A stretch of 64,000 bases of DNA from positions 32,001 through 96,000 of IMG/VR virus record IMGVR_UViG_3300032516_000007; one strand, given 5' to 3'. Made by a program: the position numbers and the translations under genes. Below, in pieces: positions 1 to 64,000 of this stretch. Each line of letters starts with the position of its first letter. Within the stretch, counting starts at the first letter, position 1. This DNA comes from a virus. The notes under the pieces were generated by a model. That model saw nothing but the letters and a program-made list of their open reading frames with translations. It was not told the DNA's origin and did not search any database.

Positions 1-960
1 CTGGGGTAACCATGGGGTAATCCAGCCATTCAATCCAAAGCTAAAGCCACTCATACATACACATACATACATGAGAGAAAAACCCTACCCTACCCTGGGC
101 TACCCCACCCTAGGGTATCTCCCTCGGCAAAAGAAAAGATCAATGCTCATACATACATACATACATACATACATACATACAATCAAGATGGGAATGACAA
201 AGGGGTAGGGTAGCCAAGGGCAGGGATGGCTTGCTTTGCTTTGCTTTGGTTGCTTTGCTTTGGTTGCTTTGTTTTGGGCCTGTGGTCATGAGAGATGAGA
301 GTCTAGAGTCAAGGTCGAGAGGATAGGGATAGGGGGGATGATTGATAGGCCCTGTGATGATTGATGTCCTGTGGGGAGATGGATAGAGAGGGTGGATGGT
401 AGAGGGAATGACAGGGTAGGGCCTAGACCCTAGAATCAAGCTCCCTAGGAGCCCCCAGCCCTTGCCTAGGCCCTGCCCTATAGGGACAAGGACTAGACTC
501 AACCTAGTGAAGATGGGGCTCACCACAGAGCAGCCTACCTTGACCACAGAGCAGCCAGCGAGAGCCCCCCTTGAACAAGCAGGTAGACGACCGTGGGACC
601 CCTTAGGAATAGGACTTCCCTAGGGCTTATGGATTTTATACTAGCCAAAGAGAAACCTAGTGAAGATGGGGGCCACCCCCTTGAAGATGGGGAGGGGTAA
701 AATGGAGATGGGACCCCTTTAGGATTGGCGGGGGAGGAATGATAAAGGAGAGCACATGGAGGCCATCCTTTAGGACCACCAGGGGTAGTGGTCAAGAGAT
801 CCTAAGACCACAAGCTCTGATGCTAGAACCAAGAGCAGGGCAAGATTGAGCATGCTGGGGTGGTATCAAGGCATGCTGGGGGCAAGATTGAGGATGCTGG
901 GGGCAAGATTGAGGATGCTGGGGTGAAGCTATGATAGGGTAGAGGGGCTTTGGGTTAGAA
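1..960. repeat. Non-coding low-complexity/repeat block (possible origin or genome-end region)
   Basis: No credible ORF. Contains CATA microsatellites (52-72, 148-181), a TTTGC/TTTGG pentamer run (~230-275), two copies of AACCTAGTGAAGATGGGG (501-518, 654-671) and about 12 CTAG sites. The function is inference. Confidence 0.7.
838..921 (+). repeat. 21-bp tandem repeat x4 (GGGCAAGATTGAGGATGCTGG; second unit degenerate)
   Basis: Units start at 838, 859, 880 and 901, read directly from the sequence. Confidence 0.9.
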
Positions 961-980
961 CATTGAGGAGAGGGAAGCCA

Positions 981-1178
981 GTGAAGAAGACACGAATACA
1001 GAAGATCAAGGAGAGCGCACCGGCTGAGGCTGTTGAGCACATCACGTGCTCCTATTGTGGGGCACCGATGGCTCCGGACGATCCAAGGCTGACCTGCCCT
1101 GAGTGTGGCAGGGACGGCTGCGCTGAGTGCATTCCGGCTGAATGTGGCTGCATCTGCCCTGAGTGTGAGGGGGCCTGA
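981..1178 (+). CDS. Small Cys-rich zinc-finger protein
   Basis: GTG start after AGGAG; CxxC, CPEC, CAEC, CxC and CPEC motifs. Confidence 0.65.
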   Translation: MKKTRIQKIKESAPAEAVEHITCSYCGAPMAPDDPRLTCPECGRDGCAECIPAECGCICPECEGA

Positions 1179-1193
1179 CGGAGGGAAGCGATC

Positions 1194-1415
1194 ATGATTC
1201 CAGTGAATCGAAGTAGCGACCGGCCAATCAAGCCCGTGAGGGGCGAGCGAGCCAGCCTGCTGCTGTCCACGGCTGCGGGGATGAGGGGTTGGTTCTACGC
1301 CTGGCAGATCCAGGCCGAGGTTGGTGAAGCGATCTGGTTGTCCCAGCTTCCTGGTTCACCTCTTGATGGGAAAAGAGAGTGGAGCAAGATTTTCTGTTTC
1401 AAGTGGGTCGGATGA
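1194..1415 (+). CDS. Hypothetical protein
   Basis: GGAGG upstream of ATG; tiles with neighbouring genes. Confidence 0.55.
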   Translation: MIPVNRSSDRPIKPVRGERASLLLSTAAGMRGWFYAWQIQAEVGEAIWLSQLPGSPLDGKREWSKIFCFKWVG

Positions 1416-1588
1416 GGAGAATTGGACCCCATTTAAGGGCGTGAGGGGTAGGGGCTGAGGCAGCCATTTTCAGCCCAAAATGGGCGGGAGGATAGGGGGG
1501 AGGGACTGGGGATTGAAGGGATCGGTATTGATGGTCTCTGTTCTGATAACTGTTCTGGAAAGTGGGATGGATTCAACAGGTGCGTGAG

Positions 1589-1780
1589 ATGAAGAGCAGG
1601 CACAATCCAGACAAGCCTCCCAACAGCTCCCAGATGTACGGGTCTGGGGAATGGTCCTGTCGGTACTTCGACGGTGAGTGCTGTGAGATGCTGATGGTAC
1701 ACAAAAGATATTTGACAAGTTGCAAGGGCATTTACTTCAACTGTCAGAAGCAGATGATACGTCATGTCAGAGACAAGTAA
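1589..1780 (+). CDS. Hypothetical Cys-containing protein
   Basis: Short ORF lying between two copies of a 20-bp direct repeat. Confidence 0.35.
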   Translation: MKSRHNPDKPPNSSQMYGSGEWSCRYFDGECCEMLMVHKRYLTSCKGIYFNCQKQMIRHVRDK

Positions 1781-1857
1781 CAAGTCAATCAACAGGTGCG
1801 TGAGATGAGCAGCGTCAACGATGAGATGGCCAGGCGGCGTCAAGAAGAGGTAAGTTT

Positions 1858-2028
1858 GTGGTGCGGAAGTGGCGTGTGTCTGGGTTGGGCTCCATTGAGG
1901 CGGTTGTTGGTCCCTTTGCTGTGGTGGATACCCTCAAACAGGCGCGGGCATCTCTTGCCTCATTTCACTTGGTGAGGATGGGTGCGACCCCTGGTGATGA
2001 TCCTGTGATCAAGGAGGTGTGGTTGTGA
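1858..2028 (+). CDS. Small phage hypothetical protein, possibly 5'-truncated
   Basis: Frame reads (GKF)VVRKW...DTLKQARASL...PGDDPVIKEVWL; only a GTG start is available; not in the ORF track. Confidence 0.4.
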   Translation: MVRKWRVSGLGSIEAVVGPFAVVDTLKQARASLASFHLVRMGATPGDDPVIKEVWL

Positions 2029-2414
2029 CAGTGCCACGTAAGACTTCAATCCAAGCCTACCAACAGATCAAGAATAGTGGTCTGTTGGCGAAGCGACGGC
2101 TGGAAGTCTATTCTTGGCTTTTCGATCATGGTCCAGCTACGGCTAGTGAGATTGAAAATGGAATGAAGAGAAGGCACGCTAACAAGAGACTTTCCGAACT
2201 TCGGGATCAAGGGGTTGTTGAAGAGGTAGGACAGAAAATCTGTATGGTGTCAGGTTATGAAGTCATCCTCTGGGATGTGACAGGTCTACTCCCCAAGCCC
2301 TTCAAGAAGTCTTCACAAACCAAGTCTTCTCGGCTGGAAGCTGAGAACAGGAGATTGAAGGGCTTGCTCCAACAGGCACTTGATTTGATAGAACATTTGA
2401 AGAGGACAGCATGA
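2019..2414 (+). CDS. Winged-helix DNA-binding protein
   Basis: GPATASEIE...ANKRLSELRDQGVVEEVG wHTH pattern followed by a C-terminal coiled coil. Confidence 0.7.
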   Translation: MVVTVPRKTSIQAYQQIKNSGLLAKRRLEVYSWLFDHGPATASEIENGMKRRHANKRLSELRDQGVVEEVGQKICMVSGYEVILWDVTGLLPKPFKKSSQTKSSRLEAENRRLKGLLQQALDLIEHLKRTA

Positions 2415-2635
2415 TAGATAATAGACGTGAGGCAGTGCGGCTTCTTATGAGAAAAGAGAAAGGTCTTGAGCCAAGGGTTCTCAAGCCCGAAGAGCTGAAG
2501 GATGGTGATCCTAGAATTGAGCCAGATTGGGAGAAGCCCTGCGAGGTTTGCGGAGCAGTCCCCACTATGCCCCTGACCGGCATGTGTGGACCCTGCACCT
2601 TTGGGGAAGCAGACACCAAGGACGGGAATTGGTGA
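2411..2635 (+). CDS. Small zinc-finger protein
   Basis: CEVC...CGPC; ATGA overlap with the upstream gene. Confidence 0.6.
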   Translation: MIDNRREAVRLLMRKEKGLEPRVLKPEELKDGDPRIEPDWEKPCEVCGAVPTMPLTGMCGPCTFGEADTKDGNW

Positions 2636-2814
2636 TGAGTATCAGGAGGTTTCCGGTCAAGAAGGGTTAGCAGTCCTTGTTCTAGAATCAAGGAGGCAGC
2701 AGGTGCGGCGTGACAGGCGGGAGTGCCTACTGGCCAGTAGTCCTACCAGTCAGTCTTCCCCTATCTGGCTGAAACTGTTACGCTGCACCTGGTGCCTCTT
2801 CAAGGAGATCAACC

Positions 2815-3045
2815 ATGAGAGCGGTCTTAGTGGTATTGGTTTTGTGTGCTGGCTGCGGATCCCCCTGTCAGCAGATCAAAGCTACTCGTTGCAACGTGCA
2901 GATCGTGGAGCTGTGTGGATCAAACAACAAGTGGCAGCGTGTTCTTGATTGTACTCAAGTGAAGTCGATCTCCAATCCCAATGCACCTAAGGACTGGGTG
3001 TGCGGGGAGACCACGACGGGTCACACTTGTGTACCCAAGAAGTGA
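2815..3045 (+). CDS. Cys-rich lipoprotein
   Basis: MRAVLVVLVLCAGC signal with lipobox; AGGAG RBS. Confidence 0.65.
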   Translation: MRAVLVVLVLCAGCGSPCQQIKATRCNVQIVELCGSNNKWQRVLDCTQVKSISNPNAPKDWVCGETTTGHTCVPKK

Positions 3046-3049
3046 TGCG

Positions 3050-3382
3050 ATGAGTGCTGTGGCCTGGGCACTTTTTGGTTCGATGTGTATATTCGAGTTG
3101 ATAGCTGATGTGCTTGGCAAGCAGTATGCGCTCTCCGGCACCCCCTTGTTGGGATGGTCAGCCTTGGGCGGCTACATGGCAGCCAATAGTTCGTGGGTGG
3201 TTGCCCTGCGCAAGGGGTTCCTGCTCAGCTTGGGTGGTGTCTACTTTGGTGTTATTACCGGAACATTCTGCGTAGTGATTGGGTGTGTTTTCTACAAGGA
3301 GCCCGTGTCTAGGTTGCAGATGCTGGGCATGACGCTAGGTATAGTAAGCAGTGGGCTGTTAGCAATGGGCGGAAAGACGTGA
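3050..3382 (+). CDS. SMR/DMT-family small membrane transporter-like protein
   Basis: 110 aa, four hydrophobic segments, Glu in TM1 (CIFELIAD), C-terminal FYKEPVSRLQMLGMTLGI typical of SMR/EamA. Confidence 0.7.
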   Translation: MSAVAWALFGSMCIFELIADVLGKQYALSGTPLLGWSALGGYMAANSSWVVALRKGFLLSLGGVYFGVITGTFCVVIGCVFYKEPVSRLQMLGMTLGIVSSGLLAMGGKT

Positions 3383-3429
3383 CCGCTGTATGGACTTGCA
3401 GTCCAACGCTGAAGCTGGGAGGTGAAGCG

Positions 3430-3687
3430 ATGAGAGATGATCCCATCAAAAGGATCGTTATGGACAAGATCATCGGGCAGCACGTTGTGGCGGATGGGTA
3501 TCCTCTCTATGATGCTCCAGATTCGATTATGCTGGCCAGGTATATCGAGCATCAGCTTCGTCGATCTGAGGAGTCTGGACGAACCAGTTTCTGGGCTTCG
3601 CAGGTTGCTGTTCCTTGTTTGAACAGTGCAGCCGTTAAGATTCGCGAGTTGCAGAAGCAAATCGATGAACTGAAGTCTAGAAGTTAG
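3430..3687 (+). CDS. Hypothetical protein
   Basis: GGAGGT RBS before ATG 3430. Confidence 0.55.
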   Translation: MRDDPIKRIVMDKIIGQHVVADGYPLYDAPDSIMLARYIEHQLRRSEESGRTSFWASQVAVPCLNSAAVKIRELQKQIDELKSRS

Positions 3688-3689
3688 AT

Positions 3690-3748
3690 ATGAAAATGCC
3701 CGCCAAGCACCATTGCCTGACGGGCCGTAGTGTATGAACCTGACTCGA
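3690..3748 (-). repeat. ~60-bp direct repeat, copy 1, containing a minus-strand terminator-like hairpin
   Basis: Minus strand reads GCCCGTCAGGCA-ATGG-TGCTTGGCGGGC-ATTTTC: a 12-bp stem with 2 G-U pairs and a U tract. Confidence 0.7.
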
Positions 3749-3951
3749 CGATAACGTGCAGACACACATGCGTTCCCAAGAAGTGAGACTAGCATGGATC
3801 AGAGATCGTCTGAATGATATTTGGTTCAGCGGAAAAGGTCCTGCTGGAGGGGAGATTCTCGATAAGTATAAAGAAGAGTTTGAAGCTCTTTTGCAAGAAG
3901 AGTTGAACTTGCAATCCGAATACCAGAGGGGGTCATGGAGAATAGGCAGAA

Positions 3952-4011
3952 ATGAAAATGCCCGCCAAGCACTATTGCCTGACGGGCCAGTAGAGTGTGG
4001 ACTTGACTCGA
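3952..4011 (-). repeat. ~60-bp direct repeat, copy 2, same hairpin
   Basis: First 37 nt differ from copy 1 at one loop position only. Confidence 0.7.
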
Positions 4012-4040
4012 AGGTAGCTCTCCCGGAGGAGGGATGCAAG

Positions 4041-4268
4041 ATGCGCCGTTGGCGATATCGTGCGTGGCGTCTTCCCAATGGATCGAAAGTGGTCTGTGTG
4101 CTAGATCGCGAATTTCCGCCATCGCCTGATTACGATATTCAATGGGAGCATCAAACAAGTAATGGAAGATTTGGAGTTGATGTGATCTCACGTGAACAAG
4201 CTAAGATCTTGTTACGTGGCCCACGAACTCCATGCGAATGGGATGTTGATACGTTGAAAGGGGAATGA
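4041..4268 (+). CDS. Hypothetical protein (ORF track extends it to 3756)
   Basis: GGAGGAGG upstream of ATG 4041. Confidence 0.45.
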   Translation: MRRWRYRAWRLPNGSKVVCVLDREFPPSPDYDIQWEHQTSNGRFGVDVISREQAKILLRGPRTPCEWDVDTLKGE

Positions 4269-4912
4269 TCATGCTGACTCCAGAACTGACACGCGACTTC
4301 TGGGACCACATGCTGAAGGAGTTCGGCGCCGTGGCAACGCAGAAGGGTGATGCCGAGCTGATGAAGGTCGTGGCCACGGTCCTGGATGCGTTTGGTGTGC
4401 AGGACAAAGAGCAGTTCATGAAGGACTTCGTGACCACCCTGGGCCGTACCATCTACATCCCCTTCGAAGTAGGGATTGAGAGTGACAAGTGGCCTACTTG
4501 GACTGTCTGGGCTCAAGTTCGCGTGTGCGTCCACGAATGTGGTCATGTCGTGCAAGGCAACCGCGAGGGCTGGGCCACCTTCGATTCACGCTACGTGACT
4601 TCATCCTCCTTCCGCGCAGGTTACGAGGCCGAGTGCTACGGCTGCGATATGGAGATGGAGTTCTGGCGGCTGGGCTCGTCTGGCTTCGATCCGTTTCGGT
4701 TCGCTCAGGAGCGTCCGTTGAGTCTCAAGAACTATGGCTGCAAGGAAGCTGAGATCGAACAGGCTCAGCAGATGCTCACCATCCGTGCGGGGCTCGTGGC
4801 TCAAGGTGTGGTTGAGACCAGAGCCGCTCAGGTGGCAATTCCGTGGTTGGAGGCGAACGTGCCGGACCTTCGCCTCCTGGCTCGAGGCGTGTCAGGGCTG
4901 AGGGAGGTGTGA
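4265..4912 (+). CDS. HExxH zincin-like metallopeptidase domain protein
   Basis: VCVHECGHVVQ plus downstream RAGYEAECY (candidate third ligand Glu). Confidence 0.65.
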   Translation: MIMLTPELTRDFWDHMLKEFGAVATQKGDAELMKVVATVLDAFGVQDKEQFMKDFVTTLGRTIYIPFEVGIESDKWPTWTVWAQVRVCVHECGHVVQGNREGWATFDSRYVTSSSFRAGYEAECYGCDMEMEFWRLGSSGFDPFRFAQERPLSLKNYGCKEAEIEQAQQMLTIRAGLVAQGVVETRAAQVAIPWLEANVPDLRLLARGVSGLREV

Positions 4913-5142
4913 GATTGAAGATCGAGTTTCCGGATAAGATGGTTTTAGAGGTAGTGTCAGAGTTGAATAAGATCAGAAACAAGGTGGGGGAGCTGGACAT
5001 GGGCCATAGCAAGGGAAGATATGCCATGGTCAAGTCGGTGGCTGAGGCCAGTAGGCAAGCTGAAGCGAGGCAGAAGGAGTGGGATCTGTCTCCGCTGGGC
5101 CAACTTCTCCAGGTTCTTCAGGATGCCCAGAGAGACTCCTGA
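4909..5142 (+). CDS. Hypothetical protein
   Basis: GTGA overlap with the upstream stop; GGAGG RBS. Confidence 0.55.
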   Translation: MRLKIEFPDKMVLEVVSELNKIRNKVGELDMGHSKGRYAMVKSVAEASRQAEARQKEWDLSPLGQLLQVLQDAQRDS

Positions 5143-5527
5143 TTGTCGTGCCTGTGGTCTTTGTTGTGTGTGTAATTGGGATCAGGATTCCTTTTGTGAT
5201 CTTTTAGAGGAGGATGAGAAGAGGCTTGGTTCCAGAATTCTCAGAGGGAAAGTTGTTCGCCCCACTCCCTTCGAACAGCTCGCGGCTGAGTTAGATGGGA
5301 AGTACGTTCCGGCTTCGATCAAGACTCATTGGGTGGAGCAGACTTCAGGTCCCTTGAAGGGAATCAGCATTTGCTCCTGTGTTTTCCTTCGGGGATCGTT
5401 GTTGAAGAAAGTGTCCTGCCAGGTGTACGAGAAGAGGCCCAGAGTTTGTCGTGTTGCTGTGAATCCAGGAGATCGGACATGCAAGATCATAAGGAAGATG
5501 ACGGAGAATTTGTTGAGAGACTCCTGA
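5123..5527 (+). CDS. YkgJ-family (CxxCxxCC) cysteine-cluster protein
   Basis: DCRACGLCC ... CVFL ... CQVYEKRPRVCR signature. Confidence 0.8.
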   Translation: MPRETPDCRACGLCCVCNWDQDSFCDLLEEDEKRLGSRILRGKVVRPTPFEQLAAELDGKYVPASIKTHWVEQTSGPLKGISICSCVFLRGSLLKKVSCQVYEKRPRVCRVAVNPGDRTCKIIRKMTENLLRDS

Positions 5528-5667
5528 AGGAGTTTGGTCATTCCTGGTTCACTGCGGGTCAGGCCAAGATGACCAAGAGTCAGTTGAAGGAGCTGGAGGC
5601 GAAGGGTTATTTGGACTCATCGAAGTCCACTGGACCGACCAACTTTCGAGTCAAGATTGGGGGGTGA
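5479..5667 (+). CDS. Small hypothetical protein (possible wHTH)
   Basis: AGGAG RBS; FTAGQA...LKELEAKGYL. Confidence 0.45.
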   Translation: MQDHKEDDGEFVERLLKEFGHSWFTAGQAKMTKSQLKELEAKGYLDSSKSTGPTNFRVKIGG

Positions 5668-5912
5668 TCTACCTCCGACAGATGACTCGACGTAGAGCTG
5701 GCCACCTTTGGGATTTCTTGGTTCTAGAATCACCGTATACAACACCGTGGAAGAAGCTGGATGAGTTCTTTTCCTATGGGTTCCCACGAACTTAACTCAA
5801 CCTGGTTAAGATGGGGAGCGATATAGTAGACGCTATCTTGGCTATAACGTAGATGGGGAGAACCCCCATGCCATTGACTACCATGCCAACAAGATCGAAA
5901 GGGAGAAAGTAA

Positions 5913-6119
5913 ATGGCACAGATGCTAGTTGTTGTGTCCAAGGTCAAGGCAATGGGGAAGGCAGTTGATTTTCGTATCTCGCTGGAGTTTTGTGAGAGGC
6001 TGAGTGAGAAGCTGGGGGACATTGTGATTGCGGCTGTCAAGATTGCACATGCTGATGGGAGGGGGACCGTGAAGGCACGGGACATGCCTATCATCACTTT
6101 GGAGTCCAAGGAGGAGTGA
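5913..6119 (+). CDS. Bacterial-type histone-fold protein (Bd0055/HBb-like)
   Basis: 68 aa. N-terminal MAQMLVVVSKVK and C-terminal AHADGRGTVKARD closely match Bdellovibrio Bd0055 as I recall it (MAEVLVVTSKVK...AKADGRKTVMARD). Histone L2 R-x-T-V motif and alpha3 Asp are present. Confidence 0.85.
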   Translation: MAQMLVVVSKVKAMGKAVDFRISLEFCERLSEKLGDIVIAAVKIAHADGRGTVKARDMPIITLESKEE

Positions 6120-6120
6120 C

Positions 6121-6615
6121 ATGACCAAGCCCAAGGCTAAGTCCAAGAAGTTGAATCCCTGGAAATCCTTCGATAAGGCTCTCGAGATCAAGAAGGAGCC
6201 TGAGAAGGTGCTGACTAAGGAGGAGAAGGTTGAGGTCAAGAGGTTGGAAGTAGAGATCAAGATCCTGGTAAAGGAGAGGAAGAAGATCGTGAAACAGGAG
6301 GATGATCTGTGCTCTAGGTCATACCAACTGGAGGAGGAAGGTCCCAACTATGAAATATCGGATGCGATCATCAATGACATGAGAGAGATTCCCAGGGTGA
6401 GCAAGCAGGTAGGAATTGATCCCCGTCGATATATCGAGGCGTGCAAGCTCTACCTCAAAGCCTGGAAGGATCTGGACAAGAAGTTCGCTGCGGCGAAGAA
6501 GAAGGTAGACGAAGAAATAGAGAAGGTTCAGGAAAAGAAAGATAGTCAAGATGCCGTGATCGATGATCTCAAGGAGAAGCGTCAAGAGCTGAAGCCGAGT
6601 CCGTCCTTTTTCTAG
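6121..6615 (+). CDS. Lys/Glu-rich coiled-coil protein
   Basis: Composition; RBS overlaps the end of the histone gene. Confidence 0.65.
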   Translation: MTKPKAKSKKLNPWKSFDKALEIKKEPEKVLTKEEKVEVKRLEVEIKILVKERKKIVKQEDDLCSRSYQLEEEGPNYEISDAIINDMREIPRVSKQVGIDPRRYIEACKLYLKAWKDLDKKFAAAKKKVDEEIEKVQEKKDSQDAVIDDLKEKRQELKPSPSFF

Positions 6616-6637
6616 GATCGGAGAAGAAGGAAAAGCA

Positions 6638-6901
6638 ATGGCTCTGAAAGTCTACTTTGCCTACTTGAAGCATGTGAGAAATCCTACGAAGGATGACGTG
6701 ATCAAGATCAAGTCTAAGTCGAGGACTCAGGCTGAGGAAATTGCAGAGCGAGAGGCCCATAAGAGGGAGTGGCAATTCATTGGTGCTCCCAAGGAGTACA
6801 CGATAGAGAGGATCATGAATCGAAAGCAACTCATGAGGTTTGATCTTAGGTGGCATAAATACTTGTGGCAAGCTCATGCGTACACATCTTTGGGGAGGTA
6901 G
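6638..6901 (+). CDS. Hypothetical protein
   Basis: Tiling ORF with RBS. Confidence 0.55.
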   Translation: MALKVYFAYLKHVRNPTKDDVIKIKSKSRTQAEEIAEREAHKREWQFIGAPKEYTIERIMNRKQLMRFDLRWHKYLWQAHAYTSLGR

Positions 6902-6902
6902 A

Positions 6903-7073
6903 ATGGAACAAAATCACATTGAATATCTGGATGAGTTTGAGGATGGGGGGAGAGCGGGGTGGAGGGGCCTCGGGTGGTATTTCTGGGATGAGACTGAAGC
7001 TTATTGCTATGGTCCATTTCAGGATCGAGTTCTAGCGGAAGAAGCTTTGAAGAAGTACATTGAGACTCTATGA
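6903..7073 (+). CDS. Hypothetical protein
   Basis: GGAGGT RBS; GWYFWDET...GPF motif. Confidence 0.55.
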   Translation: MEQNHIEYLDEFEDGGRAGWRGLGWYFWDETEAYCYGPFQDRVLAEEALKKYIETL

Positions 7074-7408
7074 TCTGCCTTCGATGTGGGTACTGTTGTC
7101 AGAATTTGGCAGTGGTTCTTCCCGATGGGACGATCCATATGGGAGGGGGAGAAGACTGCAAGTTCCTGGAGTGGAAAGATGGCAAGGCAATTTGCACAGT
7201 TCATGGGAAGACATCGGTGATCAAAGATGAAGAAGGATTCGTCCATAGAACATCCTGGAAAAGGACTCCTTGTGGAAGTCATGGCCAGATCGAGCATCGA
7301 AACACCCACTGCCGAATGGGAGTCTATGTCCGAAAGAGGAGAGAAAGGGAGGGCAGCGATGTTCAACATGGTGAAGGTTTTCTCAGTGACCAAAGCAAGG
7401 GATCGTGA
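7070..7408 (+). CDS. Second CxxCxxCC (YkgJ-like) protein
   Basis: CLRCGYCC ... CKFL ... CTVH ... PC. Confidence 0.7.
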   Translation: MICLRCGYCCQNLAVVLPDGTIHMGGGEDCKFLEWKDGKAICTVHGKTSVIKDEEGFVHRTSWKRTPCGSHGQIEHRNTHCRMGVYVRKRREREGSDVQHGEGFLSDQSKGS

Positions 7409-7535
7409 GGGTCTTGGTGAGAGGGTCACTGAGTTCCTTCAGTCATTCGAGGGTACATTGGTGAATCATGAGGTCAGACAGTCGTCTGATAACGAGTTTC
7501 ATTGTCTTACCATCATTCTTTTTTTGAAGGTGTGA
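7359..7535 (+). CDS. Small conserved protein (VKVFSxTKA...QSSDNEFHCLTI family)
   Basis: GGAGG RBS; resembles a small hypothetical family I associate with Myxococcota (recollection, not searched). Confidence 0.6.
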   Translation: MFNMVKVFSVTKARDREGLGERVTEFLQSFEGTLVNHEVRQSSDNEFHCLTIILFLKV

Positions 7536-7538
7536 GTC

Positions 7539-7781
7539 ATGGTCAATCCCTACGATGCGAAACGGTGGCATGAGATCACTGACTCTTCAATGATCAAGTC
7601 TGTTGGTTCTAGAGGTAAGGACTTGATCGTGGAGTTTCACTCTGGTGACTTCTATGCTTATCCAGGGTTGGCTGATGAAGTAGACTCCTTGCTTGCTGCT
7701 GAATCGGTGGGTAAGTATTTCCATCAGCAGATTCGACATCAACCATGTCTGAAGTTGGGATTGGAGTGGCCCGATGAGTAA
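7539..7781 (+). CDS. KTSC domain protein
   Basis: SSMIKSVG...LIVEFHSG..YAY......LLAAESVGKYFHQQIR. Confidence 0.85.
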   Translation: MVNPYDAKRWHEITDSSMIKSVGSRGKDLIVEFHSGDFYAYPGLADEVDSLLAAESVGKYFHQQIRHQPCLKLGLEWPDE

Positions 7782-8058
7782 CGGAAACGGTGCGGGTCAG
7801 AGGTTGGTAGAAGATCAGAATCCCTTTATGATGGTGGATGAGTTACTTCAGGAGATCAGTCAGAAATTTCCTAGAATGGACTATTCTGATGTGGTGATGG
7901 CTTTGATGGCTGGGGCTGCCCGTCTCTCACTTCAGTTTGGTGACTCCCTGGAGTTGTTCAAGGCTCAGAGTGTTGTTGCCTATGAGAAGATGGGCAAGAT
8001 CATCTGTCATTCTGCGACAATTGCTGAGATGCCAGAGATCAAAATAGATGAGGAGTAG
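7774..8058 (+). CDS. Hypothetical protein
   Basis: Tiling ORF. Confidence 0.55.
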   Translation: MSNGNGAGQRLVEDQNPFMMVDELLQEISQKFPRMDYSDVVMALMAGAARLSLQFGDSLELFKAQSVVAYEKMGKIICHSATIAEMPEIKIDEE

Positions 8059-8060
8059 CA

Positions 8061-8285
8061 ATGGGATCGATTGAGTTCATTGATCTGACCAATGTGGATG
8101 GGAAAAATCGGGCGCTCCTCCGGGCAGCACGACAGGTGTTCGACACTGCCTACGCTGTGACAACTTCAGTTGATGGATTCCCGAGTCAGATCTTTGATAT
8201 GATAGGGAGACCCATTGCAATGGGTTGGTTCGATCAGCGGGGTAATGTTTGTTTCCGTACCCTCTCCAACGAGCCCCTCAACTAG
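8061..8285 (+). CDS. Hypothetical protein
   Basis: GAGGAG RBS. Confidence 0.55.
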   Translation: MGSIEFIDLTNVDGKNRALLRAARQVFDTAYAVTTSVDGFPSQIFDMIGRPIAMGWFDQRGNVCFRTLSNEPLN

Positions 8286-8286
8286 G

Positions 8287-8316
8287 TTGCATTCTGTTCT
8301 AGAACCCTGGTATTCT
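8287..8316 (+). promoter_or_regulatory. Sigma70-like promoter with TTCTAGAA in the spacer
   Basis: TTGCAT-N18-TATTCT with TGn extension; TTCTAGAA at 8297-8304. Confidence 0.6.
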
Positions 8317-8324
8317 TGCCGATC

Positions 8325-8828
8325 ATGGCCAAGAGCACTGATCAAGAAAATGGCAGGAAGTCTGGGATCATCAGAGTAGCACAAGCCGTTGCGATCATCT
8401 TAGGTGCCGTTGGGACTGCGGTTGCTGCGGTTTACGGAGCCACCAAACCAACGGGCATCGAGGCTGAGGCGGTCTACCATGCCCAGAGCAAAGAGATTGT
8501 AGCTCTCCAGGAGTATGCCAAGTCTAGTTCAATTGTGATTCAGAAGGCTCGTGAAGAGTGCCTCCAGCAGTCCTCTCGAGCTGAGGCAGAAGTAGCTGCG
8601 GTGAAGACCTACGTGGCAGGTTACCTGCTGGGTCTTCAGGCTGGCACAACGAGGATTCAGGGTGAGAAGAGGGAACAAAAGGCTCTGGACGCTCTCATCG
8701 ATGCAATGGTGGTCAAGAAGAGGAGGGAGGGGAAGGAGAAAGTCCTCCCGGCTCCAGTTCCTCCTGATGTGTCTAAGTTGAAGCGTCCCTCCGACTATCA
8801 ATCGGTTATTCAGCAGAGTAAGAACTGA
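8325..8828 (+). CDS. Membrane-anchored coiled-coil protein
   Basis: N-terminal TM segment VAQAVAIILGAVGTAVAAVYG. Confidence 0.6.
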   Translation: MAKSTDQENGRKSGIIRVAQAVAIILGAVGTAVAAVYGATKPTGIEAEAVYHAQSKEIVALQEYAKSSSIVIQKAREECLQQSSRAEAEVAAVKTYVAGYLLGLQAGTTRIQGEKREQKALDALIDAMVVKKRREGKEKVLPAPVPPDVSKLKRPSDYQSVIQQSKN

Positions 8829-8829
8829 G

Positions 8830-9069
8830 ATGTTGTTTCCGTTCGATGATCCTATTGTTGATATCTCATTCACATGTAAACACTGTGGTCATGTTTGCTT
8901 CAACACGAATGGTCAGGTTCAAGCCTGCATGTGTTCTGGGGCTGAGCAAGGAAGAGTTGAGGACAAGGAACGGCAGAGAGCTTTCAGTCGTCAGCAGGAA
9001 TTCACTCAACCATCCTCGGTTGAGATCAGAGAGCAACGGAAATTGAGGACTGGAAAGAATCGTCACTAG
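8830..9069 (+). CDS. Small zinc-ribbon protein
   Basis: CKHC...CMC. Confidence 0.5.
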   Translation: MLFPFDDPIVDISFTCKHCGHVCFNTNGQVQACMCSGAEQGRVEDKERQRAFSRQQEFTQPSSVEIREQRKLRTGKNRH

Positions 9070-9096
9070 TAGCATGGCCTGGTAAAGGAGACAGTC

Positions 9097-9906
9097 ATGA
9101 AAGTGGACGGGCTGCGGTACTTGGACAAGGATGTTGAAGAGGAGATGGAGAAGGAGAAACCGTCCAATGATCCTGCTTATTGGGCGAAGAAATCCTGCAA
9201 GCATTGCTGTGGTAGGGGAGTTATCGGAACGCAGACCACTACGATGAAGGGTAACAATACCATCTCTCAGAATATGATCTGCGTTTGCTGTAGGAAGAAC
9301 TATCGGAAGTGGCGGGAGGATTGGTTGGCGAAGAAGGATCAAGAGAAGATAGCTGCCAAGGGGACAAACGGGAGTGACAAGCCCAAGGAGCCTAGCACAG
9401 CACTGGTTGAGAGGTTGGAAAGGATTGGAGATCACATAGCTATTATGAATGCTGAGATCATTGGGTGCGATACCAGGATGAATGAGTTGCCTCAGCATTC
9501 TCAAATTGCTGCCTTCAATGAGACGATTCAACTTCTCCAGAACGAGATCATGACGACCCATGAGTCAATCAATGCCATGGTTGACAAGTGTATTGATCTG
9601 CACAATCAGGCTCAGGGTCTTCTGGAAGAGTCTCGGATGAAGACCAAGGAGGCTGTTCGAATTGAGTTAGAGGTCAAGGGAAGAAGGGACATGGAGATCC
9701 CCAAGATTCACGAGAAGATTCAGGGGATGGAACAGGCCAAGGGGGTAGCGGAGGCAGGTCTCAGTCGGGCAGAGCATCAGATTCGTCGTCGGAGGCGAGT
9801 AGCCCAGGACAAGCTGGATCGCCTGGAAGACCGCAAGTATCGACTTTTGAGGGAAGGTCAGGTAGAATCCACGCCGGATTCAGAGGACTTGTCTGAGACA
9901 GTTTGA
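9097..9906 (+). CDS. Zinc-finger (CxxCxGxG) plus long coiled-coil protein
   Basis: CKHCCGRG...CVCC, then a heptad-rich region. Confidence 0.65.
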   Translation: MKVDGLRYLDKDVEEEMEKEKPSNDPAYWAKKSCKHCCGRGVIGTQTTTMKGNNTISQNMICVCCRKNYRKWREDWLAKKDQEKIAAKGTNGSDKPKEPSTALVERLERIGDHIAIMNAEIIGCDTRMNELPQHSQIAAFNETIQLLQNEIMTTHESINAMVDKCIDLHNQAQGLLEESRMKTKEAVRIELEVKGRRDMEIPKIHEKIQGMEQAKGVAEAGLSRAEHQIRRRRRVAQDKLDRLEDRKYRLLREGQVESTPDSEDLSETV

Positions 9907-9977
9907 ATTGACAGTTGCTTATCTACCTGTGATTCTAGAACCAACCTGATCCCTGGTGGACGATAGGAGGAAGTGTC

Positions 9978-10676
9978 ATGTCCTATAACCCCGCGCGAGC
10001 AAACGGTAGGCCAGTAGCAGCAAGTCTGAAAGCACGTCAACGACTCCCAATTCTTGGGAGTGGCATCAAACACAGTCAGATTGCCCAGAGAGAGGGTCCT
10101 CGTGGGATCAATGTGGCTGACATCCGAAACCGAGAGGAAACTGCTCGAGGTTGGAGGGTGTTGACCTTCAAGGGTGATGAGTTCGAGATGGTCTACGAGT
10201 ACATCTGTGCTCGGAATCACACAGGGCTGATCAAGAATGAAACCCAGGATCGATGTTTCCGGGTGTTGGCGGGTGTGGTTTTCGTGACCATCGGTGAGGA
10301 CACAGATCAGATTCAGACGGGGCAGGGATTCTCCATTCTCAAGGGAACGGAGTATGCTCTGGCTACAGCTGGGACGACAGATGCAGAGGTTCTGCTCTGT
10401 CAAGGTACCGACTATGATCAGAAGGTGATTCAGGTTTCTGATCCCCAGAAGGTCAGTGCCATTGCAGTTGTTTCAGAACCAGTGGCCGCTCCTCAGCGTG
10501 AGTCTCGTTCATCCAAGTCGGCAGAGCAGGCAGCCAAGATCGAATCTGACAGAACTGCACGAGAAAAGGTCAGAAGGACTCCAGTGGGTAGGAAAGAACG
10601 TGCTCCGCTAGCGTCACAGACTGTGACCGGCGTGAACCCGCGCCCAGTTGGTGCGGCTGGCTATAGTGAAGACTAA
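9978..10676 (+). CDS. Cupin-fold domain protein
   Basis: FRVLAGVVFVTIGEDTDQIQTGQGFSILKGTEYAL cupin beta pattern; metal-binding His residues not evident. Confidence 0.6.
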   Translation: MSYNPARANGRPVAASLKARQRLPILGSGIKHSQIAQREGPRGINVADIRNREETARGWRVLTFKGDEFEMVYEYICARNHTGLIKNETQDRCFRVLAGVVFVTIGEDTDQIQTGQGFSILKGTEYALATAGTTDAEVLLCQGTDYDQKVIQVSDPQKVSAIAVVSEPVAAPQRESRSSKSAEQAAKIESDRTAREKVRRTPVGRKERAPLASQTVTGVNPRPVGAAGYSED

Positions 10677-10694
10677 CACCCACGGGGGTACAGC

Positions 10695-13103
10695 GTGGAC
10701 CCACGGATCTCCCGTCAGGTTGATCAGGGGCAACTCAAAAAGGGATTAGATCTCATTGGTCAGTTGATGAGGTTGTCCCTCATCAAAGCTGATGAGACCA
10801 AGGGACCCCTGCCTGGGCAGGCCAAGCTACCAGGAACAAGTCAGGAACCATTTACTTTTAAGCAGCCTGGCGGCGTTCGTCTGACTACTCGTCCGTCTTC
10901 ACCAACCAGGCCAGTAGCATCTGGACCTCAACTCAAGCTGCCAGGGCATGAACCCCATCAGTCAAATCTTCCTCAGACAGAGAAGATCACTCCCAAAGTT
11001 CTACCTGAGCCTCATGCTCCTGAGAAACGTGAGCATGAGGCTGGTCCGCTTCTGATCGGTGGTGGACAATCAAAGCAAGCAGATTGGGGAGGTCTCGAGG
11101 CAGCAGCAAAAAGGGCTCAGGCTGCTGGTCCTGCATTTAAGCAAGAATCTGGATCAAAGATTTTCACTCCTGAGGGTCGAATAGTTGATCCTTCAGGGAA
11201 AACTCCATCTCGTCAACGTTTGGGTCAAGAGACGATGATGGCTGCACCCAGATCTGCCACACCTAAGATTGTGGTTCCGGGTGCGGAAAAGCCATCGGCT
11301 GAGATCATAACTCCTGGACCTCAATCAAAACCAGGAGCGGAGATCATTAAGCCTGCTCCAACTGTTGAGCCTTCAATTGGAACAGAGGGGCGTCGTAAGG
11401 AGATGATTGGTGAGGGGCTCGAGGCTGTCAGTTCAAAGCCAGGAGAAGAACGGACAGCAGCGATGAAAAGGACAGCAGCTCTTCTTGGTTCTAGAGGAAG
11501 AGAACGAGCTGCTGAAGCCCCAGTTTCGACGGAAGCTCGTCTGGCAACTCCTCAAAGTTACTGGATGCCAGGTAAGCCAGGTAAAGATCAACCTGCTGAA
11601 GCGAAAGTTCTTGGTAAACCAGAGGGTGAGGGTGATCTTACTACTGGGGAGGGTGGTAAGGAGCCATCTGGTAAGAAGGGTGGGAAGGAACCATCCGGGC
11701 TTCCTCCTTCGGGTTGGGATCCCTTCAAGAAGCTCAGTCGGAGAAGCAAAAGAAGAGGACCAAATCTTATAGGAGGATATGGGTTTGGTCATGCTATGGG
11801 GGCTACAGCAGCGTCACCGGGAGGGGGAGCTGCCCAGCTTGGAATGTTGACTGGGAGGGCGGTTTCAACGGTTCATGGATTGCTCAATCGTCAGGGCTCT
11901 CGTTACGGATCTCGTTATGAGATGGCTCGGCTTGGTCGGGAAGGTGAGCTGACTCGTCGAGCCCAACTTGGAAGAATGCAGGGTGAGGCTGGGGGTGTCA
12001 TGACCCAAGGTTCCATGGTAAGATCATTGTTCATTAGGGTTGATGATGGAGGGAATGAGCTGGTAAAATCTAGGATCAAACCTAAGAAACCAAAGTCTCG
12101 TCTTTTTGTTTCTCTCTATTCCAATTCTGCTTTGTTTGGGCGTGGAAAGAAGGAGAAGGAAAAGGAGCCAACGGTTCAGCTTCCGACTCTCATGCCTAAG
12201 ACTTCAAAACCTCGCACCGTCACTCTTTTTGGAAAAGCCAAGGATGAGTTCATTCCTGATCCTCAGAATGAGGATATCCAGCCAGATGAGGAAGATGGTG
12301 TGGCATCTGTGTTGGTGGGCGATAGTGATCTGGTGAGCAAGGCAGCTCGAGGACCCCGACCCCGACGGAGGACCCGGCGCTTGATCTTACATCATGAGAA
12401 GAAGATGGTGGAGCATCAGAATCTCATGGTCACGAGTCCCACTGCGGAGGGTGCGAATCTTCACGCTAAGGCAATGGGCCTACACCTTCAAGCTAGGGGT
12501 AGGCATATGAGAGGGGATGCCAGAGCAGAAAAGACTAGCATAGAAGCAAATGTTGCTAGTGAGTCTGCACATAGTGGGATCAACAAGGCTGGGGCAGCTC
12601 AAGAATCAACTGGAAGGTGGACCCTCGAAGATCCAGTACAGGCCAAGCGGGAGCAAGAGCATGGTCTGTATCGTCAACCCACAGGTGTGAGTGGTGGGCC
12701 AACTCCTGATCTTCCGGAGAGAGGTAAGGATTGGCATGGTACGGTTCCTGGGGTTCCCGACGAACCTCAGGATGATGATGAGGAAGAGATTGAGGAAACT
12801 TGGGCGGCTCCAAAGCCAATTCTGGAATCAGAAAAGAAGAAGACTTCAGAGGTGAGTAAAGCACTTGCCTCCTACTGTAGAACTCAGCAAAGAGCACGGG
12901 ATGTATTGAAGTCTCTCCCTGATCTCCATATTGGCCCAGATCTCTCTCCTCGTGAGTTGGAGTTTTTGAAATCACAGGGTGTTGATGATGACGCTATCAT
13001 ACGAGGTAATCTCAGGATCACTCCTCGCATGAGAGTTGAGTTTCGACAGTTCATGACGGACAGAGTGTTCAAGTCTCTGTCTGGGTTGAGGAATCAGACA
13101 TGA
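10695..13103 (+). CDS. Large low-complexity protein upstream of portal (putative head-associated)
   Basis: 802 aa, P/G/K/E-rich; many hydrophobic-x-K[ASG] motifs (LIKA, LVKS, VSKA, VLKS, VFKS). Confidence 0.65.
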   Translation: MDPRISRQVDQGQLKKGLDLIGQLMRLSLIKADETKGPLPGQAKLPGTSQEPFTFKQPGGVRLTTRPSSPTRPVASGPQLKLPGHEPHQSNLPQTEKITPKVLPEPHAPEKREHEAGPLLIGGGQSKQADWGGLEAAAKRAQAAGPAFKQESGSKIFTPEGRIVDPSGKTPSRQRLGQETMMAAPRSATPKIVVPGAEKPSAEIITPGPQSKPGAEIIKPAPTVEPSIGTEGRRKEMIGEGLEAVSSKPGEERTAAMKRTAALLGSRGRERAAEAPVSTEARLATPQSYWMPGKPGKDQPAEAKVLGKPEGEGDLTTGEGGKEPSGKKGGKEPSGLPPSGWDPFKKLSRRSKRRGPNLIGGYGFGHAMGATAASPGGGAAQLGMLTGRAVSTVHGLLNRQGSRYGSRYEMARLGREGELTRRAQLGRMQGEAGGVMTQGSMVRSLFIRVDDGGNELVKSRIKPKKPKSRLFVSLYSNSALFGRGKKEKEKEPTVQLPTLMPKTSKPRTVTLFGKAKDEFIPDPQNEDIQPDEEDGVASVLVGDSDLVSKAARGPRPRRRTRRLILHHEKKMVEHQNLMVTSPTAEGANLHAKAMGLHLQARGRHMRGDARAEKTSIEANVASESAHSGINKAGAAQESTGRWTLEDPVQAKREQEHGLYRQPTGVSGGPTPDLPERGKDWHGTVPGVPDEPQDDDEEEIEETWAAPKPILESEKKKTSEVSKALASYCRTQQRARDVLKSLPDLHIGPDLSPRELEFLKSQGVDDDAIIRGNLRITPRMRVEFRQFMTDRVFKSLSGLRNQT

Positions 13104-15052
13104 TGCCCGGTGTTGACTATTCTGCAATTCAGAAGTCCATCGCAGACAGCACTCGTCTTGAGGACATCTATTCTGATGCCCAGCAGCTCAAGGCGATGAC
13201 CTCTCATGTTCCTGTGGTTACCAAGCAAGATCCAGAAGCTCTCCAGAAGGCGTGGCGCACCATGTCTATGGAGAAGCCTGTAAAGGGTCCTAAGTCTGTC
13301 TTCTTTGATCCTTTATCTCTTCAGTATGCGATGGGGTACAAGGATCGTCGATATTCCTTGACCTATGATACGTTGAAAAGAATCGTCAACCAGCTCAGCA
13401 TTGTGGCTGCGATTGTTAACACACGTATCGCTCAAATTGCTGCCTTTGCAATGCCTTATAGAACTACCAAGTCTCTTGGCTTCATGGTTAAGCACAAGAG
13501 TCCAGAGCACATGACCACTCAGAGTGAGCGACGTTTCATTCAGATGCTTGAAGCGTTTGTCTCAAGTTGTGGTGAGCCTGGGCGGCGAAATCCGTACAGT
13601 AGGTTTGATCGAGACGACTTCGAGGCGTTTTTGAAGAAGATCGTCAGGGATACGATGACCTATGACCAGATCGGAATTGAGATTGTTCCCAGGAACAATA
13701 CCATTCCCTTTGAGTTTCTGGCAGTGGATGGTTCTACACTTCGTCTGGCATCGGCTGACCGATTTCCTGGAAGCGGGAGTGAGTACAGTTACCATGCTCG
13801 AAATGTGGTGGGAGGTTTTACACCTTATCGTTTCCAAGGACTCTACACGGGATCCTATGGCTTAAACAATCCGCGACAAACTGATCCCGAGTCCATTCAG
13901 TATGTGCAGGTTGTCAATGGTCAGATCGAGAATGTTTACACTCGAGATGAGTTGGCTTTTGGCGTTCGGAATCCTCGAACAGATATCTACATTCAGGGAT
14001 ATGGTTTCGGAGAGATTGAGCAGCTCATTACCATCATCACTTCTCTTCTTTATGCCGAGGAGTACAACAAAAGATATTTCACCCAGGGATCCCATCCTAA
14101 GGGAGTTCTCAACTTTAAGGGAGATAACTGGACTCCAGACCAGCTCGAAGCATTCAAGCGTCAATGGATTGCTCAAGTAGCTGGAACAGAGAACAGTTGG
14201 AAGACTCCTATCACTCAGTCAGAGGGGATTGAGTGGATCAACCTCCAGATGTCCAACAAAGAGATGGAGTTTGGACGTTGGATTGAATACTTGATCAAGA
14301 TCGTTTGTGGTGTGTTTCTCATTGATCCCGCTGAGATCAACTTTGACCTTCATGGTGGTGTTCAACAGACACCCCTTTTCGAATCAAGTCAGGAATGGAA
14401 GCTCAAGGCTTCTCGGGATCGAGGGCTCAAGCCTCTTCTTCGCTTCATTGCCAAACTGATCAATACTCATATCATCGACAAGATCGATGACCACTTTGTT
14501 TTTGAGTTTGTGGGTCTGGATGAGCTTTCAGAGCAAGAGAAGCATGAGATGCTCAAGGAGCAGACCGCAAGCTACATGACTCTCAATGAGGGACGACGGT
14601 CGCTGGATCTTCCTGATCTTCCCTACGGGGATGTTCCGATGAATCAAGCTTACCTCCAGGTTCTTCAGTTGAAGATGCAGGAGAATCAGCAGGCAGAACA
14701 GAAGGAGCAGCAGGAACAGCAGATGGCAGCCCAGCAGCAACAGGCAGCGGCTCAACAACCTGGCCAACCACCCTCGGGTCAAGAGGGAGCCCCACCTCAA
14801 GGCCCTGTGGGAGCCCCACCTCAAGGCCCTGTGGGAGCCTCACCTCAAGGAGTTCCTGGGGTGAATCCTGGTGGTCCTGAGGCTGCTGCTGGTGTTGGGG
14901 CGGTTCCAGAACCAACGGGAGAGCCCACACCAGAGGAAGCTGCTGCTGTGAATCCTCCTCCTCAGTACGCTGCCAATTTTGGCAAGTCAATGAAGGGTAG
15001 TAGGGAGATTGTTATTACCCTTGATCATTGGAAAGACATGAAGCGAGGCTAA
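13100..15052 (+). CDS. Portal protein
   Basis: FLKKIVRDTMTYDQ, RNPRTDIYIQGYG..E.E, DPAEINF and SRDRGLKPLLRFI motifs of SPO1/Twort-type portals; Q/P-rich C-tail. Confidence 0.92.
   Translation: MMPGVDYSAIQKSIADSTRLEDIYSDAQQLKAMTSHVPVVTKQDPEALQKAWRTMSMEKPVKGPKSVFFDPLSLQYAMGYKDRRYSLTYDTLKRIVNQLSIVAAIVNTRIAQIAAFAMPYRTTKSLGFMVKHKSPEHMTTQSERRFIQMLEAFVSSCGEPGRRNPYSRFDRDDFEAFLKKIVRDTMTYDQIGIEIVPRNNTIPFEFLAVDGSTLRLASADRFPGSGSEYSYHARNVVGGFTPYRFQGLYTGSYGLNNPRQTDPESIQYVQVVNGQIENVYTRDELAFGVRNPRTDIYIQGYGFGEIEQLITIITSLLYAEEYNKRYFTQGSHPKGVLNFKGDNWTPDQLEAFKRQWIAQVAGTENSWKTPITQSEGIEWINLQMSNKEMEFGRWIEYLIKIVCGVFLIDPAEINFDLHGGVQQTPLFESSQEWKLKASRDRGLKPLLRFIAKLINTHIIDKIDDHFVFEFVGLDELSEQEKHEMLKEQTASYMTLNEGRRSLDLPDLPYGDVPMNQAYLQVLQLKMQENQQAEQKEQQEQQMAAQQQQAAAQQPGQPPSGQEGAPPQGPVGAPPQGPVGASPQGVPGVNPGGPEAAAGVGAVPEPTGEPTPEEAAAVNPPPQYAANFGKSMKGSREIVITLDHWKDMKRG
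14785..14850 (+). repeat. 24-bp tandem repeat in the portal C-tail (GAPPQGPV)
   Basis: GGGAGCCCCACCTCAAGGCCCTGT x2 plus a partial third copy. Confidence 0.85.
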
Positions 15053-15054
15053 CT

Positions 15055-17388
15055 GTGTTGAAGAAATCCATAGATAAGAAGTCTACGATGTTTGAGTTTG
15101 GTTCCAAAGACCAGCAGGAAGCTGAGCTGAAGAAACCTCGTGATCTTCCTCTTCTGATCAGCAAGGAACGTCTCCCCAAAAAGACAATTCCAGAACCACG
15201 ACTCTCAAAGGAGACGTGGGCCGAGGCCAAGCATCAGTCAGACACAGAAAAGGCAATGGAGGAGTTGGCTCAAAGGGCCAGGATGAAGAAGCCTTCGGAA
15301 CATGCTCTTCGGGTGAGGTCTGAGCGAAAAGCACGTCTTGCTGAACCTTCACAGCGTACTGTCAAAGTTCATCTTGGGAAGACAACGCGCTCCCCAAAAG
15401 CAAAGATCGAGAAGGCTGGGAAAGAGAAGCATTACGGGACCCATTATGGAACAAAGGACCCTAAAGGATCGACAAAGCGAATTGCTGAGTATAAGACAAA
15501 GGGCGGAAAGATCAAGTCACCTCCTGACAGCCCAAAGGGTCGTGAGGAGATGGCTTCAGAGATGATTGCTCACCACCAACATCATCTTGGTCGTCATCCA
15601 GGCGGGAGGGCTCAGGCTATTGCCATTGGGCTTAATCAAGCTGGGATGAGTCAAGATCAGACGAGGAAAGCCATGGGAAACGCATTCATTCAAGAGTCTG
15701 CTGAAGCTCGGCTTGGGGAGATGTTTGGTGTTGAGCTGGATCTGAGTCCTGTTGATCTGATGAAGTCCATGACGCTTGCAAGCGAAGCAGATGTCATCGA
15801 ATCGCTGCGGGGGATTGGGAAGGCGATAGGGGATGGCAACACAGTGAAGGCTTACGTTGACTTCAAGAATCTGACTCAGAAGATTGCTACACGGGGAGGT
15901 GTGGACAACCCGACTGCGGTGGCAACCACCCTCTTGAAGAAAGGAAATCCCGGTGGCATGTCTGGCTATGAGAAGGGTGTGGCCATGTACGGAACCGATG
16001 GGATGAAGAAGATGGCTCAGGGTCATCTCACTTCTGAAGAGATGAAGACCCAGAAGGCGTATCCTCTTGGCGAGGGTCCCAAAAAGGTAGGTGGATCAGA
16101 GTTGTGGCTTGATCCTATTAAATCGAAAAAAGAAAGTGGGGATAAGAAGATCGATCTTGGTACAGCTCCACCACATCTTGGGAAGTACACAGAAGCATCT
16201 CGAGCAGAGAAGGCTATGGGGAAGCAAGAAGAAGAGGAGTTCGTTCCCAAGGACAAGCCCGACATCTCCAAGATGGGTCCTGGTCCGTCAGTCGGTGCTG
16301 GGATTGGTGGAGCTTCTGGGGGTCGTCCTTCTGTTGGAACTGGTCTTGGAAAGGGTGTGGGGGAGCAGAAGAAAGGATACAAAGGGGAGTGGAAAACCGA
16401 GGGTGGTGTCGATACTTTTAGTGGTGGGGAGAAAGACAAGCCCCTTGGTACTCTGCCCCATGAGCAGCCGGGTTTTAAGGCTCCCTCCCTGGGAGGATCA
16501 AAGCCTCCTCCCATGCCTCATGAGATCAAGGTTGGAACCTCTGGTGGGTTCAAAACGGGTCAAGGAGAGGGCGGCCCCCACATGATCACGTCGGCGAAAC
16601 CAGAAGTTCCAGCAATGCCCAAAGTCAAGGAACCATCGATGGAGCCTGGATCAACCCTTTCGTTGACCTCACTGAAGGAACCTGGGAGCAAGAGCGTGAA
16701 GAAAGCGATGCGTGAACTGATGGAGATGAGCAAGGGACATGGTGGGAAGGGTCCCGCCAAGACAGGTGGTGGTGAGTGGCATTGTCCCAATGCTGGGCCA
16801 GCCTATCGTGGTGTGATCGAGTGGGATGAGGAAGAGAATCAGGCTGGTTCTGGTCGGGCTCAGACGGGAGCTGGAACACCACATCCCCCCAACAGGGGAC
16901 CGGCGAAGACTGGTGCTGGTGAGACTCACCACCCAAATGCTGGGCCAGCACAGACCGGTGTTGGTGAGAGGCATTGGGAGGGTCGCGAGGTGAGCAAGGC
17001 CATGAAGGCTTCATCTGTCCCAAGACTGCCTCGTGGGATGGCCGCAAGCATGGACACCTGGAGATCAGCAACCAGCGTTCTGACACGGACCAATGCACTG
17101 CTGCGTCCTCAGATTGCTCTCATCCCCGATTCTCTGGCAGATGGGAGTGGGAGACCATCTACGCACACCGAGTTCTACAAGTCAGATCTGATGTCTTGTG
17201 AGAACTGTGGGAGAACATTTGCCAAGAGTCACGGTGAGTGTCCCACATGCATCATGAGTAAGGCTTTGACTTGCAAGTCTTGTGGTTCTGCCATGCACAA
17301 GGGTCGGGACGGTGATCTTCGTTGTTCAGCCTGTGGGCAGGGTACCATGAAGGCGTTGGATCAGAAGTCAGACGGATCAATCGGCTAG
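15055..17388 (+). CDS. Large low-complexity head-region protein with 15-aa repeats and C-terminal zinc ribbons (start uncertain)
   Basis: GPAKTGxGExHxPNA repeats (~16750-16980); CENC/CPTC/CKSC/CSAC; numerous K[AS] motifs. Confidence 0.7.
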   Translation: MLKKSIDKKSTMFEFGSKDQQEAELKKPRDLPLLISKERLPKKTIPEPRLSKETWAEAKHQSDTEKAMEELAQRARMKKPSEHALRVRSERKARLAEPSQRTVKVHLGKTTRSPKAKIEKAGKEKHYGTHYGTKDPKGSTKRIAEYKTKGGKIKSPPDSPKGREEMASEMIAHHQHHLGRHPGGRAQAIAIGLNQAGMSQDQTRKAMGNAFIQESAEARLGEMFGVELDLSPVDLMKSMTLASEADVIESLRGIGKAIGDGNTVKAYVDFKNLTQKIATRGGVDNPTAVATTLLKKGNPGGMSGYEKGVAMYGTDGMKKMAQGHLTSEEMKTQKAYPLGEGPKKVGGSELWLDPIKSKKESGDKKIDLGTAPPHLGKYTEASRAEKAMGKQEEEEFVPKDKPDISKMGPGPSVGAGIGGASGGRPSVGTGLGKGVGEQKKGYKGEWKTEGGVDTFSGGEKDKPLGTLPHEQPGFKAPSLGGSKPPPMPHEIKVGTSGGFKTGQGEGGPHMITSAKPEVPAMPKVKEPSMEPGSTLSLTSLKEPGSKSVKKAMRELMEMSKGHGGKGPAKTGGGEWHCPNAGPAYRGVIEWDEEENQAGSGRAQTGAGTPHPPNRGPAKTGAGETHHPNAGPAQTGVGERHWEGREVSKAMKASSVPRLPRGMAASMDTWRSATSVLTRTNALLRPQIALIPDSLADGSGRPSTHTEFYKSDLMSCENCGRTFAKSHGECPTCIMSKALTCKSCGSAMHKGRDGDLRCSACGQGTMKALDQKSDGSIG

Positions 17389-17393
17389 CCATC

Positions 17394-19400
17394 ATGTTTC
17401 TCACGTCTGGACAACTATATGATCTGCTGAGCAAGGCCAAGAAGAAGGCCACTCAGACAGGTTCTCGTGGGGGACGTTACTACGTCAGCACTGAGGGCTC
17501 CAAGATCTACACTGGGGAGCCCTCAGTTCCTGCCCCCTCAACTCGACCTCTCCCAACGCTTCATCATTTCGTCTCCATGGCTCCTCACTCTTCTCAGAAG
17601 ACACAGAGCCCAGTGAGTGTTGAGGCAGAGGTTGAGGTCACGAAGTTGCCCATGCGCCAGCGGGTGGTTCCGGCTGAGCAAAGATTTAGACCAAAGGCTA
17701 AGATCACTACTTCGAGTCGTGCATCTGTTCAGGAGGCCATGAAGAGATGGCCTGCCTACGTTTGTCGATCTTGTCGAGCAGTGATTCTTCCAACTTTTGC
17801 AAAGGATACGAAGCGGAATCAGGTTGATAAGATCGAATCAGAGGTTGATGAGAAGGGGGTGCCTAAGTCATGGCACGTGGTGACAGAGGAAGAGGGGGTC
17901 AAGGAGCGTTATCGTGCCGCTTCGAAGGCTGAAGCCACCCAGCTATCAGAGGATCTCAGGCAGCACTTTAGGGGAGAAGAACCCTGGCAGAGAAGGGATG
18001 ATCTGATCGCTGTTCATCAGACCAAGATCGAGGGAGAACAAAAGCATTCCACGCTTCTAGAACCAGGAGTTGTCCAACCCGAGATGGTTGGTCAGAAGCT
18101 TTGTCCTGATTGCTTTGGGAAGCATGAGGTGATCTCTCGGGAAGTGACGGGTCGGACTAAGATCAAGCATACAGCAGAGACAAGGCGGGTTGCTCATCAG
18201 AAGGAGAAGGAGCAGAAGCAAAAGGAAAGATCAATTCAGATTGCCCTGAAGAAGTTCCCTGGGAAGCGTACACAAGCTGAGAAGCAACTTGTGGATGAGC
18301 ATGAGGCAATCCAACGGACTCGTCAGCGAGCGGAGGACGAGAAGCGGAAGAAGGAAGATAGTTGGGGAAAGAAGATGGCGGGGGAAGTCTGGATCGAAGG
18401 TCAGGAGCAGGCTGCTTTGATGAAGCTTCGTCATCAGTATTGTGACAAGCTGATCCGTGAGGGAAAGGATCGATCTGAGGCTGGCCGCGAGGCAGCCAAC
18501 CTCACGAATGAAGAGCTGAGCAAGTTTCAGCAAGAGCAGGTTCGGGCTCATGGAAAACGTCGTGAGGATACGATCAAGGAGGTCGAAGCTGAGAGTGGTA
18601 GCCGTCATGTGATTCCAGTGTTCTATGGTCATGAGATTGAAGAGCACATGGAGCGACGGAGACATGAAGCTCCAGGGGGTGAGGAGCGGGGGGTGTACAG
18701 AGAGACAGTTAACCCTGTTCAGGCCAAAATAGCTGAACTTCTTCGTACCGCTCGAATGAGGGAGCGGATAGAGGAGAAGGAATCCCCAAAGGGGAGGAAG
18801 AGGAAGATCAAGAAGGGGCTATGTCTCTTTCTGAACAAGAGCATCTATCAGAGTGCCAAATCCCCTGAGGAAGCTGCTCAGCATAGGCAGTGGGCCAAGG
18901 AAGACTTTAGTGCTCCTTCTCCAGAAATTGAGAAGCCCAGGGAGCCTAAGGTTGAGAAGCCCAAGGAGCCTGAGAGAGACATTCATATGGAGGCGGCTCA
19001 CCACCTCACCCATGTGTTTCATCACGTAGATCAAGCTCGTCACTTTCAGGGTCATGAATTATCTTTTCATAAGCACTGGGAAGCAGCTCGTCAGTTGATC
19101 AAGCAGGGTGCTGATCCAAAATCTGAGCATTTTGATAAGGTTGGTAGGCACTACTATGGTAAGTACGTGGGCCTGAGACTTCGGGGGACCCGCAGGCTAG
19201 CAAGTCATGGTGAGAGGTATCCGGGCCGCCTGCCACTCCCAGGGTCTGATGGCTCTGGGGGTCAGAGGTTGCTGGGTAGGCTATCCTCCATGGCTGATCA
19301 TCTGTACCACACACCATCAGCAGTGAGGAGACTGAGAAACCGAATTGCAAACTCTTCTGGTACTCCCAATTTCAGAAGAGAACGTGGTGCTTGGGAGTAG
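17394..19400 (+). CDS. Head-region protein with TGSRGGRYY motif and split CxxC pairs
   Basis: Leader ...YDLLSKA; CRSC...CPDC. Confidence 0.7.
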   Translation: MFLTSGQLYDLLSKAKKKATQTGSRGGRYYVSTEGSKIYTGEPSVPAPSTRPLPTLHHFVSMAPHSSQKTQSPVSVEAEVEVTKLPMRQRVVPAEQRFRPKAKITTSSRASVQEAMKRWPAYVCRSCRAVILPTFAKDTKRNQVDKIESEVDEKGVPKSWHVVTEEEGVKERYRAASKAEATQLSEDLRQHFRGEEPWQRRDDLIAVHQTKIEGEQKHSTLLEPGVVQPEMVGQKLCPDCFGKHEVISREVTGRTKIKHTAETRRVAHQKEKEQKQKERSIQIALKKFPGKRTQAEKQLVDEHEAIQRTRQRAEDEKRKKEDSWGKKMAGEVWIEGQEQAALMKLRHQYCDKLIREGKDRSEAGREAANLTNEELSKFQQEQVRAHGKRREDTIKEVEAESGSRHVIPVFYGHEIEEHMERRRHEAPGGEERGVYRETVNPVQAKIAELLRTARMRERIEEKESPKGRKRKIKKGLCLFLNKSIYQSAKSPEEAAQHRQWAKEDFSAPSPEIEKPREPKVEKPKEPERDIHMEAAHHLTHVFHHVDQARHFQGHELSFHKHWEAARQLIKQGADPKSEHFDKVGRHYYGKYVGLRLRGTRRLASHGERYPGRLPLPGSDGSGGQRLLGRLSSMADHLYHTPSAVRRLRNRIANSSGTPNFRRERGAWE

Positions 19401-19422
19401 ATAGAGAAGGAGTCTGATCAAC

Positions 19423-19893
19423 ATGGCAAACAATCCATACGCTGGTGCAGTTCCCCTCAATCTTCGTCCTGAGGAGACAAGTGAGGTGGTGGCCAAGTCC
19501 ACCAGTTATCGTCCTGGGGAGGTCCATCCGATGACCTATCGCCATCCTGCCCAGAATCCATCTTTGGGTCGAGAGGATGGGAACACTCCTCTTCGTCGCT
19601 ACCCAAATGGTCTGCTGGATGTGGGCTATGTGGCGAGCTTCATCATTGAAGTGATCCACAAAGCTGAGTTGGGTGGCAATCTGACCAACTTCGAGAAGGC
19701 ACTGCTGACCCTCATCCTGCCTGGTCATTTCCAGTTGATCGATGCTCAGATTGCTGCATCCTTCGCTCACCTGACTGATGAGGAGAAGCTTCTTCTGTCA
19801 GTCAAGGTCATGCGGCACTTCAATGAGGAGCTGAATTACAACGCTGGAGCGGGAGGCGGTAGTGTGCCCTTCCGTCATGTCACAAAAAGTTAG
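19423..19893 (+). CDS. Hypothetical protein
   Basis: AAGGAG RBS; VAKS and IHKA motifs. Confidence 0.7.
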   Translation: MANNPYAGAVPLNLRPEETSEVVAKSTSYRPGEVHPMTYRHPAQNPSLGREDGNTPLRRYPNGLLDVGYVASFIIEVIHKAELGGNLTNFEKALLTLILPGHFQLIDAQIAASFAHLTDEEKLLLSVKVMRHFNEELNYNAGAGGGSVPFRHVTKS

Positions 19894-20107
19894 GCTTCAG
19901 ATCCCTGACGATGTTCCTCTTGAGGAAGTCGTCAAGGCTCTAGAGTCTGCCGCACGGGGGCTTCGCCAGGAACAGGAGGCGAAGCCCCTGTCAGGTATTG
20001 AAGATCGGAATCCAGCATCCAAGCACATGATGGAGTTCATCGATAGTTCCTACTTGACCATGGTGGATAGCTTGGCAAAGGAGATTGGGAAGGTTCTAGA
20101 ATCATGA
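19877..20107 (+). CDS. Hypothetical protein
   Basis: Tiling ORF; VVKA motif. Confidence 0.55.
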   Translation: MSQKVRLQIPDDVPLEEVVKALESAARGLRQEQEAKPLSGIEDRNPASKHMMEFIDSSYLTMVDSLAKEIGKVLES

Positions 20108-20277
20108 TCAGGAAGTTGCCATTGCGTCCCATCATGAAGTCCAAGCTCACCTCTGATGGTGAGCGGGTACTTCAGATTCTCCAGAGGGAATATCAGATGG
20201 AGCGTGAGGCGGCGGTTCGTTTGATGAGAGATGGCGGGGCCATGTTGGCCCTGGCTATTGTGACTCGGAGTCGATGA
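20104..20277 (+). CDS. Small hypothetical protein (57 aa, not in ORF track)
   Basis: MIRKLPLRPIMKS...; ATGA overlaps at both ends. Confidence 0.55.
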   Translation: MIRKLPLRPIMKSKLTSDGERVLQILQREYQMEREAAVRLMRDGGAMLALAIVTRSR

Positions 20278-20999
20278 TGTTTCTTTTCGTAGCTATTCAC
20301 AAAAGTATCTATCCTGAGAGTTTGTTCATCAGGAAGGGAGAAGAGGAGGGAACTCTTAACCTGCGTGTTTCCAAACCTCAGAAGGTAGCCACACCCCCAA
20401 AGGTTAAGCAGCCTCGTGCTCCGACTGTGGGTGTTCCCTCTCAGGAAGTTCAGAAGCCATCAGCATCCCATCTGGAGAAGGTGTCAACGCCTCACCATCA
20501 GGCTGCCCAAGCTGAAGCTCTCATGAGGATGTCAACTCATGAGTACCAACGAACGGGACGTATGCAACATGCTTTGAAGGCACAGCGTTCCCAGGCGACT
20601 CTAGATCATTTTGCTTCCCAAGGTGTTGTACCAACACCCCAGCATCATGCTGATTGGGTTGATCACTATGGGGAGCATTCAGATAAATATGCAGGATCAA
20701 AAGTTCCTGTTATGTCCCGGTCCCGGTGGCACAAGATTTCTGGTGGGATTGAGTTTTCAGGACATGAACACGAACAGAAGCCAGCTTGGACAGAAGCTCA
20801 GCTACAGGCGGCTACTGCTCCTAAGCCTGAACCCCTACCCGCTTCTGATATTGGATTTGAGAGACCTGAGAAGGTATCTCGTCCGGAGGTTCAGGAAACC
20901 ATTGGGTACATGAAGAAGATTCACAGTTTCAAGAAGAGTCTCATCAATGCTTTGCTGTTAAAGGCATTGAACCTGAGAAGGAGCATTTTGAGTTATTGA
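20274..20999 (+). CDS. Hypothetical head-region protein
   Basis: IHKS and FIRKG leader; FKKS and LLKA tail. Confidence 0.65.
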   Translation: MMFLFVAIHKSIYPESLFIRKGEEEGTLNLRVSKPQKVATPPKVKQPRAPTVGVPSQEVQKPSASHLEKVSTPHHQAAQAEALMRMSTHEYQRTGRMQHALKAQRSQATLDHFASQGVVPTPQHHADWVDHYGEHSDKYAGSKVPVMSRSRWHKISGGIEFSGHEHEQKPAWTEAQLQAATAPKPEPLPASDIGFERPEKVSRPEVQETIGYMKKIHSFKKSLINALLLKALNLRRSILSY

Positions 21000-21012
21000 A
21001 CAGGAGTGGAAC

Positions 21013-21648
21013 ATGAGACCCGACATGATTAGCCCCCGACGGCTTCGTCCTGCTAGTGACGGTTCACACAGTGAGCCCTTGTTTCGGATGACCAGGGAAG
21101 ATCCCCATCGAGTGCTCAAAGGGATTGTGATTCCCCAGACAGTGCGTGGTCAGGTCAATGGAGTGATGCCTGGGGCGTCGGCTCCCCCGAAACCTCAGCC
21201 CTCTCTGTGGGTGATGAGGAAAGCGGATCCATCTCAACAGGAGATGATCCCTGGGGGTCTGGCTTCTGGGAAGGCTGATACAGCTTTCGATCCTGAAGCT
21301 CTCAAGGTGGGGATGAAGGTTGAGCTGGAGCATTCAGGCAACGCCAAGCTGGCTCGGGAGATTGCCAAAGATCATCTGACCGAGGACCCTGATTACTACA
21401 AGAAGCTGGCCAAGATGGAAGCCAAGAAGGCTATGGGTGGGTTGGTGACGAAGTCCAAGGAAATGGAGGGCAAGAAGAGAAGTTGGATGCCCCCCACCGA
21501 GTACAGTCCCGAAGCCTATGGGAAGCCTCCTCATCCAGAGGGTCATGGGTTCATCAGTGGTGAGCCAATCGAGAAGATCAAGGAAAGGTTGGCAAAGTTG
21601 CAACCTCACCGTCCGAAGGGTACAGGGCAATTCAACCTCGACGATTAG
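21013..21648 (+). CDS. DUF5661-like domain protein
   Basis: GMKVELEH....AREIAKDHLTEDPDYYKKLAKME. Confidence 0.75.
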   Translation: MRPDMISPRRLRPASDGSHSEPLFRMTREDPHRVLKGIVIPQTVRGQVNGVMPGASAPPKPQPSLWVMRKADPSQQEMIPGGLASGKADTAFDPEALKVGMKVELEHSGNAKLAREIAKDHLTEDPDYYKKLAKMEAKKAMGGLVTKSKEMEGKKRSWMPPTEYSPEAYGKPPHPEGHGFISGEPIEKIKERLAKLQPHRPKGTGQFNLDD

Positions 21649-21665
21649 GATGTTGGTTCTAGAAC

Positions 21666-22574
21666 ATGCCGATTCTGACGAGGCAGCAAGTTGAGAAGCT
21701 TGCTGAGATCATTGACCAGCACACCACCTGGTTCGTCTGGCGAGCTTTCGGTTCCCAGTACGTCAAGAAAGAAGATCTAGACAAGCTGAAGGCTAGTGGA
21801 CTCCTGCCTATGGATGTGCAGGTGTCCACGATCAAGAATGCCTACGTTTTGGGTCGGCTGGAATCTCTGCTCAAGGAAAACGATTTCAGGAAGTTGACCT
21901 GGGTTCAGCTCCAAGAGGCAGCCAAGGGTCGCTTTACCTCTGTTGACAAGTTCCAGATCGAAGCGGCTGAGATGAGTGCCTTTACGAAGTTTCGTGGATT
22001 GGCTGACGACATCAAGAGTCGTCTCTACGATCGTTTGGCTCAGGCGACGAACAGCACTGTGACTGAAGCTCATGTGCGAGGGACGATCAAGGACATTGTT
22101 AAGGTTGGGGTTGAACTCAGCCAATCCTTCCAGAAGGTGGCCAGAGAGTTGGTGGAGGAGCTGAAGGAACCAACTCGAAATTGGACTCGTGTGGCTGCCA
22201 CGGAGCTTCACACAGCGTGGCAACGGGGTGTGGTCAACACGATCATTCAGAAGGTAGATCTGTACGAGGATTCTGAGGGCATTGATAGCAACGTCTTTGT
22301 TGATCATGACGATGATGCCTGTGAGGACTGCAAGAGGATCTACAACGATCCCAAGACTGGTCATCCCAAGATCATGAAGTTGAGAGACCTTCTCGAGAAC
22401 GAGGGATCCAACTATCAACGGCCATGGCGTCAGAATGCTAAGCCGGTTGTCCCTCCTCTGCATCCCCACTGCTATGGGCGTGTGATCTATGTTCCCCCAG
22501 GTTGGGGGTTCAAGGATGATGGTACGTTCACTCTGATCGATCCCAAGGAAGCTTACCCGGAGCTGAACGAATGA
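21666..22574 (+). CDS. MuF/SPP1 gp7-like minor head protein
   Basis: RVAATELHTAWQRG, DACEDC and PPLHPHC motifs; located in the head module. Confidence 0.85.
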   Translation: MPILTRQQVEKLAEIIDQHTTWFVWRAFGSQYVKKEDLDKLKASGLLPMDVQVSTIKNAYVLGRLESLLKENDFRKLTWVQLQEAAKGRFTSVDKFQIEAAEMSAFTKFRGLADDIKSRLYDRLAQATNSTVTEAHVRGTIKDIVKVGVELSQSFQKVARELVEELKEPTRNWTRVAATELHTAWQRGVVNTIIQKVDLYEDSEGIDSNVFVDHDDDACEDCKRIYNDPKTGHPKIMKLRDLLENEGSNYQRPWRQNAKPVVPPLHPHCYGRVIYVPPGWGFKDDGTFTLIDPKEAYPELNE

Positions 22575-25387
22575 ATCACTTCATCAGCAAGACTATTAGG
22601 TACTATCATCCTTACTTACCAACTCACACCCTTCGTAAGGCTGAAGAGCCCGGTGAGTTCCGTGGTGGGGACCCCGAGGAGATGCGTCTGAAGAAGGAAG
22701 AAAAGCAAACTGAGCTAGGTGAATCTGGGGATGCTGGAGAAGATCAGGGTGGGGAAGAGCCAGATCCTGCCGATGTGGAGGAGGCTCAGCAGGCAGATCA
22801 GGATAAGTCAGAAGGGAAATCTGTCAGTATTGGGAAAGCGATTACCACAGCCATGGGTGCGGTTGAGGCTTCTCCATGGCCACCCAACACAACGGATTAT
22901 CCTTCCAAGGATCGGAATGGTAATCCAGTTCATGACAATGTGGACTTTCACTTTCGTGGGGTCAAACAGCCCTGGATTGAAGTGGGTCCCCCTCGTCAGG
23001 GTCCCAATCAGAAGAAGCCCTGGTCAGAGGTTCTGGGTCTTCCCCCATTGATGGCTCCTTCTGGACCTCCCTATTGGCGTCAGAAGCTTCTACAGGAACG
23101 AAGGGATGAGCTTGGGATGAGTCCCAGACCCAGGCTCATCGAACCTACTGATATGTACGCTATGCAGTCTGTGGCAAAGGCTTTCGATGATCTTCTAGAG
23201 AAGGCAAAGGCGACGCTTGGCGGGGAGTCTGCTGAACACCACCCATATATTCCTGGATATAAGGATAAGATCAAAACACCTGTTTCTTTGAATGTTGATA
23301 GCTTAGATCATGTTCCTGAGCATATAAATAAACATGTCTCTAAGATTGTTGGTCCTCATTGGAAAGATCATATTCATAGATATGTCAAAGAAGTTAACAG
23401 TGGGGAGGGTTTAAGTTTTACTCCTTCTCCTGTTCTTCGAGCTATGGAAGATTGGATGGGAGGTGGTGGTAAGTTTCCACATAAACGAGGGGCAGGGCAG
23501 GCTATTGTGTCCAATGATGTAAAAGCTTTGAATCATCTGACACAACGTGCAGGTCATGCTGGGTGGCATCGGTCTGGTGTAGTTGCTGGAGTTTTATCCA
23601 GGATGCCTTTGAATCATGAAGCTATCAAACATCAAACTGGTGGTAGTATTCCAACGCATCTTTATCGTGGTAGTATGTATGTTCCCCATGCGGCAAAGGT
23701 TGGTGATGTTTTTCATCTTTCTCCATCTTCATTTAGTTCCGGTAAACTTGTGGAGCCATTCAAAGACTATCCAGGGCTTATGAAGATGAGGTTACCGTCC
23801 AGAGGATTTAGTTTGGGTAATCACAGTTTGTGGCCAGAACGGGAGGTACTTGTTTCTGGTCATTATAGAATCCATAATATATCTTATCCTCGTGGTCGTA
23901 CTATGTTTCATGTTGAAGAGATTCCTCATGGTGAAGTTAATAAAGCTATTGAGAATCAATCTCAGCATGAAATGAACCAATTTATAGCTTCTCATCCTTC
24001 TGAGATGGTGTCTGCTAAAGGAGCAGAGGATATTGAGCATGTGGGGAGGGGACTTGGAAAGAGAATGGCTCCCTGTCCCTACGGAGGGGGAATCGAATGC
24101 CTTCGGCATGGTGGAGATGGTGCTGATGCTCATTACCCATCATTCCACCATAAACATGAAGATCAATCCCTGAGTCACGAAGATGTTCTCCATCAGGAAG
24201 CTGGAAAAGATCCTGGGGAACGAACACATAGCCTTAACCAGATGCAGAAGAAGGCTCTTGTTGGGCATGTGATGTCCAGGTACGAAAGTGAAGGTACAGA
24301 TCTAGATAACCCTGATACAAGATCGAAGTACATGAAGACACTTCGGCATATTCACGGTTATTTGGGTAAAGACGCAGAGTCAAACGCATGGAGAAAGAAA
24401 GCCATTTCGGAGTGGAAGTCCAAGATTAGTCAGTATCATGGTTCAGAGGATCAAAAGCCAGAGGGTCACCTGGCCATGGAAGCTGCTGAGAAGCAGATCG
24501 ATGTGACTTGTGATTTTTCAAGGGAAGTCGGTTGGGGTTCTACAGATAGTAAAGAGTCAGATCTTCCAGAGAAGATGTTGGAGCAAGCATTTGGTAGGCA
24601 AATGAGGATTAGTGACTTTGAGAGGGCGTATACTGTCGATGATGATAATCTAAAACTTCCAACTCCTGATGGTGGATATGGGGCAAATATTCATCACATC
24701 AACATTGTCGAAAAGGAACAGGGCCAGTACGAGATCAATGTGATGGGGTCTATTGATTATAGTTATGGTGAGGGTAGTGAGCGGGCAGCTACATTCGTTC
24801 GAGTGATTCACTGTTCTGTTGGTGGTAAGAAGAAGCAAGATCGTTTCATTATGGTTCACCATGACAAGATATTTGTGCTAGATGCTGATCATAGTAAGGT
24901 TGGTGGGCATCAGAACTCTGGATTGAGTACGGATTTTCTCAAGCATAGTGTTATTGAATACCAGAAATGGGGGGTTAATCAGATCACAACAAGTCCGCAC
25001 TGGGTGGGTAAGTACACTTGGGCTCGAATGGGATTCCAGTGGAATGAGGAGGCTGCTGCCACTGTGGGTCGCCATATGACCAAATTTTTGATCAGTCATT
25101 ATGGGATGGAGAAGAAGGCTGCTGCAAAATTGGCGGCTAAATTTGCTGATATGCCATCCAGATTTGCTGTCAAGACGCTTTCTAATCCTCAATTGACTGA
25201 AGATGGTCAGGCATTGTTTAGATCTTTCGAGAAGAGCGAGTACAGATGCAAGCCAGAGGAGGTTGGGAAGGCATTCCTTCTTAGTGATGGTGGTAACCAA
25301 GTTTGGATGAATGGGGGCATGGTGGACATGTCTCGGAAAACCAGTCCTAGTTACCGTCAATTGAGGAAGTATCTGGGTTTGAAGTAG
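22571..25387 (+). CDS. Multidomain protein: R-S-E ADP-ribosyltransferase plus C-terminal GNAT acetyltransferase
   Basis: LYRG (~23660), SSFSS, EREVL (~23837); HQNSGLSTDFLK and GKYTWARMGF (~24908-25036). Confidence 0.8.
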   Translation: MNHFISKTIRYYHPYLPTHTLRKAEEPGEFRGGDPEEMRLKKEEKQTELGESGDAGEDQGGEEPDPADVEEAQQADQDKSEGKSVSIGKAITTAMGAVEASPWPPNTTDYPSKDRNGNPVHDNVDFHFRGVKQPWIEVGPPRQGPNQKKPWSEVLGLPPLMAPSGPPYWRQKLLQERRDELGMSPRPRLIEPTDMYAMQSVAKAFDDLLEKAKATLGGESAEHHPYIPGYKDKIKTPVSLNVDSLDHVPEHINKHVSKIVGPHWKDHIHRYVKEVNSGEGLSFTPSPVLRAMEDWMGGGGKFPHKRGAGQAIVSNDVKALNHLTQRAGHAGWHRSGVVAGVLSRMPLNHEAIKHQTGGSIPTHLYRGSMYVPHAAKVGDVFHLSPSSFSSGKLVEPFKDYPGLMKMRLPSRGFSLGNHSLWPEREVLVSGHYRIHNISYPRGRTMFHVEEIPHGEVNKAIENQSQHEMNQFIASHPSEMVSAKGAEDIEHVGRGLGKRMAPCPYGGGIECLRHGGDGADAHYPSFHHKHEDQSLSHEDVLHQEAGKDPGERTHSLNQMQKKALVGHVMSRYESEGTDLDNPDTRSKYMKTLRHIHGYLGKDAESNAWRKKAISEWKSKISQYHGSEDQKPEGHLAMEAAEKQIDVTCDFSREVGWGSTDSKESDLPEKMLEQAFGRQMRISDFERAYTVDDDNLKLPTPDGGYGANIHHINIVEKEQGQYEINVMGSIDYSYGEGSERAATFVRVIHCSVGGKKKQDRFIMVHHDKIFVLDADHSKVGGHQNSGLSTDFLKHSVIEYQKWGVNQITTSPHWVGKYTWARMGFQWNEEAAATVGRHMTKFLISHYGMEKKAAAKLAAKFADMPSRFAVKTLSNPQLTEDGQALFRSFEKSEYRCKPEEVGKAFLLSDGGNQVWMNGGMVDMSRKTSPSYRQLRKYLGLK

Positions 25388-25395
25388 GGTGATCT

Positions 25396-26688
25396 ATGCT
25401 TAATTTGTTCGATGATCTAATGAAGGCGGCCCGTCGGGTATCTCCATTCCCCGTTCCTCAAGGAATGACCCATGGAGATGTGCTTCGTCATCAAGCAATA
25501 CATGTTCACCGTGCCGGGGGTCTTCCATCCTCCAGGGAGCATCGATTAGCTCTACAGGCGAAACCATCACCTCTTACATCGGAGCATGTGGCAGAAACAG
25601 TATCAAAGAATAAACTTCTTCATCCTAAACATGTAACAGCATTGATTGATCATGCTCATGATCATTTTAGTAGATTGTTGAGGACGCCTGGAAGGATGAA
25701 TGAAGAATCTTACCATAAGGTAATGGAAACTCTTGGTGATGCTGTTAATGTTGCTCATGAGACTAAGCACCCAAAAAGAAATTCATTAAGGAACTTGCAG
25801 GCCAAAGCAATTAGGAATCATGTTGGTTCTTATTCTTATCCAGTAGTAAATACTAGATTCAAAAATATGGAAGGTGTTGTTTCGCATGTTACTCCAAATG
25901 GTTGGGCAGAAGCTAGAGAGAATACTCCAGCACACAAGTCAACTCTTGGTCATTACACTTTGCATAATGTATTCAAAGATAAAGTAAATGATGCTGATCA
26001 TTATTTACATGATTCTTTTAAGATGGATCATCCAGACTATACGTCTAAGGTTAACGATTCTGCTTTGGAATTTGAATCAGATATTAGTTCAAAAGAACAT
26101 CAAAGACGGAGTATTCAAAGTACACATTCTTGGCCACATAGGGTAACTGTATCGGGGGATATCGTTCACCATAGTGGAGGTTTGATTGGTCAATTTAGTA
26201 GAACTTTTGGAAGAGATGTCAATGGTGATCTTCGTGTAAATCATGATGGTCTGAGCTTAGATAAAGAACATCAGGGATATGGTATTTCTAAGGCTCTTAT
26301 GAAATCATCATTGGAGCACTATAGACAGATGGGAGTTAAGACTGTTCACGTTGGGCCAGCCGATGTTGGAAGATACACGTGGGCCAAGATGGGATTCCAT
26401 TGGGGTGAAGATGGGACAAGGCATGTCAAAAGGACGTTACCAAAGTTCTTAGTGGAGCATGGAGAGGATCCCAAGTCTGCTCAAGAGATTACTGATAGGC
26501 ATGCTGACAAGCCATGGGAGATAGCTTCTCTTCATATCGGCGGGAGGCATGTTGGGAAGAAGTATTTGTTAAGAGGAGATGTTTCTGGGCAGAGTGGACC
26601 ATGGGGGTACACTGGAGGTTCTTTGGAGTTGCATCCCGATAACCCTGGATACCAACATATCAGCAAATACGTTGGATTGAATAGGTGA
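25396..26688 (+). CDS. GNAT acetyltransferase domain protein
   Basis: Motif A HQGYGISKALMK; GRYTWAKMGF; paralogous to the C-terminus of the upstream gene. Confidence 0.8.
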   Translation: MLNLFDDLMKAARRVSPFPVPQGMTHGDVLRHQAIHVHRAGGLPSSREHRLALQAKPSPLTSEHVAETVSKNKLLHPKHVTALIDHAHDHFSRLLRTPGRMNEESYHKVMETLGDAVNVAHETKHPKRNSLRNLQAKAIRNHVGSYSYPVVNTRFKNMEGVVSHVTPNGWAEARENTPAHKSTLGHYTLHNVFKDKVNDADHYLHDSFKMDHPDYTSKVNDSALEFESDISSKEHQRRSIQSTHSWPHRVTVSGDIVHHSGGLIGQFSRTFGRDVNGDLRVNHDGLSLDKEHQGYGISKALMKSSLEHYRQMGVKTVHVGPADVGRYTWAKMGFHWGEDGTRHVKRTLPKFLVEHGEDPKSAQEITDRHADKPWEIASLHIGGRHVGKKYLLRGDVSGQSGPWGYTGGSLELHPDNPGYQHISKYVGLNR

Positions 26689-26693
26689 ATTGA

Positions 26694-27449
26694 ATGAAAC
26701 GTCCAATGAAAGAATCGGCTTACGATTTAACTGATCTTGTTGATCAGGATAAATCTGGTGATATTCACTATTCTACTGATGGTACTAGAACCATGAATCA
26801 TGAAGGGATGATTGATTGGGATCAAAGTACCGAAGCGATGGACCTTGGTGACAGTCATCCAGAGGACAAAGTTGTTTTCGATTACGATGGCAATGTGATT
26901 CATGATCCTGAAATGGAGGGTCAGGTAGATGGTGGAGACGAGGAGCCGGAAGCTTCACCAGAAGAGGAGCTTCCTGGTGATTCTAGAACCACGGGAGAAC
27001 CCACCAAGGAGCCTGCCATGGGAACTGAATCTCCAAATCCCCAGCCTACTCAACCGTTAATGGGGATAGCCGCTCAGGGGGGCCAAGAGGAGCCTCAGGA
27101 AGCTCAGGGGGAGCCCCAAGGGGGCCAGGAGACAACTCAGGGGGCTCAGGAAGAAGAGCAGACCCAGGAGGGTCAGGAGCCATCCCAGGAGGGTTCTGAG
27201 GAGCAGGGAGACCTTCTCTCAGTGGATGACCCTGCCCAGGCCCAGCAGCTCCTCCAGAACGCCGATAAGATGGACCGGCCTCACATGCTTCAGGTGGCTA
27301 AACTCATCTGGGGGGATGACTACGAGTTTGAGGACTGGATGACGGACGATTACGTGCGAGCAGACCTGAAGGGGTCACTCGAGGATGTTCTCGAGAGCCA
27401 TGAAGAGGGAGTTGCTCCTGTCGAAGGGGAAGACGAGGAAGAGGAGTAG
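26694..27449 (+). CDS. Very acidic, largely disordered protein
   Basis: D/E/Q-rich composition. Confidence 0.65.
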   Translation: MKRPMKESAYDLTDLVDQDKSGDIHYSTDGTRTMNHEGMIDWDQSTEAMDLGDSHPEDKVVFDYDGNVIHDPEMEGQVDGGDEEPEASPEEELPGDSRTTGEPTKEPAMGTESPNPQPTQPLMGIAAQGGQEEPQEAQGEPQGGQETTQGAQEEEQTQEGQEPSQEGSEEQGDLLSVDDPAQAQQLLQNADKMDRPHMLQVAKLIWGDDYEFEDWMTDDYVRADLKGSLEDVLESHEEGVAPVEGEDEEEE

Positions 27450-27456
27450 ACCGAAG

Positions 27457-30400
27457 ATGATGCTTCCTCTGTGGATCGATCTTGTCAAGGCACGCAAAGG
27501 TGAGCGTGTTGGGGGAAAGTATATCCACAGATGGTGGAACTCTGGTCAGAACAAGTGGAACTACAAGTATTCTGATAAGCCTCACCCCCAGCATGGAATT
27601 CCCTATGTGGCTACTTCCAGCCACACGATTGAGGTTCACCCATCAGTGAAATCTGAAGCCTCACCAGAAGAGGCGTTCCACCAGTCGGCCAGGGCAGAGC
27701 TGAAGCATGGGGAGGAGCAGAAGGCCACATTCAAAAACCCCAGTGGGGAGGTTCTGTTCACGGTCCACGTCAAGCCTGGGCTCGACAATCCTATCCATGT
27801 TGCCCCTCCTGGAACCCAATCAGCTCGGGGGGCTCAGAGGATGGGCAGTTTGCGCCGATTCGAGAATTGGTTTCGTCGGCGTATGACCACACAGACAGTT
27901 TATGATGCTCATGGTGATCCTTGGTTTGATGTGCGGCTTCGTGGTCAGAGTGGTGAGTATCATCGTGAGGGTAAGATTCTGAATCCCAGCGATCGTTTGT
28001 CAGTTCGCTACTACCCTGACAGTCCCTACAATCCCTATCCGAAAGAAGAGACAGCCTGGGTTCCAGGCCCATTTCGTCAGGGCAGCATGAATGAGTGGGT
28101 CAGAGGGGAACATCGAAAACAAAGAGTATCTGGGCAGCGTGTGAAACCTGCCAAAGTTTTTTCAAAGGATGCAAAGCGGCCAGCCACCACGATGCTGGAG
28201 CAGGGGACCATCACTTGGAAGCAGGTTTTTCAACCTAAGAAGGGAAGGGGTGGAAAGTGGTGGAAACGAGTTGCGACGAATCTTAGGAGTAAAGATCAAT
28301 TCTATTCTCGCATTATTCAGGAGCACTTTGGGTTGATTGTGAATCAGGCTATTCGTCAGTTGAAGATCTACTACATCACTGACAAAGATGGTCATCCAGA
28401 TCGAAGAGCAGTGGCTCAGCTACTTGGATACTATGGGGGACCTGGACGCAAGATGAAGGTTCAGGTTGATTCGGATTCTCCTACTCATCGGGCTGTTGAG
28501 AGAGCAGTCAATTCTTATGATCCTGAGAAGGGATGGAGATTCAATACCTACTTGGGTCACTGTGTGTGGTGGGAGCAATTCAAAGAGACCAAGAGGATTC
28601 TGGATCAGATAACTGCCCATAGAAAGCTGATCTCTAGAACTTCAGACAATGCTGGAAACATTCTGGATGAGATTAGTCTGACCCAGGCTGCTCCCGGTCA
28701 TGAAGCGATCATTGGGGCTGGGGTTCATTACCAGACAGCCGAGGAGCACGTATCCCAAGATCAGGAAGTAGTTCAGAATTGGTTGAATCGGCAAGAGGAT
28801 AAGTTGTCACGCTACGTTGTGGCTGAAGATGATCCTGATCGTCAGATGATAGCGTTCAATGCACTTCAGCATCTTGATGCAGTCAAGAACATCCAGCAGG
28901 CCATGGCTTTTGTGGTTCACTATCAGTCCTCGGGTGGTGATGGGTTCGCAGAGCCATTAGAGTCTCCTGAGGATCGCTCAGTGGAGATTGCAACGCCTAG
29001 GCTGACCAAGCAGGAGAAGCTTAACTGGGTGAATCTTGTCACTGAGCACCCAACTCTCACGAATCGAGAGAGGCATGCCCTCCTGGTGCTGGCTCCTACT
29101 GGTGATCTAACTGACATGGTTCCGTTCGATGAAGTTGCATCGAAACTAAACAAAGATCATCCAAAGGAGTTCCCGAGGGAGCCTAGGGTGAATGAGGTGG
29201 TGGACCTTTTCTTGGATGCCTACACGAAACTGGTTGGCTCACCGGAGTTTGAAGCCATGCAGAGGAAGCTGTTCGCTGTTGCCAAGGCTATTGGTATCCT
29301 GAGCAAGGGGATCAAACGGGGAGGGAAGGCTCAGGACTATGAGTACCTTCGCAGAGAGGGCCTGCCTGGTGGCTACAAGTATTTCTACAAGGAGCCTGGA
29401 ACCGAAAACATCATTCGGGGCACAAATGCTCCAGTGGATCATCCTCACCACGATGCGTCCCTTGGGGTGTCTCAAAAGCATCCTCGTGAGCCTGACCCCG
29501 TGAAAGACCCTCAGTATTTTGATCCTCGTAATGGCAGAAAACTCCACCGAGCTGCCCCTGAACATGCTGAGTGGAACAAGAACTACGGTCTGGAGCGTCC
29601 CCTTTCTGCGTGGGTAGCAAAGTGGCCCAAGGCAGATCCGAACAATCCTGATCCCGAATACGCCTACTACCATTCAGATCAGGAAGGTAGAGGGGATCTG
29701 AAGTTCCACGTTAGCAATCGTCATTTCGCTGTGCAGTTGCCCAAGGTGAGGAAACTCTATAGTACCTTGATGAAGAGTAAGGAATTCTCAAGTCGAGTTC
29801 TGGGATTGATGATCTCTCTTCTGGATCAGGTGTATATGCGTCCTGGTAAGAAACAGCATGAGGAGAAGACTGGACATGTTGGGCTGGTTACATTGAAAGT
29901 ATCCAACGTTGTGATGAAGGGTAATGTAGCTACTTTCTCTTATGTGGGTAAGAGGGGAGTGAACATTGTTCACAGTATCACTCTAGATCATCCAACTGCA
30001 AAGATCATGAAGGATCTGATCAAAGCTCCCGGTAAATCACCCAAGGACTATTTGTTCTCTGTTCCGGTCCAAGTTGGTAGGAGAGTCAAATTCCGGGATG
30101 TTGGTTACAACAAGTTGTCCAGGACCCTTGATGAGGCGGTTGGTGTCACTCCCAAGCAATTCAGGATCTATCATGGGACAGAGGCGTTCTCGAGGACGTT
30201 TGAGCAGCTCCTCGAGGGGGTCAAGGGAAGAGTAACCCCCAAGGTTCTAGAAGCACTCACTGAGCAGTCGGCCCTCGAGGTGGCAAGGATGCTGGATCAT
30301 TATGTTGGCAAGGGGGCAGAACAGAAACTTCACAGTCAGACGGCTTTGAAGAGCTATATTGATCCTGTAGTGGTGAGGTCTCTTTATCTCAATGCCCTTA

Positions 30401-30873
30401 CTCCAGATGTGAGCAAGGCATTCAAGCTTCAGGGAACTACAGAATTCCAGGGTCTCCCCATCAGCATTGAAAACAAGAAAGGATCAATTCGTAGGTGGTA
30501 TGATCCCCACGAGAAGAGGAATGGGGTTACTCCCATGCACTTTGATTATGGGTACATTCGTAGGACAGAGGGCATGGATGGAGATCATGTGGATGTCTAT
30601 ATTGGCCCCCACCCTGAGTCCACAATAGCGTTTGTGGTGCATCAGATGAAGGGTCCAGATTTCTTCGAGTTTGATGAAGATAAGGTGATGTTGGGATTCT
30701 CCTCTGCTGATGAGGCCCGATTGGCATACCTCAAACAGTACGACAAGCCTGGGTTCTTTGGTGGGATCACTGCTATTCCGATGGATCAATTCAAGGAGAA
30801 GCTGGCTCAAACCAAAGATCATCCGATGATGCTGAAATCGTTTGTGTGGTTTGGGAATGAGGTGCTTCAGTGA
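27457..30873 (+). CDS. Polyprotein: sigma70-like (regions 2 and 4) + DNA topoisomerase IB + inorganic pyrophosphatase domain
   Basis: Sigma: RIIQEHFGLIVNQA, RAVNSYDPEKGWRFNTY, LTNRERHAL...FDEVASKL. TopoIB pentad: MRPG, VGKRG, KQFRIY, LDH, SYIDP. PPase: ISIENKKGSIR, YGYIRRTEGMDGDHVDVYIG, DEDKVMLGF. Confidence 0.85.
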   Translation: MMLPLWIDLVKARKGERVGGKYIHRWWNSGQNKWNYKYSDKPHPQHGIPYVATSSHTIEVHPSVKSEASPEEAFHQSARAELKHGEEQKATFKNPSGEVLFTVHVKPGLDNPIHVAPPGTQSARGAQRMGSLRRFENWFRRRMTTQTVYDAHGDPWFDVRLRGQSGEYHREGKILNPSDRLSVRYYPDSPYNPYPKEETAWVPGPFRQGSMNEWVRGEHRKQRVSGQRVKPAKVFSKDAKRPATTMLEQGTITWKQVFQPKKGRGGKWWKRVATNLRSKDQFYSRIIQEHFGLIVNQAIRQLKIYYITDKDGHPDRRAVAQLLGYYGGPGRKMKVQVDSDSPTHRAVERAVNSYDPEKGWRFNTYLGHCVWWEQFKETKRILDQITAHRKLISRTSDNAGNILDEISLTQAAPGHEAIIGAGVHYQTAEEHVSQDQEVVQNWLNRQEDKLSRYVVAEDDPDRQMIAFNALQHLDAVKNIQQAMAFVVHYQSSGGDGFAEPLESPEDRSVEIATPRLTKQEKLNWVNLVTEHPTLTNRERHALLVLAPTGDLTDMVPFDEVASKLNKDHPKEFPREPRVNEVVDLFLDAYTKLVGSPEFEAMQRKLFAVAKAIGILSKGIKRGGKAQDYEYLRREGLPGGYKYFYKEPGTENIIRGTNAPVDHPHHDASLGVSQKHPREPDPVKDPQYFDPRNGRKLHRAAPEHAEWNKNYGLERPLSAWVAKWPKADPNNPDPEYAYYHSDQEGRGDLKFHVSNRHFAVQLPKVRKLYSTLMKSKEFSSRVLGLMISLLDQVYMRPGKKQHEEKTGHVGLVTLKVSNVVMKGNVATFSYVGKRGVNIVHSITLDHPTAKIMKDLIKAPGKSPKDYLFSVPVQVGRRVKFRDVGYNKLSRTLDEAVGVTPKQFRIYHGTEAFSRTFEQLLEGVKGRVTPKVLEALTEQSALEVARMLDHYVGKGAEQKLHSQTALKSYIDPVVVRSLYLNALTPDVSKAFKLQGTTEFQGLPISIENKKGSIRRWYDPHEKRNGVTPMHFDYGYIRRTEGMDGDHVDVYIGPHPESTIAFVVHQMKGPDFFEFDEDKVMLGFSSADEARLAYLKQYDKPGFFGGITAIPMDQFKEKLAQTKDHPMMLKSFVWFGNEVLQ

Positions 30874-31865
30874 TCACCACAACTTCAGTTGGAGAGAAGT
30901 TTCAGAAGCCAATCCGAAGATTTGGCAGGTACGTTGCTCTGACTCCAAGTCATCTACATCGGAAGTTGAAGAATGGCCACTACTCAATCATCTCTGCTGG
31001 TGCGAATAGATCTGATCCCAAAGAGAAAGATTTGCCCTGGGATCATCCCATGTTCAAGGAGCGACACGAGAAGCTGAGGCAAGATTTGATCCATCATGGG
31101 CTTGATCACACAGAAGGGATGGGTCACTACGAGGGGAAAGAGCATTCGTTTGTTGTGTACCATGGTCCAGGTGGGAGGACTCCACCGGATGTTTCTGGAA
31201 CCAAATCCTTTATGGTGCATCACGAACATCCCAGTGAGCATGCAACAGTCAGGGACCTTGGGAAAAAGTACAATCAGCAGAGTGTGATTCATTCCTTGGG
31301 TGGTAAGCATGAACTTCATTTTGTGACAGGTGATCATGCAGGGACTCACCACAAGGGAGTGGGCCACGAGATCAAGCCCCATGCCGAAGACTACTATACT
31401 GAGATCAAACACAAGGAACCTCGCTCAACTAAGTTCTCTCTGAACTTAAATTGGGGTACCCATCATCCAGAGCATGAGGCAGTGCTGAAGGCTATGGTTC
31501 CAGAATCAGGAGAGGAAGGGGATGGGGAAGAAGAAGGGAGTTCTCACATCCACCACGTGACTGCTGATCCTCCCGATCAGTTCCCTCATGAGATAGAGTT
31601 TAACCGATGGTTGCACTCTCATCCAATCCATGAGAGTGATCATGAGTGGAATTCAGTCAAGACAATGGGGGGCTTCAAAGATCTCCACATCCCAAGTCCC
31701 GAAGGGGAAGATGATGAGCAATCGTCTGCCGAGTCTGATCGTGCTGGATTCCAAGGTGGTGAACCTGATCAAGGGTCTGATGGGGAGCCCGAGTCCGCAG
31801 AGCCTGAGGACTACTCCTACCTCGACTCTTACCAGCATGGAGATCGAAAGCCTGCTGAAAAGTGA
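30870..31865 (+). CDS. His-rich protein with DUF3293-like domain
   Basis: IISA.....RHEKLRQDL..GHYEGKEHSFVV...DLGKKYNQQSVI. Confidence 0.55.
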   Translation: MITTTSVGEKFQKPIRRFGRYVALTPSHLHRKLKNGHYSIISAGANRSDPKEKDLPWDHPMFKERHEKLRQDLIHHGLDHTEGMGHYEGKEHSFVVYHGPGGRTPPDVSGTKSFMVHHEHPSEHATVRDLGKKYNQQSVIHSLGGKHELHFVTGDHAGTHHKGVGHEIKPHAEDYYTEIKHKEPRSTKFSLNLNWGTHHPEHEAVLKAMVPESGEEGDGEEEGSSHIHHVTADPPDQFPHEIEFNRWLHSHPIHESDHEWNSVKTMGGFKDLHIPSPEGEDDEQSSAESDRAGFQGGEPDQGSDGEPESAEPEDYSYLDSYQHGDRKPAEK

Positions 31866-34800
31866 CCAGCTTGGTTTTGACTACCCCATCCCTGTAGGGG
31901 ATGAGCTGATCAAGGGAAGTCGGCATTCCAAGACTCAACAGCATGCTTGGCAGAAACTTGTTCAAGCTGTGGCCAATATAAAAGGTGCTCCCAATATCGT
32001 AAGACTGAAGGCGGGTGAGGGAGGGTCTATCGACCTGGATGAGCTTGGTGCAGGTGAGGGGGCCTGGGTCACTCCTCATAGCGGTCCTGCTGCTGGTAGA
32101 CACATTCTGGTAGTGAAGAGACCAAATGGTGATCTTGTTCTGCTGGGTGGTCTCAACAAGCCCAACACCAGGATCGATGACAAGACGGACAAAGAGTATC
32201 TGGTTGACGATCAAGGTCGTGATATCCGTGAGGCGTCTCCCGAGGACTACCTCTCAAATCTGGCTAAGAGACACTTTCCATTCAAAGCCAAAGAAAAGCC
32301 TACTTATGAGACTAAGAAAGAGAAGGAGCGTAAAGCAGAAGCTCAGGTTTTCGCTGAGCGAAAGGCGAAAGTTCGAGTTGAGTATAAGGGGGCTCGAAAA
32401 GTAGCTCGTAAGCTAGTCAAGGAGCATCACAAGAATCTTCGTGAAACTCTTGGTCTGGCTGAGGGAACAACTCTCAGCCAAAAGTCGGAAAACAAGATCA
32501 AAGATTCATTTGAAAAGGCTGCTGGGGACACCCTCAAAAGTCTTGGGGTTGAGATCGACAAGGATACCAAGAAGTACATTTCCGAATTTGCAAACCGTGC
32601 GACGGGTAGTTTCCGTCGAGAGCGAAGAAAGAAGATTGATAGAGTCGAGGAGACTATTCTTGACGCTGCCAAGAAGGGTGGGCAGGGCAAGGACATTGCA
32701 GGTCATTTGCAAAAGATTCGTCAGATTGCCAAACAGATCAAGATCAGTGCAGCTCCGGTTCAGGATATGCTCGAGGAGGGTCTTGACGCATTTCGGACTG
32801 GGGACATGGAGAAGGCCAATGAGATTCTCAAAAAGGCTGCTGATGCTGCGGTAGCTGCTTCCTTTGACCATGCAGAACAGGAGGCCATGAAAGAGGTTGA
32901 GGTCCCGTCTGAGGATGCCACATTGGGCAATCAGGGTAACGTACCCAGTGGTGGTACCGCTCCAGAAATGATCGATATGATCGACAAAGATCCTAATGCC
33001 ACCACAGCTCCTTCTGGAATGGATTTCACAAAGGCTCTTTCTAGACTCAAGGGATCACATGAGCGGGAGAAGGAACGGAAGCGACAAGAGAAGGAGAAGA
33101 AGGTAACTCAGGTTCCTCAGTACGCTCAGGTGGATGCTGAGCCCGACTTCGAGACGGAGGCCGATCAGAAGGCTTTCTACGATCAGGTGGGTGAGGCTCA
33201 GAAGACTTTTGCGGCGGCTCGTGTTGCTCAAGATCGCGCCAGGGAGATGATCAACAAGATCTCTGAGGAGGCAGCCGCAGCCGGTGTTGAGGATCGTCCC
33301 AGGACGGCTGTGTCTCCAGAGGAGTTTGCTGTTTCGCTTCAGGATATCGAGACAGCAATGGCTTCAACTGGAGTGACCCCGAAAGAGATCAAGAAGGAGA
33401 TGGCGCTTCTGGAAACGGCTCAGAACTACACTACTCCCAATCAGCCTGGGATGTACACGGTCATCAATGAGTTTTGGAATGATCATTCTGGCAATCTTCT
33501 TGATCCCTACATGAGGATGGGTTCTGAGTATGCTTTGGCTGGTTTGCTGTCAACTCATCTACCCAAGGAGGTTTTGGAGACTCCAGAAGTGAGTGGACTT
33601 CTTGGTAAGATTGCTACCAAGGTTAAGCTGAATGAGAGGACAAATCAGTTTGAGATTCCTGGTGGCAAATCATTGGTTCGGGTCAACTATGGAGGGCTTG
33701 TCCAGAGAACCTCTGCATCTGTTGCTCCGGTGATTGTGGCACGTCGGCTGGCTCAACTGGCTAGCCGTGGGGAAATGGAGAAGGAGAAGATTGCGGAGAT
33801 TGAAAGACGGCAGAAAGAAGAGAAGCTTTCTGTTCGTGAGCGAATGGAGTTAGGCAAGGAAGTGAAGCGGCTTCGGAATAGTCCATTTGCCAAGCATTTT
33901 GGCAATGAGGAATTTAGGAATCTGATCAACTCCGTTGAGAAGAATAACGCTGGGTGGTGGGAGGTAGACCCCTCTGGCCAGCAGATTCATCATCCATCGT
34001 CTCTCCTCTCCACAGAAGAAAAGGCAATGGAGGCTGATCGGAAGATTGCTACGCAGATTGAGTTGATTGAGGCACAAACAAAAACTGGTGAAATGCTGTC
34101 TTCAGAGGACAAATTGGGCATGGAGGGGGAGATCAATCCTCGTAGTAAACTTGGTAGAATGGTTCAGAAGGCAGAGGTTCTTGAGTCTCTGCGTCAGCGG
34201 CGTCAGGAGAACCTGGGTTTGGCTTTGGGATCTCTAGAAACATCAGCTACTCTCGCTGTAGCTCTGCATGAAGCCCATTTGAAAACCAGTGCTGCCAGGG
34301 CTGGCCTTACCAGGGTTCCGGAAGAGACCAGGACAGCTCATCAGCTCAATACCGAAATCAACGATCTGAAATCTCAGATTATTGATCCTAAGCTTTCCTA
34401 TAATGAGCAAAAGGCTTTGGGTAGGAGGGTGAGGGATCTAGAGAGCAGACTTGGGACTATTGTCAGCTCACCAACTATCCCTACCCATGATGATGTGAGG
34501 ATCGATATTCCTGGACCTGTGAGTCATCCTGATCCAGATCAGCAATTACTTCTGAGGCAGACTCAGACGATTGCTGCACGAGATTATGCTCGGAATCAGT
34601 TGGGCCTCGATGAGTCTGAGATTCATGAAGCTGAGGGATCTGCTGTTGCAATACCAAGAGGTAAGCTAGCAGCTATTGGTATTGATAAAAATGGGGCTCA
34701 TGTGAGGTTGCGGATCGGTGGTCCTCTTACCCCTGAAGATGTAGAGCGTGAAGCATCTGAAGCATCTGGGGGGAAGAAAAAGAAGAGGAAGGCACGGGGT

Positions 34801-37329
34801 ATCATGGATAAGCTTCCTCGTATGGAAGCCCATCAGGTTTCTCAGGATCTATATTCTGAGATCAAAAAGAATAGAGAATTGCCCACTGAAAAAGATCATC
34901 CAAAGCTCATGAGGTCTGTTCGTAGATCAGACCCAGATATGCCACTTAGAATGAGGTTGTCTCAGTTCAATTCGTTCAACTTCATGCGAAAACCAAAGAT
35001 GTTTGATGAGAATGGAAAACCCATCAGAGGATCAAAGGGTGGGTTGAATACGATGGTTACGGGTGGTGGCAAGACATTGGCTGCGTTTCTCAACATCGCT
35101 GACAATGTTCAGCGTGGAGAACACATGAATTATGTGCTCTCTGTTCCCAACGACAAAGTTCAGGACTGGGTGAGAGAAGCTTGGGACAAGACTGAGTTCC
35201 ACACAGTTGGCAAGCTTGAAGAGAGGGTGAATAAGGACACTGGTAAGAAGGAGAAGATCCCTCCGAAGCGAGATGCTTTGACCAGGGAGTTAGAGACTGC
35301 TCTCAAAGAACAAGGTGGTGGCAAGAATCCAACCCCAATCGTGATTGCTGTTCCTGATGGTATCTCGATGGCTCATGGCTATGGTATTAAGGGGTGGGGT
35401 AAGGAACAACAGCATGAGTTTTTCAAGAAGATTAGAGATCTTATTCGGGACAACGGTGGGATTGAAAAGAGAAACATCATCTTTGTGACGAACCATAACA
35501 CGGATGGCAACATCCATGCAGAACTGACCAAAACACAGGTGAAACTTCGTACGGGTTGGGGTCATCAGTACGCTCAAGGGGGCTTTATGGCAGGTGGTCC
35601 AAGAGACCAAGCGAAAGAAGGAGATCGTATAGATCATCTTTCTCAGTTGGGAGTTCGTGGTCGGATTGTGGATGAGCCCCAGGTTTTGCTCTCAACGGGA
35701 GAGACAAGTAACCGAGGAGCAGAGGGTAAGCGGATTCTCTCTAGTAGCCATCCAATGGAATACCGACAATTACTGACAGCAACTCCCGCTCGTCGTCAGC
35801 TTGTGGAGGCTTATGATGCAGTGAAGTGGGTTGCCAGCACTCCTCAGATGGATGAAAAGGGAAACTACCTAAGACATATCAAGAAGGATGGAAGTTCAGG
35901 TGCCCATTTATATCACAAGATTGATGGGCTACCCACTAGAGGGGATTTCATGTCCCAGATGGGCGGTCTTGGGCGTGGTACTTTTACGCATGAGCATCTT
36001 CTGGAGGAGGAAGCTCGAAACATGATCGCCAATTGGAATATTGGCGATGAACAACGTGAGCGGCACTTTGCACAACATGTGTTTGATCATTCGGCCCCAA
36101 GATCTGAGACTCAGAAGCAACGACAAATAGAGATTGAACATAATGCTCGTAATATTGTGCGGAGAGAGCTGGAGAAAGAAGCCATTGATCAAAAGAAGCC
36201 AGTCGATAAGCTTGGCAAGATAGAAGAAGCCAATGCTAAAGCACGAGCCCTTCAATACATAGAGGCAGAGCACCGACAGAACATTCATGGACCGGGAGTG
36301 GTTCGCGGTGAGGGTGGAGAGGTCGTGAGGAGGACTACGAAGGAGGCTGGTGTTACTCAGTTGCCTAGAGTCAATGTTGCCGATTGGAAGCACAATTCTA
36401 AGATCAATTCTATGATTCACCAATTGAAGCAATCTGTGGAGGAAGCTCAGAAGAAAGGTAAAACACATCAGACAGTGATTGTGGTGGATGGTCCCGATCA
36501 AGCTGCGGCTGCCAGGGAAGCTTTGAGGACCGTCTACCCACCTCTCGATATTATTGATCCTAAAACTGGGAGGAAAGATCCTTTGCACAAGAAGGCACAG
36601 ATTGGTTGGTTGGGAGCAATGTTGTCAGGACAGGGATCGAAGCGGCCTTCTCCCACTGAGATCGATATCGCAAAGAAGAAGTTCGAGGAGGGTGATCTGC
36701 AAGCTCTGATCATTGATAAGAAAACAATTCAGGGTCACGATCTTCAGATGGCAGACTCCCTTCACATGCTCACACACCTTGATGATGCAGGTACGTTGAA
36801 GCAGGCTCATGGGCGTGTGGATCGTTCTCCCAGAAAAGTAAGAGACGAATCAGAGATCAACAAAGATCTCCTTCACATCATCCGTTCTGACCCCCGTGGC
36901 AAGCCTTCGGCTTTGGTGAGGAGATCTATCAGGGATGCCTTCAATGATGCCCACAAGAAACATCCTGACATATTCCCAGAAGGGCAGGATGTGGGAACTC
37001 TTCCGAATGGGGAGATCAAAAAGCTCCTTAATGCTTATCGCCAGTACGATCACAATGAGTGGCAAGATCTAATGTTGCATTCGGGAGTGTTCACCGAGAC
37101 TCCCATGGATCTGCACAACTACACCACTTCAGATTCTCCTCACGATCAAAAGTTGGAGGAGGATATTGCTCGTGGGTTGGGAACCCAGAGGGTGACATCT
37201 CCAGAGTTGATGAAGCCCCCAACCACCCAGCAGGCTGTCAAGCATGAACCATCTGGGGAGGTGAGCAAAGGTTTGCTCCCCATGTACATTCCATGGAATG
37301 AGCCTCTCTCTTTGTTTGTGAGGGACTAA
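31837..37329 (+). CDS. Giant (~1830 aa) SF2/SNF2-like helicase-ATPase
   Basis: Motif I MVTGGGKT, II IVDEPQ, III LLTATP, V QGHDLQMAD, VI QAHGRVDR; long helical N-terminal half; start uncertain. Confidence 0.8.
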   Translation: MEIESLLKSDQLGFDYPIPVGDELIKGSRHSKTQQHAWQKLVQAVANIKGAPNIVRLKAGEGGSIDLDELGAGEGAWVTPHSGPAAGRHILVVKRPNGDLVLLGGLNKPNTRIDDKTDKEYLVDDQGRDIREASPEDYLSNLAKRHFPFKAKEKPTYETKKEKERKAEAQVFAERKAKVRVEYKGARKVARKLVKEHHKNLRETLGLAEGTTLSQKSENKIKDSFEKAAGDTLKSLGVEIDKDTKKYISEFANRATGSFRRERRKKIDRVEETILDAAKKGGQGKDIAGHLQKIRQIAKQIKISAAPVQDMLEEGLDAFRTGDMEKANEILKKAADAAVAASFDHAEQEAMKEVEVPSEDATLGNQGNVPSGGTAPEMIDMIDKDPNATTAPSGMDFTKALSRLKGSHEREKERKRQEKEKKVTQVPQYAQVDAEPDFETEADQKAFYDQVGEAQKTFAAARVAQDRAREMINKISEEAAAAGVEDRPRTAVSPEEFAVSLQDIETAMASTGVTPKEIKKEMALLETAQNYTTPNQPGMYTVINEFWNDHSGNLLDPYMRMGSEYALAGLLSTHLPKEVLETPEVSGLLGKIATKVKLNERTNQFEIPGGKSLVRVNYGGLVQRTSASVAPVIVARRLAQLASRGEMEKEKIAEIERRQKEEKLSVRERMELGKEVKRLRNSPFAKHFGNEEFRNLINSVEKNNAGWWEVDPSGQQIHHPSSLLSTEEKAMEADRKIATQIELIEAQTKTGEMLSSEDKLGMEGEINPRSKLGRMVQKAEVLESLRQRRQENLGLALGSLETSATLAVALHEAHLKTSAARAGLTRVPEETRTAHQLNTEINDLKSQIIDPKLSYNEQKALGRRVRDLESRLGTIVSSPTIPTHDDVRIDIPGPVSHPDPDQQLLLRQTQTIAARDYARNQLGLDESEIHEAEGSAVAIPRGKLAAIGIDKNGAHVRLRIGGPLTPEDVEREASEASGGKKKKRKARGIMDKLPRMEAHQVSQDLYSEIKKNRELPTEKDHPKLMRSVRRSDPDMPLRMRLSQFNSFNFMRKPKMFDENGKPIRGSKGGLNTMVTGGGKTLAAFLNIADNVQRGEHMNYVLSVPNDKVQDWVREAWDKTEFHTVGKLEERVNKDTGKKEKIPPKRDALTRELETALKEQGGGKNPTPIVIAVPDGISMAHGYGIKGWGKEQQHEFFKKIRDLIRDNGGIEKRNIIFVTNHNTDGNIHAELTKTQVKLRTGWGHQYAQGGFMAGGPRDQAKEGDRIDHLSQLGVRGRIVDEPQVLLSTGETSNRGAEGKRILSSSHPMEYRQLLTATPARRQLVEAYDAVKWVASTPQMDEKGNYLRHIKKDGSSGAHLYHKIDGLPTRGDFMSQMGGLGRGTFTHEHLLEEEARNMIANWNIGDEQRERHFAQHVFDHSAPRSETQKQRQIEIEHNARNIVRRELEKEAIDQKKPVDKLGKIEEANAKARALQYIEAEHRQNIHGPGVVRGEGGEVVRRTTKEAGVTQLPRVNVADWKHNSKINSMIHQLKQSVEEAQKKGKTHQTVIVVDGPDQAAAAREALRTVYPPLDIIDPKTGRKDPLHKKAQIGWLGAMLSGQGSKRPSPTEIDIAKKKFEEGDLQALIIDKKTIQGHDLQMADSLHMLTHLDDAGTLKQAHGRVDRSPRKVRDESEINKDLLHIIRSDPRGKPSALVRRSIRDAFNDAHKKHPDIFPEGQDVGTLPNGEIKKLLNAYRQYDHNEWQDLMLHSGVFTETPMDLHNYTTSDSPHDQKLEEDIARGLGTQRVTSPELMKPPTTQQAVKHEPSGEVSKGLLPMYIPWNEPLSLFVRD

Positions 37330-37571
37330 TGGCACACGAAAAAGTCAAAGAGGCTCTCGCGGAGAACACAGCGCAGATGAAGGTGCTGGCTGATCGGTAT
37401 GTGGCGATTTGGGCTAGGGCAGGACGAGAGATCGAGGCTGAAAAAGAAAAGCCAGTTCCATCTCAGTGGAAGATCGAAGCTATGAAGAGGATGCAGGAAA
37501 GGGTTGAGGAGAAGATTGCACAGTTCAAGGGAGCAGATCGACTTGCCGATGACCAGCCAAAGGAGTTTTAG
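37329..37571 (+). CDS. Small helical hypothetical protein
   Basis: TAATG coupling to the upstream gene. Confidence 0.6.
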   Translation: MAHEKVKEALAENTAQMKVLADRYVAIWARAGREIEAEKEKPVPSQWKIEAMKRMQERVEEKIAQFKGADRLADDQPKEF

Positions 37572-37816
37572 TGGATCATCTCCTGTCGTGCCGGTGTGGT
37601 GAAGTGCTGGTCAAATCCATGAGTGATGGCACCACAAAGGTAAGGTCCAAGATTATCATTTTTCGAGGTGGGGAAGCCTTTGCTGTCTGCAAAGGGTGTG
37701 GGGCTGAGAGGTTAGTTCCTCTTCAATTAGTCCCCGATGCCTTGGAGAAGGGATCTCGCCGACCCAAGCTTTTTGTGAGTGAAAACAAGAAGCTGGACCC
37801 CACAGACCTTCCGTAG
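37571..37816 (+). CDS. Zinc-ribbon protein (Mu Com-like candidate)
   Basis: CRCGEVLVK...AVCKGCG; immediately upstream of the protease operon. Confidence 0.55.
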   Translation: MDHLLSCRCGEVLVKSMSDGTTKVRSKIIIFRGGEAFAVCKGCGAERLVPLQLVPDALEKGSRRPKLFVSENKKLDPTDLP

Positions 37817-37849
37817 TCGATCCACCGCTACCCCCCTGATCGAACATGC

Positions 37850-37878
37850 TTGACACTTGATTCTAGAACCAGTAGTTT
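37850..37878 (+). promoter_or_regulatory. Sigma70-like promoter of the protease-scaffold-capsid operon
   Basis: TTGACA-N17-TAGTTT; TTCTAGAA at 37861-37868 in the spacer. Confidence 0.7.
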
Positions 37879-37909
37879 CATCCTGACGATCAACCTGAAG
37901 GAACTCCAC

Positions 37910-37943
37910 AAAGGGAGATGGGCATGAGCCCCTCTCCCTTTTT
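37910..37943 (+). terminator. Terminator-like hairpin in the protease leader
   Basis: AAAGGGAGA-T-GGGC-ATGA-GCCC-C-TCTCCCTTT followed by TT. Confidence 0.65.
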
Positions 37944-37955
37944 GCGTTTGGGACT

Positions 37956-38837
37956 ATGATCTTAGATCTCCTCAAAAGCAACGAGTTTGAGTTCTGGCTT
38001 CCCCTGGACATTTGCAAGTCCAATGGGAAGGCTGATCCAACGAAGCGTTGGGTCCAGGGACTTGCCTCTACAGAAGATCGAGATCTTCAGGATGAGGAAG
38101 TCTTTCAGCGTGGGATCGACTTCAGTTACTTCCTAGAGCATGGCTACTACAACAATGATCATAAGCTTGGGTTCGAGAACAAAGTTGGCCAGCCTGTAGA
38201 AGCTAAGATCACTCCTGAGGGTTTTTGGACCAAGGGGTTCTTGTTCCAGAACCACAAAGTAGCTGATGCGATTTGGGAGCTGGCTCACGCACTGATCACC
38301 TCAGGTGCGATTCGTCGTCTTGGCTTCTCTATTCAGGGGAAGGTTCTGAGACGAGCAGGAAAGCGCATTCTGAAGTGTTGGGTTCAAGATGTTGCGATCA
38401 CCGCTGCTCCGATCAATACCCACACCTGGTTGGACGTTGTGAAGTCCCTCTCAGCCGTTCCGGCTGAGATGTGGTGTGAGAGTGAGAGCGGGCTACTGAT
38501 GCCTGAGGATGTGGCTACTTCGATCCCCTGTGTCAAGTCTTGTGGGGGTGGTTGCTGCAAGAGCGAAAATAAAGCTCTCCGTCAGGAAGATCTTAACCTC
38601 TTCAAGAAGAGAGATGAGGAAGAGGAAGAAGCCAAGGCTCTGTCCATTGGGTATGGACATCCCATGGCTCCAGAGAGCTTGGACAGCGAAGTCAAGCGGC
38701 AGACGTTTGGCAAGTCGATCCCGGAAATTCTCAACTTCCGTGACTGCGTGTACCTTCTTCAGGACACACGGGGTCTTTCAAAATCTGAAGCAACAACGTT
38801 GACTGAGGCGATCTTCGCAATGAACGAAGTGAACTGA
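37956..38837 (+). CDS. Prohead (capsid maturation) protease
   Basis: GLASTEDRDLQDEEV, NNDH and LGFSIQG motifs of HK97/herpes-fold phage proteases. Confidence 0.9.
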   Translation: MILDLLKSNEFEFWLPLDICKSNGKADPTKRWVQGLASTEDRDLQDEEVFQRGIDFSYFLEHGYYNNDHKLGFENKVGQPVEAKITPEGFWTKGFLFQNHKVADAIWELAHALITSGAIRRLGFSIQGKVLRRAGKRILKCWVQDVAITAAPINTHTWLDVVKSLSAVPAEMWCESESGLLMPEDVATSIPCVKSCGGGCCKSENKALRQEDLNLFKKRDEEEEEAKALSIGYGHPMAPESLDSEVKRQTFGKSIPEILNFRDCVYLLQDTRGLSKSEATTLTEAIFAMNEVN

Positions 38838-38874
38838 TGGTCATCAACCGAAACTCAACCGGAGGGAACTGAAG

Positions 38875-39819
38875 ATGTCGAAGATGACGAAGCATGACTT
38901 CTTCAAGTCTCTGGAAAGGTTGGAGGCACTTGCCGGTGGCAGCGGTGACGAAATGCGGAAGTCGCAGATTGTCACTGGTGGCAACAGTGAGGTCTCCTCC
39001 TGGCCAGGTGGCGAGAAGGAAAAGATCGGGGACAACTGGGACGACAGCATCGGTGAGGACGGAACCGACTACAAGGCCCAGAAGGTTCGGAAGAGCATCA
39101 TCGAGAAGGTTGCGAAGGGTATTGCTCTGTCCCCCTCCGAGGTGGAGATCCTCAAGGGTGACATGGACCGAGCTGAGCCCTTCGGTGGCAAAGAGTCTCC
39201 TGAGGAAGAGGAGGCCGAAGAGGAAGCCAAGGAGAAGACCAAGGGCAAGCGTCGTCCTCCCCCCAAGGAAGAGGAGGACGAGGACGAGGGAGCCAAGGGC
39301 AAGCTTTTTGGCAAGTCATTCACCGACGTTCTCTCTGAGAACGATACGGTCCAGAAGGGTGTCGAGGTGTCGGACTTCCTCACTGAGTTTGCCAAGTCCT
39401 TTGGGCATGGTCTCGATCACCTGGAGTCCCGGATCACGGAGCGAGTGGTTGGGACCGTCATGGGTGCCCTTCAGCAGTTTGCTGGGGAGCAGGGGAACTT
39501 CAACAAGTCCCTCGCCGAGGCGGTGGTGAACATCGGTCATGGTCTCGCTGGCTACATTCAGCAGGATGCAGCTCGGAGCGAGGAGCCTGCGGGTCCCCCG
39601 AAGTCTCAGCTTCGGACGGTTCCTGGTCAGGTGAATGTGCTTCAGAAGAGCCAGGGTGGTGGTCCGTTCGAGGGCATGAGCAAGGCTCAGGTTCTTGATC
39701 GGATGACTGATCTGGTGGAGAAGGGCGGTCTCAATCCCCTGGAGGTGGTGAAGTACGAGTCCACGGGAGAGATGTCGCCTCACATCGAACAGAAGCTCAT
39801 GAAGAGCATGGGGCAGTAG
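38875..39819 (+). CDS. Putative scaffold protein
   Basis: Lies between protease and MCP; acidic/helical; about 13 hydrophobic-x-K[SAG] motifs. Confidence 0.7.
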   Translation: MSKMTKHDFFKSLERLEALAGGSGDEMRKSQIVTGGNSEVSSWPGGEKEKIGDNWDDSIGEDGTDYKAQKVRKSIIEKVAKGIALSPSEVEILKGDMDRAEPFGGKESPEEEEAEEEAKEKTKGKRRPPPKEEEDEDEGAKGKLFGKSFTDVLSENDTVQKGVEVSDFLTEFAKSFGHGLDHLESRITERVVGTVMGALQQFAGEQGNFNKSLAEAVVNIGHGLAGYIQQDAARSEEPAGPPKSQLRTVPGQVNVLQKSQGGGPFEGMSKAQVLDRMTDLVEKGGLNPLEVVKYESTGEMSPHIEQKLMKSMGQ

Positions 39820-39849
39820 CCCCTCAACCCCAGACACAGGAGAAAGATC

Positions 39850-41298
39850 ATGTTTGGACAGATCAGCCTGCGTCACTACGAGGGGCTCAACGGTTTCGGG
39901 ACTGCTCCCGCCCAGGACGTGTCAGAGTTGCACAAGGCGTTGGAGGCTGGCTATCAGGTGACTGGCCAGACCGGCGGCTCTGCACTCAGGGTGGAAAGTC
40001 TTGAGGCCAGCCTCAAGGTGGTGACGTGGACAAACCATCACATCAAGTTCTGGAAGAAGATTCCGAAATCGCCAGCATTTTCGACGGTTGAGGAATACAA
40101 TGAGCTAGTTTCCTACGGAGGAACGAATTTCGCCTTTACGCAAGAAGGCGAACTTCCTCCTTCGACGGATACGAACTACGCTCGTCGTACCCAGCTCGTG
40201 AAATTCCTTGGGACCACTCGTGAAGTGAGCCACCCGGCCACGATGATTCATCCCGCCCACGGGGATGTGATCGCACTCGAAAACTCGAACGGCATTCTCT
40301 GGCTGCTCGAGAGGGTTGAAACGGCTCTCTTCACCGCTGATTCCGCGCTCGCTTTCGATGGTGAGGCTGAGCAGTGGGATGGTCTCGATGCTCTGATCGA
40401 TGGCACCTCCTACGTCGATCTGGAGGGACAGCCTCTCCAGGAAGCGGACGTGGAAGAGGCCAGCAACATCCTTGTCGAGCACTTTGGTTACCCGACGGAT
40501 CTGTTCTTGGGAACCCGTGAGCTGAGTGATCTTGTCAAGACGATGTATCCTCGCGAGCGCGTGGCTCTGCCCGCTCCCGTGAATGGGGTCATCGGACAGG
40601 CAATCAACTCCATGGCAACCCAGGCTGGTACCATCGAGTTCAACCCCAACGTCTTCGTCAAGCGTCTTCCTCGTCCGCCCGCGTCGGCAACGCACGCCAA
40701 TGCTCCTGCGACTCCGCAGGTCGTGGCGGGTCTTTCCAGTGCTGGTGGTACGGCTCTTGATGGTGACTTCAATAAGGGAGCCCCAGCGGGGACCAACTAC
40801 CTCTGCTACGTTTGCACAGCGTGCAATCGTTTCGGAGAGTCGTCTCCTTCTCCGGTCATGGGCGCAGCGGTGACGATGATTCAGGCAAACAAGGACGCCA
40901 ACGAGCACATCGATCTCACGCTGACCAACGCTGCAACCATCGGAGCTTTCCCTCCCGAGTTCTTCCGTGTGTACCGTACCGTCTCCAGGACTGCGGCTGC
41001 GGTTCCTGCTGATCTGGCACTGTACAGCATGATCATGCAGGTGCCTGCTGCTCTCCAGGGTGGTGGTCAGGTTACCACTCCTGATGACGTGAACTTCCTG
41101 CTGCCCTTCACCAGCCTTGCTTACATGGGAGAGCTGACTCCGCAGGTGATCACGTTCCGGCAGCTTGCTCCGATGATGCGTCTAGATCTCGCGGTGCTTG
41201 CTCCTGCCTACAGGTGGATGATCATGCTTTACGGAACGCCCATCCTGTTCGCTCGGAAGAAGTGGCTGCGTATGATCAACATCGGTCGTCTCACGTAG
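39850..41298 (+). CDS. Major capsid protein
   Basis: GGSALRVESLEASLK, STVEEYN, QWDGLDALI and QLAPMMRLDLA motifs of Twort/SPO1-type MCPs; predicted propeptide cleavage ELHK29|A30. Confidence 0.93.
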   Translation: MFGQISLRHYEGLNGFGTAPAQDVSELHKALEAGYQVTGQTGGSALRVESLEASLKVVTWTNHHIKFWKKIPKSPAFSTVEEYNELVSYGGTNFAFTQEGELPPSTDTNYARRTQLVKFLGTTREVSHPATMIHPAHGDVIALENSNGILWLLERVETALFTADSALAFDGEAEQWDGLDALIDGTSYVDLEGQPLQEADVEEASNILVEHFGYPTDLFLGTRELSDLVKTMYPRERVALPAPVNGVIGQAINSMATQAGTIEFNPNVFVKRLPRPPASATHANAPATPQVVAGLSSAGGTALDGDFNKGAPAGTNYLCYVCTACNRFGESSPSPVMGAAVTMIQANKDANEHIDLTLTNAATIGAFPPEFFRVYRTVSRTAAAVPADLALYSMIMQVPAALQGGGQVTTPDDVNFLLPFTSLAYMGELTPQVITFRQLAPMMRLDLAVLAPAYRWMIMLYGTPILFARKKWLRMINIGRLT

Positions 41299-41335
41299 AG
41301 GCGCATTTCCGGTGAAGGTCAGAATCTGACCTTGT

Positions 41336-41381
41336 GAGAGTCTGGGGAGTGTTTTTGGATGCTCCCCAGACTCTCCTTTTT
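41336..41381 (+). terminator. Rho-independent terminator after MCP
   Basis: GAGAGTCTGGGGAG...CTCCCCAGACTCTC followed by CTTTTT. Confidence 0.9.
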
Positions 41382-41613
41382 GAGACCATGAACCTGGTAT
41401 TCAGGTAGAGAGACAAGATCCATAATGGATTGCATTGTTTGTGGGAAACCAGTTCAGATTGTCGGAGCAGATACATGTAGCACCCGTTGCATGCTTCGAC
41501 CTAGGGGAAATGCAGGTGAGAAGAAAGGACTGGCACCCAGTTCTGTTTTTTCGATCATGGGGAAGCTGACTCAGGCGTCTCTTAGGCAGCCCCCACTAGA
41601 ATCGGAGGTTCCA

Positions 41614-42009
41614 ATGCTGAAGGTAGCTCACCCTTGGATCAAGAATCGTAACGTCATTGAGGGGGAGACGGTCTTCTCGTTCAATGGGGATGGAATCGCT
41701 GTGGTGAAGGATCTTGGGAATGCTCGCGTGGATCTTCAGCGGTTGATGAAGAAACCAACGAGTAAGTTCTCCATTCTTGAGGACCCGAGGGAAGTTCCCA
41801 AGGTTGAAGTTCCTGTTCTCAAGGTTGAGGCTCCCAAAGTTCCCGTTTCCAAGATCGAAGTTCCCTCTACCGAGATCGAAGCTCCTGCTTCCGAGGTGTT
41901 CACTTCGACGGTTCTAGAATTAACAGAGCCAGAGGAGGAAACCACATCGGAGGTTGAGGACAAGGCAACCAAACGAACCCCCACCAAGAAGAAGAGTGGC
42001 GGCAAGTAA
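41614..42009 (+). CDS. Hypothetical protein with KVEVP-type repeats
   Basis: GGAGG RBS before ATG 41614. Confidence 0.65.
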   Translation: MLKVAHPWIKNRNVIEGETVFSFNGDGIAVVKDLGNARVDLQRLMKKPTSKFSILEDPREVPKVEVPVLKVEAPKVPVSKIEVPSTEIEAPASEVFTSTVLELTEPEEETTSEVEDKATKRTPTKKKSGGK

Positions 42010-42021
42010 AGGAGAACAGTC

Positions 42022-42291
42022 ATGGCGACCATCAAGACTCGACCCGTCATCGGCGACAACGGATCTCAAGAGCTGGCTCAGCTTCGTGAGAGCTATAACG
42101 CTCTGGTGCAGGTGGTTGGTGATCTGATCACCTCCCTCAAGGGCTCAACTGACGTGCCCTCCATCGTTGTCATCGTCACGGCTGCGGAGCTGGTGATTCA
42201 GAACACCGTGGAGAAGATTGGCACCCAGCCAAATCTGGGCCTGAATCCTCTCAGACCCGATCTGCTTCCTAGCACGCTCAGGATTCCGTAG
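42022..42291 (+). CDS. Hypothetical virion protein
   Basis: AAGGAG RBS; structural context. Confidence 0.65.
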   Translation: MATIKTRPVIGDNGSQELAQLRESYNALVQVVGDLITSLKGSTDVPSIVVIVTAAELVIQNTVEKIGTQPNLGLNPLRPDLLPSTLRIP

Positions 42292-42410
42292 AGGAGAGAT
42301 CAAGTTCGATTGTTTTGCTTCAAGATCCCAACGCTGTCATGTAGCGTTCGGCCATGTGAAAACTTCAATGTGCCCCTCCTACCTATGGGGGCTTTGATGA
42401 GGAGAATCAA

Positions 42411-42737
42411 ATGTTCAAGCCAGGCATTCCCGTGCATCCTTCCAGTGGGATTGGAACAGCTCCGAATGCAGCCACGACCCCTCAGGGGATCGAGATATCA
42501 TTCGACAAGGGTTCCAATCGAAACCGGCAGAGCACTTCCCAGGTGATCATTTCCAATCTTGAGGCGGCGGTAGGGGGCAATGCTCTCGAGGTGAGCTTTG
42601 CCAACGGTCAGGACGGGAAGTGGTTCAGCATTCCTCCGGGGCAGACGGTACCCATCAATGTGATGACGCATCGCTGCAATGTGAGAGGGAAAACTGGAGC
42701 GACAACTGCCTACTCCATCATGGGGATCATATCCTGA
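42411..42737 (+). CDS. Small beta-rich virion protein
   Basis: GAGGAG RBS; beta-strand pattern. Confidence 0.65.
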   Translation: MFKPGIPVHPSSGIGTAPNAATTPQGIEISFDKGSNRNRQSTSQVIISNLEAAVGGNALEVSFANGQDGKWFSIPPGQTVPINVMTHRCNVRGKTGATTAYSIMGIIS

Positions 42738-42755
42738 TGATGAGGGAGGGCAGAT

Positions 42756-43061
42756 ATGATCCTCCAACCTGTCGGAAGAGGAACGTCGATCAATGTTCTG
42801 CTGGGGAAGTTCCGGTGGAACAAGGAGCTGATTGGACCAAAGAACGGAGTCAATGTCATATTCACAACGCCTGAAGTTTTCATTCAGAGCGGAGAGACTG
42901 TGATCAGGGTGTACCGCAACGGACAAAGGTCGTACCTGGGAGTGTCTAATGACTACACCGTATCAGAGAGCGGTGGTCCTGGTACAGGGTTTGACACCAT
43001 TACGCTGGCTGTAGCCCCATTGGGTTACGAGATCATAACCACCGATTACTTGATCAATTAA
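42756..43061 (+). CDS. Small virion beta-domain protein
   Basis: NGVNVIFT...VYRNGQR.....DYTV...ITLAVAP motif. Confidence 0.7.
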   Translation: MILQPVGRGTSINVLLGKFRWNKELIGPKNGVNVIFTTPEVFIQSGETVIRVYRNGQRSYLGVSNDYTVSESGGPGTGFDTITLAVAPLGYEIITTDYLIN

Positions 43062-43077
43062 CCCGAAGGAGAGAGAA

Positions 43078-45093
43078 ATGGGACGCACCTTCATCCGTCA
43101 AGCAGTACAGATCGCACCGTCGGACTACGCCGCAACACCCAGTGGGTACAACGATAGTGTCGCCCCAACGCTGGCCAACTACGAGAGCACCCGTCCAGCC
43201 AATCTGGAGGATGACCTCAACTCGCTCCGGTCGCAGCTCAACAACCTGTTGAACCGAAATGGGGCAAGCTTCCCCAGCGGCCCCAAGTGGTACGAAGATC
43301 TCGTGCAGCCCACCGCACTCGAAAACGGCACCATCCGTGGTGTGGATGCCACCAACGCTGCTTTGCATGCAGTCGAGAAGAAGCGCGTTCTGCGTGATGT
43401 CTGGAAGCTCCTGGACATCTACCCTGGACTCGATCTGTCGATCTTGCTCGTCAACGATCTCAGGACCAAGTACGAGGCCCACCGAGTTCTGGTCGGTGGT
43501 GGTCCTGTTCACGGCTCTGCTGACGCAACCAACACCATCGCGGCACCTGCGGCGACCAACCTCGCCACCGCGATCACGCTGGCGAACGACATCAAGGCCA
43601 AGTACAACGCGCACCGCGTGGACGTGTCTGGGGCTCCTGCGATCCACGGTCTGGCCGACACCACCAACGTCGTCTCCTCGGCAAATGCGACCAACCTGGC
43701 CACGCTGATCACCCTCATCAACGAGATCAGGGTTGACTACGAGGCGCACCGGCAGCTCATCGCTGGTGGTGTCCACACCGTTGCGGACGGAACGAACATC
43801 GTGACGGCACTGACCGTCGGTTCGACCACACAGGTCCACATCTTCACAGCAGCTCAGCTTCCTCTTCAGACCCTCGCGGCCATTGGAGCAGTCACGACGC
43901 TGGGTACGGTTGCTGCGCAGGCCACTGCCTTCGGCACTGCTGGGCTGGATGAGGTCGTCAGCACTTCGGACGTGAACCCGAAGAACATGATGCAGCTCGT
44001 CGATGCCGCGAACCACCTCGACCCGATCCTGGTCGGTGGCAAGCAGTTGTTCGCGCTGTTCCAGACGGAGAGTGCCACCGACGGATCCACCATGACGGGA
44101 ACTACGCCCAACAGGGCGCAGCTCTCGTTCGTCGTGCGCAACAACACAGGCGATGATCTGGAGCTGGTGTCGGTGCCCATCGGGCAGGGCATCAACTTCG
44201 CAACGCGCGAGCGCATGCGCCTTGAGGGACTCGACGAGCAGGACTTCTTGAAGGGAGCCACCGTTGAGTTCCCGGCCTCGACCACCGTCACTCGCCAGAT
44301 CGGGTATGACAACCAGGGTGTCACTCCGGTTGAGATGGCGACCAACAGCTACCTCGATCTCGGAACCGGGCTTGAGTGGACCCTCCGCGATGTCCTCAAC
44401 GCCGCGCTGCTTCGTGTCATTGAGGGTTCGCCGTCTGCCAACACCATTCAGCTCACCAGTGAGGTCGATGTTTTCGACATCAACGCTGTGCTGAATGACT
44501 TCCTCAACGGTGCCAGCTTCGACACTGGTGCTGCGGGCACCACGATCAACGTCGGTGTCACTCCCAACCAGATCGACGCGGGTGGTCCTCTCACTGTGGC
44601 CTCGGGTGGCTCTGGTGATCTGAAGCTCGACGCGGCGAACGAGGTTCTGTTCGACGACGTGAACCGGACTGGTGCTGGCTGGACGGCTACCTCGGTCAAG
44701 CTCTCCGACACCACGCAGGAGTGGATCGACTATCGCACCGAGTTTGGCGAGGTCTCGATCTTCAACGCGCTCTACCAGGCGAAGACGACAGCGAAGCGTG
44801 TCAAGGGTCAGGCCAAGCTCGTTGCCAACCGCGCTGCGGGCCTCGATGTTGACAAGACCACGACGAGCATTCTCGATGTCGATCTGCCGAACTTCGCTGC
44901 TGTCGGCACCTTCGTCGATGACGTCGATGTCTACCTCAACGGCGAGCTGCTGCGCAACGAAGCCTCGTACCCTGGAACCGAGGACGTGGCTCCTGGATCG
45001 ACTCCTGCGCAGGGCATGCTCAAGTTCGAGTTCGCACTCAGGGGCACTGGAAGCAAGCCCGATCAGTTGTCGATGATCGTGTGGGGTAGCTAG
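43078..45093 (+). CDS. Virion structural (decoration/fibre) protein with three His-containing repeats
   Basis: T/A/G-rich; LxNx(L/I)(R/K)xxYxAHR...HxxADxTN x3; C-terminal VDVYLNGELL domain. Confidence 0.75.
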   Translation: MGRTFIRQAVQIAPSDYAATPSGYNDSVAPTLANYESTRPANLEDDLNSLRSQLNNLLNRNGASFPSGPKWYEDLVQPTALENGTIRGVDATNAALHAVEKKRVLRDVWKLLDIYPGLDLSILLVNDLRTKYEAHRVLVGGGPVHGSADATNTIAAPAATNLATAITLANDIKAKYNAHRVDVSGAPAIHGLADTTNVVSSANATNLATLITLINEIRVDYEAHRQLIAGGVHTVADGTNIVTALTVGSTTQVHIFTAAQLPLQTLAAIGAVTTLGTVAAQATAFGTAGLDEVVSTSDVNPKNMMQLVDAANHLDPILVGGKQLFALFQTESATDGSTMTGTTPNRAQLSFVVRNNTGDDLELVSVPIGQGINFATRERMRLEGLDEQDFLKGATVEFPASTTVTRQIGYDNQGVTPVEMATNSYLDLGTGLEWTLRDVLNAALLRVIEGSPSANTIQLTSEVDVFDINAVLNDFLNGASFDTGAAGTTINVGVTPNQIDAGGPLTVASGGSGDLKLDAANEVLFDDVNRTGAGWTATSVKLSDTTQEWIDYRTEFGEVSIFNALYQAKTTAKRVKGQAKLVANRAAGLDVDKTTTSILDVDLPNFAAVGTFVDDVDVYLNGELLRNEASYPGTEDVAPGSTPAQGMLKFEFALRGTGSKPDQLSMIVWGS

Positions 45094-45100
45094 TTCATCT

Positions 45101-45140
45101 GGGGGGTCGTTTTCAGTCTGAAAGCTGGGGACGGCCCCCC
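45101..45140 (+). other. Long G-U-rich intergenic hairpin
   Basis: GGGGGGTCGTTTTCAGT pairs with GCTGGGGACGGCCCCCC; no U tract. Confidence 0.6.
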
Positions 45141-45161
45141 TCCCTTAAACAGGAATGAGCG

Positions 45162-45740
45162 ATGAGTTTCCTCGACAAGTCACAGCTCACGATCACTGTA
45201 GCCACCGAACTTGGTGCTGATCTTGAGGATCGTCTCGATGGCGAACGCAAAGCCATGAACGAGCTGACTGGGGCACAGCAGGCGTTGAAGCAGGCGGCTA
45301 AGAAGGTGCCTGTTGATCTCGTAGCAGCCCTTGAGGCGTCCTTGGAGAAGGGTGAAGAGATCAAGGATGGGATGGAGAGCATCGAGGTCGCGCAGCTCAT
45401 CCGAAAGTACCTGACGCGGGTCGGGGACTATCTTACACACCTGGGAGAGGTGGAGCAGCAGAAAGCGATCATCCAGGGAGGGCGCGTAGCTGGACTTGCA
45501 GACGCCATGAAGGTAGTCCAGAAGCGGCGTGAGGATGAGGTCACGAAGCTTCAGCGCATGATCGAAGCAGCCAAGCAAATCCAGAACGACGAGGTAGTGG
45601 CCGATGTCCGAACGACGGGAGAAGCTGCCCGCTCCGAACATGGCACAGTTGCTGAGCGAAGAGCGGCTGAACACGTTGCGGCCCCTACTTTGTCTCAGGT
45701 CGAGAAGCCCAAGAAAAAAGGGCGAAAGAGCCGTGCCTGA
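45162..45740 (+). CDS. Coiled-coil hypothetical protein
   Basis: Tiling ORF. Confidence 0.7.
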   Translation: MSFLDKSQLTITVATELGADLEDRLDGERKAMNELTGAQQALKQAAKKVPVDLVAALEASLEKGEEIKDGMESIEVAQLIRKYLTRVGDYLTHLGEVEQQKAIIQGGRVAGLADAMKVVQKRREDEVTKLQRMIEAAKQIQNDEVVADVRTTGEAARSEHGTVAERRAAEHVAAPTLSQVEKPKKKGRKSRA

Positions 45741-46204
45741 TGACCGACCACGACGGCAGCGGTATCAGAGGAGAGACCGTCGATGAGATCCTCTGGTTAG
45801 ACCAGACGGAAGACCCATCCGAGTTGGGTATGACTCGGATGGTGAGCGGCTCCTTCAAGTTCGTTGACGGGCTCGGCGTCTTCAATCCTCGTACTGGTGG
45901 TTCTGGAATCACAGAGGGTCAGCACGAGATTCTCGATACCCTCACCCACTGGATCGACGAGACTAACTGGCAAGAGTTGATCCGCAGTGGTGGAAAAGTC
46001 ACCAACGCTATCCACTGGGAGACAAGCGCCAAACTGAAGAAGATTCGTGAGGTGCTTGTCACCAGGGCCGGAGGCAAGGTTTCCCAGATCGATATCATCC
46101 AGTACAACAGTGCTGGTACGGAGAGCCAGCGACAGGTTGGTGTGATCACCAGGGCCGGTGGGAAGGTCGAGTCCATTCAGTGGACAAAGACGGGGAGTCC
46201 CTAA
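45740..46204 (+). CDS. Hypothetical virion protein
   Basis: Repeated RxGGKV beta-hairpins. Confidence 0.7.
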   Translation: MTDHDGSGIRGETVDEILWLDQTEDPSELGMTRMVSGSFKFVDGLGVFNPRTGGSGITEGQHEILDTLTHWIDETNWQELIRSGGKVTNAIHWETSAKLKKIREVLVTRAGGKVSQIDIIQYNSAGTESQRQVGVITRAGGKVESIQWTKTGSP

Positions 46205-47494
46205 ATGGCGTTCTATGTCGTCGAAGTAGACAACGACGGGTTCAAGGTCTACGACAGCGCAGGCAACGCCATCGATCCAGCCAAGGATGCCTCAGTAACA
46301 GCTCTCGGCACAATCCTCACTGCCATCAAGGACACTGACGGCATCAAGAAGATCGTAGACGCGCTGCCTGCTGGTACCAACACCATCGGGAAGGTGGATC
46401 AAGGCACCGCTGGAGCTACAGCGTGGAAGACTGATGGTTCAGGGGTCACTCAGCCCATCTCTGCCTCCTCTCTTCCGCTCCCGGCTGGCGCTGCCACTGA
46501 AACGACCCTCGCTCTGATCAAGTCCACGGATGGGATTAAGAAGATCGTCGATCCCCTTCCGGCAGGGACCAATACGCTTGGCAAAGTAGACCAAGGTGCC
46601 GCTGGAGCTTCTGCGTGGCTGGTTGTAGGGAGTGGTGGAGGTGGGAGTACACAGGTCGAGGGTCGTGCTGCCGACGGAGCCACGCCAGTAGGCAACCCTG
46701 TCCTAGTTGGAGGTCAAGACGGCACGAACGTCCAGTCGCTCCTGACGGACACACTTGGTCGTCTCGTCATGGCTCCGCAAGGAGCGTCTACTATCTATCG
46801 TGGGTTCTCTGATGGGAAGGTGGTCCTGCATCCACCGGAGACCGCTTTGGCACCAGTCCGATTTACGACTTACACAGAGCAGACCTCGAATGCTCAGCGA
46901 TCTATCACCAGCTCCAACGTAGCGGATGCCGCTGCTGGGACTGGGGCTCGAACAGTCAAGATCACTTACTACTCGGTGAGCGGCGGAGCGATCACTGGTC
47001 CGTTCTATGAGACTGTAACTCTCGACGGAACGTCCTACGTCGACACTGTTTCGACGACCATTGCGTTCATCGAGAAGCTCGAAGTCCTGACCGTTGGTTC
47101 TGGCTTGACCAACGCAGGCACGTTGACATTGAAGGCAAACACAGCAGGTGGTGGCGCGACCATCGTGACCATCGGAATCGGTGATGGGCAGACTTTCTTG
47201 GGCCTGCACTATGTTGCTTCCGGTCGCACGATGAAGTTGACCTCTGTCGCTGCCGGGATCAAGGGCGTTGATGCTGCGGGATTCATGGTGAGGACGAAAG
47301 ATCCCTCGAGTGCTAATGCGTTCGAAATGCAAACCTCCGATCTGATCAGAATCGGCGCAAACCAAAGTACAGTGCCAAGAGCTTACGGCACTCCAATCGA
47401 GATCGCAGGACCGGCGAGAGTGCAGCTTTATGTACTCCCCGACTCCACCAGCTCGCGCACGTACTATGCGAGCATGGACTACTTTGAGGAATAG
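46205..47494 (+). CDS. Fibre-like virion protein
   Basis: Duplicated DGIKKIVDxLPAGTNTxGKVDQG segment; C-terminal domain paralogous to the next gene. Confidence 0.7.
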   Translation: MAFYVVEVDNDGFKVYDSAGNAIDPAKDASVTALGTILTAIKDTDGIKKIVDALPAGTNTIGKVDQGTAGATAWKTDGSGVTQPISASSLPLPAGAATETTLALIKSTDGIKKIVDPLPAGTNTLGKVDQGAAGASAWLVVGSGGGGSTQVEGRAADGATPVGNPVLVGGQDGTNVQSLLTDTLGRLVMAPQGASTIYRGFSDGKVVLHPPETALAPVRFTTYTEQTSNAQRSITSSNVADAAAGTGARTVKITYYSVSGGAITGPFYETVTLDGTSYVDTVSTTIAFIEKLEVLTVGSGLTNAGTLTLKANTAGGGATIVTIGIGDGQTFLGLHYVASGRTMKLTSVAAGIKGVDAAGFMVRTKDPSSANAFEMQTSDLIRIGANQSTVPRAYGTPIEIAGPARVQLYVLPDSTSSRTYYASMDYFEE

Positions 47495-47497
47495 CCG

Positions 47498-48202
47498 ATG
47501 AGTCAGCTAGAACAAGACGCCCCCTTCCGGCTGCACCTATTCGGCAACCTCACTGCCGTCGCCACGGCTGAGGTGCTGGTCAGCAATCGAGGCTACGTGG
47601 AACCAGCGGCACAGGCGCAACGCTCGCTGGTTTCCACCTCGGTGCAGGACAAACCCAGTGGATCTGGAGCAGCGGCGGTCAGGGTAGATTTCCTCAACTC
47701 TGACTACGAGTTGAAATCAGAGGACGTGACCCTCAACGGTACTGTCGCTGTGAACATGATCGCAACGGACCTTCGCTTCGTGCAGGACATGCGAGTCATC
47801 CAGGGATCCTTCGCTGTTGGTGCGGTCAAGCTCATGACCGCTACGGCTGGTGGAGGGACGGAGATCACGGGTATCGGAGCTGGGACCACTGAGGCGTTCC
47901 TCTGTCATCACTACGTGCCTGCTGGCAAGAAAGCGTGGATCAAGGGTTGGGGCGCTGTGATCGACGACGAGTGCTCCCTCAAGCTGAACGGTCGAACGTG
48001 GTACGGTGCCAACCTCGTGGACGACGTGCGTGACCTCTATAAGCTCTTCATGAGCAACCCTACGCCTCCTCGCACGATGGAGTTCAACCGAGTGATGCCA
48101 GATATGCCACTCGGGGAGAAGACCTATGTACGTGTGACGGTCACGCCCAATCAGAGCACGAGCACAGTGATCCGCACCTATGTCGATTTGTGGGAGGAGT
48201 AG
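47498..48202 (+). CDS. Virion protein paralogous to the C-domain of 46205-47494
   Basis: AQRSLVSTSVQD..SGSGA..V.....EDVTLNGT versus AQRSITSSNVAD..AGTGARTV....ETVTLDGT. Confidence 0.7.
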   Translation: MSQLEQDAPFRLHLFGNLTAVATAEVLVSNRGYVEPAAQAQRSLVSTSVQDKPSGSGAAAVRVDFLNSDYELKSEDVTLNGTVAVNMIATDLRFVQDMRVIQGSFAVGAVKLMTATAGGGTEITGIGAGTTEAFLCHHYVPAGKKAWIKGWGAVIDDECSLKLNGRTWYGANLVDDVRDLYKLFMSNPTPPRTMEFNRVMPDMPLGEKTYVRVTVTPNQSTSTVIRTYVDLWEE

Positions 48203-48394
48203 ATGGCCGCTCACACAGCAGAAGAGACGTTGGACAAGGCTCAGACTGAGTACCTGGCCAAGGCGCACGAAGTGCAACCGACCCACCCAGGAGAAGACCT
48301 GGAGTGGTGGGTCGCCGATGAGAACCACGACGTGTTTGCTGTCGGAACGTGGGACAGCGACACGACGATGACGTTTCGTGACTACAAGCCGTAG
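48203..48394 (+). CDS. Small hypothetical protein
   Basis: GGAGGAG RBS. Confidence 0.5.
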   Translation: MAAHTAEETLDKAQTEYLAKAHEVQPTHPGEDLEWWVADENHDVFAVGTWDSDTTMTFRDYKP

Positions 48395-48415
48395 AGCGTT
48401 GGTGGAGGTGGGGGC

Positions 48416-48601
48416 TTGGAGAGGGATTGCACGGTCTGTCCGGATAGGATCGAGTGTGTGGTCTGCAAGAGGAAGCTCTGCCATATACATGAGCCAGAAC
48501 CGAAGCTGGTGAAGATGATTGAAGGGCACTACATCACACGCGAAGGCACGATCTGCATGGAGTGCGAAGCGAACCAAATGAGACCTAGGAGAAGTCAATG
48601 A
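48416..48601 (+). CDS. Small Cys/His zinc-finger protein
   Basis: CTVC, CVVC, CHIH and CMEC. Confidence 0.5.
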   Translation: MERDCTVCPDRIECVVCKRKLCHIHEPEPKLVKMIEGHYITREGTICMECEANQMRPRRSQ

Positions 48602-49731
48602 AGTCGCTGTTGATCTCAATCGCCCTGCTGTTAGCAGCCTGGACCGTCCAGGCCCAGACCTGCCCTACCCCTGCCCAGCTCGTGACCGACCTGACTGCCG
48701 CTTCACAGGGAACCATCATCAATCTGAGCGGGGTGCTCTCGCTCACCTGTCCAGAAGTGTCCATGAGTCACGTCTGGGATGGTGGCAAGCTACTCTTCAG
48801 CGATGCACCGGAGACTGTGAGTCTGCGCGGTAAGCTTTACGAGGACACAACGCTCGGCTTCACCTCCGGCACTGTCTACAACCGAGTGCATGCGCATCAC
48901 GTCAACGGGCGCGCTGCCAAGATGAAGTTCGCGATCTTGCTCAAGAACAACGGCACGAGTAGTGGTTCGCTCATCGTGCAGCAGAAGGGTGTTGCAGGAC
49001 CCACCGCCGACTTCCTCTATGCGGGCAAGCTGGCCTTCTTGCGATGGCTCCAGTCAGTCAACAGCGCACCAGTGAGTGTGCCTGCGGGTAGCATCGTGCG
49101 CCTGGCTATGGACTTTGAGACACAGACGAGTACCGGCAATCTGATGACGATCCTCGTGGACTATAGCTTCACGCAGAACCATACCCTAACTGTGTGTGCT
49201 CTGGACACAGGCGACAACCCTGTGACTGCATGCCCTGGTCTGGCTGTGCTCCCCAGAGATACTCATCAACGTGGGACGTTCCCAAACAACGCGAAGGTCT
49301 ACGACACGGCAGTTGGAACTGTCATCGACACCGCCCAAGGCATCATGCAGCTTCCCCTAGCCGGAAACACGACCAACGATCCTGATGCCGTCGGCGTGGA
49401 CAAGACCGATGGCAGCCCTCAGCAGTTGAAGGGGAACTACGGGGTGCTCTACAAGATGCATCTGAACACGTCGGCATCGGACTCAAAGAAGCTCGGCTTC
49501 CTCTTCAATCCGCGCGGAGGCGTGTGGGGTGGTGCAGAGTACGCATTGGTTGGGATCACTCCAGGTGGCAAGTTCCTGAACCCGACGGGCACAGGAGGAT
49601 TCTCTGACAACACCAAGGGCGCAGTCAGTGCAAAGTACAATCCTGGCACAGGTGGCCTCAGCGTCTGGATGCAGTGGATGCCAACGTCGGCATCGAACTA
49701 CCCGTTGCGCTACATTGCAGTGCCACACTGA
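48598..49731 (+). CDS. Secreted protein with Sec signal peptide
   Basis: MKSLLISIALLLAAWTVQA|Q; LLFSDAPE...HHVN...GNYGVLY domain. Confidence 0.7.
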   Translation: MKSLLISIALLLAAWTVQAQTCPTPAQLVTDLTAASQGTIINLSGVLSLTCPEVSMSHVWDGGKLLFSDAPETVSLRGKLYEDTTLGFTSGTVYNRVHAHHVNGRAAKMKFAILLKNNGTSSGSLIVQQKGVAGPTADFLYAGKLAFLRWLQSVNSAPVSVPAGSIVRLAMDFETQTSTGNLMTILVDYSFTQNHTLTVCALDTGDNPVTACPGLAVLPRDTHQRGTFPNNAKVYDTAVGTVIDTAQGIMQLPLAGNTTNDPDAVGVDKTDGSPQQLKGNYGVLYKMHLNTSASDSKKLGFLFNPRGGVWGGAEYALVGITPGGKFLNPTGTGGFSDNTKGAVSAKYNPGTGGLSVWMQWMPTSASNYPLRYIAVPH

Positions 49732-49967
49732 TGACCGAAACACCCAAGAAGAGGAAGCTCAATCCGACTCGGGAATTGCTGTTGGAGGTATTGGCAGGTC
49801 AGCGTAGGCAGGACGAGAGGTTGGCCAACCTTGAGATGCAGCAGACGCTGGCCAATCAGGCGTGGCAGCGTCAGGGCAAGGTGGTTGAGGAGATCAACCA
49901 GCGGTGCTTGGGCAAGTTGGGTTTGAAATGCCCGTTGGTTGAGGCCGAAGATCAGAATGGTGATTAG
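49731..49967 (+). CDS. Small coiled-coil protein
   Basis: TGATG coupling to the upstream gene. Confidence 0.5.
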   Translation: MTETPKKRKLNPTRELLLEVLAGQRRQDERLANLEMQQTLANQAWQRQGKVVEEINQRCLGKLGLKCPLVEAEDQNGD

Positions 49968-49977
49968 GAGAGGGTGG

Positions 49978-49997
49978 TTCTAGAATCATGGTATACT
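49978..49997 (+). promoter_or_regulatory. TTCTAGAA-N6-TATACT promoter (extended -10)
   Basis: TGG-TATACT at 49989-49997; no clear -35. Confidence 0.6.
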
Positions 49998-50015
49998 GGG
50001 AGATGAGGTTCGTGG

Positions 50016-50312
50016 ATGGAAGCTGCCCTGGCAAAACTTCTGGAAATGCTTGCCAAACATGGCCCAGGGTTCCTGGTGGCGGCGATCTTCATTGCCCTGT
50101 ACGTTCTGGAACGAAGGGACTCTAGGAAGGAACTGGAAACTATTTGGGAAGGACATCGCAAGGGGATTGAGTCGGAGAGGGTAATCTCAAAGGACTTGAC
50201 AATTAAACTGTTTGAATTGAGCAGTGAGTCTATTAAATCAGATACGGAACACACGGAGGCGATCAAATCCATGACTAAGGTTTTGGATAGTATTGATCGG
50301 AGACTAGGATGA
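50016..50312 (+). CDS. Holin-like single-TM protein
   Basis: TM segment GPGFLVAAIFIALYVL followed by a charged coiled coil (BhlA/UviB-like architecture). Confidence 0.5.
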   Translation: MEAALAKLLEMLAKHGPGFLVAAIFIALYVLERRDSRKELETIWEGHRKGIESERVISKDLTIKLFELSSESIKSDTEHTEAIKSMTKVLDSIDRRLG

Positions 50313-50722
50313 ATCCAAAGGATGATCCTACTTCTGTTGGGTTGATCTTAATCAAAATGGGAGTAATCACCAAGGAGGATTTGGTTGCTGCTATTGATGA
50401 GCAGGACAATTCTAGTATTGAGTACCTTTTAGGTAAGTTATTGGTTGCTAATGGGGTGTGCTCCAAGGAGCAAGTTGAGATTGCTTTGGCAGCTCAACAA
50501 GGAATGAGAAGCAATGAAGATCATAAGAAGGCTGTGGCTATAGCTTCCATTGCCACAGCTCGGAAAAAGATGATGCGTCAGGCAGGTCAGCACATGATCG
50601 AAAGAACTGATGCTTTGGCTATTAAAACAGGAAGTGATATTTATCCTGTGGTAGTTATGAAAATGAATCTAGTAGGTGGCGGGAAGAAGGGATCAGATTC
50701 AGGTAATGGAGCGGGTGCGTGA
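50309..50722 (+). CDS. Stand-alone MshEN-like domain protein
   Basis: Tandem 24-aa motifs SVGLILIKMGVITKEDLVAAIDEQ and LLGKLLVANGVCSKEQVEIALAAQ. Confidence 0.75.
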   Translation: MNPKDDPTSVGLILIKMGVITKEDLVAAIDEQDNSSIEYLLGKLLVANGVCSKEQVEIALAAQQGMRSNEDHKKAVAIASIATARKKMMRQAGQHMIERTDALAIKTGSDIYPVVVMKMNLVGGGKKGSDSGNGAGA

Positions 50723-51147
50723 CGTTCTCTATTCGCATCCAGTCTGGAAAGAAGGAGCCTATTGCTGTTCTGATTCTAAATCAGAGCGGGCAGGAGTTAA
50801 CTGGAAAGACTGATATCAAGATTAAGATTCGTCGTATTAGTGATGGGTTCTACCTCGACTGGTCAGATAACACATTCAAGTCGGCTGTCTCAGTGGTGAT
50901 ATTGCTTCAGGTGTTGCAGGAGATCTCAGCATTATACAGCCCAGGGGAATACCAACTTAACAAACCAGGTCACATAAACGGATTTGATACTTTAACGATC
51001 ACCAATCCCAACAGTGATGATACTTACTACGTTACGGGTATCCAGGATGGTGGGGTTGATGCAAGCAACGTTCCGATGGTAGGTGAGCTGAAGGTTGGCG
51101 ACTACGTTGATGACATCGTGGAAGATCGACTGCCAGTGGTTTGGTAG
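50719..51147 (+). CDS. Hypothetical virion protein
   Basis: GTGA overlap; beta-rich. Confidence 0.6.
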   Translation: MTFSIRIQSGKKEPIAVLILNQSGQELTGKTDIKIKIRRISDGFYLDWSDNTFKSAVSVVILLQVLQEISALYSPGEYQLNKPGHINGFDTLTITNPNSDDTYYVTGIQDGGVDASNVPMVGELKVGDYVDDIVEDRLPVVW

Positions 51148-51162
51148 CTGAAGGAGTGAGCC

Positions 51163-51798
51163 ATGGCGTGCATTGAAGTCCTCCAAGGAACCCCAACGTG
51201 GCTTCCCTTCATTGCCACGAACATCAACACGGGTGCTCCTCGAACTGGGATCACTTTCAACCAGGTGGATGTCTCCTACAAGAAGAGCAGCCAGGCGACC
51301 TTCAATCTCAAGACACTCCTGGTCACCGACTTCCGTGAAAACGGTGCTGGGGTCTACGAGATTCTGTTCTCCAACACGGAACTGAATGTTCTGGGATCAT
51401 TCCTCTATGTGGTGATCGGGAATGGAGCCCTCCCAAGCCCCAACATCCGTCAGTTTGTGGGGCAGGCTTTCGTTGAGACAGCTTCTTCCTACACCCCAGG
51501 CACGATCAGTCTTGACACCAACATCATCACAGGCAACCTGATTGATCTTCATGGAGACCCTCTCCCTGGGGTGGCTGTGAGTGCCCGTGTGCTCTCGGCT
51601 CCAACGATCTTGGGCGTTACCCCCAACATTGGTGGAGTGGGAGTGGATATCTACAGTGCCAAGACAGATGAGGCTGGATTCTTTGCCTTGGAATTGCTTC
51701 AGAAGGCTGTGGTGGATGTGTCGATCCCAAGGGTGAACTACCGTCGAACTTTGACCGTGCCTGTGAACTCAACGGACAAGCTGTTCGATATTCCATAG
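51163..51798 (+). CDS. Ig/beta-sandwich virion protein
   Basis: ITGNLIDLHGDPLPGVAVSA...TDEAGFF carboxypeptidase-regulatory-like pattern. Confidence 0.65.
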   Translation: MACIEVLQGTPTWLPFIATNINTGAPRTGITFNQVDVSYKKSSQATFNLKTLLVTDFRENGAGVYEILFSNTELNVLGSFLYVVIGNGALPSPNIRQFVGQAFVETASSYTPGTISLDTNIITGNLIDLHGDPLPGVAVSARVLSAPTILGVTPNIGGVGVDIYSAKTDEAGFFALELLQKAVVDVSIPRVNYRRTLTVPVNSTDKLFDIP

Positions 51799-51807
51799 AG
51801 GAAGACC

Positions 51808-53208
51808 ATGGCAGCTCCAACCTCCATTGTTGTGACTACTGATCTCGACGAGTACAGCAAGTTCGAGATTGATCGGAACACCATTCAGGTGTTCTGGACC
51901 GCTACAGGTCCATCCAGCATGGCTGGGGAAGTATTGACCTTGAAGCTGGTCAAGGCGAGAAGGCTTCGGGATGCAGTCGCCTACACCAAGTCCATCACCA
52001 TTGTTGGTTCTGGAACTACAGATACCGGATCAGTCTCCATCCACCTTCCAGATGTGACTAGTACAGATAGCATCAACCTGATTCGCAGAGGTAGTTACTT
52101 TATTGAGGTGGTTTCTGTCAGTGCTCCGTTGGTCAAGGGAGTGACGGCTGATTTCTCTATCAGCATTGTCACCTCTCAGGAACTTCGGAAGAGCTACCTG
52201 TGGGGTTTGGATTTGAAGGCCAACGATATTCGAATGGTGGTGTTTCAGCCCAAGCAGATCACTGGAATTGAAGTGGTCTCCATGAGTGCCAACCATCCGG
52301 CCATATTTGCTCCGCTGACCTATGTGTACAACGGGACAAGTGGAAGCCGTCAAATCTCATGGGGGGCAGGCCCCCTTATTACGATCACTGCCCCTGGCCG
52401 ATACATGCTTCGTTTTGATTGCACAGGTACTCACTATATGGTCATTCAGGTGAGGACTCTAAGTTTGCTTCCTATAGTAAATGCCACTGATGATCTTCTG
52501 GTTGAAAAAGACCAGATGACGGATGCCATGCTTCAACGTTGGATCAGCCAAGCTTGTGACTGGTGGGAGAACGACAAGATCTCAGTGTTTCTGGAACCAA
52601 CCAAGATCGTCACGGACACTGATCCTTCTCTCAACAGTGACCCTGATTGGGATTTCATTGTTCCTACCATCACGTTCTACCCCACTGTTTCGGCAAAGTG
52701 GATCGATATCCTATTCCCACATCCTAGTTTGTTGAGAGTTGATCAGCTCTTCGGTCAGGTTGGTAGTACTAGGATCGTGGATATTGATCTTAATTGGTTG
52801 CAGGTGAGCGAGAAGAATGGTTTTTGCCAGCTTGTTCCCTTCAACACCATACTAGGCTTCAAGTTCATTGGCCTGGTCTGGGTGGAGTCTATTCGAGGGG
52901 TTATCGAGCTGCCTGGGTTCTGGCACTTCAACGCTGTGGCTGGCCTCAGGAACGTTGACGCAGTGGTCCTGGAGATCCTGGCCAAGAAGGCTGCCATCGA
53001 TGCTCTGACGGTCGCTGGGCACGCCTATAGAGGGGGTTTCTCGTCCCAGAGTGTGAGCAAGGATGGTGTCAGTGAGTCGGTGAGCTACACAGCTTCGGCC
53101 ATCTATGGCATCTACAGCGCAACTATCGAGGATTACAACAAGTTCATCAATCGAGAGATCAAGAACCTTCGAGGAAGGTACCGAGGGCTGAACATGTTGA
53201 CGGTTTGA
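51808..53208 (+). CDS. Neck/head-tail adaptor protein
   Basis: YLWGLDL and SQSVSKDGVSESVSYTASAIYGIYSA motifs; position. Confidence 0.7.
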   Translation: MAAPTSIVVTTDLDEYSKFEIDRNTIQVFWTATGPSSMAGEVLTLKLVKARRLRDAVAYTKSITIVGSGTTDTGSVSIHLPDVTSTDSINLIRRGSYFIEVVSVSAPLVKGVTADFSISIVTSQELRKSYLWGLDLKANDIRMVVFQPKQITGIEVVSMSANHPAIFAPLTYVYNGTSGSRQISWGAGPLITITAPGRYMLRFDCTGTHYMVIQVRTLSLLPIVNATDDLLVEKDQMTDAMLQRWISQACDWWENDKISVFLEPTKIVTDTDPSLNSDPDWDFIVPTITFYPTVSAKWIDILFPHPSLLRVDQLFGQVGSTRIVDIDLNWLQVSEKNGFCQLVPFNTILGFKFIGLVWVESIRGVIELPGFWHFNAVAGLRNVDAVVLEILAKKAAIDALTVAGHAYRGGFSSQSVSKDGVSESVSYTASAIYGIYSATIEDYNKFINREIKNLRGRYRGLNMLTV

Positions 53209-53225
53209 TCAAGGGCTAGCCGTGG

Positions 53226-53245
53226 TTCTAGAACTGACATATAAT
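53226..53245 (+). promoter_or_regulatory. TTCTAGAA-N6-TATAAT promoter
   Basis: Perfect -10 at 53240-53245; intergenic. Confidence 0.65.
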
Positions 53246-53265
53246 ACGGGGCTTAGAAGCCAGCC

Positions 53266-54102
53266 ATGACCAAGACCAGGGACGAAGGAACTCAGCTTTT
53301 CAGTGCTCCCCGTGGGAGGAACGTGGGGCTGGGTATTGACTTCTCTCCCGGATTTGGGGCTCACGAAGGATTGATCAACAATCGTGGAGAGGATGTGATC
53401 CACGATGTTGGTATGCGCTGCCCATGTAGTGCTGAGGATGTCCACGCTGGTCAGATTGAACAGAACCAGGTCCCTCGTCGGCGAAGTATGATTGGCTGTT
53501 CTCTATGTCGAGGTGAGGGTTACATTTTTCGTCGTCCTCAGAAGATCTGCGCCCTGATCACCGGCATTTCAGAATCTAAGACCAGGATCGAGGGAGGATG
53601 GGCTCAGCCTGGCGATTGCATGATGTCCCCTCATGCTGGTTACATGATAGCTTCTCACGACATGATCACTTTCCTTTGGCCTCAGCCAGTAGGGGATGGG
53701 CAAGTGATCGTGAGGGGTGCAGGAACCGCTAGCGACAACAGCCAGAGGGAAACATTCCTTCAAACTAATGAAGATCGACTTTGGTACAGCGCAACTGAGG
53801 GGATCTGGTGTGAGGGAGATGACGGTGTGCGTTACTATCCAGAGGGAGATTTCCTTTTGGATGGAAGCAAGATCATAAAGTGGGTGGGGAATCAACCACA
53901 GGTGGGTCAGTCATATGTTCTCAAATATGCTGCCTACCTGGAGTGGATTGTTTTTGATCCTCCGGCTACACGAAGAGATCGTAATCGTGATCTTGGTTCT
54001 AGAGTCGCTCTGCGAAAGAGGCATGTGGCGTTGGTCAACAATGACCCAAGGCCCAGAGTGGGGGACAACATTCCCTTCTGTGCCAGAATTCAGAACTGCT
54101 GA
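53266..54102 (+). CDS. Neck/head-closure protein
   Basis: RCPC...CSLCRGEGY motif typical of Herelleviridae-like neck genes; position. Confidence 0.65.
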   Translation: MTKTRDEGTQLFSAPRGRNVGLGIDFSPGFGAHEGLINNRGEDVIHDVGMRCPCSAEDVHAGQIEQNQVPRRRSMIGCSLCRGEGYIFRRPQKICALITGISESKTRIEGGWAQPGDCMMSPHAGYMIASHDMITFLWPQPVGDGQVIVRGAGTASDNSQRETFLQTNEDRLWYSATEGIWCEGDDGVRYYPEGDFLLDGSKIIKWVGNQPQVGQSYVLKYAAYLEWIVFDPPATRRDRNRDLGSRVALRKRHVALVNNDPRPRVGDNIPFCARIQNC

Positions 54103-54686
54103 TGGTTCGAATTGACGTGACAGTTAACATGGCTGCGGTGACCAACCTGGAGGAGAAGATCTCCAAGGCAATGGAACGTGGTCTGCGTGATCTCACCGTT
54201 GGAGCCCACCGTGTGTGGATGAGAGCTGCGGGTGGTCATCTTCACAAGACGAAGCGAAACTACATGATGGCTTTGAGTCATCACAAGGTGGATGCTCACT
54301 CCACAGAGATTGTTCTTCATCATCCGGACAATAAAGTCAATTGGTTGGTAACTGCTCTTGAGGTTGGGTATGGAGCAATTGATGTGAAGAAAGCTTTGCT
54401 GGCTTCTTCAGCAGCAAAGAGTTGGTCTCAGTACAGTAGCAAACCTGGTCAGAAAAAGATCGGGGCTCCTTTTCTGGATGTTCCCTTCAAGAAGGGTCAG
54501 TCCAATAATCCTACTCATTTCAGAAGAGTGAATCCCGCATCAACAGGGTGGCAGCATCCTGGATTCCTTCCTGTAGGAAAAGGAGGAAAGGGAACTCCAT
54601 ATCGGGAAGAGGCCAAGAAATATCTTCATGAGGAGGGTCCCAGGGTTTTGAAAGCGATCTTTGATGCAATTGGGAAAAGTAAATGA
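54102..54686 (+). CDS. Putative tail-completion/neck protein
   Basis: FRRV...GWQHPG motif; position. Confidence 0.6.
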   Translation: MVRIDVTVNMAAVTNLEEKISKAMERGLRDLTVGAHRVWMRAAGGHLHKTKRNYMMALSHHKVDAHSTEIVLHHPDNKVNWLVTALEVGYGAIDVKKALLASSAAKSWSQYSSKPGQKKIGAPFLDVPFKKGQSNNPTHFRRVNPASTGWQHPGFLPVGKGGKGTPYREEAKKYLHEEGPRVLKAIFDAIGKSK

Positions 54687-55741
54687 GTATCGTTCCCGAA
54701 TACATCATTCAGCAGGTACTTGTGAAAGGTTTCCGCGCCATTCGCGATGATGGTCGTATTGTGGATATGCTCTTTCGTAATCTTCGTCAAGATGATCTTG
54801 ACAAGTTGCGTACCTTTTTTCAAGAGTCCACTATCGATATCAACTTGAACTATCCTGATCAAGATCTTCATCTTCCAGCAATAGTGATCCTGCTGAAATC
54901 CGAAGCTGAGAGCCAAGCCTTTGTTGGCAATTTGATGGAAGGCCCCCAGATGGTGCGTTCACTGGGGCATCCTTTCCCTAAGGATGAATTGCGAGGGGAT
55001 GCCACGGTTCTGGGAGCTGGTTCTGTGTCAACCACGGGTGGGGGCTACAGGACCTATCTTTCTCCCACCAAAGCCACAAAGGGAGAAGATGCAGCGGTTC
55101 ACATCGCTGAGGGTTTGATCAAAGTGGTAGATCCTTTCGAGGAGGATGTGTTTGTTGTCATCCTTGAGGGAACAGGAGCTGGGCAGACTCGTCAGATCAT
55201 CATGATTGATCCTGTGGGAAGTGGGTTTGATTCTAAGATCACTGTCACTCCTTCTTGGGCTACGAATCCGGATAACACCTCTGTGATTGAAGTTCGAACA
55301 GCTCCAGATCAGTCTGGAGTAACAGGAGAACCATCCAAGCTGTTCACGTCTCAGGATATCATTGAGCGGAGGGGTGTTATCTATCAGACTACCTACGATC
55401 TTTTGATTGTGGGCTCAAACCCAGAAACAACAGTCTTTCTTTACAGTGTAGTGAAGGCTCTTATCTTCCTTAACGAACATTTCTTGATCAAACAAGGATT
55501 CATGAATCTGGCCATGTCAGGAACGGACTTCTCTCCACGCACGGAGTTCTACCCTGATTTGGCATATCAACGGGCTTTGTCTTTAACGTTTAGCTACTCT
55601 TTCGATATTTACCAGAAGGCGTCGGAGGCATCCCTCATTGATAAGATCACAGTGGGGTTGGCAGTTCATGATCCTGATGTTGATGACTCGGAAGATCCAG
55701 GTCGCACAGTGATCGAAACCACTTTGGACCTGACACCATAG
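54683..55741 (+). CDS. Putative tail terminator protein with inserted beta domain
   Basis: Position before the sheath; LPAIVILL..E.E; insert ILEGTGAGQTRQI...WATNPDNTS. Confidence 0.6.
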   Translation: MSIVPEYIIQQVLVKGFRAIRDDGRIVDMLFRNLRQDDLDKLRTFFQESTIDINLNYPDQDLHLPAIVILLKSEAESQAFVGNLMEGPQMVRSLGHPFPKDELRGDATVLGAGSVSTTGGGYRTYLSPTKATKGEDAAVHIAEGLIKVVDPFEEDVFVVILEGTGAGQTRQIIMIDPVGSGFDSKITVTPSWATNPDNTSVIEVRTAPDQSGVTGEPSKLFTSQDIIERRGVIYQTTYDLLIVGSNPETTVFLYSVVKALIFLNEHFLIKQGFMNLAMSGTDFSPRTEFYPDLAYQRALSLTFSYSFDIYQKASEASLIDKITVGLAVHDPDVDDSEDPGRTVIETTLDLTP

Positions 55742-55751
55742 GAGAACTGCA

Positions 55752-55988
55752 ATGGCAAAGACACCAAGTAAAGATTTGACCAATGCTGGTCCTCCCGTGG
55801 CCAGCGTCGAGGAGAAGGTTGAGGCAGTGGCTGAGCCTGTTCTGGAGACAGAGCAGCCAGTGTCATTCAGTCGGTGGTTCGCAGCTAAGGGTTTTCGGGC
55901 TCACTGGAAGGATGGAATGGCAGCGTTCACCAACACCACCATCAAACGAACCATGTCCGATTGGGACAGGACGTTCAAAAGCTACTAA
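55752..55988 (+). CDS. Small hypothetical protein
   Basis: AGGAG RBS. Confidence 0.6.
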   Translation: MAKTPSKDLTNAGPPVASVEEKVEAVAEPVLETEQPVSFSRWFAAKGFRAHWKDGMAAFTNTTIKRTMSDWDRTFKSY

Positions 55989-56000
55989 GGAGAGGACACC

Positions 56001-58571
56001 ATGGCAAGGTCCGTCACATTCAATGGAATGACCCAGTTTCGGCCAGGTGGACTCACCAAGGTCGATGCGAGTGCTCTTGCTCAGATCAGTTTGGCGACCA
56101 ATGGCATCATCGGTCTGATCGGTGAGGCTGATGGTGGGGAACCGGGGGTGGTGGTCACCCTTGATGATCCTGCTTTGGCTAAGTCGGCTTTCCGCAGTGG
56201 CCCCTTGGCAGATGCCATTCGGGTGGTGTTCGATCCCTCAAATGATCCTCGAGTTCCCGGAGGGGCTTTTCGATGCCTCTGTGTGAAGGCCAATCAGGGA
56301 ACTCAGGCATCCCTGGTTCAGTACAACAAGATCGGAGCAGATACGGCTGCGGCTGGTTCTACAACCACGCTCATCAACCTGACCACAGGTGCATTGGTTG
56401 CCAGTGAGATGATCGGAAACATCCTTCGGATTGGTGCGGAGGATAGACCCATCACTGCCAACGCAGTGGCTACGATCACGGTGTCTCCTGCGTTCTCAGC
56501 AGCTCCTCTGACAGGAACTGCATTGACCATCTTGGCTCCTGTGGCGACGGTCAAGTCTAGAGACTACGGACTGCACACGAATCAGATTCAACATGAGTAC
56601 GAGCCTGGCGCGTCTTCGGGTCAGGCGTGGACTACCATGTTTGACAAGGTGGCTCAGATTGGGGAGGACATCGGTGGGAAGTCCTATCTCCAACTGGAGT
56701 ACATTGGTCAGTCTGCTCGCGTGGTGACTGCTTCTGGAACTGCCTCAGGTGGTTCTGGAACCACCATTGTGGATGCCACAGCCACTTTCACAGGGATGAT
56801 CAATTTCTTTGTGGAGATCACTTTGGCTGGTGTGATCAACCTTAGGAAGATCTCACTTACCACTCCAGCTACGACTCTGACTGTTTTGGCAATGAGTGGT
56901 ACTCCTGTGGCAGAAGCGTACAGCGTCAGGAAGGGCCAAGTCCGAAACGGAACTGCCACGGCTGGTGGTGCTTCTACGATCACTTTGGAAGTTGCTCTCA
57001 ACCTGGCTCTCAATGACATGGCTGGGCTGATTGTGGTCATCACTGGTGGTACTGGTTCTGGTCAACGACGGTCCATCACTTCCAATACGGCTGGTGTGAG
57101 TTCAGTTCTCACGGTAGATCAGCCTTGGACTACCACTCCTGATCTCACCTCCACCTATGAGATTCGCTATGCAACAGCGGCTAAGGCGACTCTTGCAGGA
57201 TCACTAGGGAAGGCAACATCTCTCAAGACCTACGTGGCAGTTAACGGTGCCGTGTCAGGTCTTGACAAGACCTTCACGTTTGCCACCAACCAGACATTGG
57301 AAGAGCTAGTCGCAGCTATCAACGCCAACGTGGACTACAAGGCAACTGTCCCTGGTGGGATCAATGGCAATACCTTCTTGGTGAAGGATTTTGACTTTGA
57401 TCTTGGGGATGTGGATGTGGACATTCGCAGCGACAAGGATGCAGTGGCCACTCCTCCTACTCCCACTGCCAATGTCCCTGTTCCATGGGCCAACAATTTC
57501 CGTGCTGATCTGTGGGTGATGATCCGGGACATCAACGAGAGGAATCAGAATGTCATTGCCACTCGTGCCTCTGGAATCAGCAAGGGAGCTGGCCAGGGTC
57601 GTCCCGAGTTCACTGGTGGCAGCATCGGAAACCCAGGGGACACCTTCAAGTACCTCACAGGTGGAACGAGGGGGACCAGTGCCAACTCCAATTGGCAGGA
57701 TGCCTTTGATCTGTTGCTCAAGCAACGATGCAACTTCGTGATTCCCCTCATCGTCCGTGATCTTGTTGAGGAGGACCTTGGATCAACGGCTACCTGGTCC
57801 TCAGTGTCTGCCCAGCTTTCAGCACACGTCAAGGCTGCCAACGGGATCGAGAAGACAGAGCGTGGTGGTGTCATTGGGTATCGTGGCACCAAGACCAATC
57901 TGATCTTGAAAGCCAATGCCCTCAACAACACGGACATCCAGATCGTCTCTCAGAAGCCCATGTGTCTGGATGTGGGGGGCACCCTGAAGGTGATGGATGA
58001 GTGGGCCATGGCAGCTCTGGCCGTGGGCATGCGAGCTGGAATGCCTGAGGTGGGTGAGCCTCTGACCCACAAGTACCCCAAGACCACAGAGATTGCCCAG
58101 GACAGCAGTTGGGACCCCTCGGAGAGGACGGATGCCAACCAGTTCATCCAGGCTGGTATCCTCTTCGCGGAGACGATCAAGGGCAAGGGCATTCGCTGGG
58201 TGCGGGACATCACCACGCATGTTCAGGATGACAACCTTGCCTACATGGAGGGAAGCGTTCGTGATGTGGTTCGCTTCGTGTCCTATGGTCTTCGCACTCT
58301 ACTGGAAGATCGATTCACGGGCGTCAAGGCCACCCCCACCAATGCCACAGGCATCAAGGACACAGCTTCGGAATACCTGGAGCTGGCTCGGTCCCAAAAC
58401 CTCATCGTGGACAGCACTGACGAGAGAGGTGCTGTCATCAAGGCATTCCACAATCTGCGGGTGAAGATCAGCGGAGACGTTGCAACCATCCGAGTAGAGA
58501 TCTTCCCTGTGGTTGGGATCAATTTCCAACTCAATGAAATATTCTTGCAGCTACCAACACAGGCTGCATAA
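56001..58571 (+). CDS. Tail sheath protein
   Basis: N-terminal RPG...IIGLIGEADGGEP..FRSGPLADA; C-terminal GEPLTHK, RWVRDITT and FPVVGINF. Confidence 0.92.
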   Translation: MARSVTFNGMTQFRPGGLTKVDASALAQISLATNGIIGLIGEADGGEPGVVVTLDDPALAKSAFRSGPLADAIRVVFDPSNDPRVPGGAFRCLCVKANQGTQASLVQYNKIGADTAAAGSTTTLINLTTGALVASEMIGNILRIGAEDRPITANAVATITVSPAFSAAPLTGTALTILAPVATVKSRDYGLHTNQIQHEYEPGASSGQAWTTMFDKVAQIGEDIGGKSYLQLEYIGQSARVVTASGTASGGSGTTIVDATATFTGMINFFVEITLAGVINLRKISLTTPATTLTVLAMSGTPVAEAYSVRKGQVRNGTATAGGASTITLEVALNLALNDMAGLIVVITGGTGSGQRRSITSNTAGVSSVLTVDQPWTTTPDLTSTYEIRYATAAKATLAGSLGKATSLKTYVAVNGAVSGLDKTFTFATNQTLEELVAAINANVDYKATVPGGINGNTFLVKDFDFDLGDVDVDIRSDKDAVATPPTPTANVPVPWANNFRADLWVMIRDINERNQNVIATRASGISKGAGQGRPEFTGGSIGNPGDTFKYLTGGTRGTSANSNWQDAFDLLLKQRCNFVIPLIVRDLVEEDLGSTATWSSVSAQLSAHVKAANGIEKTERGGVIGYRGTKTNLILKANALNNTDIQIVSQKPMCLDVGGTLKVMDEWAMAALAVGMRAGMPEVGEPLTHKYPKTTEIAQDSSWDPSERTDANQFIQAGILFAETIKGKGIRWVRDITTHVQDDNLAYMEGSVRDVVRFVSYGLRTLLEDRFTGVKATPTNATGIKDTASEYLELARSQNLIVDSTDERGAVIKAFHNLRVKISGDVATIRVEIFPVVGINFQLNEIFLQLPTQAA

Positions 58572-58629
58572 GAAATTAGCTACCGACGCAGGCAGCGTAG
58601 TTAGCTAGAAACCAAAAGGAGAAGAAGTC

Positions 58630-59700
58630 ATGGCAATCGCGATTCCGGCTCTGATCGATACTCAACTGACTGCGTTTCGAACCTCGATGCAACCAAAGCA
58701 GGATTCTGTCACGAAGACTGAATCCTTCGTGGTGGCCCCAGGAGTGCTTGGCAACCGAGCTGCTGATCTTCTGGACATCCTCGCGAATCTGGTTGATGTC
58801 ACGGGTCTGGTGACGACTGGCACCCATGTGGCTGCTGATGCAGCCAATGGTGTGTCATCGCCAACCGCAACCAACCAGGCCACCGCAGACACGATGGCTG
58901 ATGAGATGAAGGGTGACTACAATGCCCACCGTGTTGTGACCCCTGCGGTCCATGGGGCAGCGGACGCCACCAATGTGGTGACAGCTCTGGGCAGTGATGG
59001 GAGCGAGGCCAGGCTGGTTCTGCTGGCCAACGACATTCGAGTCCAGGTGCTTGCTCACATGGCTCGTGTGACCACTGCTACGCATGGTGTGGCTGATCCA
59101 AATGTGGTCACGGTGGCAGCCTGTACCAACACTGCGACGGCAGTCACTCTCATGAATCACCTGAAGCTGATCTACAATGCTCACATCGCGAACATCAACG
59201 GTGTGAGTGCCACTGGCGTTGCTGATCTTGGTGCCTACACGGGGGTGAATGCTCTCGTGGGAGCCAAGGTGACGTTCACGGGGAACATCACGACAGCTTT
59301 GACTGGGAAGTACGCCTTTGTGATCTCCAACACGACGGGCGTTCTTTACTTCGCTCCTGGATCACTTCCCGCCTCGCCCAGAACTGGTGACACCTATTCG
59401 GTGGAGTTCGCAGCCATCGATAAGGATCTGGCGGCACTGAGGGGTGGCAAGGGTCTTGGGGACAGCGCATCGAATCCCTACGGTCCTGGTCCCTCGCTCA
59501 TCAACGCTCTGATGGTCATGATCGCCCAGCTTGGGGGAGCGGTTCCCTCCTACCTGACTGCCGTGGCAGCTCAGCCGTTCGGGATTGGGAGTCCCCATGC
59601 AGCCAACCCGTCGGGTCGTGGGTCAGCAGCCATGATCCTCATGGCTGAGGCCATGCTGGCGGCTAGAGACACGGTGGCTGCCTACACCAAGCCTGCGTAG
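58630..59700 (+). CDS. Virion protein sharing His-repeats with 43078-45093
   Basis: MKGDYNAHRV...VHGAADATN, LANDIR...AH...THGVAD, LKLIYNAH. Confidence 0.7.
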   Translation: MAIAIPALIDTQLTAFRTSMQPKQDSVTKTESFVVAPGVLGNRAADLLDILANLVDVTGLVTTGTHVAADAANGVSSPTATNQATADTMADEMKGDYNAHRVVTPAVHGAADATNVVTALGSDGSEARLVLLANDIRVQVLAHMARVTTATHGVADPNVVTVAACTNTATAVTLMNHLKLIYNAHIANINGVSATGVADLGAYTGVNALVGAKVTFTGNITTALTGKYAFVISNTTGVLYFAPGSLPASPRTGDTYSVEFAAIDKDLAALRGGKGLGDSASNPYGPGPSLINALMVMIAQLGGAVPSYLTAVAAQPFGIGSPHAANPSGRGSAAMILMAEAMLAARDTVAAYTKPA

Positions 59701-59740
59701 TTCCTGATAAACTTCAAGCTGATACTCTTTGTTCGCCAGC

Positions 59741-59770
59741 TTGACAGTGGTTCTAGAACTAACGTAGACT
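59741..59770 (+). promoter_or_regulatory. Promoter of the tail tube operon
   Basis: TTGACA-N18-TAGACT with TTCTAGAA at 59751-59758. Confidence 0.7.
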
Positions 59771-59803
59771 CGATCTACCTGTTGTCCACCAGGCCACAGG
59801 CTT

Positions 59804-59836
59804 GGCCCCCCAGCGGTCCTCGACTTCTGGGGGGCC
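59804..59836 (+). other. GC-rich hairpin in the tail tube leader
   Basis: GGCCCCCCAG...CTGGGGGGCC, 10-bp perfect stem. Confidence 0.7.
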
Positions 59837-59945
59837 ATCTTTCCAGAAACGTGCTCTGGTTCTGACCAGACCTCACGGTCAACCTTCGGCACGTTCGAAG
59901 TTCACAGATCGAAATCAACAACAACTTTGAATAGGAGCTACGTTC

Positions 59946-61416
59946 ATGCCGATCATCGCACCAGATCAATCCAACGTGAAGGGTCCCGGTCAGGTCTTCA
60001 CAGGTCCACGAGCCCTCTTCAAGATCGGAAAAGATCCCGTGGGCTACGCTGGCAATGTCTCTGGTGAGGAAACCATCAAGTAAGGTGGCCCAGGAGAGAG
60101 ATCTCTTGAGGAGAACCGCGTGAATTGCTGGAACCCTACAGTGTGTGGCAACACCATGGGAATCAGCAGCCAAGCTCCTGGGGAAACCTGGGAGAAGGTT
60201 CAACGACTACCCGATGGGGAAGTCTTAGTAGAGGGCTCTATGAGTCCATCGAAGCTGTACGAAAAGTTGACGCGACATGAGCTTCGCTCAGCAGTGATCG
60301 GAATGACCTTGGGTGATTTCAATCTTCAACTCCATGGTGTGAATGTGAGAGCACAAACCTCACATTCGCCCAACGTGCGTGATTATGTGGAGCTGAAAGG
60401 AACCATCCTGAGGCAGATTCCGGGTCTTGGATACTCTTTCAAGGATGTGGTTCAGGTGAATCGCAAGCTTGGCAAGAGTTATCCTCAGATCAAGATCTGG
60501 ACCACCACTCATCCATTTCTAACCAAGATCAGAGAGAGGATGTACAGACCTGAGAAGCAGCTCAATAAAGGGCTTCTGGAAAGTCTTACTCCTCTTGGTC
60601 TGGCCTTGTGGTTCATGGATGATGGTCACTTGTCCCTTCATCATAATGTGAAGAGATACAGTACCGACACAGATCGATCACCTTCCGAGAGAAGCATCAG
60701 TTCGAGACCATTGATCATGAATACTCATTCATTCTCAGAGGAAGAGAATGAAGTGATCTGTTCATGGTTGATGTCTAGATGGGGTATCGAAAGCCAAGTG
60801 AAGTGGTCTAAAGGATTCTTCGTGTATATGAACACGGAGAATGCACGCAGGTTCGTGGACATTGTTCGTCCTTACGTTCTTGCTGTGCCTTCGATGCACT
60901 ACAAGATCAACTTTAAGTACAAGAATGCTTCCCCAGAACTCCTTCGGTTCAATATTGAATACTGGACCATGGAGGAAGGGCACGAGCGCGCGGCATCCTG
61001 TGTGCGACAGGATGGTGATATAGTCTGAGCCTCTGGGAAACCAGAGGAAGTGGAGTCTAAACAACTCCACGGTAACAAGCTGCGATTACGAGCCAGTTGA
61101 CTGCCTTGATCTTCTGGAAGTGAAGGAGCATGTGCCAGTGGCATATCGCTGCTCCCTCAATGCCACGGTGTTTCGGATCATTGGGCAGTCGCTCAAGAAG
61201 GTGGGAATCTTCCCCACGATCCAAAGCATCATCACCGCTGAGTCACTGACAGCTTCCATCGAAGATGCCAAGCCCGTTGAGGGTGGACGTAGGACCATGG
61301 CGTTCTTCCAGGGCGTGCGGGCCAGTGGCCATTCTTGGGATGTCACATCTCGAGGACTGACTGCTGACAACGTGACCTTTGTCGCGATCAGAGTCGAGGA
61401 TGAGTCAGAACGGTAA
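59946..61416 (+). CDS. Tail tube protein, spliced: join(59946..60076,61083..61416), 154 aa
   Basis: Spliced reading ...GYAGNVSGEETI|DYEPVDCLDLLEVKEHVPVAYRC...; located after the sheath and before the chaperones. Confidence 0.85.
60077..61082 (+). ncRNA. Group I self-splicing intron (1006 nt)
   Basis: P AATTGCTGGAA, Q AATCAGCAG, R GTTCAACGACTA, S GATATAGTC. P1: exon CCAU pairs with GUGG, with U-G at the 5' splice site. Terminal G at 61082. Removal restores the frame. Confidence 0.92.
60240..61028 (+). mobile_element. Intron-encoded LAGLIDADG homing endonuclease
   Basis: VIGMTLGDFNL and LTPLGLALWFMDDG motifs; lies between R and S, and its stop overlaps S. Confidence 0.9.
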
Positions 61417-61471
61417 CCCAGTGAAATCATTGGGTTAAGTAGAGGTCTGGTGGAAAACAGGAGAAGATCAG

Positions 61472-61963
61472 ATGGATCAAGGAATGATGACCGCAGTACC
61501 CATGCCTCGGATTTTGGATTTCTTCATCAAGCACACGACCCATGATGGGAGAGTGCTCGAGGGAACCTTCACCACCAAGAAGCTCAGCATCAAAGGCATG
61601 GCTGGGATTCAGGTTCGCAAGGTTCAGCTCAACGGAGGCTACTACTTCGATGAGAAGAAGCCTGGGATGGGGATTGATGAGGAGACGGACTGGACCAACT
61701 ACATGATTGCTCATCTTGAGCAATCATTGATCAGAAAGCCCACGTGGTGGAACCTGGATGAGCTTGATGACCTTGATCTCATCCTATCTGTGTTCAAGAA
61801 GGTCGCTACGTTCGAGAACTCATTTGCCTCCCCTCTCCGAGGAGCCGCTGTCATTGTTCAAGGCAGCCCGGTTGATAGCGGCGGCTCGAGTGAAGGATCC
61901 GGGGCTGCTGGACGTGTTGCGGCGGTGGGTGGAGGACAAGTTCAAGCTTCCCTGGACCCATGA
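61472..61963 (+). CDS. Tail assembly chaperone
   Basis: Between tube and tape measure; EGTFTTKKLSI...KPTWWNLDELDDLDLI. Confidence 0.75.
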   Translation: MDQGMMTAVPMPRILDFFIKHTTHDGRVLEGTFTTKKLSIKGMAGIQVRKVQLNGGYYFDEKKPGMGIDEETDWTNYMIAHLEQSLIRKPTWWNLDELDDLDLILSVFKKVATFENSFASPLRGAAVIVQGSPVDSGGSSEGSGAAGRVAAVGGGQVQASLDP

Positions 61964-62261
61964 GGCTATCCAAAGTCAGACGCTTCTAGAACTACTGACT
62001 TCGTACTGGGAGGATTACTACGAGGAACACAGGCTCGAAGCCAGTCGAGATGAGAAGGGTGAGGTCACTTTTGGTACTGGTGATCCTTACATCGATAAGT
62101 GGGAACAAGAGATAGCTATGGGTCTCGAACCTGATCTTCTGGAGGACTTGCCATCCTGGCATCGCGATAAAGCAAACCCCAAAGAAGAGAAATCAGAAGA
62201 TCAGAGTGATGTCTCCAAGGATGGCTTCAAGGACGACTACAGCCGGTTGGCCTCTGGTTGA
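61854..62261 (+). CDS. Second tail chaperone segment (own TTG start or frameshift extension)
   Basis: LRRWVEDKFKLP...TGDPYIDKWE; overlaps the upstream ORF in the +1 frame. Confidence 0.65.
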   Translation: MFKAARLIAAARVKDPGLLDVLRRWVEDKFKLPWTHEAIQSQTLLELLTSYWEDYYEEHRLEASRDEKGEVTFGTGDPYIDKWEQEIAMGLEPDLLEDLPSWHRDKANPKEEKSEDQSDVSKDGFKDDYSRLASG

Positions 62262-62276
62262 CGGAGCGTAGCCCTA

Positions 62277-64000
62277 ATGCCCAGTGCAGATGACAAAGTA
62301 GTCCTCAGTCTTCAAATAGAAGTTGCTGACGCAGCAAAAGAGATCAAAAAAGTCAAAGCTCAATTGGAGGAAGTTCGCCGAATTGAGGGGCGAACTAAAA
62401 CCAATGAGACGAGAGATCTTCGCACCAGGCAAAGGACTGCTGAAACTGATCATAAGACTAAACTGAGGAATCTGAAGGATCTTGAGGCTCTTCGTAAGAA
62501 GGGATTAGGAAGTGTTGCAGGAATTACTAAAGAACATGGGAAGCAAAATGTCCTATTGAAGTCTTTGGATTCAATTCAGACACGAATCCAAACTAAATAC
62601 CAAAAGTGGTTGAAGCAAAACCAACAGTGGGGACCTGCTGGTGTTGTGGCGAAGCCTGCTCTTCGTGCAGGACGTGCAGCTTTTAATGTTGGATCTACAG
62701 TTGTTTCAGGGCTTCTGGGGATGCTTATTGGGGGTATCCAGCAGGGCTATCAGACTCATCTTCAGGTGGGTCAGGCCATGGCTCCTCTTGCAGGGATGGG
62801 GGCTCGGCCTGGGCAGATAGGAATCGGAAAAGGAATAGGGATGGGATATGGCCCATCTCAAACCTATCGGCATGCCGCTGGTGTGGGACGGGCAACTGGA
62901 GACCCTGGAGCGGTTACGCTGGCCCAGCAGTTTGCCATGGGTGGGGGTGGAATGGATGTTGGAGAAGCTACTGGGATCATGGGTAGCCTTCGCCAAGCTG
63001 GGGTGGGTTTTTCGGGGAAGGAAAATCAAGAGTCTGCTGCCAAGCTCCTGGGCCAGATGGTTGAGGGTGGGATCATTACTGGTCTGGAGAAAGCTCGTCT
63101 CCCTGAATATCTAAAGGGGGTCGCATCCATGGCTCAGACCATGGGTGGGCGACAGACGGGCAAAGTGGATGTGGGTTCCATTGCCAACACGTTGTCCTAC
63201 CTGGGTCGGATTCCGGGTATGCAAGGTCAACGTGGTGTGAATCTCATGCAAACCCTAGATCAGTCGATTCGATCTCCCGGAGGAGGCGAGGCTGGTCAAC
63301 AGGTAATGCTGCAAGCTTTTGGTTTTGGAAAGCCAGGTGGGGAGACTTCCTATTACGATGCTATGAAGCGTCAGCAGCGAGGGGCTCAAGGGGCTGGTGG
63401 TGCCCAAAATATCATGGATGTGTTCAAGGAACTCTACTCTCAGTATGGGGTGGTCGGAGGAGGAGGATCAACTCAGCAGCAACAAGAAGCAAACCTCGCG
63501 ATCAATACTGCAATGCCAGGTTTGAACCTCGATATGATCGAGGGAATTGGGGACATGATCAATAACGGTGAGAATCAGGAGGAAATCCTCAAGAAGATCG
63601 CAGAGGCGACCAAGGCATTCAAACCCATTGAAGATCGAGTGGTAGATGCTATCAATGAAGGTTTCTCTAGTGTAGCAAAGCGAATAGCTGGTCAAGAGGC
63701 CAAAAGTGCAGGAATAGGAGCTAAAGCAGCCAAGTTAGTTGAGGATGTACAGGATTTACAGTATAAGATTTTGCAAGAGCTTGTCAAGATTATGAAGGAA
63801 AACCTACCTGAGATCAAACTAGTTTTGGGTGTAATATCAGATACAATTACTAGTTGGCTCGGTGGGAGGGGGGAAAAAAATAAAGTTAGTGCTAAAAGTC
63901 CAGCTTCAATTGCTGCTGCTGCTCATCTTGCTCTTCCGATCGAGGGTGAAACACAGCAGGAAACGTTGATGAGGCAAAGAGGGAATGTTGGAAAGCTTAA
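62277..64000 (+). CDS. Tape measure protein (5' part, runs off the window)
   Basis: Frame from ATG 62277 appears open to the window end; helical A/G/Q-rich; follows the chaperones. Confidence 0.8.
   Translation, partial: MPSADDKVVLSLQIEVADAAKEIKKVKAQLEEVRRIEGRTKTNETRDLRTRQRTAETDHKTKLRNLKDLEALRKKGLGSVAGITKEHGKQNVLLKSLDSIQTRIQTKYQKWLKQNQQWGPAGVVAKPALRAGRAAFNVGSTVVSGLLGMLIGGIQQGYQTHLQVGQAMAPLAGMGARPGQIGIGKGIGMGYGPSQTYRHAAGVGRATGDPGAVTLAQQFAMGGGGMDVGEATGIMGSLRQAGVGFSGKENQESAAKLLGQMVEGGIITGLEKARLPEYLKGVASMAQTMGGRQTGKVDVGSIANTLSYLGRIPGMQGQRGVNLMQTLDQSIRSPGGGEAGQQVMLQAFGFGKPGGETSYYDAMKRQQRGAQGAGGAQNIMDVFKELYSQYGVVGGGGSTQQQQEANLAINTAMPGLNLDMIEGIGDMINNGENQEEILKKIAEATKAFKPIEDRVVDAINEGFSSVAKRIAGQEAKSAGIGAKAAKLVEDVQDLQYKILQELVKIMKENLPEIKLVLGVISDTITSWLGGRGEKNKVSAKSPASIAAAAHLALPIEGETQQETLMRQRGNVGKL

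Follow-up and report, generated by a model that had tools for sequence, protein, structure and literature searches.

In Herelleviridae (SPO1, CP-51, phage K/812, A511/P100), the portal gene adjoins the prohead protease gene, whereas in the phage studied here 22.9 kb of genes lie between the two. What do these genes encode, and what becomes of their products in the head? We analyzed a window of 64,000 nucleotides (IMG/VR record IMGVR_UViG_3300032516_000007, positions 32,001 to 96,000) from a 115-kb contig. A preliminary description had noted that a four-residue motif, hydrophobic-x-Lys-Ala/Ser/Gly, closes short N-terminal leaders and falls between catalytic domains in this interval. Our reading, to which we assign a probability of roughly 0.7, is that the block is an expanded set of head-internal cargo genes whose leaders and linkers are cut by an SPO1-type prohead protease. 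The genes of the region, all on the + strand, are as follows (↓, predicted cut).

10767..13103, +, probable head-internal substrate, Gly/charged-rich, upstream of the portal gene
13100..15052, +, portal protein (PF04860, 3e-22; phrog_12, 9e-54)
15055..17388, +, Lys-rich low-complexity protein with C-terminal zinc ribbons (13 motifs, 4.7 expected)
17394..19400, +, putative cargo protein with a 14-residue leader closing in LSK↓A
19423..20107, +, two small conserved head-block proteins (sites K25 and K80 in the first, K25 in the second)
20274..21648, +, pair of putative cargo proteins bearing N-terminal motif sites (241 aa; 211 aa, the latter containing DUF5661)
21666..22574, +, MuF-like head protein lacking both leader and motif
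22571..25387, +, putative polyprotein, ART-like and GNAT-like: leader (K23), conserved N-region, double site K203/K211
25396..26688, +, putative cargo protein with a 10-residue leader closing in LMK↓A
26694..27449, +, acidic 251-aa protein, leaderless
27457..30873, +, putative polyprotein: leader, sigma-like part, topoisomerase IB, inorganic pyrophosphatase, tail
30870..31865, +, SAM-lyase-like protein, leaderless (PF23780, 2.9e-5, below cut-off), site K207 after the domain
31837..37329, +, 1830-aa protein, its C-terminal half containing a divergent SF2/SNF2-like ATPase (sites K8, K26, K1811)
37329..37816, +, small proteins of 80 and 81 aa preceding the protease gene (3 motifs in the second, which is Cys-rich)
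37956..38837, +, prohead protease (phrog_1028 "head maturation protease", 3e-47)
38875..39819, +, scaffold protein (phrog_15087)
39850..41298, +, major capsid protein (phrog_752, 1e-88)

We counted [LIVMF]-x-K-[ASG] in every protein and derived the expectation from within-protein shuffles, which corrects for lysine content. The block at 15028-41298 contains 84 motifs against 35.3 expected (2.4-fold, z = 8.7), bearing out the enrichment that the preliminary description had asked to be counted, while the 120-odd ORFs in the rest of the contig are at background (1.0-fold; 57 versus 56.7 expected in early genes, 42 versus 41.9 in tail and other late genes). Removing the protease, scaffold, and capsid protein leaves 63 motifs versus 31.0 expected (z = 5.8), and the motif rate per lysine is 10.0% versus 5.4% (Fisher p = 1.5e-4). 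Control motifs are flat in the block, both when Lys is replaced by Arg (1.22-fold) or Glu (1.01-fold) and when the hydrophobic residue is moved to P2 (1.26-fold) or P4 (1.07-fold). The motif lies inside the first 40 residues of 14 of the 18 block proteins, compared with 18 of 106 proteins elsewhere (p = 7e-7). Leaders closing in the motif were confirmed for the genes starting at 17394, 20274, 22571, 25396, 27457, 31837, and 37956 (the protease), and all of the motif strings quoted earlier, including those around the ART-like, sigma-like, TopoIB, and PPase parts, were found where they had been placed. Four block genes have no leader motif (21666, MuF-like; 26694; 30870, SAM-lyase-like; and 37329), so residence in the block does not require a leader. 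Signal peptides were rejected as an identity for the leaders, which are too short and of too low hydrophobicity. The ORF at 10695-13103 is also enriched (10 motifs versus 3.3 expected); thus the block probably starts upstream of 15028.

The polyprotein at 27457..30873 is laid out as a leader ending at K11, an N-terminal domain plus sigma-like part (residues 12–610), a 7-residue spacer bounded by K610 and K617, TopoIB (618–987, closed by K987), inorganic pyrophosphatase (988–1127, closed by K1127), and a tail. Among its 13 homologs (47-74% identity), the sites are kept in 12/12 (K11), 13/13 (K610), 13/13 (K617/618), 13/13 (K987), and 11/13 (K1127), whereas the residues flanking them vary and in-domain sites are kept in only 1-7 of 13, a pattern that points to purifying selection confined to the sites. 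In the structural model, each of the five conserved sites falls in a segment of pLDDT<50 (residues 1-21, 606-628, 982-991, and 1127-1138); segments of such low confidence make up 28% of the model, and the in-domain sites fall in structured, higher-confidence parts. The sites thus sit on predicted domain boundaries, as had been proposed. This mapping covers one polyprotein, since the model of 22571-25387 had a mean pLDDT of only 38.7 and was not used. K773 and K952 of 27457-30873 and K900 of 22571-25387 are conserved motif positions that may be structural.

Two of the three enzyme-like parts of this chain are firmly assigned from profile and fold comparisons. Pfam identifies Topoisom_I (1e-23) and InPase (2e-37); the TopoIB match (PF01028) scores 84 bits against a cut-off of 23.7, with a fold match to 3m4a (VIA Z of 15.3, rmsd of 3.9 over 206 residues), and the InPase match (PF18823, polyvalent-type) scores 128 bits against 26.8, with a match to the PPase fold at Z = 6.8. 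Residues R795, K832, R903, H948, and Y967, which we take, from our reading of the motifs, to be the Arg-Lys-Arg-His-Tyr pentad of TopoIB, are invariant in the 13 homologs, as are the acidic PPase residues, and the fragments therefore look like working enzymes. For the sigma-like part, Sigma70_r2 is found in 3 of 13 homologs (best 1.3e-4, below curated thresholds), region 2 gives PDB profile matches at E = 0.008-0.02, and the fold scores for region 2 (residues 236–387; VIA Z of 5.3-5.9) and region 4 (residues 516–610; 5.3-6.7) are in the Z range of common helical arrangements.

In the polyprotein at 22571..25387, an ART-like cassette (residues 212–458) is followed by a site at K458 and then by the GNAT-like C-terminal part. 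The cassette is missing from two relatives, P0058 (98% identical) and P0059, and its borders coincide with motif sites. The ART-like module matches PF03496 clusters in the ESM Atlas (score 0.95, 175 shared features), and triad-like Arg, Ser-x-Ser, and Glu-x-Glu residues are visible in the alignment; a Pfam search gave no match, and an exhaustive HMMER search of 1.8 billion representatives returned one homolog only, so that no profile could be built.

The remaining genes of the block differ in how they carry the motif. The protein at 15055..17388, probably a core or scaffold-like substrate, keeps its C-terminal VSK↓A and FAK↓S in 4/4 relatives; its zinc-ribbon matches are weak. The leader and site of 17394..19400 are kept in two related loci (L007 and L008), the leader of 25396..26688 in L008, and the sites of the two small proteins at 19423..20107 in 4/4 (first) and 3/3 (second) relatives. 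The protein at 25396..26688 has a weak GNAT-like core (residues 276–335; matches to five Pfam families of the GNAT clan, E = 5e-4 to 4e-2, each sub-cut-off). DUF5661, found in the second protein of 20274..21648, is fused elsewhere to TopoIB/InPase polyvalent proteins (P0018, P0019, and P0026). The acidic protein at 26694..27449 has relatives in L007 (9221-10000) and L008 (8914-10020), in both of which the part matching its C-terminus follows, within one chain, an N-region that carries a leader. Punctuation is absent from the 1830-aa protein (10 motifs versus 8.2 expected), which has conserved sites only near both ends; on its own it matches only ResIII and DEAD (E = 0.02-0.03), and among its 10 homologs ResIII is found in 8, SNF2-rel in 4 (best 3.4e-6), and Helicase_C in 3. 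Its family profile had no match in the PDB, and a BLAST comparison against the helicase-InPase polyvalent protein P0044 found no match.

A MuF protein had been placed in the locus, and we find a MuF-like one at 21666..22574. Aligned to PF04233-bearing proteins, it reaches an hhalign probability of 92% (E = 6e-7, 107 columns), and it shares the C-terminal Cys/His block of the MuF profile (conserved Cys-x2-Cys and Pro-Pro-x-His-Pro-x-Cys); the match is a remote one, since a direct Pfam scan gave nothing at E≤5. Its ortholog in L008 bears a C-terminal Peptidase_C39 domain, whereas Pfam and profile searches found no peptidase domain in the window's own block proteins, and hence no built-in means of self-processing, which leaves the prohead protease as the simplest candidate cutter. 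Overall, the domain calls of the preliminary description hold to different degrees: TopoIB and PPase are firm, the MuF-like protein exists, SAM lyase is sub-cut-off in Pfam here and above cut-off in relatives, and support is moderate for the sigma-like, ART-like, GNAT-like, and SNF2-like calls, all below curated thresholds.

The same motif runs through the head genes proper. The portal protein has sites near both ends (K12, K50, and K629), kept in 3/3 relatives; the protease has its own 7-residue leader (K7) and further sites at K21 and K163, the last located after the catalytic part and kept in 4/4 relatives; and the scaffold holds 13 motifs versus 1.8 expected (z = 8.6), matching the earlier estimate of about 13. 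The protease gave no Pfam or PDB sequence match and was not matched to the gp21 family. The capsid protein, 40-43% identical to those of SPO1 and CP-51, has the 29-residue leader previously described as closing in ELHK↓A (LHK↓A; K29, 39928-39939). In an alignment with phage 812, K29↓A30 falls opposite K24↓S25, and Ser25, right after the aligned Lys, is the first residue of the deposited chain 9row_B (mature 812-type capsid protein, 439 residues). We use this 439-residue chain as indirect evidence, because we did not find the Lys specificity of SPO1-type or A511-type proteases stated in the open literature. CP-51, SPO1L1, 812, P100, MA9V-3, and Lalka8 also carry the lysine grammar on capsid-protein leaders, scaffolds, proteases, and portals, and the scaffolds of CP-51, SPO1L1, 812, MA9V-3, and Lalka8 are motif-enriched like that of the window. 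Upstream of the portal gene, 10767..13103 has a possible 7-residue leader from the ATG at 10767, closing in LIK↓A, and Pfam and PHROG searches with this protein gave no match; its counterpart in L007 is two separate genes. It is probably a further head-internal substrate and not a terminase, an identity that we rejected for 10695-13103 given the lack of a terminase match, the low complexity, the split in L007, and the absence of Terminase_6N from the contig.

The genomic context of relatives comes from three IMG/VR loci (L007, L008, and L009) found by an alignment-based search; a single-protein locus search in viral contigs gave no match, nor was there a nucleotide-level match of the contig or head genes to cultured phages (megablast) or a tblastn match of the 1830-aa protein to them. 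All three related contigs are syntenic (portal, block, protease, scaffold, capsid protein), with blocks of 10-19 kb that are likewise enriched (52 versus 19.5, 61 versus 31.6, and 49 versus 14.8 motifs expected). SAM lyase, a separate gene here, is a site-flanked internal or terminal module fused in frame in P0005 and in L008 (5541-6881), and L009 has parts of two window genes merged into a single chain of 1723 aa, with sites where the parts join. Modules are thus exchanged at motif sites. Because the motif is kept in homologs, lies in low-confidence linkers, coincides with cassette borders, and is used across the protease lineage, the comparisons and the model together support its functioning as a cut signal, both at the ends of leaders and at the joints of domains.

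Might the motif reflect only composition or helix periodicity (Lys/Ala/Leu-rich helices) and be functionless in the cargo genes? Lysine is abundant in several block proteins, and the reversed pattern is mildly enriched everywhere (1.5-fold in the block, 1.3-fold elsewhere). However, the within-protein shuffles control composition, shifting the hydrophobic position or exchanging Lys for Arg or Glu abolishes the signal, and the sites are conserved amid variable flanks, in linkers and not in helices. We consider this explanation very improbable and, given the shuffles and control motifs, reject chance or composition. The motif could instead be a binding or targeting signal, for example for docking to scaffold or portal, that is cut only in the capsid protein and scaffold while the polyproteins stay whole. 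The polyvalent proteins treated in the passages of Iyer et al. that we draw on are either delivered as intact chains or process themselves through a built-in peptidase, and the mapped cuts in SPN3US, apart from protease self-cleavage, yield N-terminal propeptides without between-domain splits. Cutting explains better than docking why some domain joints have two sites separated by 7-8 residues (K610/K617 and K203/K211), why sites directly follow terminal domains, and why internal sites are equivalent to gene boundaries in relatives, and the 812-type capsid protein is trimmed at the same four-residue pattern; we judge uncut polyproteins unlikely.

Scarcely more probable is that the sites are true protease sites in proteins of an assembly core, degraded and expelled before or during DNA packaging like the scaffold or T4 gp22, so that the enzymes, if active, act in assembly (topoisomerase and pyrophosphatase on the DNA being packaged). 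The scaffold carries the same grammar, the 15055-17388 protein is scaffold-like in its punctuation and very variable in length among relatives, and ejection of the block products is something we infer. Against degradation, the enzyme domains lack conserved internal sites and have invariant catalytic residues, which argues for intact release; the ART-like, SAM lyase, sigma-like, and GNAT-like modules make sense in a host cell and not in a prohead; and a solved portal protein (9b41) has a C-terminus that matches the InPase domain, which, with the Lalka27a virion helicase described below, shows that such parts persist in mature virions.

Most block products open with a propeptide of 7-29 residues, typically an acidic residue, Leu, a hydrophobic residue, Lys, and then Ala or Ser, that in the cargo reading we prefer would double as capsid-targeting signal and first cut site. 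The SPO1-type protease (37956-38837) would cleave after Lys in hydrophobic-x-Lys↓Ala/Ser/Gly, one signal serving the capsid-protein leader, the scaffold, the portal ends, the protease itself, and the cargo, which probably includes the protein directly upstream of the portal. Within the prohead, leaders would be removed and polyproteins cleaved at exposed linkers into separate enzymes: 27457-30873 into a sigma-like protein, topoisomerase IB, and pyrophosphatase, and 22571-25387 into an ADP-ribosyltransferase-like module and a GNAT-like part, with the 1830-aa ATPase trimmed only at its ends. Once packaged and cut, the fragments would presumably persist in the mature head and be ejected for early host takeover. 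Since every module is bounded by cut sites, modules could be inserted, lost, or transferred between genes without disturbing packaging or release. More tentatively, the grammar may amount to a plug-and-play packaging code, in which a leader and flanking sites load any domain and the capsid protease frees the enzyme. If so, polyvalent proteins would be true polyproteins processed by head maturation, with no need of their own peptidase, and joint injection of a sigma-like factor, topoisomerase IB, and pyrophosphatase would let the phage steer the host's RNA polymerase to the incoming DNA with no need of a virion RNA polymerase.

T4 packages and injects an ADP-ribosyltransferase among its cargo. 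In the gp21 system of T4, as in our reading of this locus, short N-terminal leaders (IPI-III and Alt) close in the protease consensus, one consensus serves the capsid protein and the core/scaffold, and cargo enters via the assembly core; but T4 cuts after Glu in Leu/Ile-x-Glu, not after Lys followed by Ala/Ser/Gly, and its cargo is single-domain and loses only a leader, in contrast to multi-enzyme chains with conserved inter-domain sites. The heads of phiKZ, 201phi2-1, and SPN3US package a large mass of ejection proteins, and many of their internal head proteins are processed at one motif by a gp245-type protease. The SPN3US motif closes in Glu, and its mapped cuts, protease self-cleavage excepted, remove N-terminal propeptides; here, sites separate catalytic domains, and the cargo genes are contiguous between portal and protease. 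Iyer, Burroughs, Anand, de Souza, and Aravind (2017) predicted, in the passages drawn on here, that polyvalent proteins are co-delivered with DNA and that those with InPase are packaged. Several unrelated conflict-type domains share a chain there (InPase, GNAT, ART, SNF2-type ATPase), beside MuF and virion genes, and the window polyproteins similarly combine at least two unrelated effector domains per chain in a virion-gene context (TopoIB, InPase, and sigma-like; ART-like and GNAT-like). Those passages describe a built-in zincin-like peptidase or whole-chain delivery, whereas here the joints bear the capsid-maturation motif; within them "sigma" does not occur and "topoisomerase" occurs once. 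The 1830-aa protein resembles Lvh of Thermus phage Lalka27a and P1 DarB in size (~1700-1800 aa), in its C-terminal SF2 ATPase, and in its place among structural genes, and the 1715-aa SF2 helicase of Lalka27a was detected in purified virions; Lvh and DarB have no BLAST-level similarity to 31837-37329, and the Lalka gene follows tail genes instead of lying between portal and protease. Herelleviridae have a homologous capsid protein (26-43% identity), protease, scaffold, and Lys grammar, with a few leader-bearing extra proteins (e.g., CP-51 gp27 and gp30). By this distant homology and its interrupted portal-protease adjacency, the uncultured phage is related to Herelleviridae but forms a separate lineage.

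To call the locus an undescribed system, as was done initially, is therefore an overstatement, given the cleavable leaders and processed ejection proteins established in T4 and phiKZ/SPN3US-type phages and the virion-delivered polyvalent proteins already covered in the cited parts of Iyer et al. (2017); the variant itself is new. Its novelty lies in the Lys-specific grammar of an SPO1-type protease, the predicted cuts between enzyme domains, and the swapping of modules at those sites, and the locus is best read as applying the T4/phiKZ principle in a form that is specific for Lys and cuts polyproteins. Should this grammar hold, sequence alone could reveal which proteins are packaged and injected throughout a phage clade made up of SPO1-type Herelleviridae, the Thermus phages of Lalka type, and several lineages known only from uncultured members, and cultured relatives of therapeutic relevance would provide testable candidates such as CP-51 gp27 and gp30. 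Polyvalent proteins would then have a route of processing other than the proposed self-cleavage, and the free shuffling of enzyme modules among cargo genes would be explained. The locus would also point to an unusual early-takeover kit in which a giant ATPase accompanies a sigma-like factor, topoisomerase IB, pyrophosphatase, and modules of ADP-ribosyltransferase-like and SAM-lyase type. A leader and cut site of about ten residues could load foreign proteins into such capsids, as the T4 leader does.

Several gene boundaries in the block deserve comment. A programmed −1 frameshift fusing 27457-30873 with the SAM-lyase gene was rejected, as no slippery sequence is present and the GTG start overlapping the stop has a ribosome-binding site, GAGGTG, ahead of it. 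The starts at 17394, 27457, and 31837 are nested in longer ORFs; those at 17394 and 27457 immediately follow an upstream stop codon, and for 31837 the gene caller's P0065 agrees both in length (1830 aa) and in its first residues.

The window covers bases 32001-96000 of a 115-kb IMG/VR viral contig with an estimated completeness of 68%, and its + strand holds nearly all of its genes. The capsid protein shares 40–43% identity with its SPO1 and CP-51 counterparts and 26–31% with the capsid proteins of other Herelleviridae, Chryseobacterium phage MA9V-3, and Thermus phage Lalka8. No cultured phage matched the contig at the nucleotide level, and a Terminase_6N search of the contig found no terminase large subunit. 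In the Herelleviridae CP-51, SPO1L1, 812, and P100, the portal gene sits next to the protease gene, whereas in the window phage the two are 22.9 kb apart.

Genes of the head module, in window positions
13100-15052: portal
15055-17388: Lys-rich protein with zinc ribbons and scaffold-like motif punctuation
17394-19400: further block gene
19423-20107: two further block genes
20274-21648: two further block genes
21666-22574: MuF-like protein (good assignment; hhalign 92%, E 6e-7), without leader or site
22571-25387: ART-like module at aa 212-458 (moderate; language-model score 0.95 to PF03496 clusters, Arg / Ser-x-Ser / Glu-x-Glu pattern) and a GNAT-like core in the C-terminal part (moderate)
25396-26688: GNAT-like core (moderate)
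26694-27449: further block gene
27457-30873: polyprotein with a sigma-like part at aa 236-610 (moderate; region 2 from sequence profiles), topoisomerase IB at aa 618-987 (firm; PF01028, 84 bits; Z 15.3 to 3m4a), and a polyvalent-type pyrophosphatase at aa 988-1127 (firm; PF18823, 128 bits)
30870-31865: SAM lyase (good; 2.9e-5, under the cut-off in the window and clearer in relatives)
31837-37329: SF2/SNF2-like ATPase (moderate)
37329-37816: two further block genes
37956-38837: prohead protease (phrog_1028, 3e-47)
38875-39819: scaffold
39850-41298: major capsid protein (phrog_752, 1e-88)

Among the domains named in the preliminary description, topoisomerase IB and pyrophosphatase proved firm and the MuF-like protein good, while the sigma, ART, GNAT, and SNF2 calls reach only moderate strength; several domain calls lie under curated thresholds. 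The putative catalytic Arg-Lys-Arg-His-Tyr positions of the topoisomerase are invariant, and the pyrophosphatase domain also matches the C-terminus of the solved portal 9b41. Fold comparison of the predicted sigma-like part places candidate regions 2 and 4 in order (Z 5.3–6.7). The MuF-like ortholog in the related IMG/VR contig L008 (7514-8917) carries a C-terminal Peptidase_C39-like domain (5.6e-13) past a cut motif, resembling MuF-fused polymorphic effectors.

The motif strings quoted in the preliminary description (hydrophobic-x-Lys-Ala/Ser/Gly, presumed to be cut after Lys) are all present, and the enrichment that it anticipated holds once Lys content is corrected for by within-protein shuffles. 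The block from portal-proximal end to capsid protein (15028-41298) contains 84 motifs versus 35.3 expected (z 8.7), whereas early genes (57 versus 56.7) and tail and other late genes (42 versus 41.9) are at background. With protease, scaffold, and capsid protein removed, the block still holds 63 versus 31.0 expected (z 5.8). Enrichment is lost when Lys is replaced by Arg or Glu, or when the hydrophobic residue is shifted by one position. A motif falls within the first 40 residues of 14 of 18 block proteins, compared with 18 of 106 elsewhere (p 7e-7). The shuffle statistics, the flat control motifs, and this N-terminal excess thus indicate that the motif signal is real and specific.

Inspection of start codons showed that several long ORFs truly begin at an ATG immediately past the upstream stop. 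From the starts at 17394, 27457, 25396, and 31837, and from the protease start at 37956, the motif lies 7–14 residues from the N-terminus, closing a short leader; the 31837 start agrees with a public gene call (P0065) in length (1830 aa) and opening residues. The leader is absent from four block genes, and the giant 1830-aa protein is not motif-enriched. The gene at 10695-13103, upstream of the portal, is enriched too (10 versus 3.3 expected). It encodes a Gly/charged-rich protein of 778–802 aa that is split into two genes in the relative L007, the second opening with a motif-ended leader.

The preliminary description had placed cut sites between catalytic domains, and in the polyprotein the conserved sites do map to linkers predicted with low confidence. 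Among 13 aligned sequences, including 12 full-length homologs of 47–74% identity, conservation is 12 of 12 for the leader site, 13 of 13 each for K610, its neighbour K617/618, and K987, and 11 of 13 for K1127; the flanks of these sites vary freely, and sites inside domains are kept in just 1–7 sequences. In an AlphaFold model of this one polyprotein (mean pLDDT 63.9), segments with pLDDT <50 make up 28% of the chain and include residues 1-21, 606-628, 982-991, and 1127-1138, which hold all five conserved sites. The non-conserved K773, K821, and K856 are placed by the model in structured, higher-confidence parts of the topoisomerase. Pfam and fold boundaries (topoisomerase core 744-985, pyrophosphatase 992-1123) agree with the sites. 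Elsewhere, all three or four relatives keep sites in the portal, in the proteins starting at 15055, 17394, 19423, and 19862, and in the protease, while the giant protein keeps only K26 (8/8), K8 (4/6), and K1811 (6/10). At the C-terminus of the 15055-17388 protein (17200-17388), four Cys-x2-Cys pairs (zinc ribbons), kept in relatives, are interleaved with conserved cut motifs.

Modules are exchanged at these sites. The ART-like cassette (aa 212-458), bounded by the double site K203, K211 and by K458, is present in the homolog P0060, missing in P0059 and in P0058 (98% identical elsewhere), and replaced in P0061. The SAM lyase has its own gene in the window, is internal in an L008 protein (5541-6881, between K231 and K424), and is terminal in P0005 (between K1149 and K1341). 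In P0013 it is likewise fused in frame with cut motifs on its flanks. The window's SAM-lyase gene is leaderless; its GTG start (in 30829-30900) overlaps the polyprotein stop (GTGA) and has a ribosome-binding site, GAGGTG, ahead of it. In L009, a single chain of 1723 aa unites the 22571 N-region, sigma-like part, topoisomerase, and pyrophosphatase, and sites mark the joints; other homologs add GNAT modules. The contigs L007–L009 are syntenic with the window from portal to capsid protein and show the same leaders and motif enrichment, with block spans of 14.7, 19, and 10 kb. DUF5661 (1.7e-13) is a stand-alone small cargo gene at 21013-21648 and is fused to topoisomerase/pyrophosphatase chains in the metagenomic proteins P0018, P0019, and P0026.

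The same grammar recurs across the protease lineage. The capsid-protein leaders of CP-51, SPO1L1, 812, P100, MA9V-3, and Lalka8 end in this pattern at an aligned position. Scaffolds contain 5–21 motifs versus 0.7–2.5 expected in CP-51, SPO1L1, 812, MA9V-3, and Lalka8 (5 versus 0.7 in the last) and 3 versus 1.4 in P100. Proteases contain 4–9 versus about 1 in CP-51, SPO1L1, 812, P100, and Lalka8 (7 versus 0.9; head genes at 14282-17368) and 2 versus 0.9 in MA9V-3. N-terminal sites also occur in the CP-51, SPO1L1, and P100 portals. Genes close to the portal gene encode hypothetical proteins with the same short leader and motif in CP-51 (4152-5465 and 9082-9624, including gp27 and gp30), SPO1L1 (4294-4728), and MA9V-3 (3379-5016); gp27, gp30, and their like are candidate packaged proteins of Herelleviridae that lend themselves to testing. 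The N-terminal part of the large virion helicase of Lalka8 (30945-33287) has candidate sites K54 and K82.

The phage 812 capsid protein is deposited in the PDB both as a full 463-residue form (5lii) and as a 439-residue chain (9row, 9rox, 9roz). Since the third residue of the latter aligns with precursor residue 27, the mature chain begins at Ser25, just past the motif Lys, which itself aligns with K29 of the window capsid protein. Although indirect, this start is an independent line of evidence for a cut after Lys. Our literature search found no open paper stating Lys specificity of the protease. In A511, sequencing the N-terminus of the capsid protein reportedly showed that about 23 residues are removed.

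Alongside the observed motif statistics, conservation, linker position, cassette exchange, and lineage-wide grammar, we infer targeting, cleavage, retention, and ejection of the block proteins. A protein would be directed to the assembling core by its leader, which usually has the form acidic-Leu-hydrophobic-Lys with Ala or Ser next; the prohead protease would remove this leader and cut the linkers; and the freed enzymes would remain in the head and be delivered with the DNA. From the polyprotein, cuts after K11, K617, K987, and K1127 would yield fragments of about 66, 41, and 16 kDa. Some prohead proteases are active solely within procapsids. Indirect precedents for retention, by analogy, are the pyrophosphatase on the solved portal and a 1715-aa helicase detected in virions of Lalka27a, a relative of Lalka8, which has the same Lys grammar.

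The preliminary description considered this the best candidate for an undescribed system, which overstates the case: T4 (with gp21 and the leaders of IPI-III and Alt), whose capsid-targeting sequence is a model for the leader's role, and phiKZ/SPN3US-type phages already follow this principle of head proteolysis, and the proteins are of the polyvalent type described by Iyer et al. 2017. The differences are more specific. T4 and phiKZ/SPN3US cut after Glu, whereas the window sequence points to cutting after Lys. Mapped SPN3US cuts, protease self-cleavage aside, remove N-terminal propeptides, whereas conserved presumed cuts here fall between catalytic domains. For polyvalent proteins, the proposed processing route is a built-in peptidase; none was found in the window block proteins. 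Distinct from known systems, too, are the unbroken, expandable run of cargo genes that separates portal from protease and the presence of a sigma-like factor with topoisomerase IB among the cargo. In the literature searched, the two papers that mention both polyvalent proteins and a prohead protease draw no connection between them.

About 10 conserved residues (Glu-Phe-Arg-Gly-Gly-Asp-Pro-Glu-Glu type) lie right past the leader site in several otherwise different cargo proteins (window 22640-22700; L007 9221-10000; L009 6495-6650), possibly a second docking element. A 194-aa protein (54102-54686; phrog_16819), encoded between genes for virion structural proteins and the tail-sheath gene, has 6 motifs versus 1.3 expected and may be a further protease substrate beyond the head block.

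Follow-up and report, generated by a model that had tools for sequence, protein, structure and literature searches.

An uncultured large myophage encodes, in one open reading frame among its head genes, a sigma-like module, a type IB topoisomerase (TopoIB) and a phage-type inorganic pyrophosphatase (InPase). The protein may be a packaged, protease-trimmed cargo of the phage head whose three parts launch phage transcription; this proposal is put forward tentatively, as a substantial possibility, and the function of a transcription starter is in itself plausible. Possible, yet rather doubtful, is the narrower reading as a virion-delivered sigma factor, the first of its kind, injected together with TopoIB and pyrophosphatase and capturing the host core polymerase for early genes during DNA entry, with the help of neither a host sigma factor nor a phage polymerase. 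The window (the whole stretch of DNA that was analysed) comprises 64,000 nucleotides, positions 32,001 to 96,000 of IMG/VR virus record IMGVR_UViG_3300032516_000007. A preliminary description of the sequence had reported the three parts in one frame as an architecture not known from described phages; no precedent for it was found in the polyvalent-protein catalogue (PMC5512222) or in the literature searched, and no description of an injected sigma factor was found in that literature.

The single open frame occupies positions 27385-30873 of the + strand, and is intact. Residues are numbered from the start of this long frame (aa 1 = nt 27385). The start codon is ATG at 27457, which is shared by the starts of homologues and agrees with the coordinates given earlier; it lies about 10 nt 3' of a Shine-Dalgarno sequence, GAGGAG, and the stop codon of the upstream gene is 8 nt before it. 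The product consists of a leader, an N-terminal domain, the sigma-like module, TopoIB, InPase and a tail, in this order. The features are as follows:

27457..30873, + strand: the complete gene; counted from M25 in the long frame, the product has 1138 aa (ORF list and translation)
27457..27489, + strand: 11-residue leader ending LVK|A, a candidate capsid-targeting or propeptide segment
27490..28269, + strand: N-terminal alpha/beta region, aa 36-295
28270..28611, + strand: sigma2-like domain, aa 296-409
28501..28590, + strand: region 2.3-2.4-like block, aa 373-402 (HMMER alignment to RpoS, conservation)
28720..28995, + strand: predicted three-helix bundle in the sigma3 position, aa 446-537
28999..29268, + strand: sigma4-like helix-turn-helix domain, aa 539-628 (support at the level of fold)
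29296..29394, + strand: ILSK|G junction (K641), then a second basic-aromatic hairpin (alignment, motif scan)
29605..30366, + strand: type IB topoisomerase, N-terminal DNA-binding part and catalytic core (Pfam PF01028, PDB 2f4q/6z01, pentad)
30430..30804, + strand: phage-type inorganic pyrophosphatase, PF18823 (Pfam, PHROGs, PDB 9b41)
30835..30870, + strand: M-x-K|S site (K1151) and short variable tail; M and K invariant in 11 homologues
30870..31865, + strand: SAM-lyase-like gene, directly downstream (Pfam S-AdoMet_lyase, E 2.9e-5, below the cut-off)

A search of metagenomes, as advised in the preliminary description, found the full-length architecture on about 20 independent metagenomic or viral contigs from different samples, with 42-100% identity. 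The assembly chimera that had been named there as grounds for refutation is excluded by this recurrence. A megablast search with 22 kb as query found nothing among 50,697 phage records, and a tblastn search against phages gave only domain-level InPase matches and one TopoIB match (phage BCSR5), with no record covering 80% of the protein. PHROG matches are likewise confined to the InPase and TopoIB parts, and aa 1-273, 274-650 and 651-772, searched separately against Pfam at E<=10, yielded nothing. A scan of genome contigs detected nothing except a cellular TopoIB of a Myxococcaceae MAG, and hence neither a prophage copy nor a clue to the host.

The identity of the TopoIB domain is certain. Topoisom_I (PF01028) matches aa 773-973 with E 2.1e-23 and 83.3 bits (cut-off 23.7). 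The catalytic pentad R819, K856, R927, H972 and Y991 is found at nt 29839-30357, in accordance with the R/K/R/H/Y set placed earlier at ~29836-30366; it is invariant in 11 homologues and aligns with those of D. radiodurans TopIB (PDB 2f4q, E 1e-9) and archaeal TopIB (6z01). The pentad and the core fold are shared with the enzymes of D. radiodurans, vaccinia (1a41) and some jumbo phages, where TopoIB is a stand-alone protein (PMC7824862). In contrast to bacterial and poxvirus-type enzymes, the domain is fused here to a sigma-like module and an InPase, and about 10 inserted residues separate its catalytic His from the Tyr.

The InPase domain is identified with the same certainty, at aa 1016-1140 (E 2.4e-37, 128.2 bits, cut-off 26.8), almost exactly where a PPase domain had been described (~30440-30810). 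Its acidic metal-binding clusters, DGD..D and DEDK, are invariant in 11 homologues; the PHROG matches are minor head, virion structural and DarB-like proteins. A further match (E 1e-23) is the C-terminus of PDB 9b41 chain L, 'gp19 Portal' (765 aa), whose last 120 residues belong to the same family and provide direct structural evidence of an InPase domain in phage heads, although it is fused there to a portal and here to TopoIB and the sigma-like module. The clade is characteristic of the polyvalent proteins of virions and of portal fusions, and virion InPases have already been proposed to clear PPi for early transcription, nucleotide signals being another proposed target (PMC5512222). The InPase polyvalent proteins of Iyer, Burroughs, Anand, de Souza and Aravind (2017, PMC5512222) are likewise large, multidomain and encoded in head modules, have an InPase of the same hairpin-less clade, and have likewise been proposed to be packaged, injected and involved in clearing PPi for early transcription. 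Unlike them, the present protein has no detected MuF, DarB, methylase or MPTase domain; the text of that paper never names sigma and mentions topoisomerase once, in the title of a cited reference.

The preliminary description advised searching each segment with profile models, and with Pfam the two enzymes passed while the sigma part did not. No Pfam Sigma70_r2 or Sigma70_r4 match was obtained with the segment at E<=10, with the whole protein at E<=1 or in the genome scan; the ortholog of one relative matches Sigma70_r2 (PF04542) with E 0.003 and 13.9 bits, below the cut-off of 24. In the PDB, phmmer returned ten matches, every one a sigma factor (best E 0.028, sub-threshold, in region 2.3-2.4), and the PDB phmmer and profile matches at aa 340-410 are sigma factors throughout. 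The same applies to the sub-threshold NCBIfam matches (10-15), which again lie in region 2.3-2.4 and of which the best has E 2e-4; hhalign comparison with E. coli sigmas gives 86-95% probability. This resemblance in sequence is confined to about 40-70 residues. The region 2.3-like motif begins at nt 28501 (aa 373), as had been noted for ~28500-28550, and carries the signature F/Y..G-Y/W-+-F-x-T-Y...WW with a 3-residue insertion ahead of the WW pair. The aromatic and basic positions used by sigma70 for capture of the -10 strand are retained, and the block is the best-conserved 30-residue window of the protein (mean 0.89, 18 invariant positions in 11 homologues).

The stretch first assigned to region 2.1 is a tentative candidate, as HMMER pairs this region with a later stretch, YYGGPG. 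Region 2.2, already described as divergent, reads D-S-D-S-P-T-H in place of the DLIQEGN type; this DSP-type sequence is kept within the family and differs from the sequence in sigma factors. There is also an insertion of about 30 residues within the sigma2-like domain. Comparison of the sigma3 and sigma4 slices with E. coli sigmas by hhalign gave no signal. An exhaustive phmmer search of the sigma-like segment among 1.8 billion representatives returned only family members and fragments, with no stand-alone form. A multi-stretch match from this search, P0016, was rejected as an unrelated repeat protein.

The fold of the module was predicted with AlphaFold. The model contains sigma2, a three-helix bundle and sigma4 in canonical order, and a sigma2 fold is recovered both in the model and in fold searches. 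Full-length sigma chains account for about 45 of the best 50 rows of the Foldseek PDB search, aligned over roughly 340 columns, and in the VIA-align comparison the N-terminal end of the model corresponds to sigma2 and the C-terminal end to sigma4; the absence of a sigma-fold match, which would have spoken against the earlier assignment, was thus not encountered. The best BFVD matches include phage sigma factors, and the neighbours found by a language model belong to Sigma70_r2/r4 clusters (score 0.95). The N-terminal domain, treated alike as an internal control, gave only scattered matches. The region-4-like stretch, described earlier at ~29056-29235, lies at 29056-29238 and is a candidate sigma4 domain by its predicted fold, not by its sequence. 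The AF2 helices of the three-helix bundle (179-207, 211-226 and 230-242 of the model) match generic helical bundles only. The scores of the Foldseek, VIA-align, BFVD and language-model comparisons with sigma factors are modest.

Sequence and model together provide five partly independent lines in favour of a sigma-like identity of the module. A chance sigma-like motif is contradicted by match lists from four different methods that contain only sigma factors; together with the assembly chimera, contradicted by the different samples from which the contigs come, it has a negligible probability, and the failure of the Pfam sigma models is all that speaks for either. Features shared by the module and the sigma factors of groups 3/4 or of phages are the region 2.3-2.4 motif, predicted folds of sigma2 and sigma4 arranged canonically, and a length of about 330 aa. 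In contrast to sigma70-family factors, it fails the Pfam Sigma70_r2/r4 models, has a divergent region 2.2 and sigma2 insertions, is embedded between a 260-aa N-terminal domain and two enzymes, and is encoded among head genes rather than early or middle genes.

Region 2.2 is the main contact of sigma with the beta' clamp helices. The strong divergence of this region and of the sigma4 sequence would suit a device for docking onto RNA polymerase, or a decoy in host shut-off, or a tether for the enzymes, rather than a specificity factor; fusion to enzymes is sensible for a tether, and no matching promoter motif was found. This reading is unlikely: selection is strongest on the strand-capture motif of region 2.3-2.4, which mere docking would not need, and the candidate protease site would uncouple a tether. 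No promoter motif could be tied to the sigma-like module, and the motifs over-represented in the genome lack conservation in relatives. An abundant palindrome with the core TTCTAGAA and a CTCATACATACA cluster were considered as its promoter class and rejected, since neither is conserved in relatives whose sigma block is invariant; being palindromic, TTCTAGAA fits a dimeric regulator. A search for an RNA polymerase gene was negative for both the 115 kb record and a 77 kb relative; completeness of the record is only about 68%, and a phage polymerase might therefore lie in the part that it lacks. Elsewhere in the genome, the presence of a small stand-alone sigma-like ORF suggests that the phage uses the host polymerase with sigma factors of its own. 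A 222-aa ORF with a weak Sigma70_r4 match (G000 29050-29718) was rejected as a sigma factor and is considered a generic HTH protein.

The gene is located between the portal gene (13100-15052) and the protease, scaffold and capsid genes (37956-41298), and three recognisable modules are joined in its product, as expected of a polyvalent protein of the head-morphogenesis module. Its neighbours include GNAT-like, SAM-lyase-like and SF2-helicase-like cargo genes. The GTG start of the SAM-lyase-like gene overlaps the TGA stop, which suggests translational coupling, and in P0006 a SAM-lyase domain is fused to the homologue itself. This position and the cargo-like neighbours fit virion packaging. Packaging is inferred from gene position and domain family, and neither a MuF domain nor another direct packaging marker was found by Pfam and PHROGs in the gene and upstream ORFs, as would be the case for an unpackaged, late cytoplasmic factor of the late operon, for example a late sigma combined with a topoisomerase for replication or transcription. 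Such a factor is very unlikely here: a sigma for late genes is not normally encoded inside the late head operon, and the capsid is indicated by the clade of the InPase, by a leader that is conserved and looks cleavable, and by the cargo-like genes nearby.

The same neighbours resemble anti-restriction or host-modifying cargo. Ordinary polyvalent anti-defence cargo would have a sigma-like region that is only a DNA-binding or structural helical domain, its RNA polymerase function lost, with TopoIB acting on the entering genome (relaxation, protection, topology-dependent escape) and InPase degrading nucleotide-derived signals or PPi. The DarB-like proteins among the PHROG InPase matches agree with this, as do the nucleotide signals among the proposed InPase targets (PMC5512222). 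The invariant region 2.3-2.4 block, however, is hard to explain without a sigma-derived function, as are the ordered sigma2, three-helix and sigma4 topology and the consistent sigma neighbours; the probability of this alternative is low.

As a transcription-starting cargo of the polyvalent kind, the protein would be loaded into the procapsid by its short N-terminal leader and trimmed by the prohead protease, perhaps into a sigma-like protein (~aa 36-641) and a TopoIB-InPase enzyme (~aa 642-1151), both of which would be ejected along with the DNA into the cell. The sigma-like module, presumably of sigma70-family descent and still equipped with the region 2.3-2.4 strand-capture motif, would engage the core RNA polymerase of the host on the entering genome, where it would open the first phage promoters. 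TopoIB would relax the supercoils produced by transcription and by the ejection of DNA whose ends cannot rotate, and the pyrophosphatase would clear PPi.

Known phages begin infection in three ways, relying on promoters of the host sigma70, on an RNA polymerase that they inject (N4, phiKZ, crAss-like phages) or on polymerase modifiers that are injected (T4 Alt). If real, a sigma-like factor delivered by injection would be a fourth and cheaper means of seizing the host polymerase. Vaccinia virions contain TopoIB, which helps early transcription there; in a bacterial virus, the linkage of sigma, TopoIB and pyrophosphatase would, if true, recall the early-transcription kit that poxviruses carry in their virions. 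The concept of transcription proteins arriving with the DNA is shared with N4 virion RNA polymerase, phiKZ-type virion polymerases and T4 Alt (PMC5512222, PMC7318152, PMC7598289), whereas the cargo in those phages consists of polymerases or ADP-ribosyltransferases and here would be sigma-like. Even as a docking or DNA-melting module, the sigma-like domain would be, along with TopoIB, a new addition to the repertoire of capsid cargo. The family offers a clean, testable system: its three activities can be separated, cleavage sites are predicted, and roughly a dozen variants occur in nature.

The L, K and A of the leader are invariant in 11 homologues, and a motif scan found leaders resembling LVK|A in neighbouring cargo ORFs. 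The N-terminal region opens with a basic-aromatic beta-hairpin (27490-27573); a fold search of this domain gave no coherent match. The conserved ILSK|G junction is a candidate prohead-protease site between the sigma-like and enzyme parts. Conserved sites of the form [ILM]-x-K|[AGS] suggest that the protease may split the sigma-like part from the TopoIB-InPase part. With cleavage at the junction, one ORF need not be one protein in the capsid, and physical coupling of sigma and topoisomerase would be lost. Beyond the K1151 site, relatives carry extra fused domains, namely the SAM-lyase of P0006 and another domain in P0010 and P0012.

The IMG/VR virus record is 115 kb long and, by estimate, about 68% complete; the window comprises its bases 32001–96000, and nearly all genes lie on the + strand. 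The frame of the fusion gene is open from 27385 to 30873. Its homologues start at the ATG at 27457, with GAGGAG about 10 nt before it and the stop codon of the upstream gene 8 nt before it, so the product has 1138 aa; residues are numbered here from nt 27385, which makes M25 the true start. Among 5.8 billion proteins searched, 11 clusters share both its length and its pair of Pfam domains, at 43–100% identity. Full-length relatives are encoded on contigs from IMG/VR (two) and from metagenomes (nine), and the identical protein is present on several contigs. The single ORF joining three modules, proposed in a preliminary description made from the sequence alone, therefore stands, as it is open throughout and its architecture recurs in homologues, and the metagenomic counterparts sought there exist. 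The gene is not an assembly chimera; with the same length and domain pair on independent contigs, an artefactual fusion is hardly credible. In one homologue (P0006), the SAM-lyase domain of the next gene is fused to the C-terminus, and in two other relatives a different domain follows the shared part.

Both enzyme domains are certain identifications:

aa 773–973: topoisomerase IB (Pfam Topoisom_I, 83 bits, cut-off 23.7)
aa 1016–1140: inorganic pyrophosphatase (Pfam InPase, 128 bits, cut-off 26.8)

Among solved structures, the nearest topoisomerases are the TopIB of D. radiodurans (2f4q, E 1e-9) and that of an archaeon (6z01); in alignments to both, two catalytic Arg and the Lys fall on matching residues, as does the Tyr in 6z01. 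The catalytic pentad R819, K856, R927, H972 and Y991 (nt 29839–30357), placed at about 29836–30366 in the preliminary description, is invariant in 11 homologues, as are the acidic clusters of the InPase domain, which had been located at about 30440–30810. A phage portal of solved structure (9b41) has a C-terminus that matches the InPase domain at E 1e-23; further matches are PHROGs labelled minor head, virion structural and DarB-like proteins.

The sigma-like module is divergent in region 2.2, which is unlike that of sigma factors. In a phmmer search of aa 274–650 against the PDB, ten of ten matches were sigma factors (RpoS, E 0.028), and with a family profile the sigma match improved to E 0.009 across 75 residues. 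Between 10 and 15 NCBIfam families matched, sigma factors without exception (best E 2e-4). These weak matches all fall on sigma factors, at one and the same place in the protein. The Pfam sigma models do not match the fusion protein, and an ortholog in a relative matches Pfam Sigma70_r2 weakly, at E 0.003; profile–profile comparison (hhalign) with an alignment of E. coli RpoS, FliA, RpoH and RpoD gave 86% probability, or 93–95% with the query trimmed to the module. The aligned stretch runs from the end of region 2.2 through region 2.4, and its 30-residue region 2.3–2.4-like block is the most conserved window of the 1138-aa protein, above both active sites. Thus, of the regions named originally, 2.3 and the divergence of 2.2 are borne out, while the assignment of region 2.1 is ambiguous. 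The residues by which sigma70 binds flipped −10 bases and wedges the duplex are retained; the tryptophan pair is preceded by a 3-residue insertion. A reading of the protein as anti-defence cargo, with the sigma-like part only a DNA-binding or structural domain, is unlikely.

An AlphaFold2 model of aa 274–650 (13 sequences in the alignment, pLDDT 72) begins with a helical domain, from which a disordered variable linker leads to a three-helix bundle; a short linker of low confidence joins this bundle to a four-helix domain. About 45 of the best 50 Foldseek rows against the PDB are full-length sigma chains, aligned over some 340 columns, with E values of only 0.01–0.6 and low TM scores, which a chain of several domains in another pose would be expected to give. 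Several phage sigma factors stand near the top of a BFVD search, and by language model the neighbours (score 0.95) are Sigma70_r2/r4 clusters, many from viruses. The sigma2-like domain is very probably truly sigma-derived, and the full sigma2–sigma3–sigma4 layout is likely to be real.

The surroundings of the gene have the layout of capsid cargo. Upstream are genes for DNA polymerase A, SSB, a UvsX-like recombinase, SbcCD and the large terminase; after the portal come about 23 kb of mostly large and unannotatable ORFs, the fusion gene among them:

13100–15052: portal
21013–21648: DUF5661 ORF, 211 aa (Pfam E 1.7e-13)
25396–26688: weakly GNAT acetyltransferase-like ORF, 430 aa (E 5e-4 to 5e-3, below cut-offs)
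27457–30873, + strand: fusion gene
30870–31865: SAM-lyase-like gene (Pfam E 2.9e-5, below cut-off), its GTG start overlapping the fusion gene's stop codon
31630–37329: 1899-aa protein with SF2/SNF2-type helicase motifs
37956–41298: prohead protease, scaffold and major capsid genes; the tail sheath gene comes next

DUF5661 is the sole other confident domain in the 15–27 kb cargo block, and the GNAT-like ORF lies directly upstream of the fusion gene. The 1899-aa protein matches nothing in Pfam or PHROG; its motifs are Walker A GGGKT, DEPQ and a late QxxGRxxR, preceded by a long, helical, charged N-terminal half, and a relative of this genome (L002) has a 1799-aa counterpart in the same position. 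Beside this layout, a role as an unpackaged late factor is decidedly improbable.

According to Iyer et al. 2017 (PMC5512222), this InPase clade is specific to phage polyvalent proteins, which are probably packaged, and may clear PPi, aiding early transcription or replication; neither a sigma nor a TopoIB domain is mentioned in that text. Polyvalent head cargo with InPase is already known as a type of carrier. Stand-alone TopoIB occurs in a few phages in a jumbo-phage survey (PMC7824862). The literature searched describes neither the other two components, sigma-like and TopoIB, nor their combination, in agreement with the initial impression of an unfamiliar architecture, and it yielded nothing relevant on a sigma factor that is packaged or ejected.

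Our leading reading, given a little less than an even chance, is that the protein is cargo injected with the DNA: the sigma-derived part would engage the host core polymerase and open the first phage promoters, TopoIB would relax torsional stress and InPase would remove PPi. It might then be the first injected sigma factor. Use of the sigma-like part as a polymerase docking or decoy module is improbable, about as much so as the anti-defence role. In neither the 115 kb record nor a 77 kb relative, both incomplete, was a single-subunit or multisubunit RNA polymerase domain found. The relative encodes a 175-aa ORF with a near-threshold Sigma70_r2 match (20.1 bits, cut-off 24), whose ortholog here has 182 aa (31% identity, E 2e-29) and, judged by sequence, is probably a short phage sigma factor encoded on its own. 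This ortholog lies after a CobT/vWA-like gene, outside the window (record 1386–1934, or −30614 to −30066 relative to the window). The phage family therefore probably supplies sigma factors of its own to redirect the host polymerase, and an additional, injected sigma-like protein would make coherent sense.

Three candidate cleavage sites in the fusion protein fit the pattern [ILM]-x-K|[AGS]:

K35|A36: after an 11-residue leader
K641|G642: sigma/TopoIB junction
K1151|S1152: before the tail

The residues beside all three are invariant or conservatively replaced in every homologue aligned. A similar basic-aromatic hairpin follows each of the first two, and the relatives' extra domains join exactly after the third. 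T4 internal proteins have cleavable targeting leaders, which these sites resemble, and we infer processing here. If cleavage occurs, the capsid would hold a sigma-like protein of about 69 kDa and a TopoIB–InPase enzyme of about 58 kDa rather than one chain. Neighbouring cargo ORFs (20274–37329) and the prohead protease N-terminus also have leaders and junctions in which a hydrophobic residue-x-K precedes A, G or S; these may be sites for the protease or leaders that target the capsid.

Two repeats were also recorded:

5722, 8297, 9933, 37861, 49978, 53226, 59751: examples of palindrome TGRTTCTAGAAYCA (core TTCTAGAA)
−1612 to 172 (record 30388–32172): cluster of CTCATACATACA

The palindrome has 36 copies in 115 kb against about 2 expected, many of them shortly before genes; in four cases TAnnnT follows exactly 6 nt downstream, and only on the + strand. 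The palindrome is also present in a 72% identical relative (L011), and more distant relatives are not enriched. It probably serves a dimeric regulator as an operator or promoter element. CTCATACATACA, a motif not conserved in the 77 kb relative, occurs as seven same-strand copies plus one overlapping one-mismatch match within 1.8 kb, one copy running on into (ACAT)n. These copies are interleaved with CCCTACCCT repeats and four palindrome copies, and the region, which has few ORFs, may be an origin or a group of promoters.
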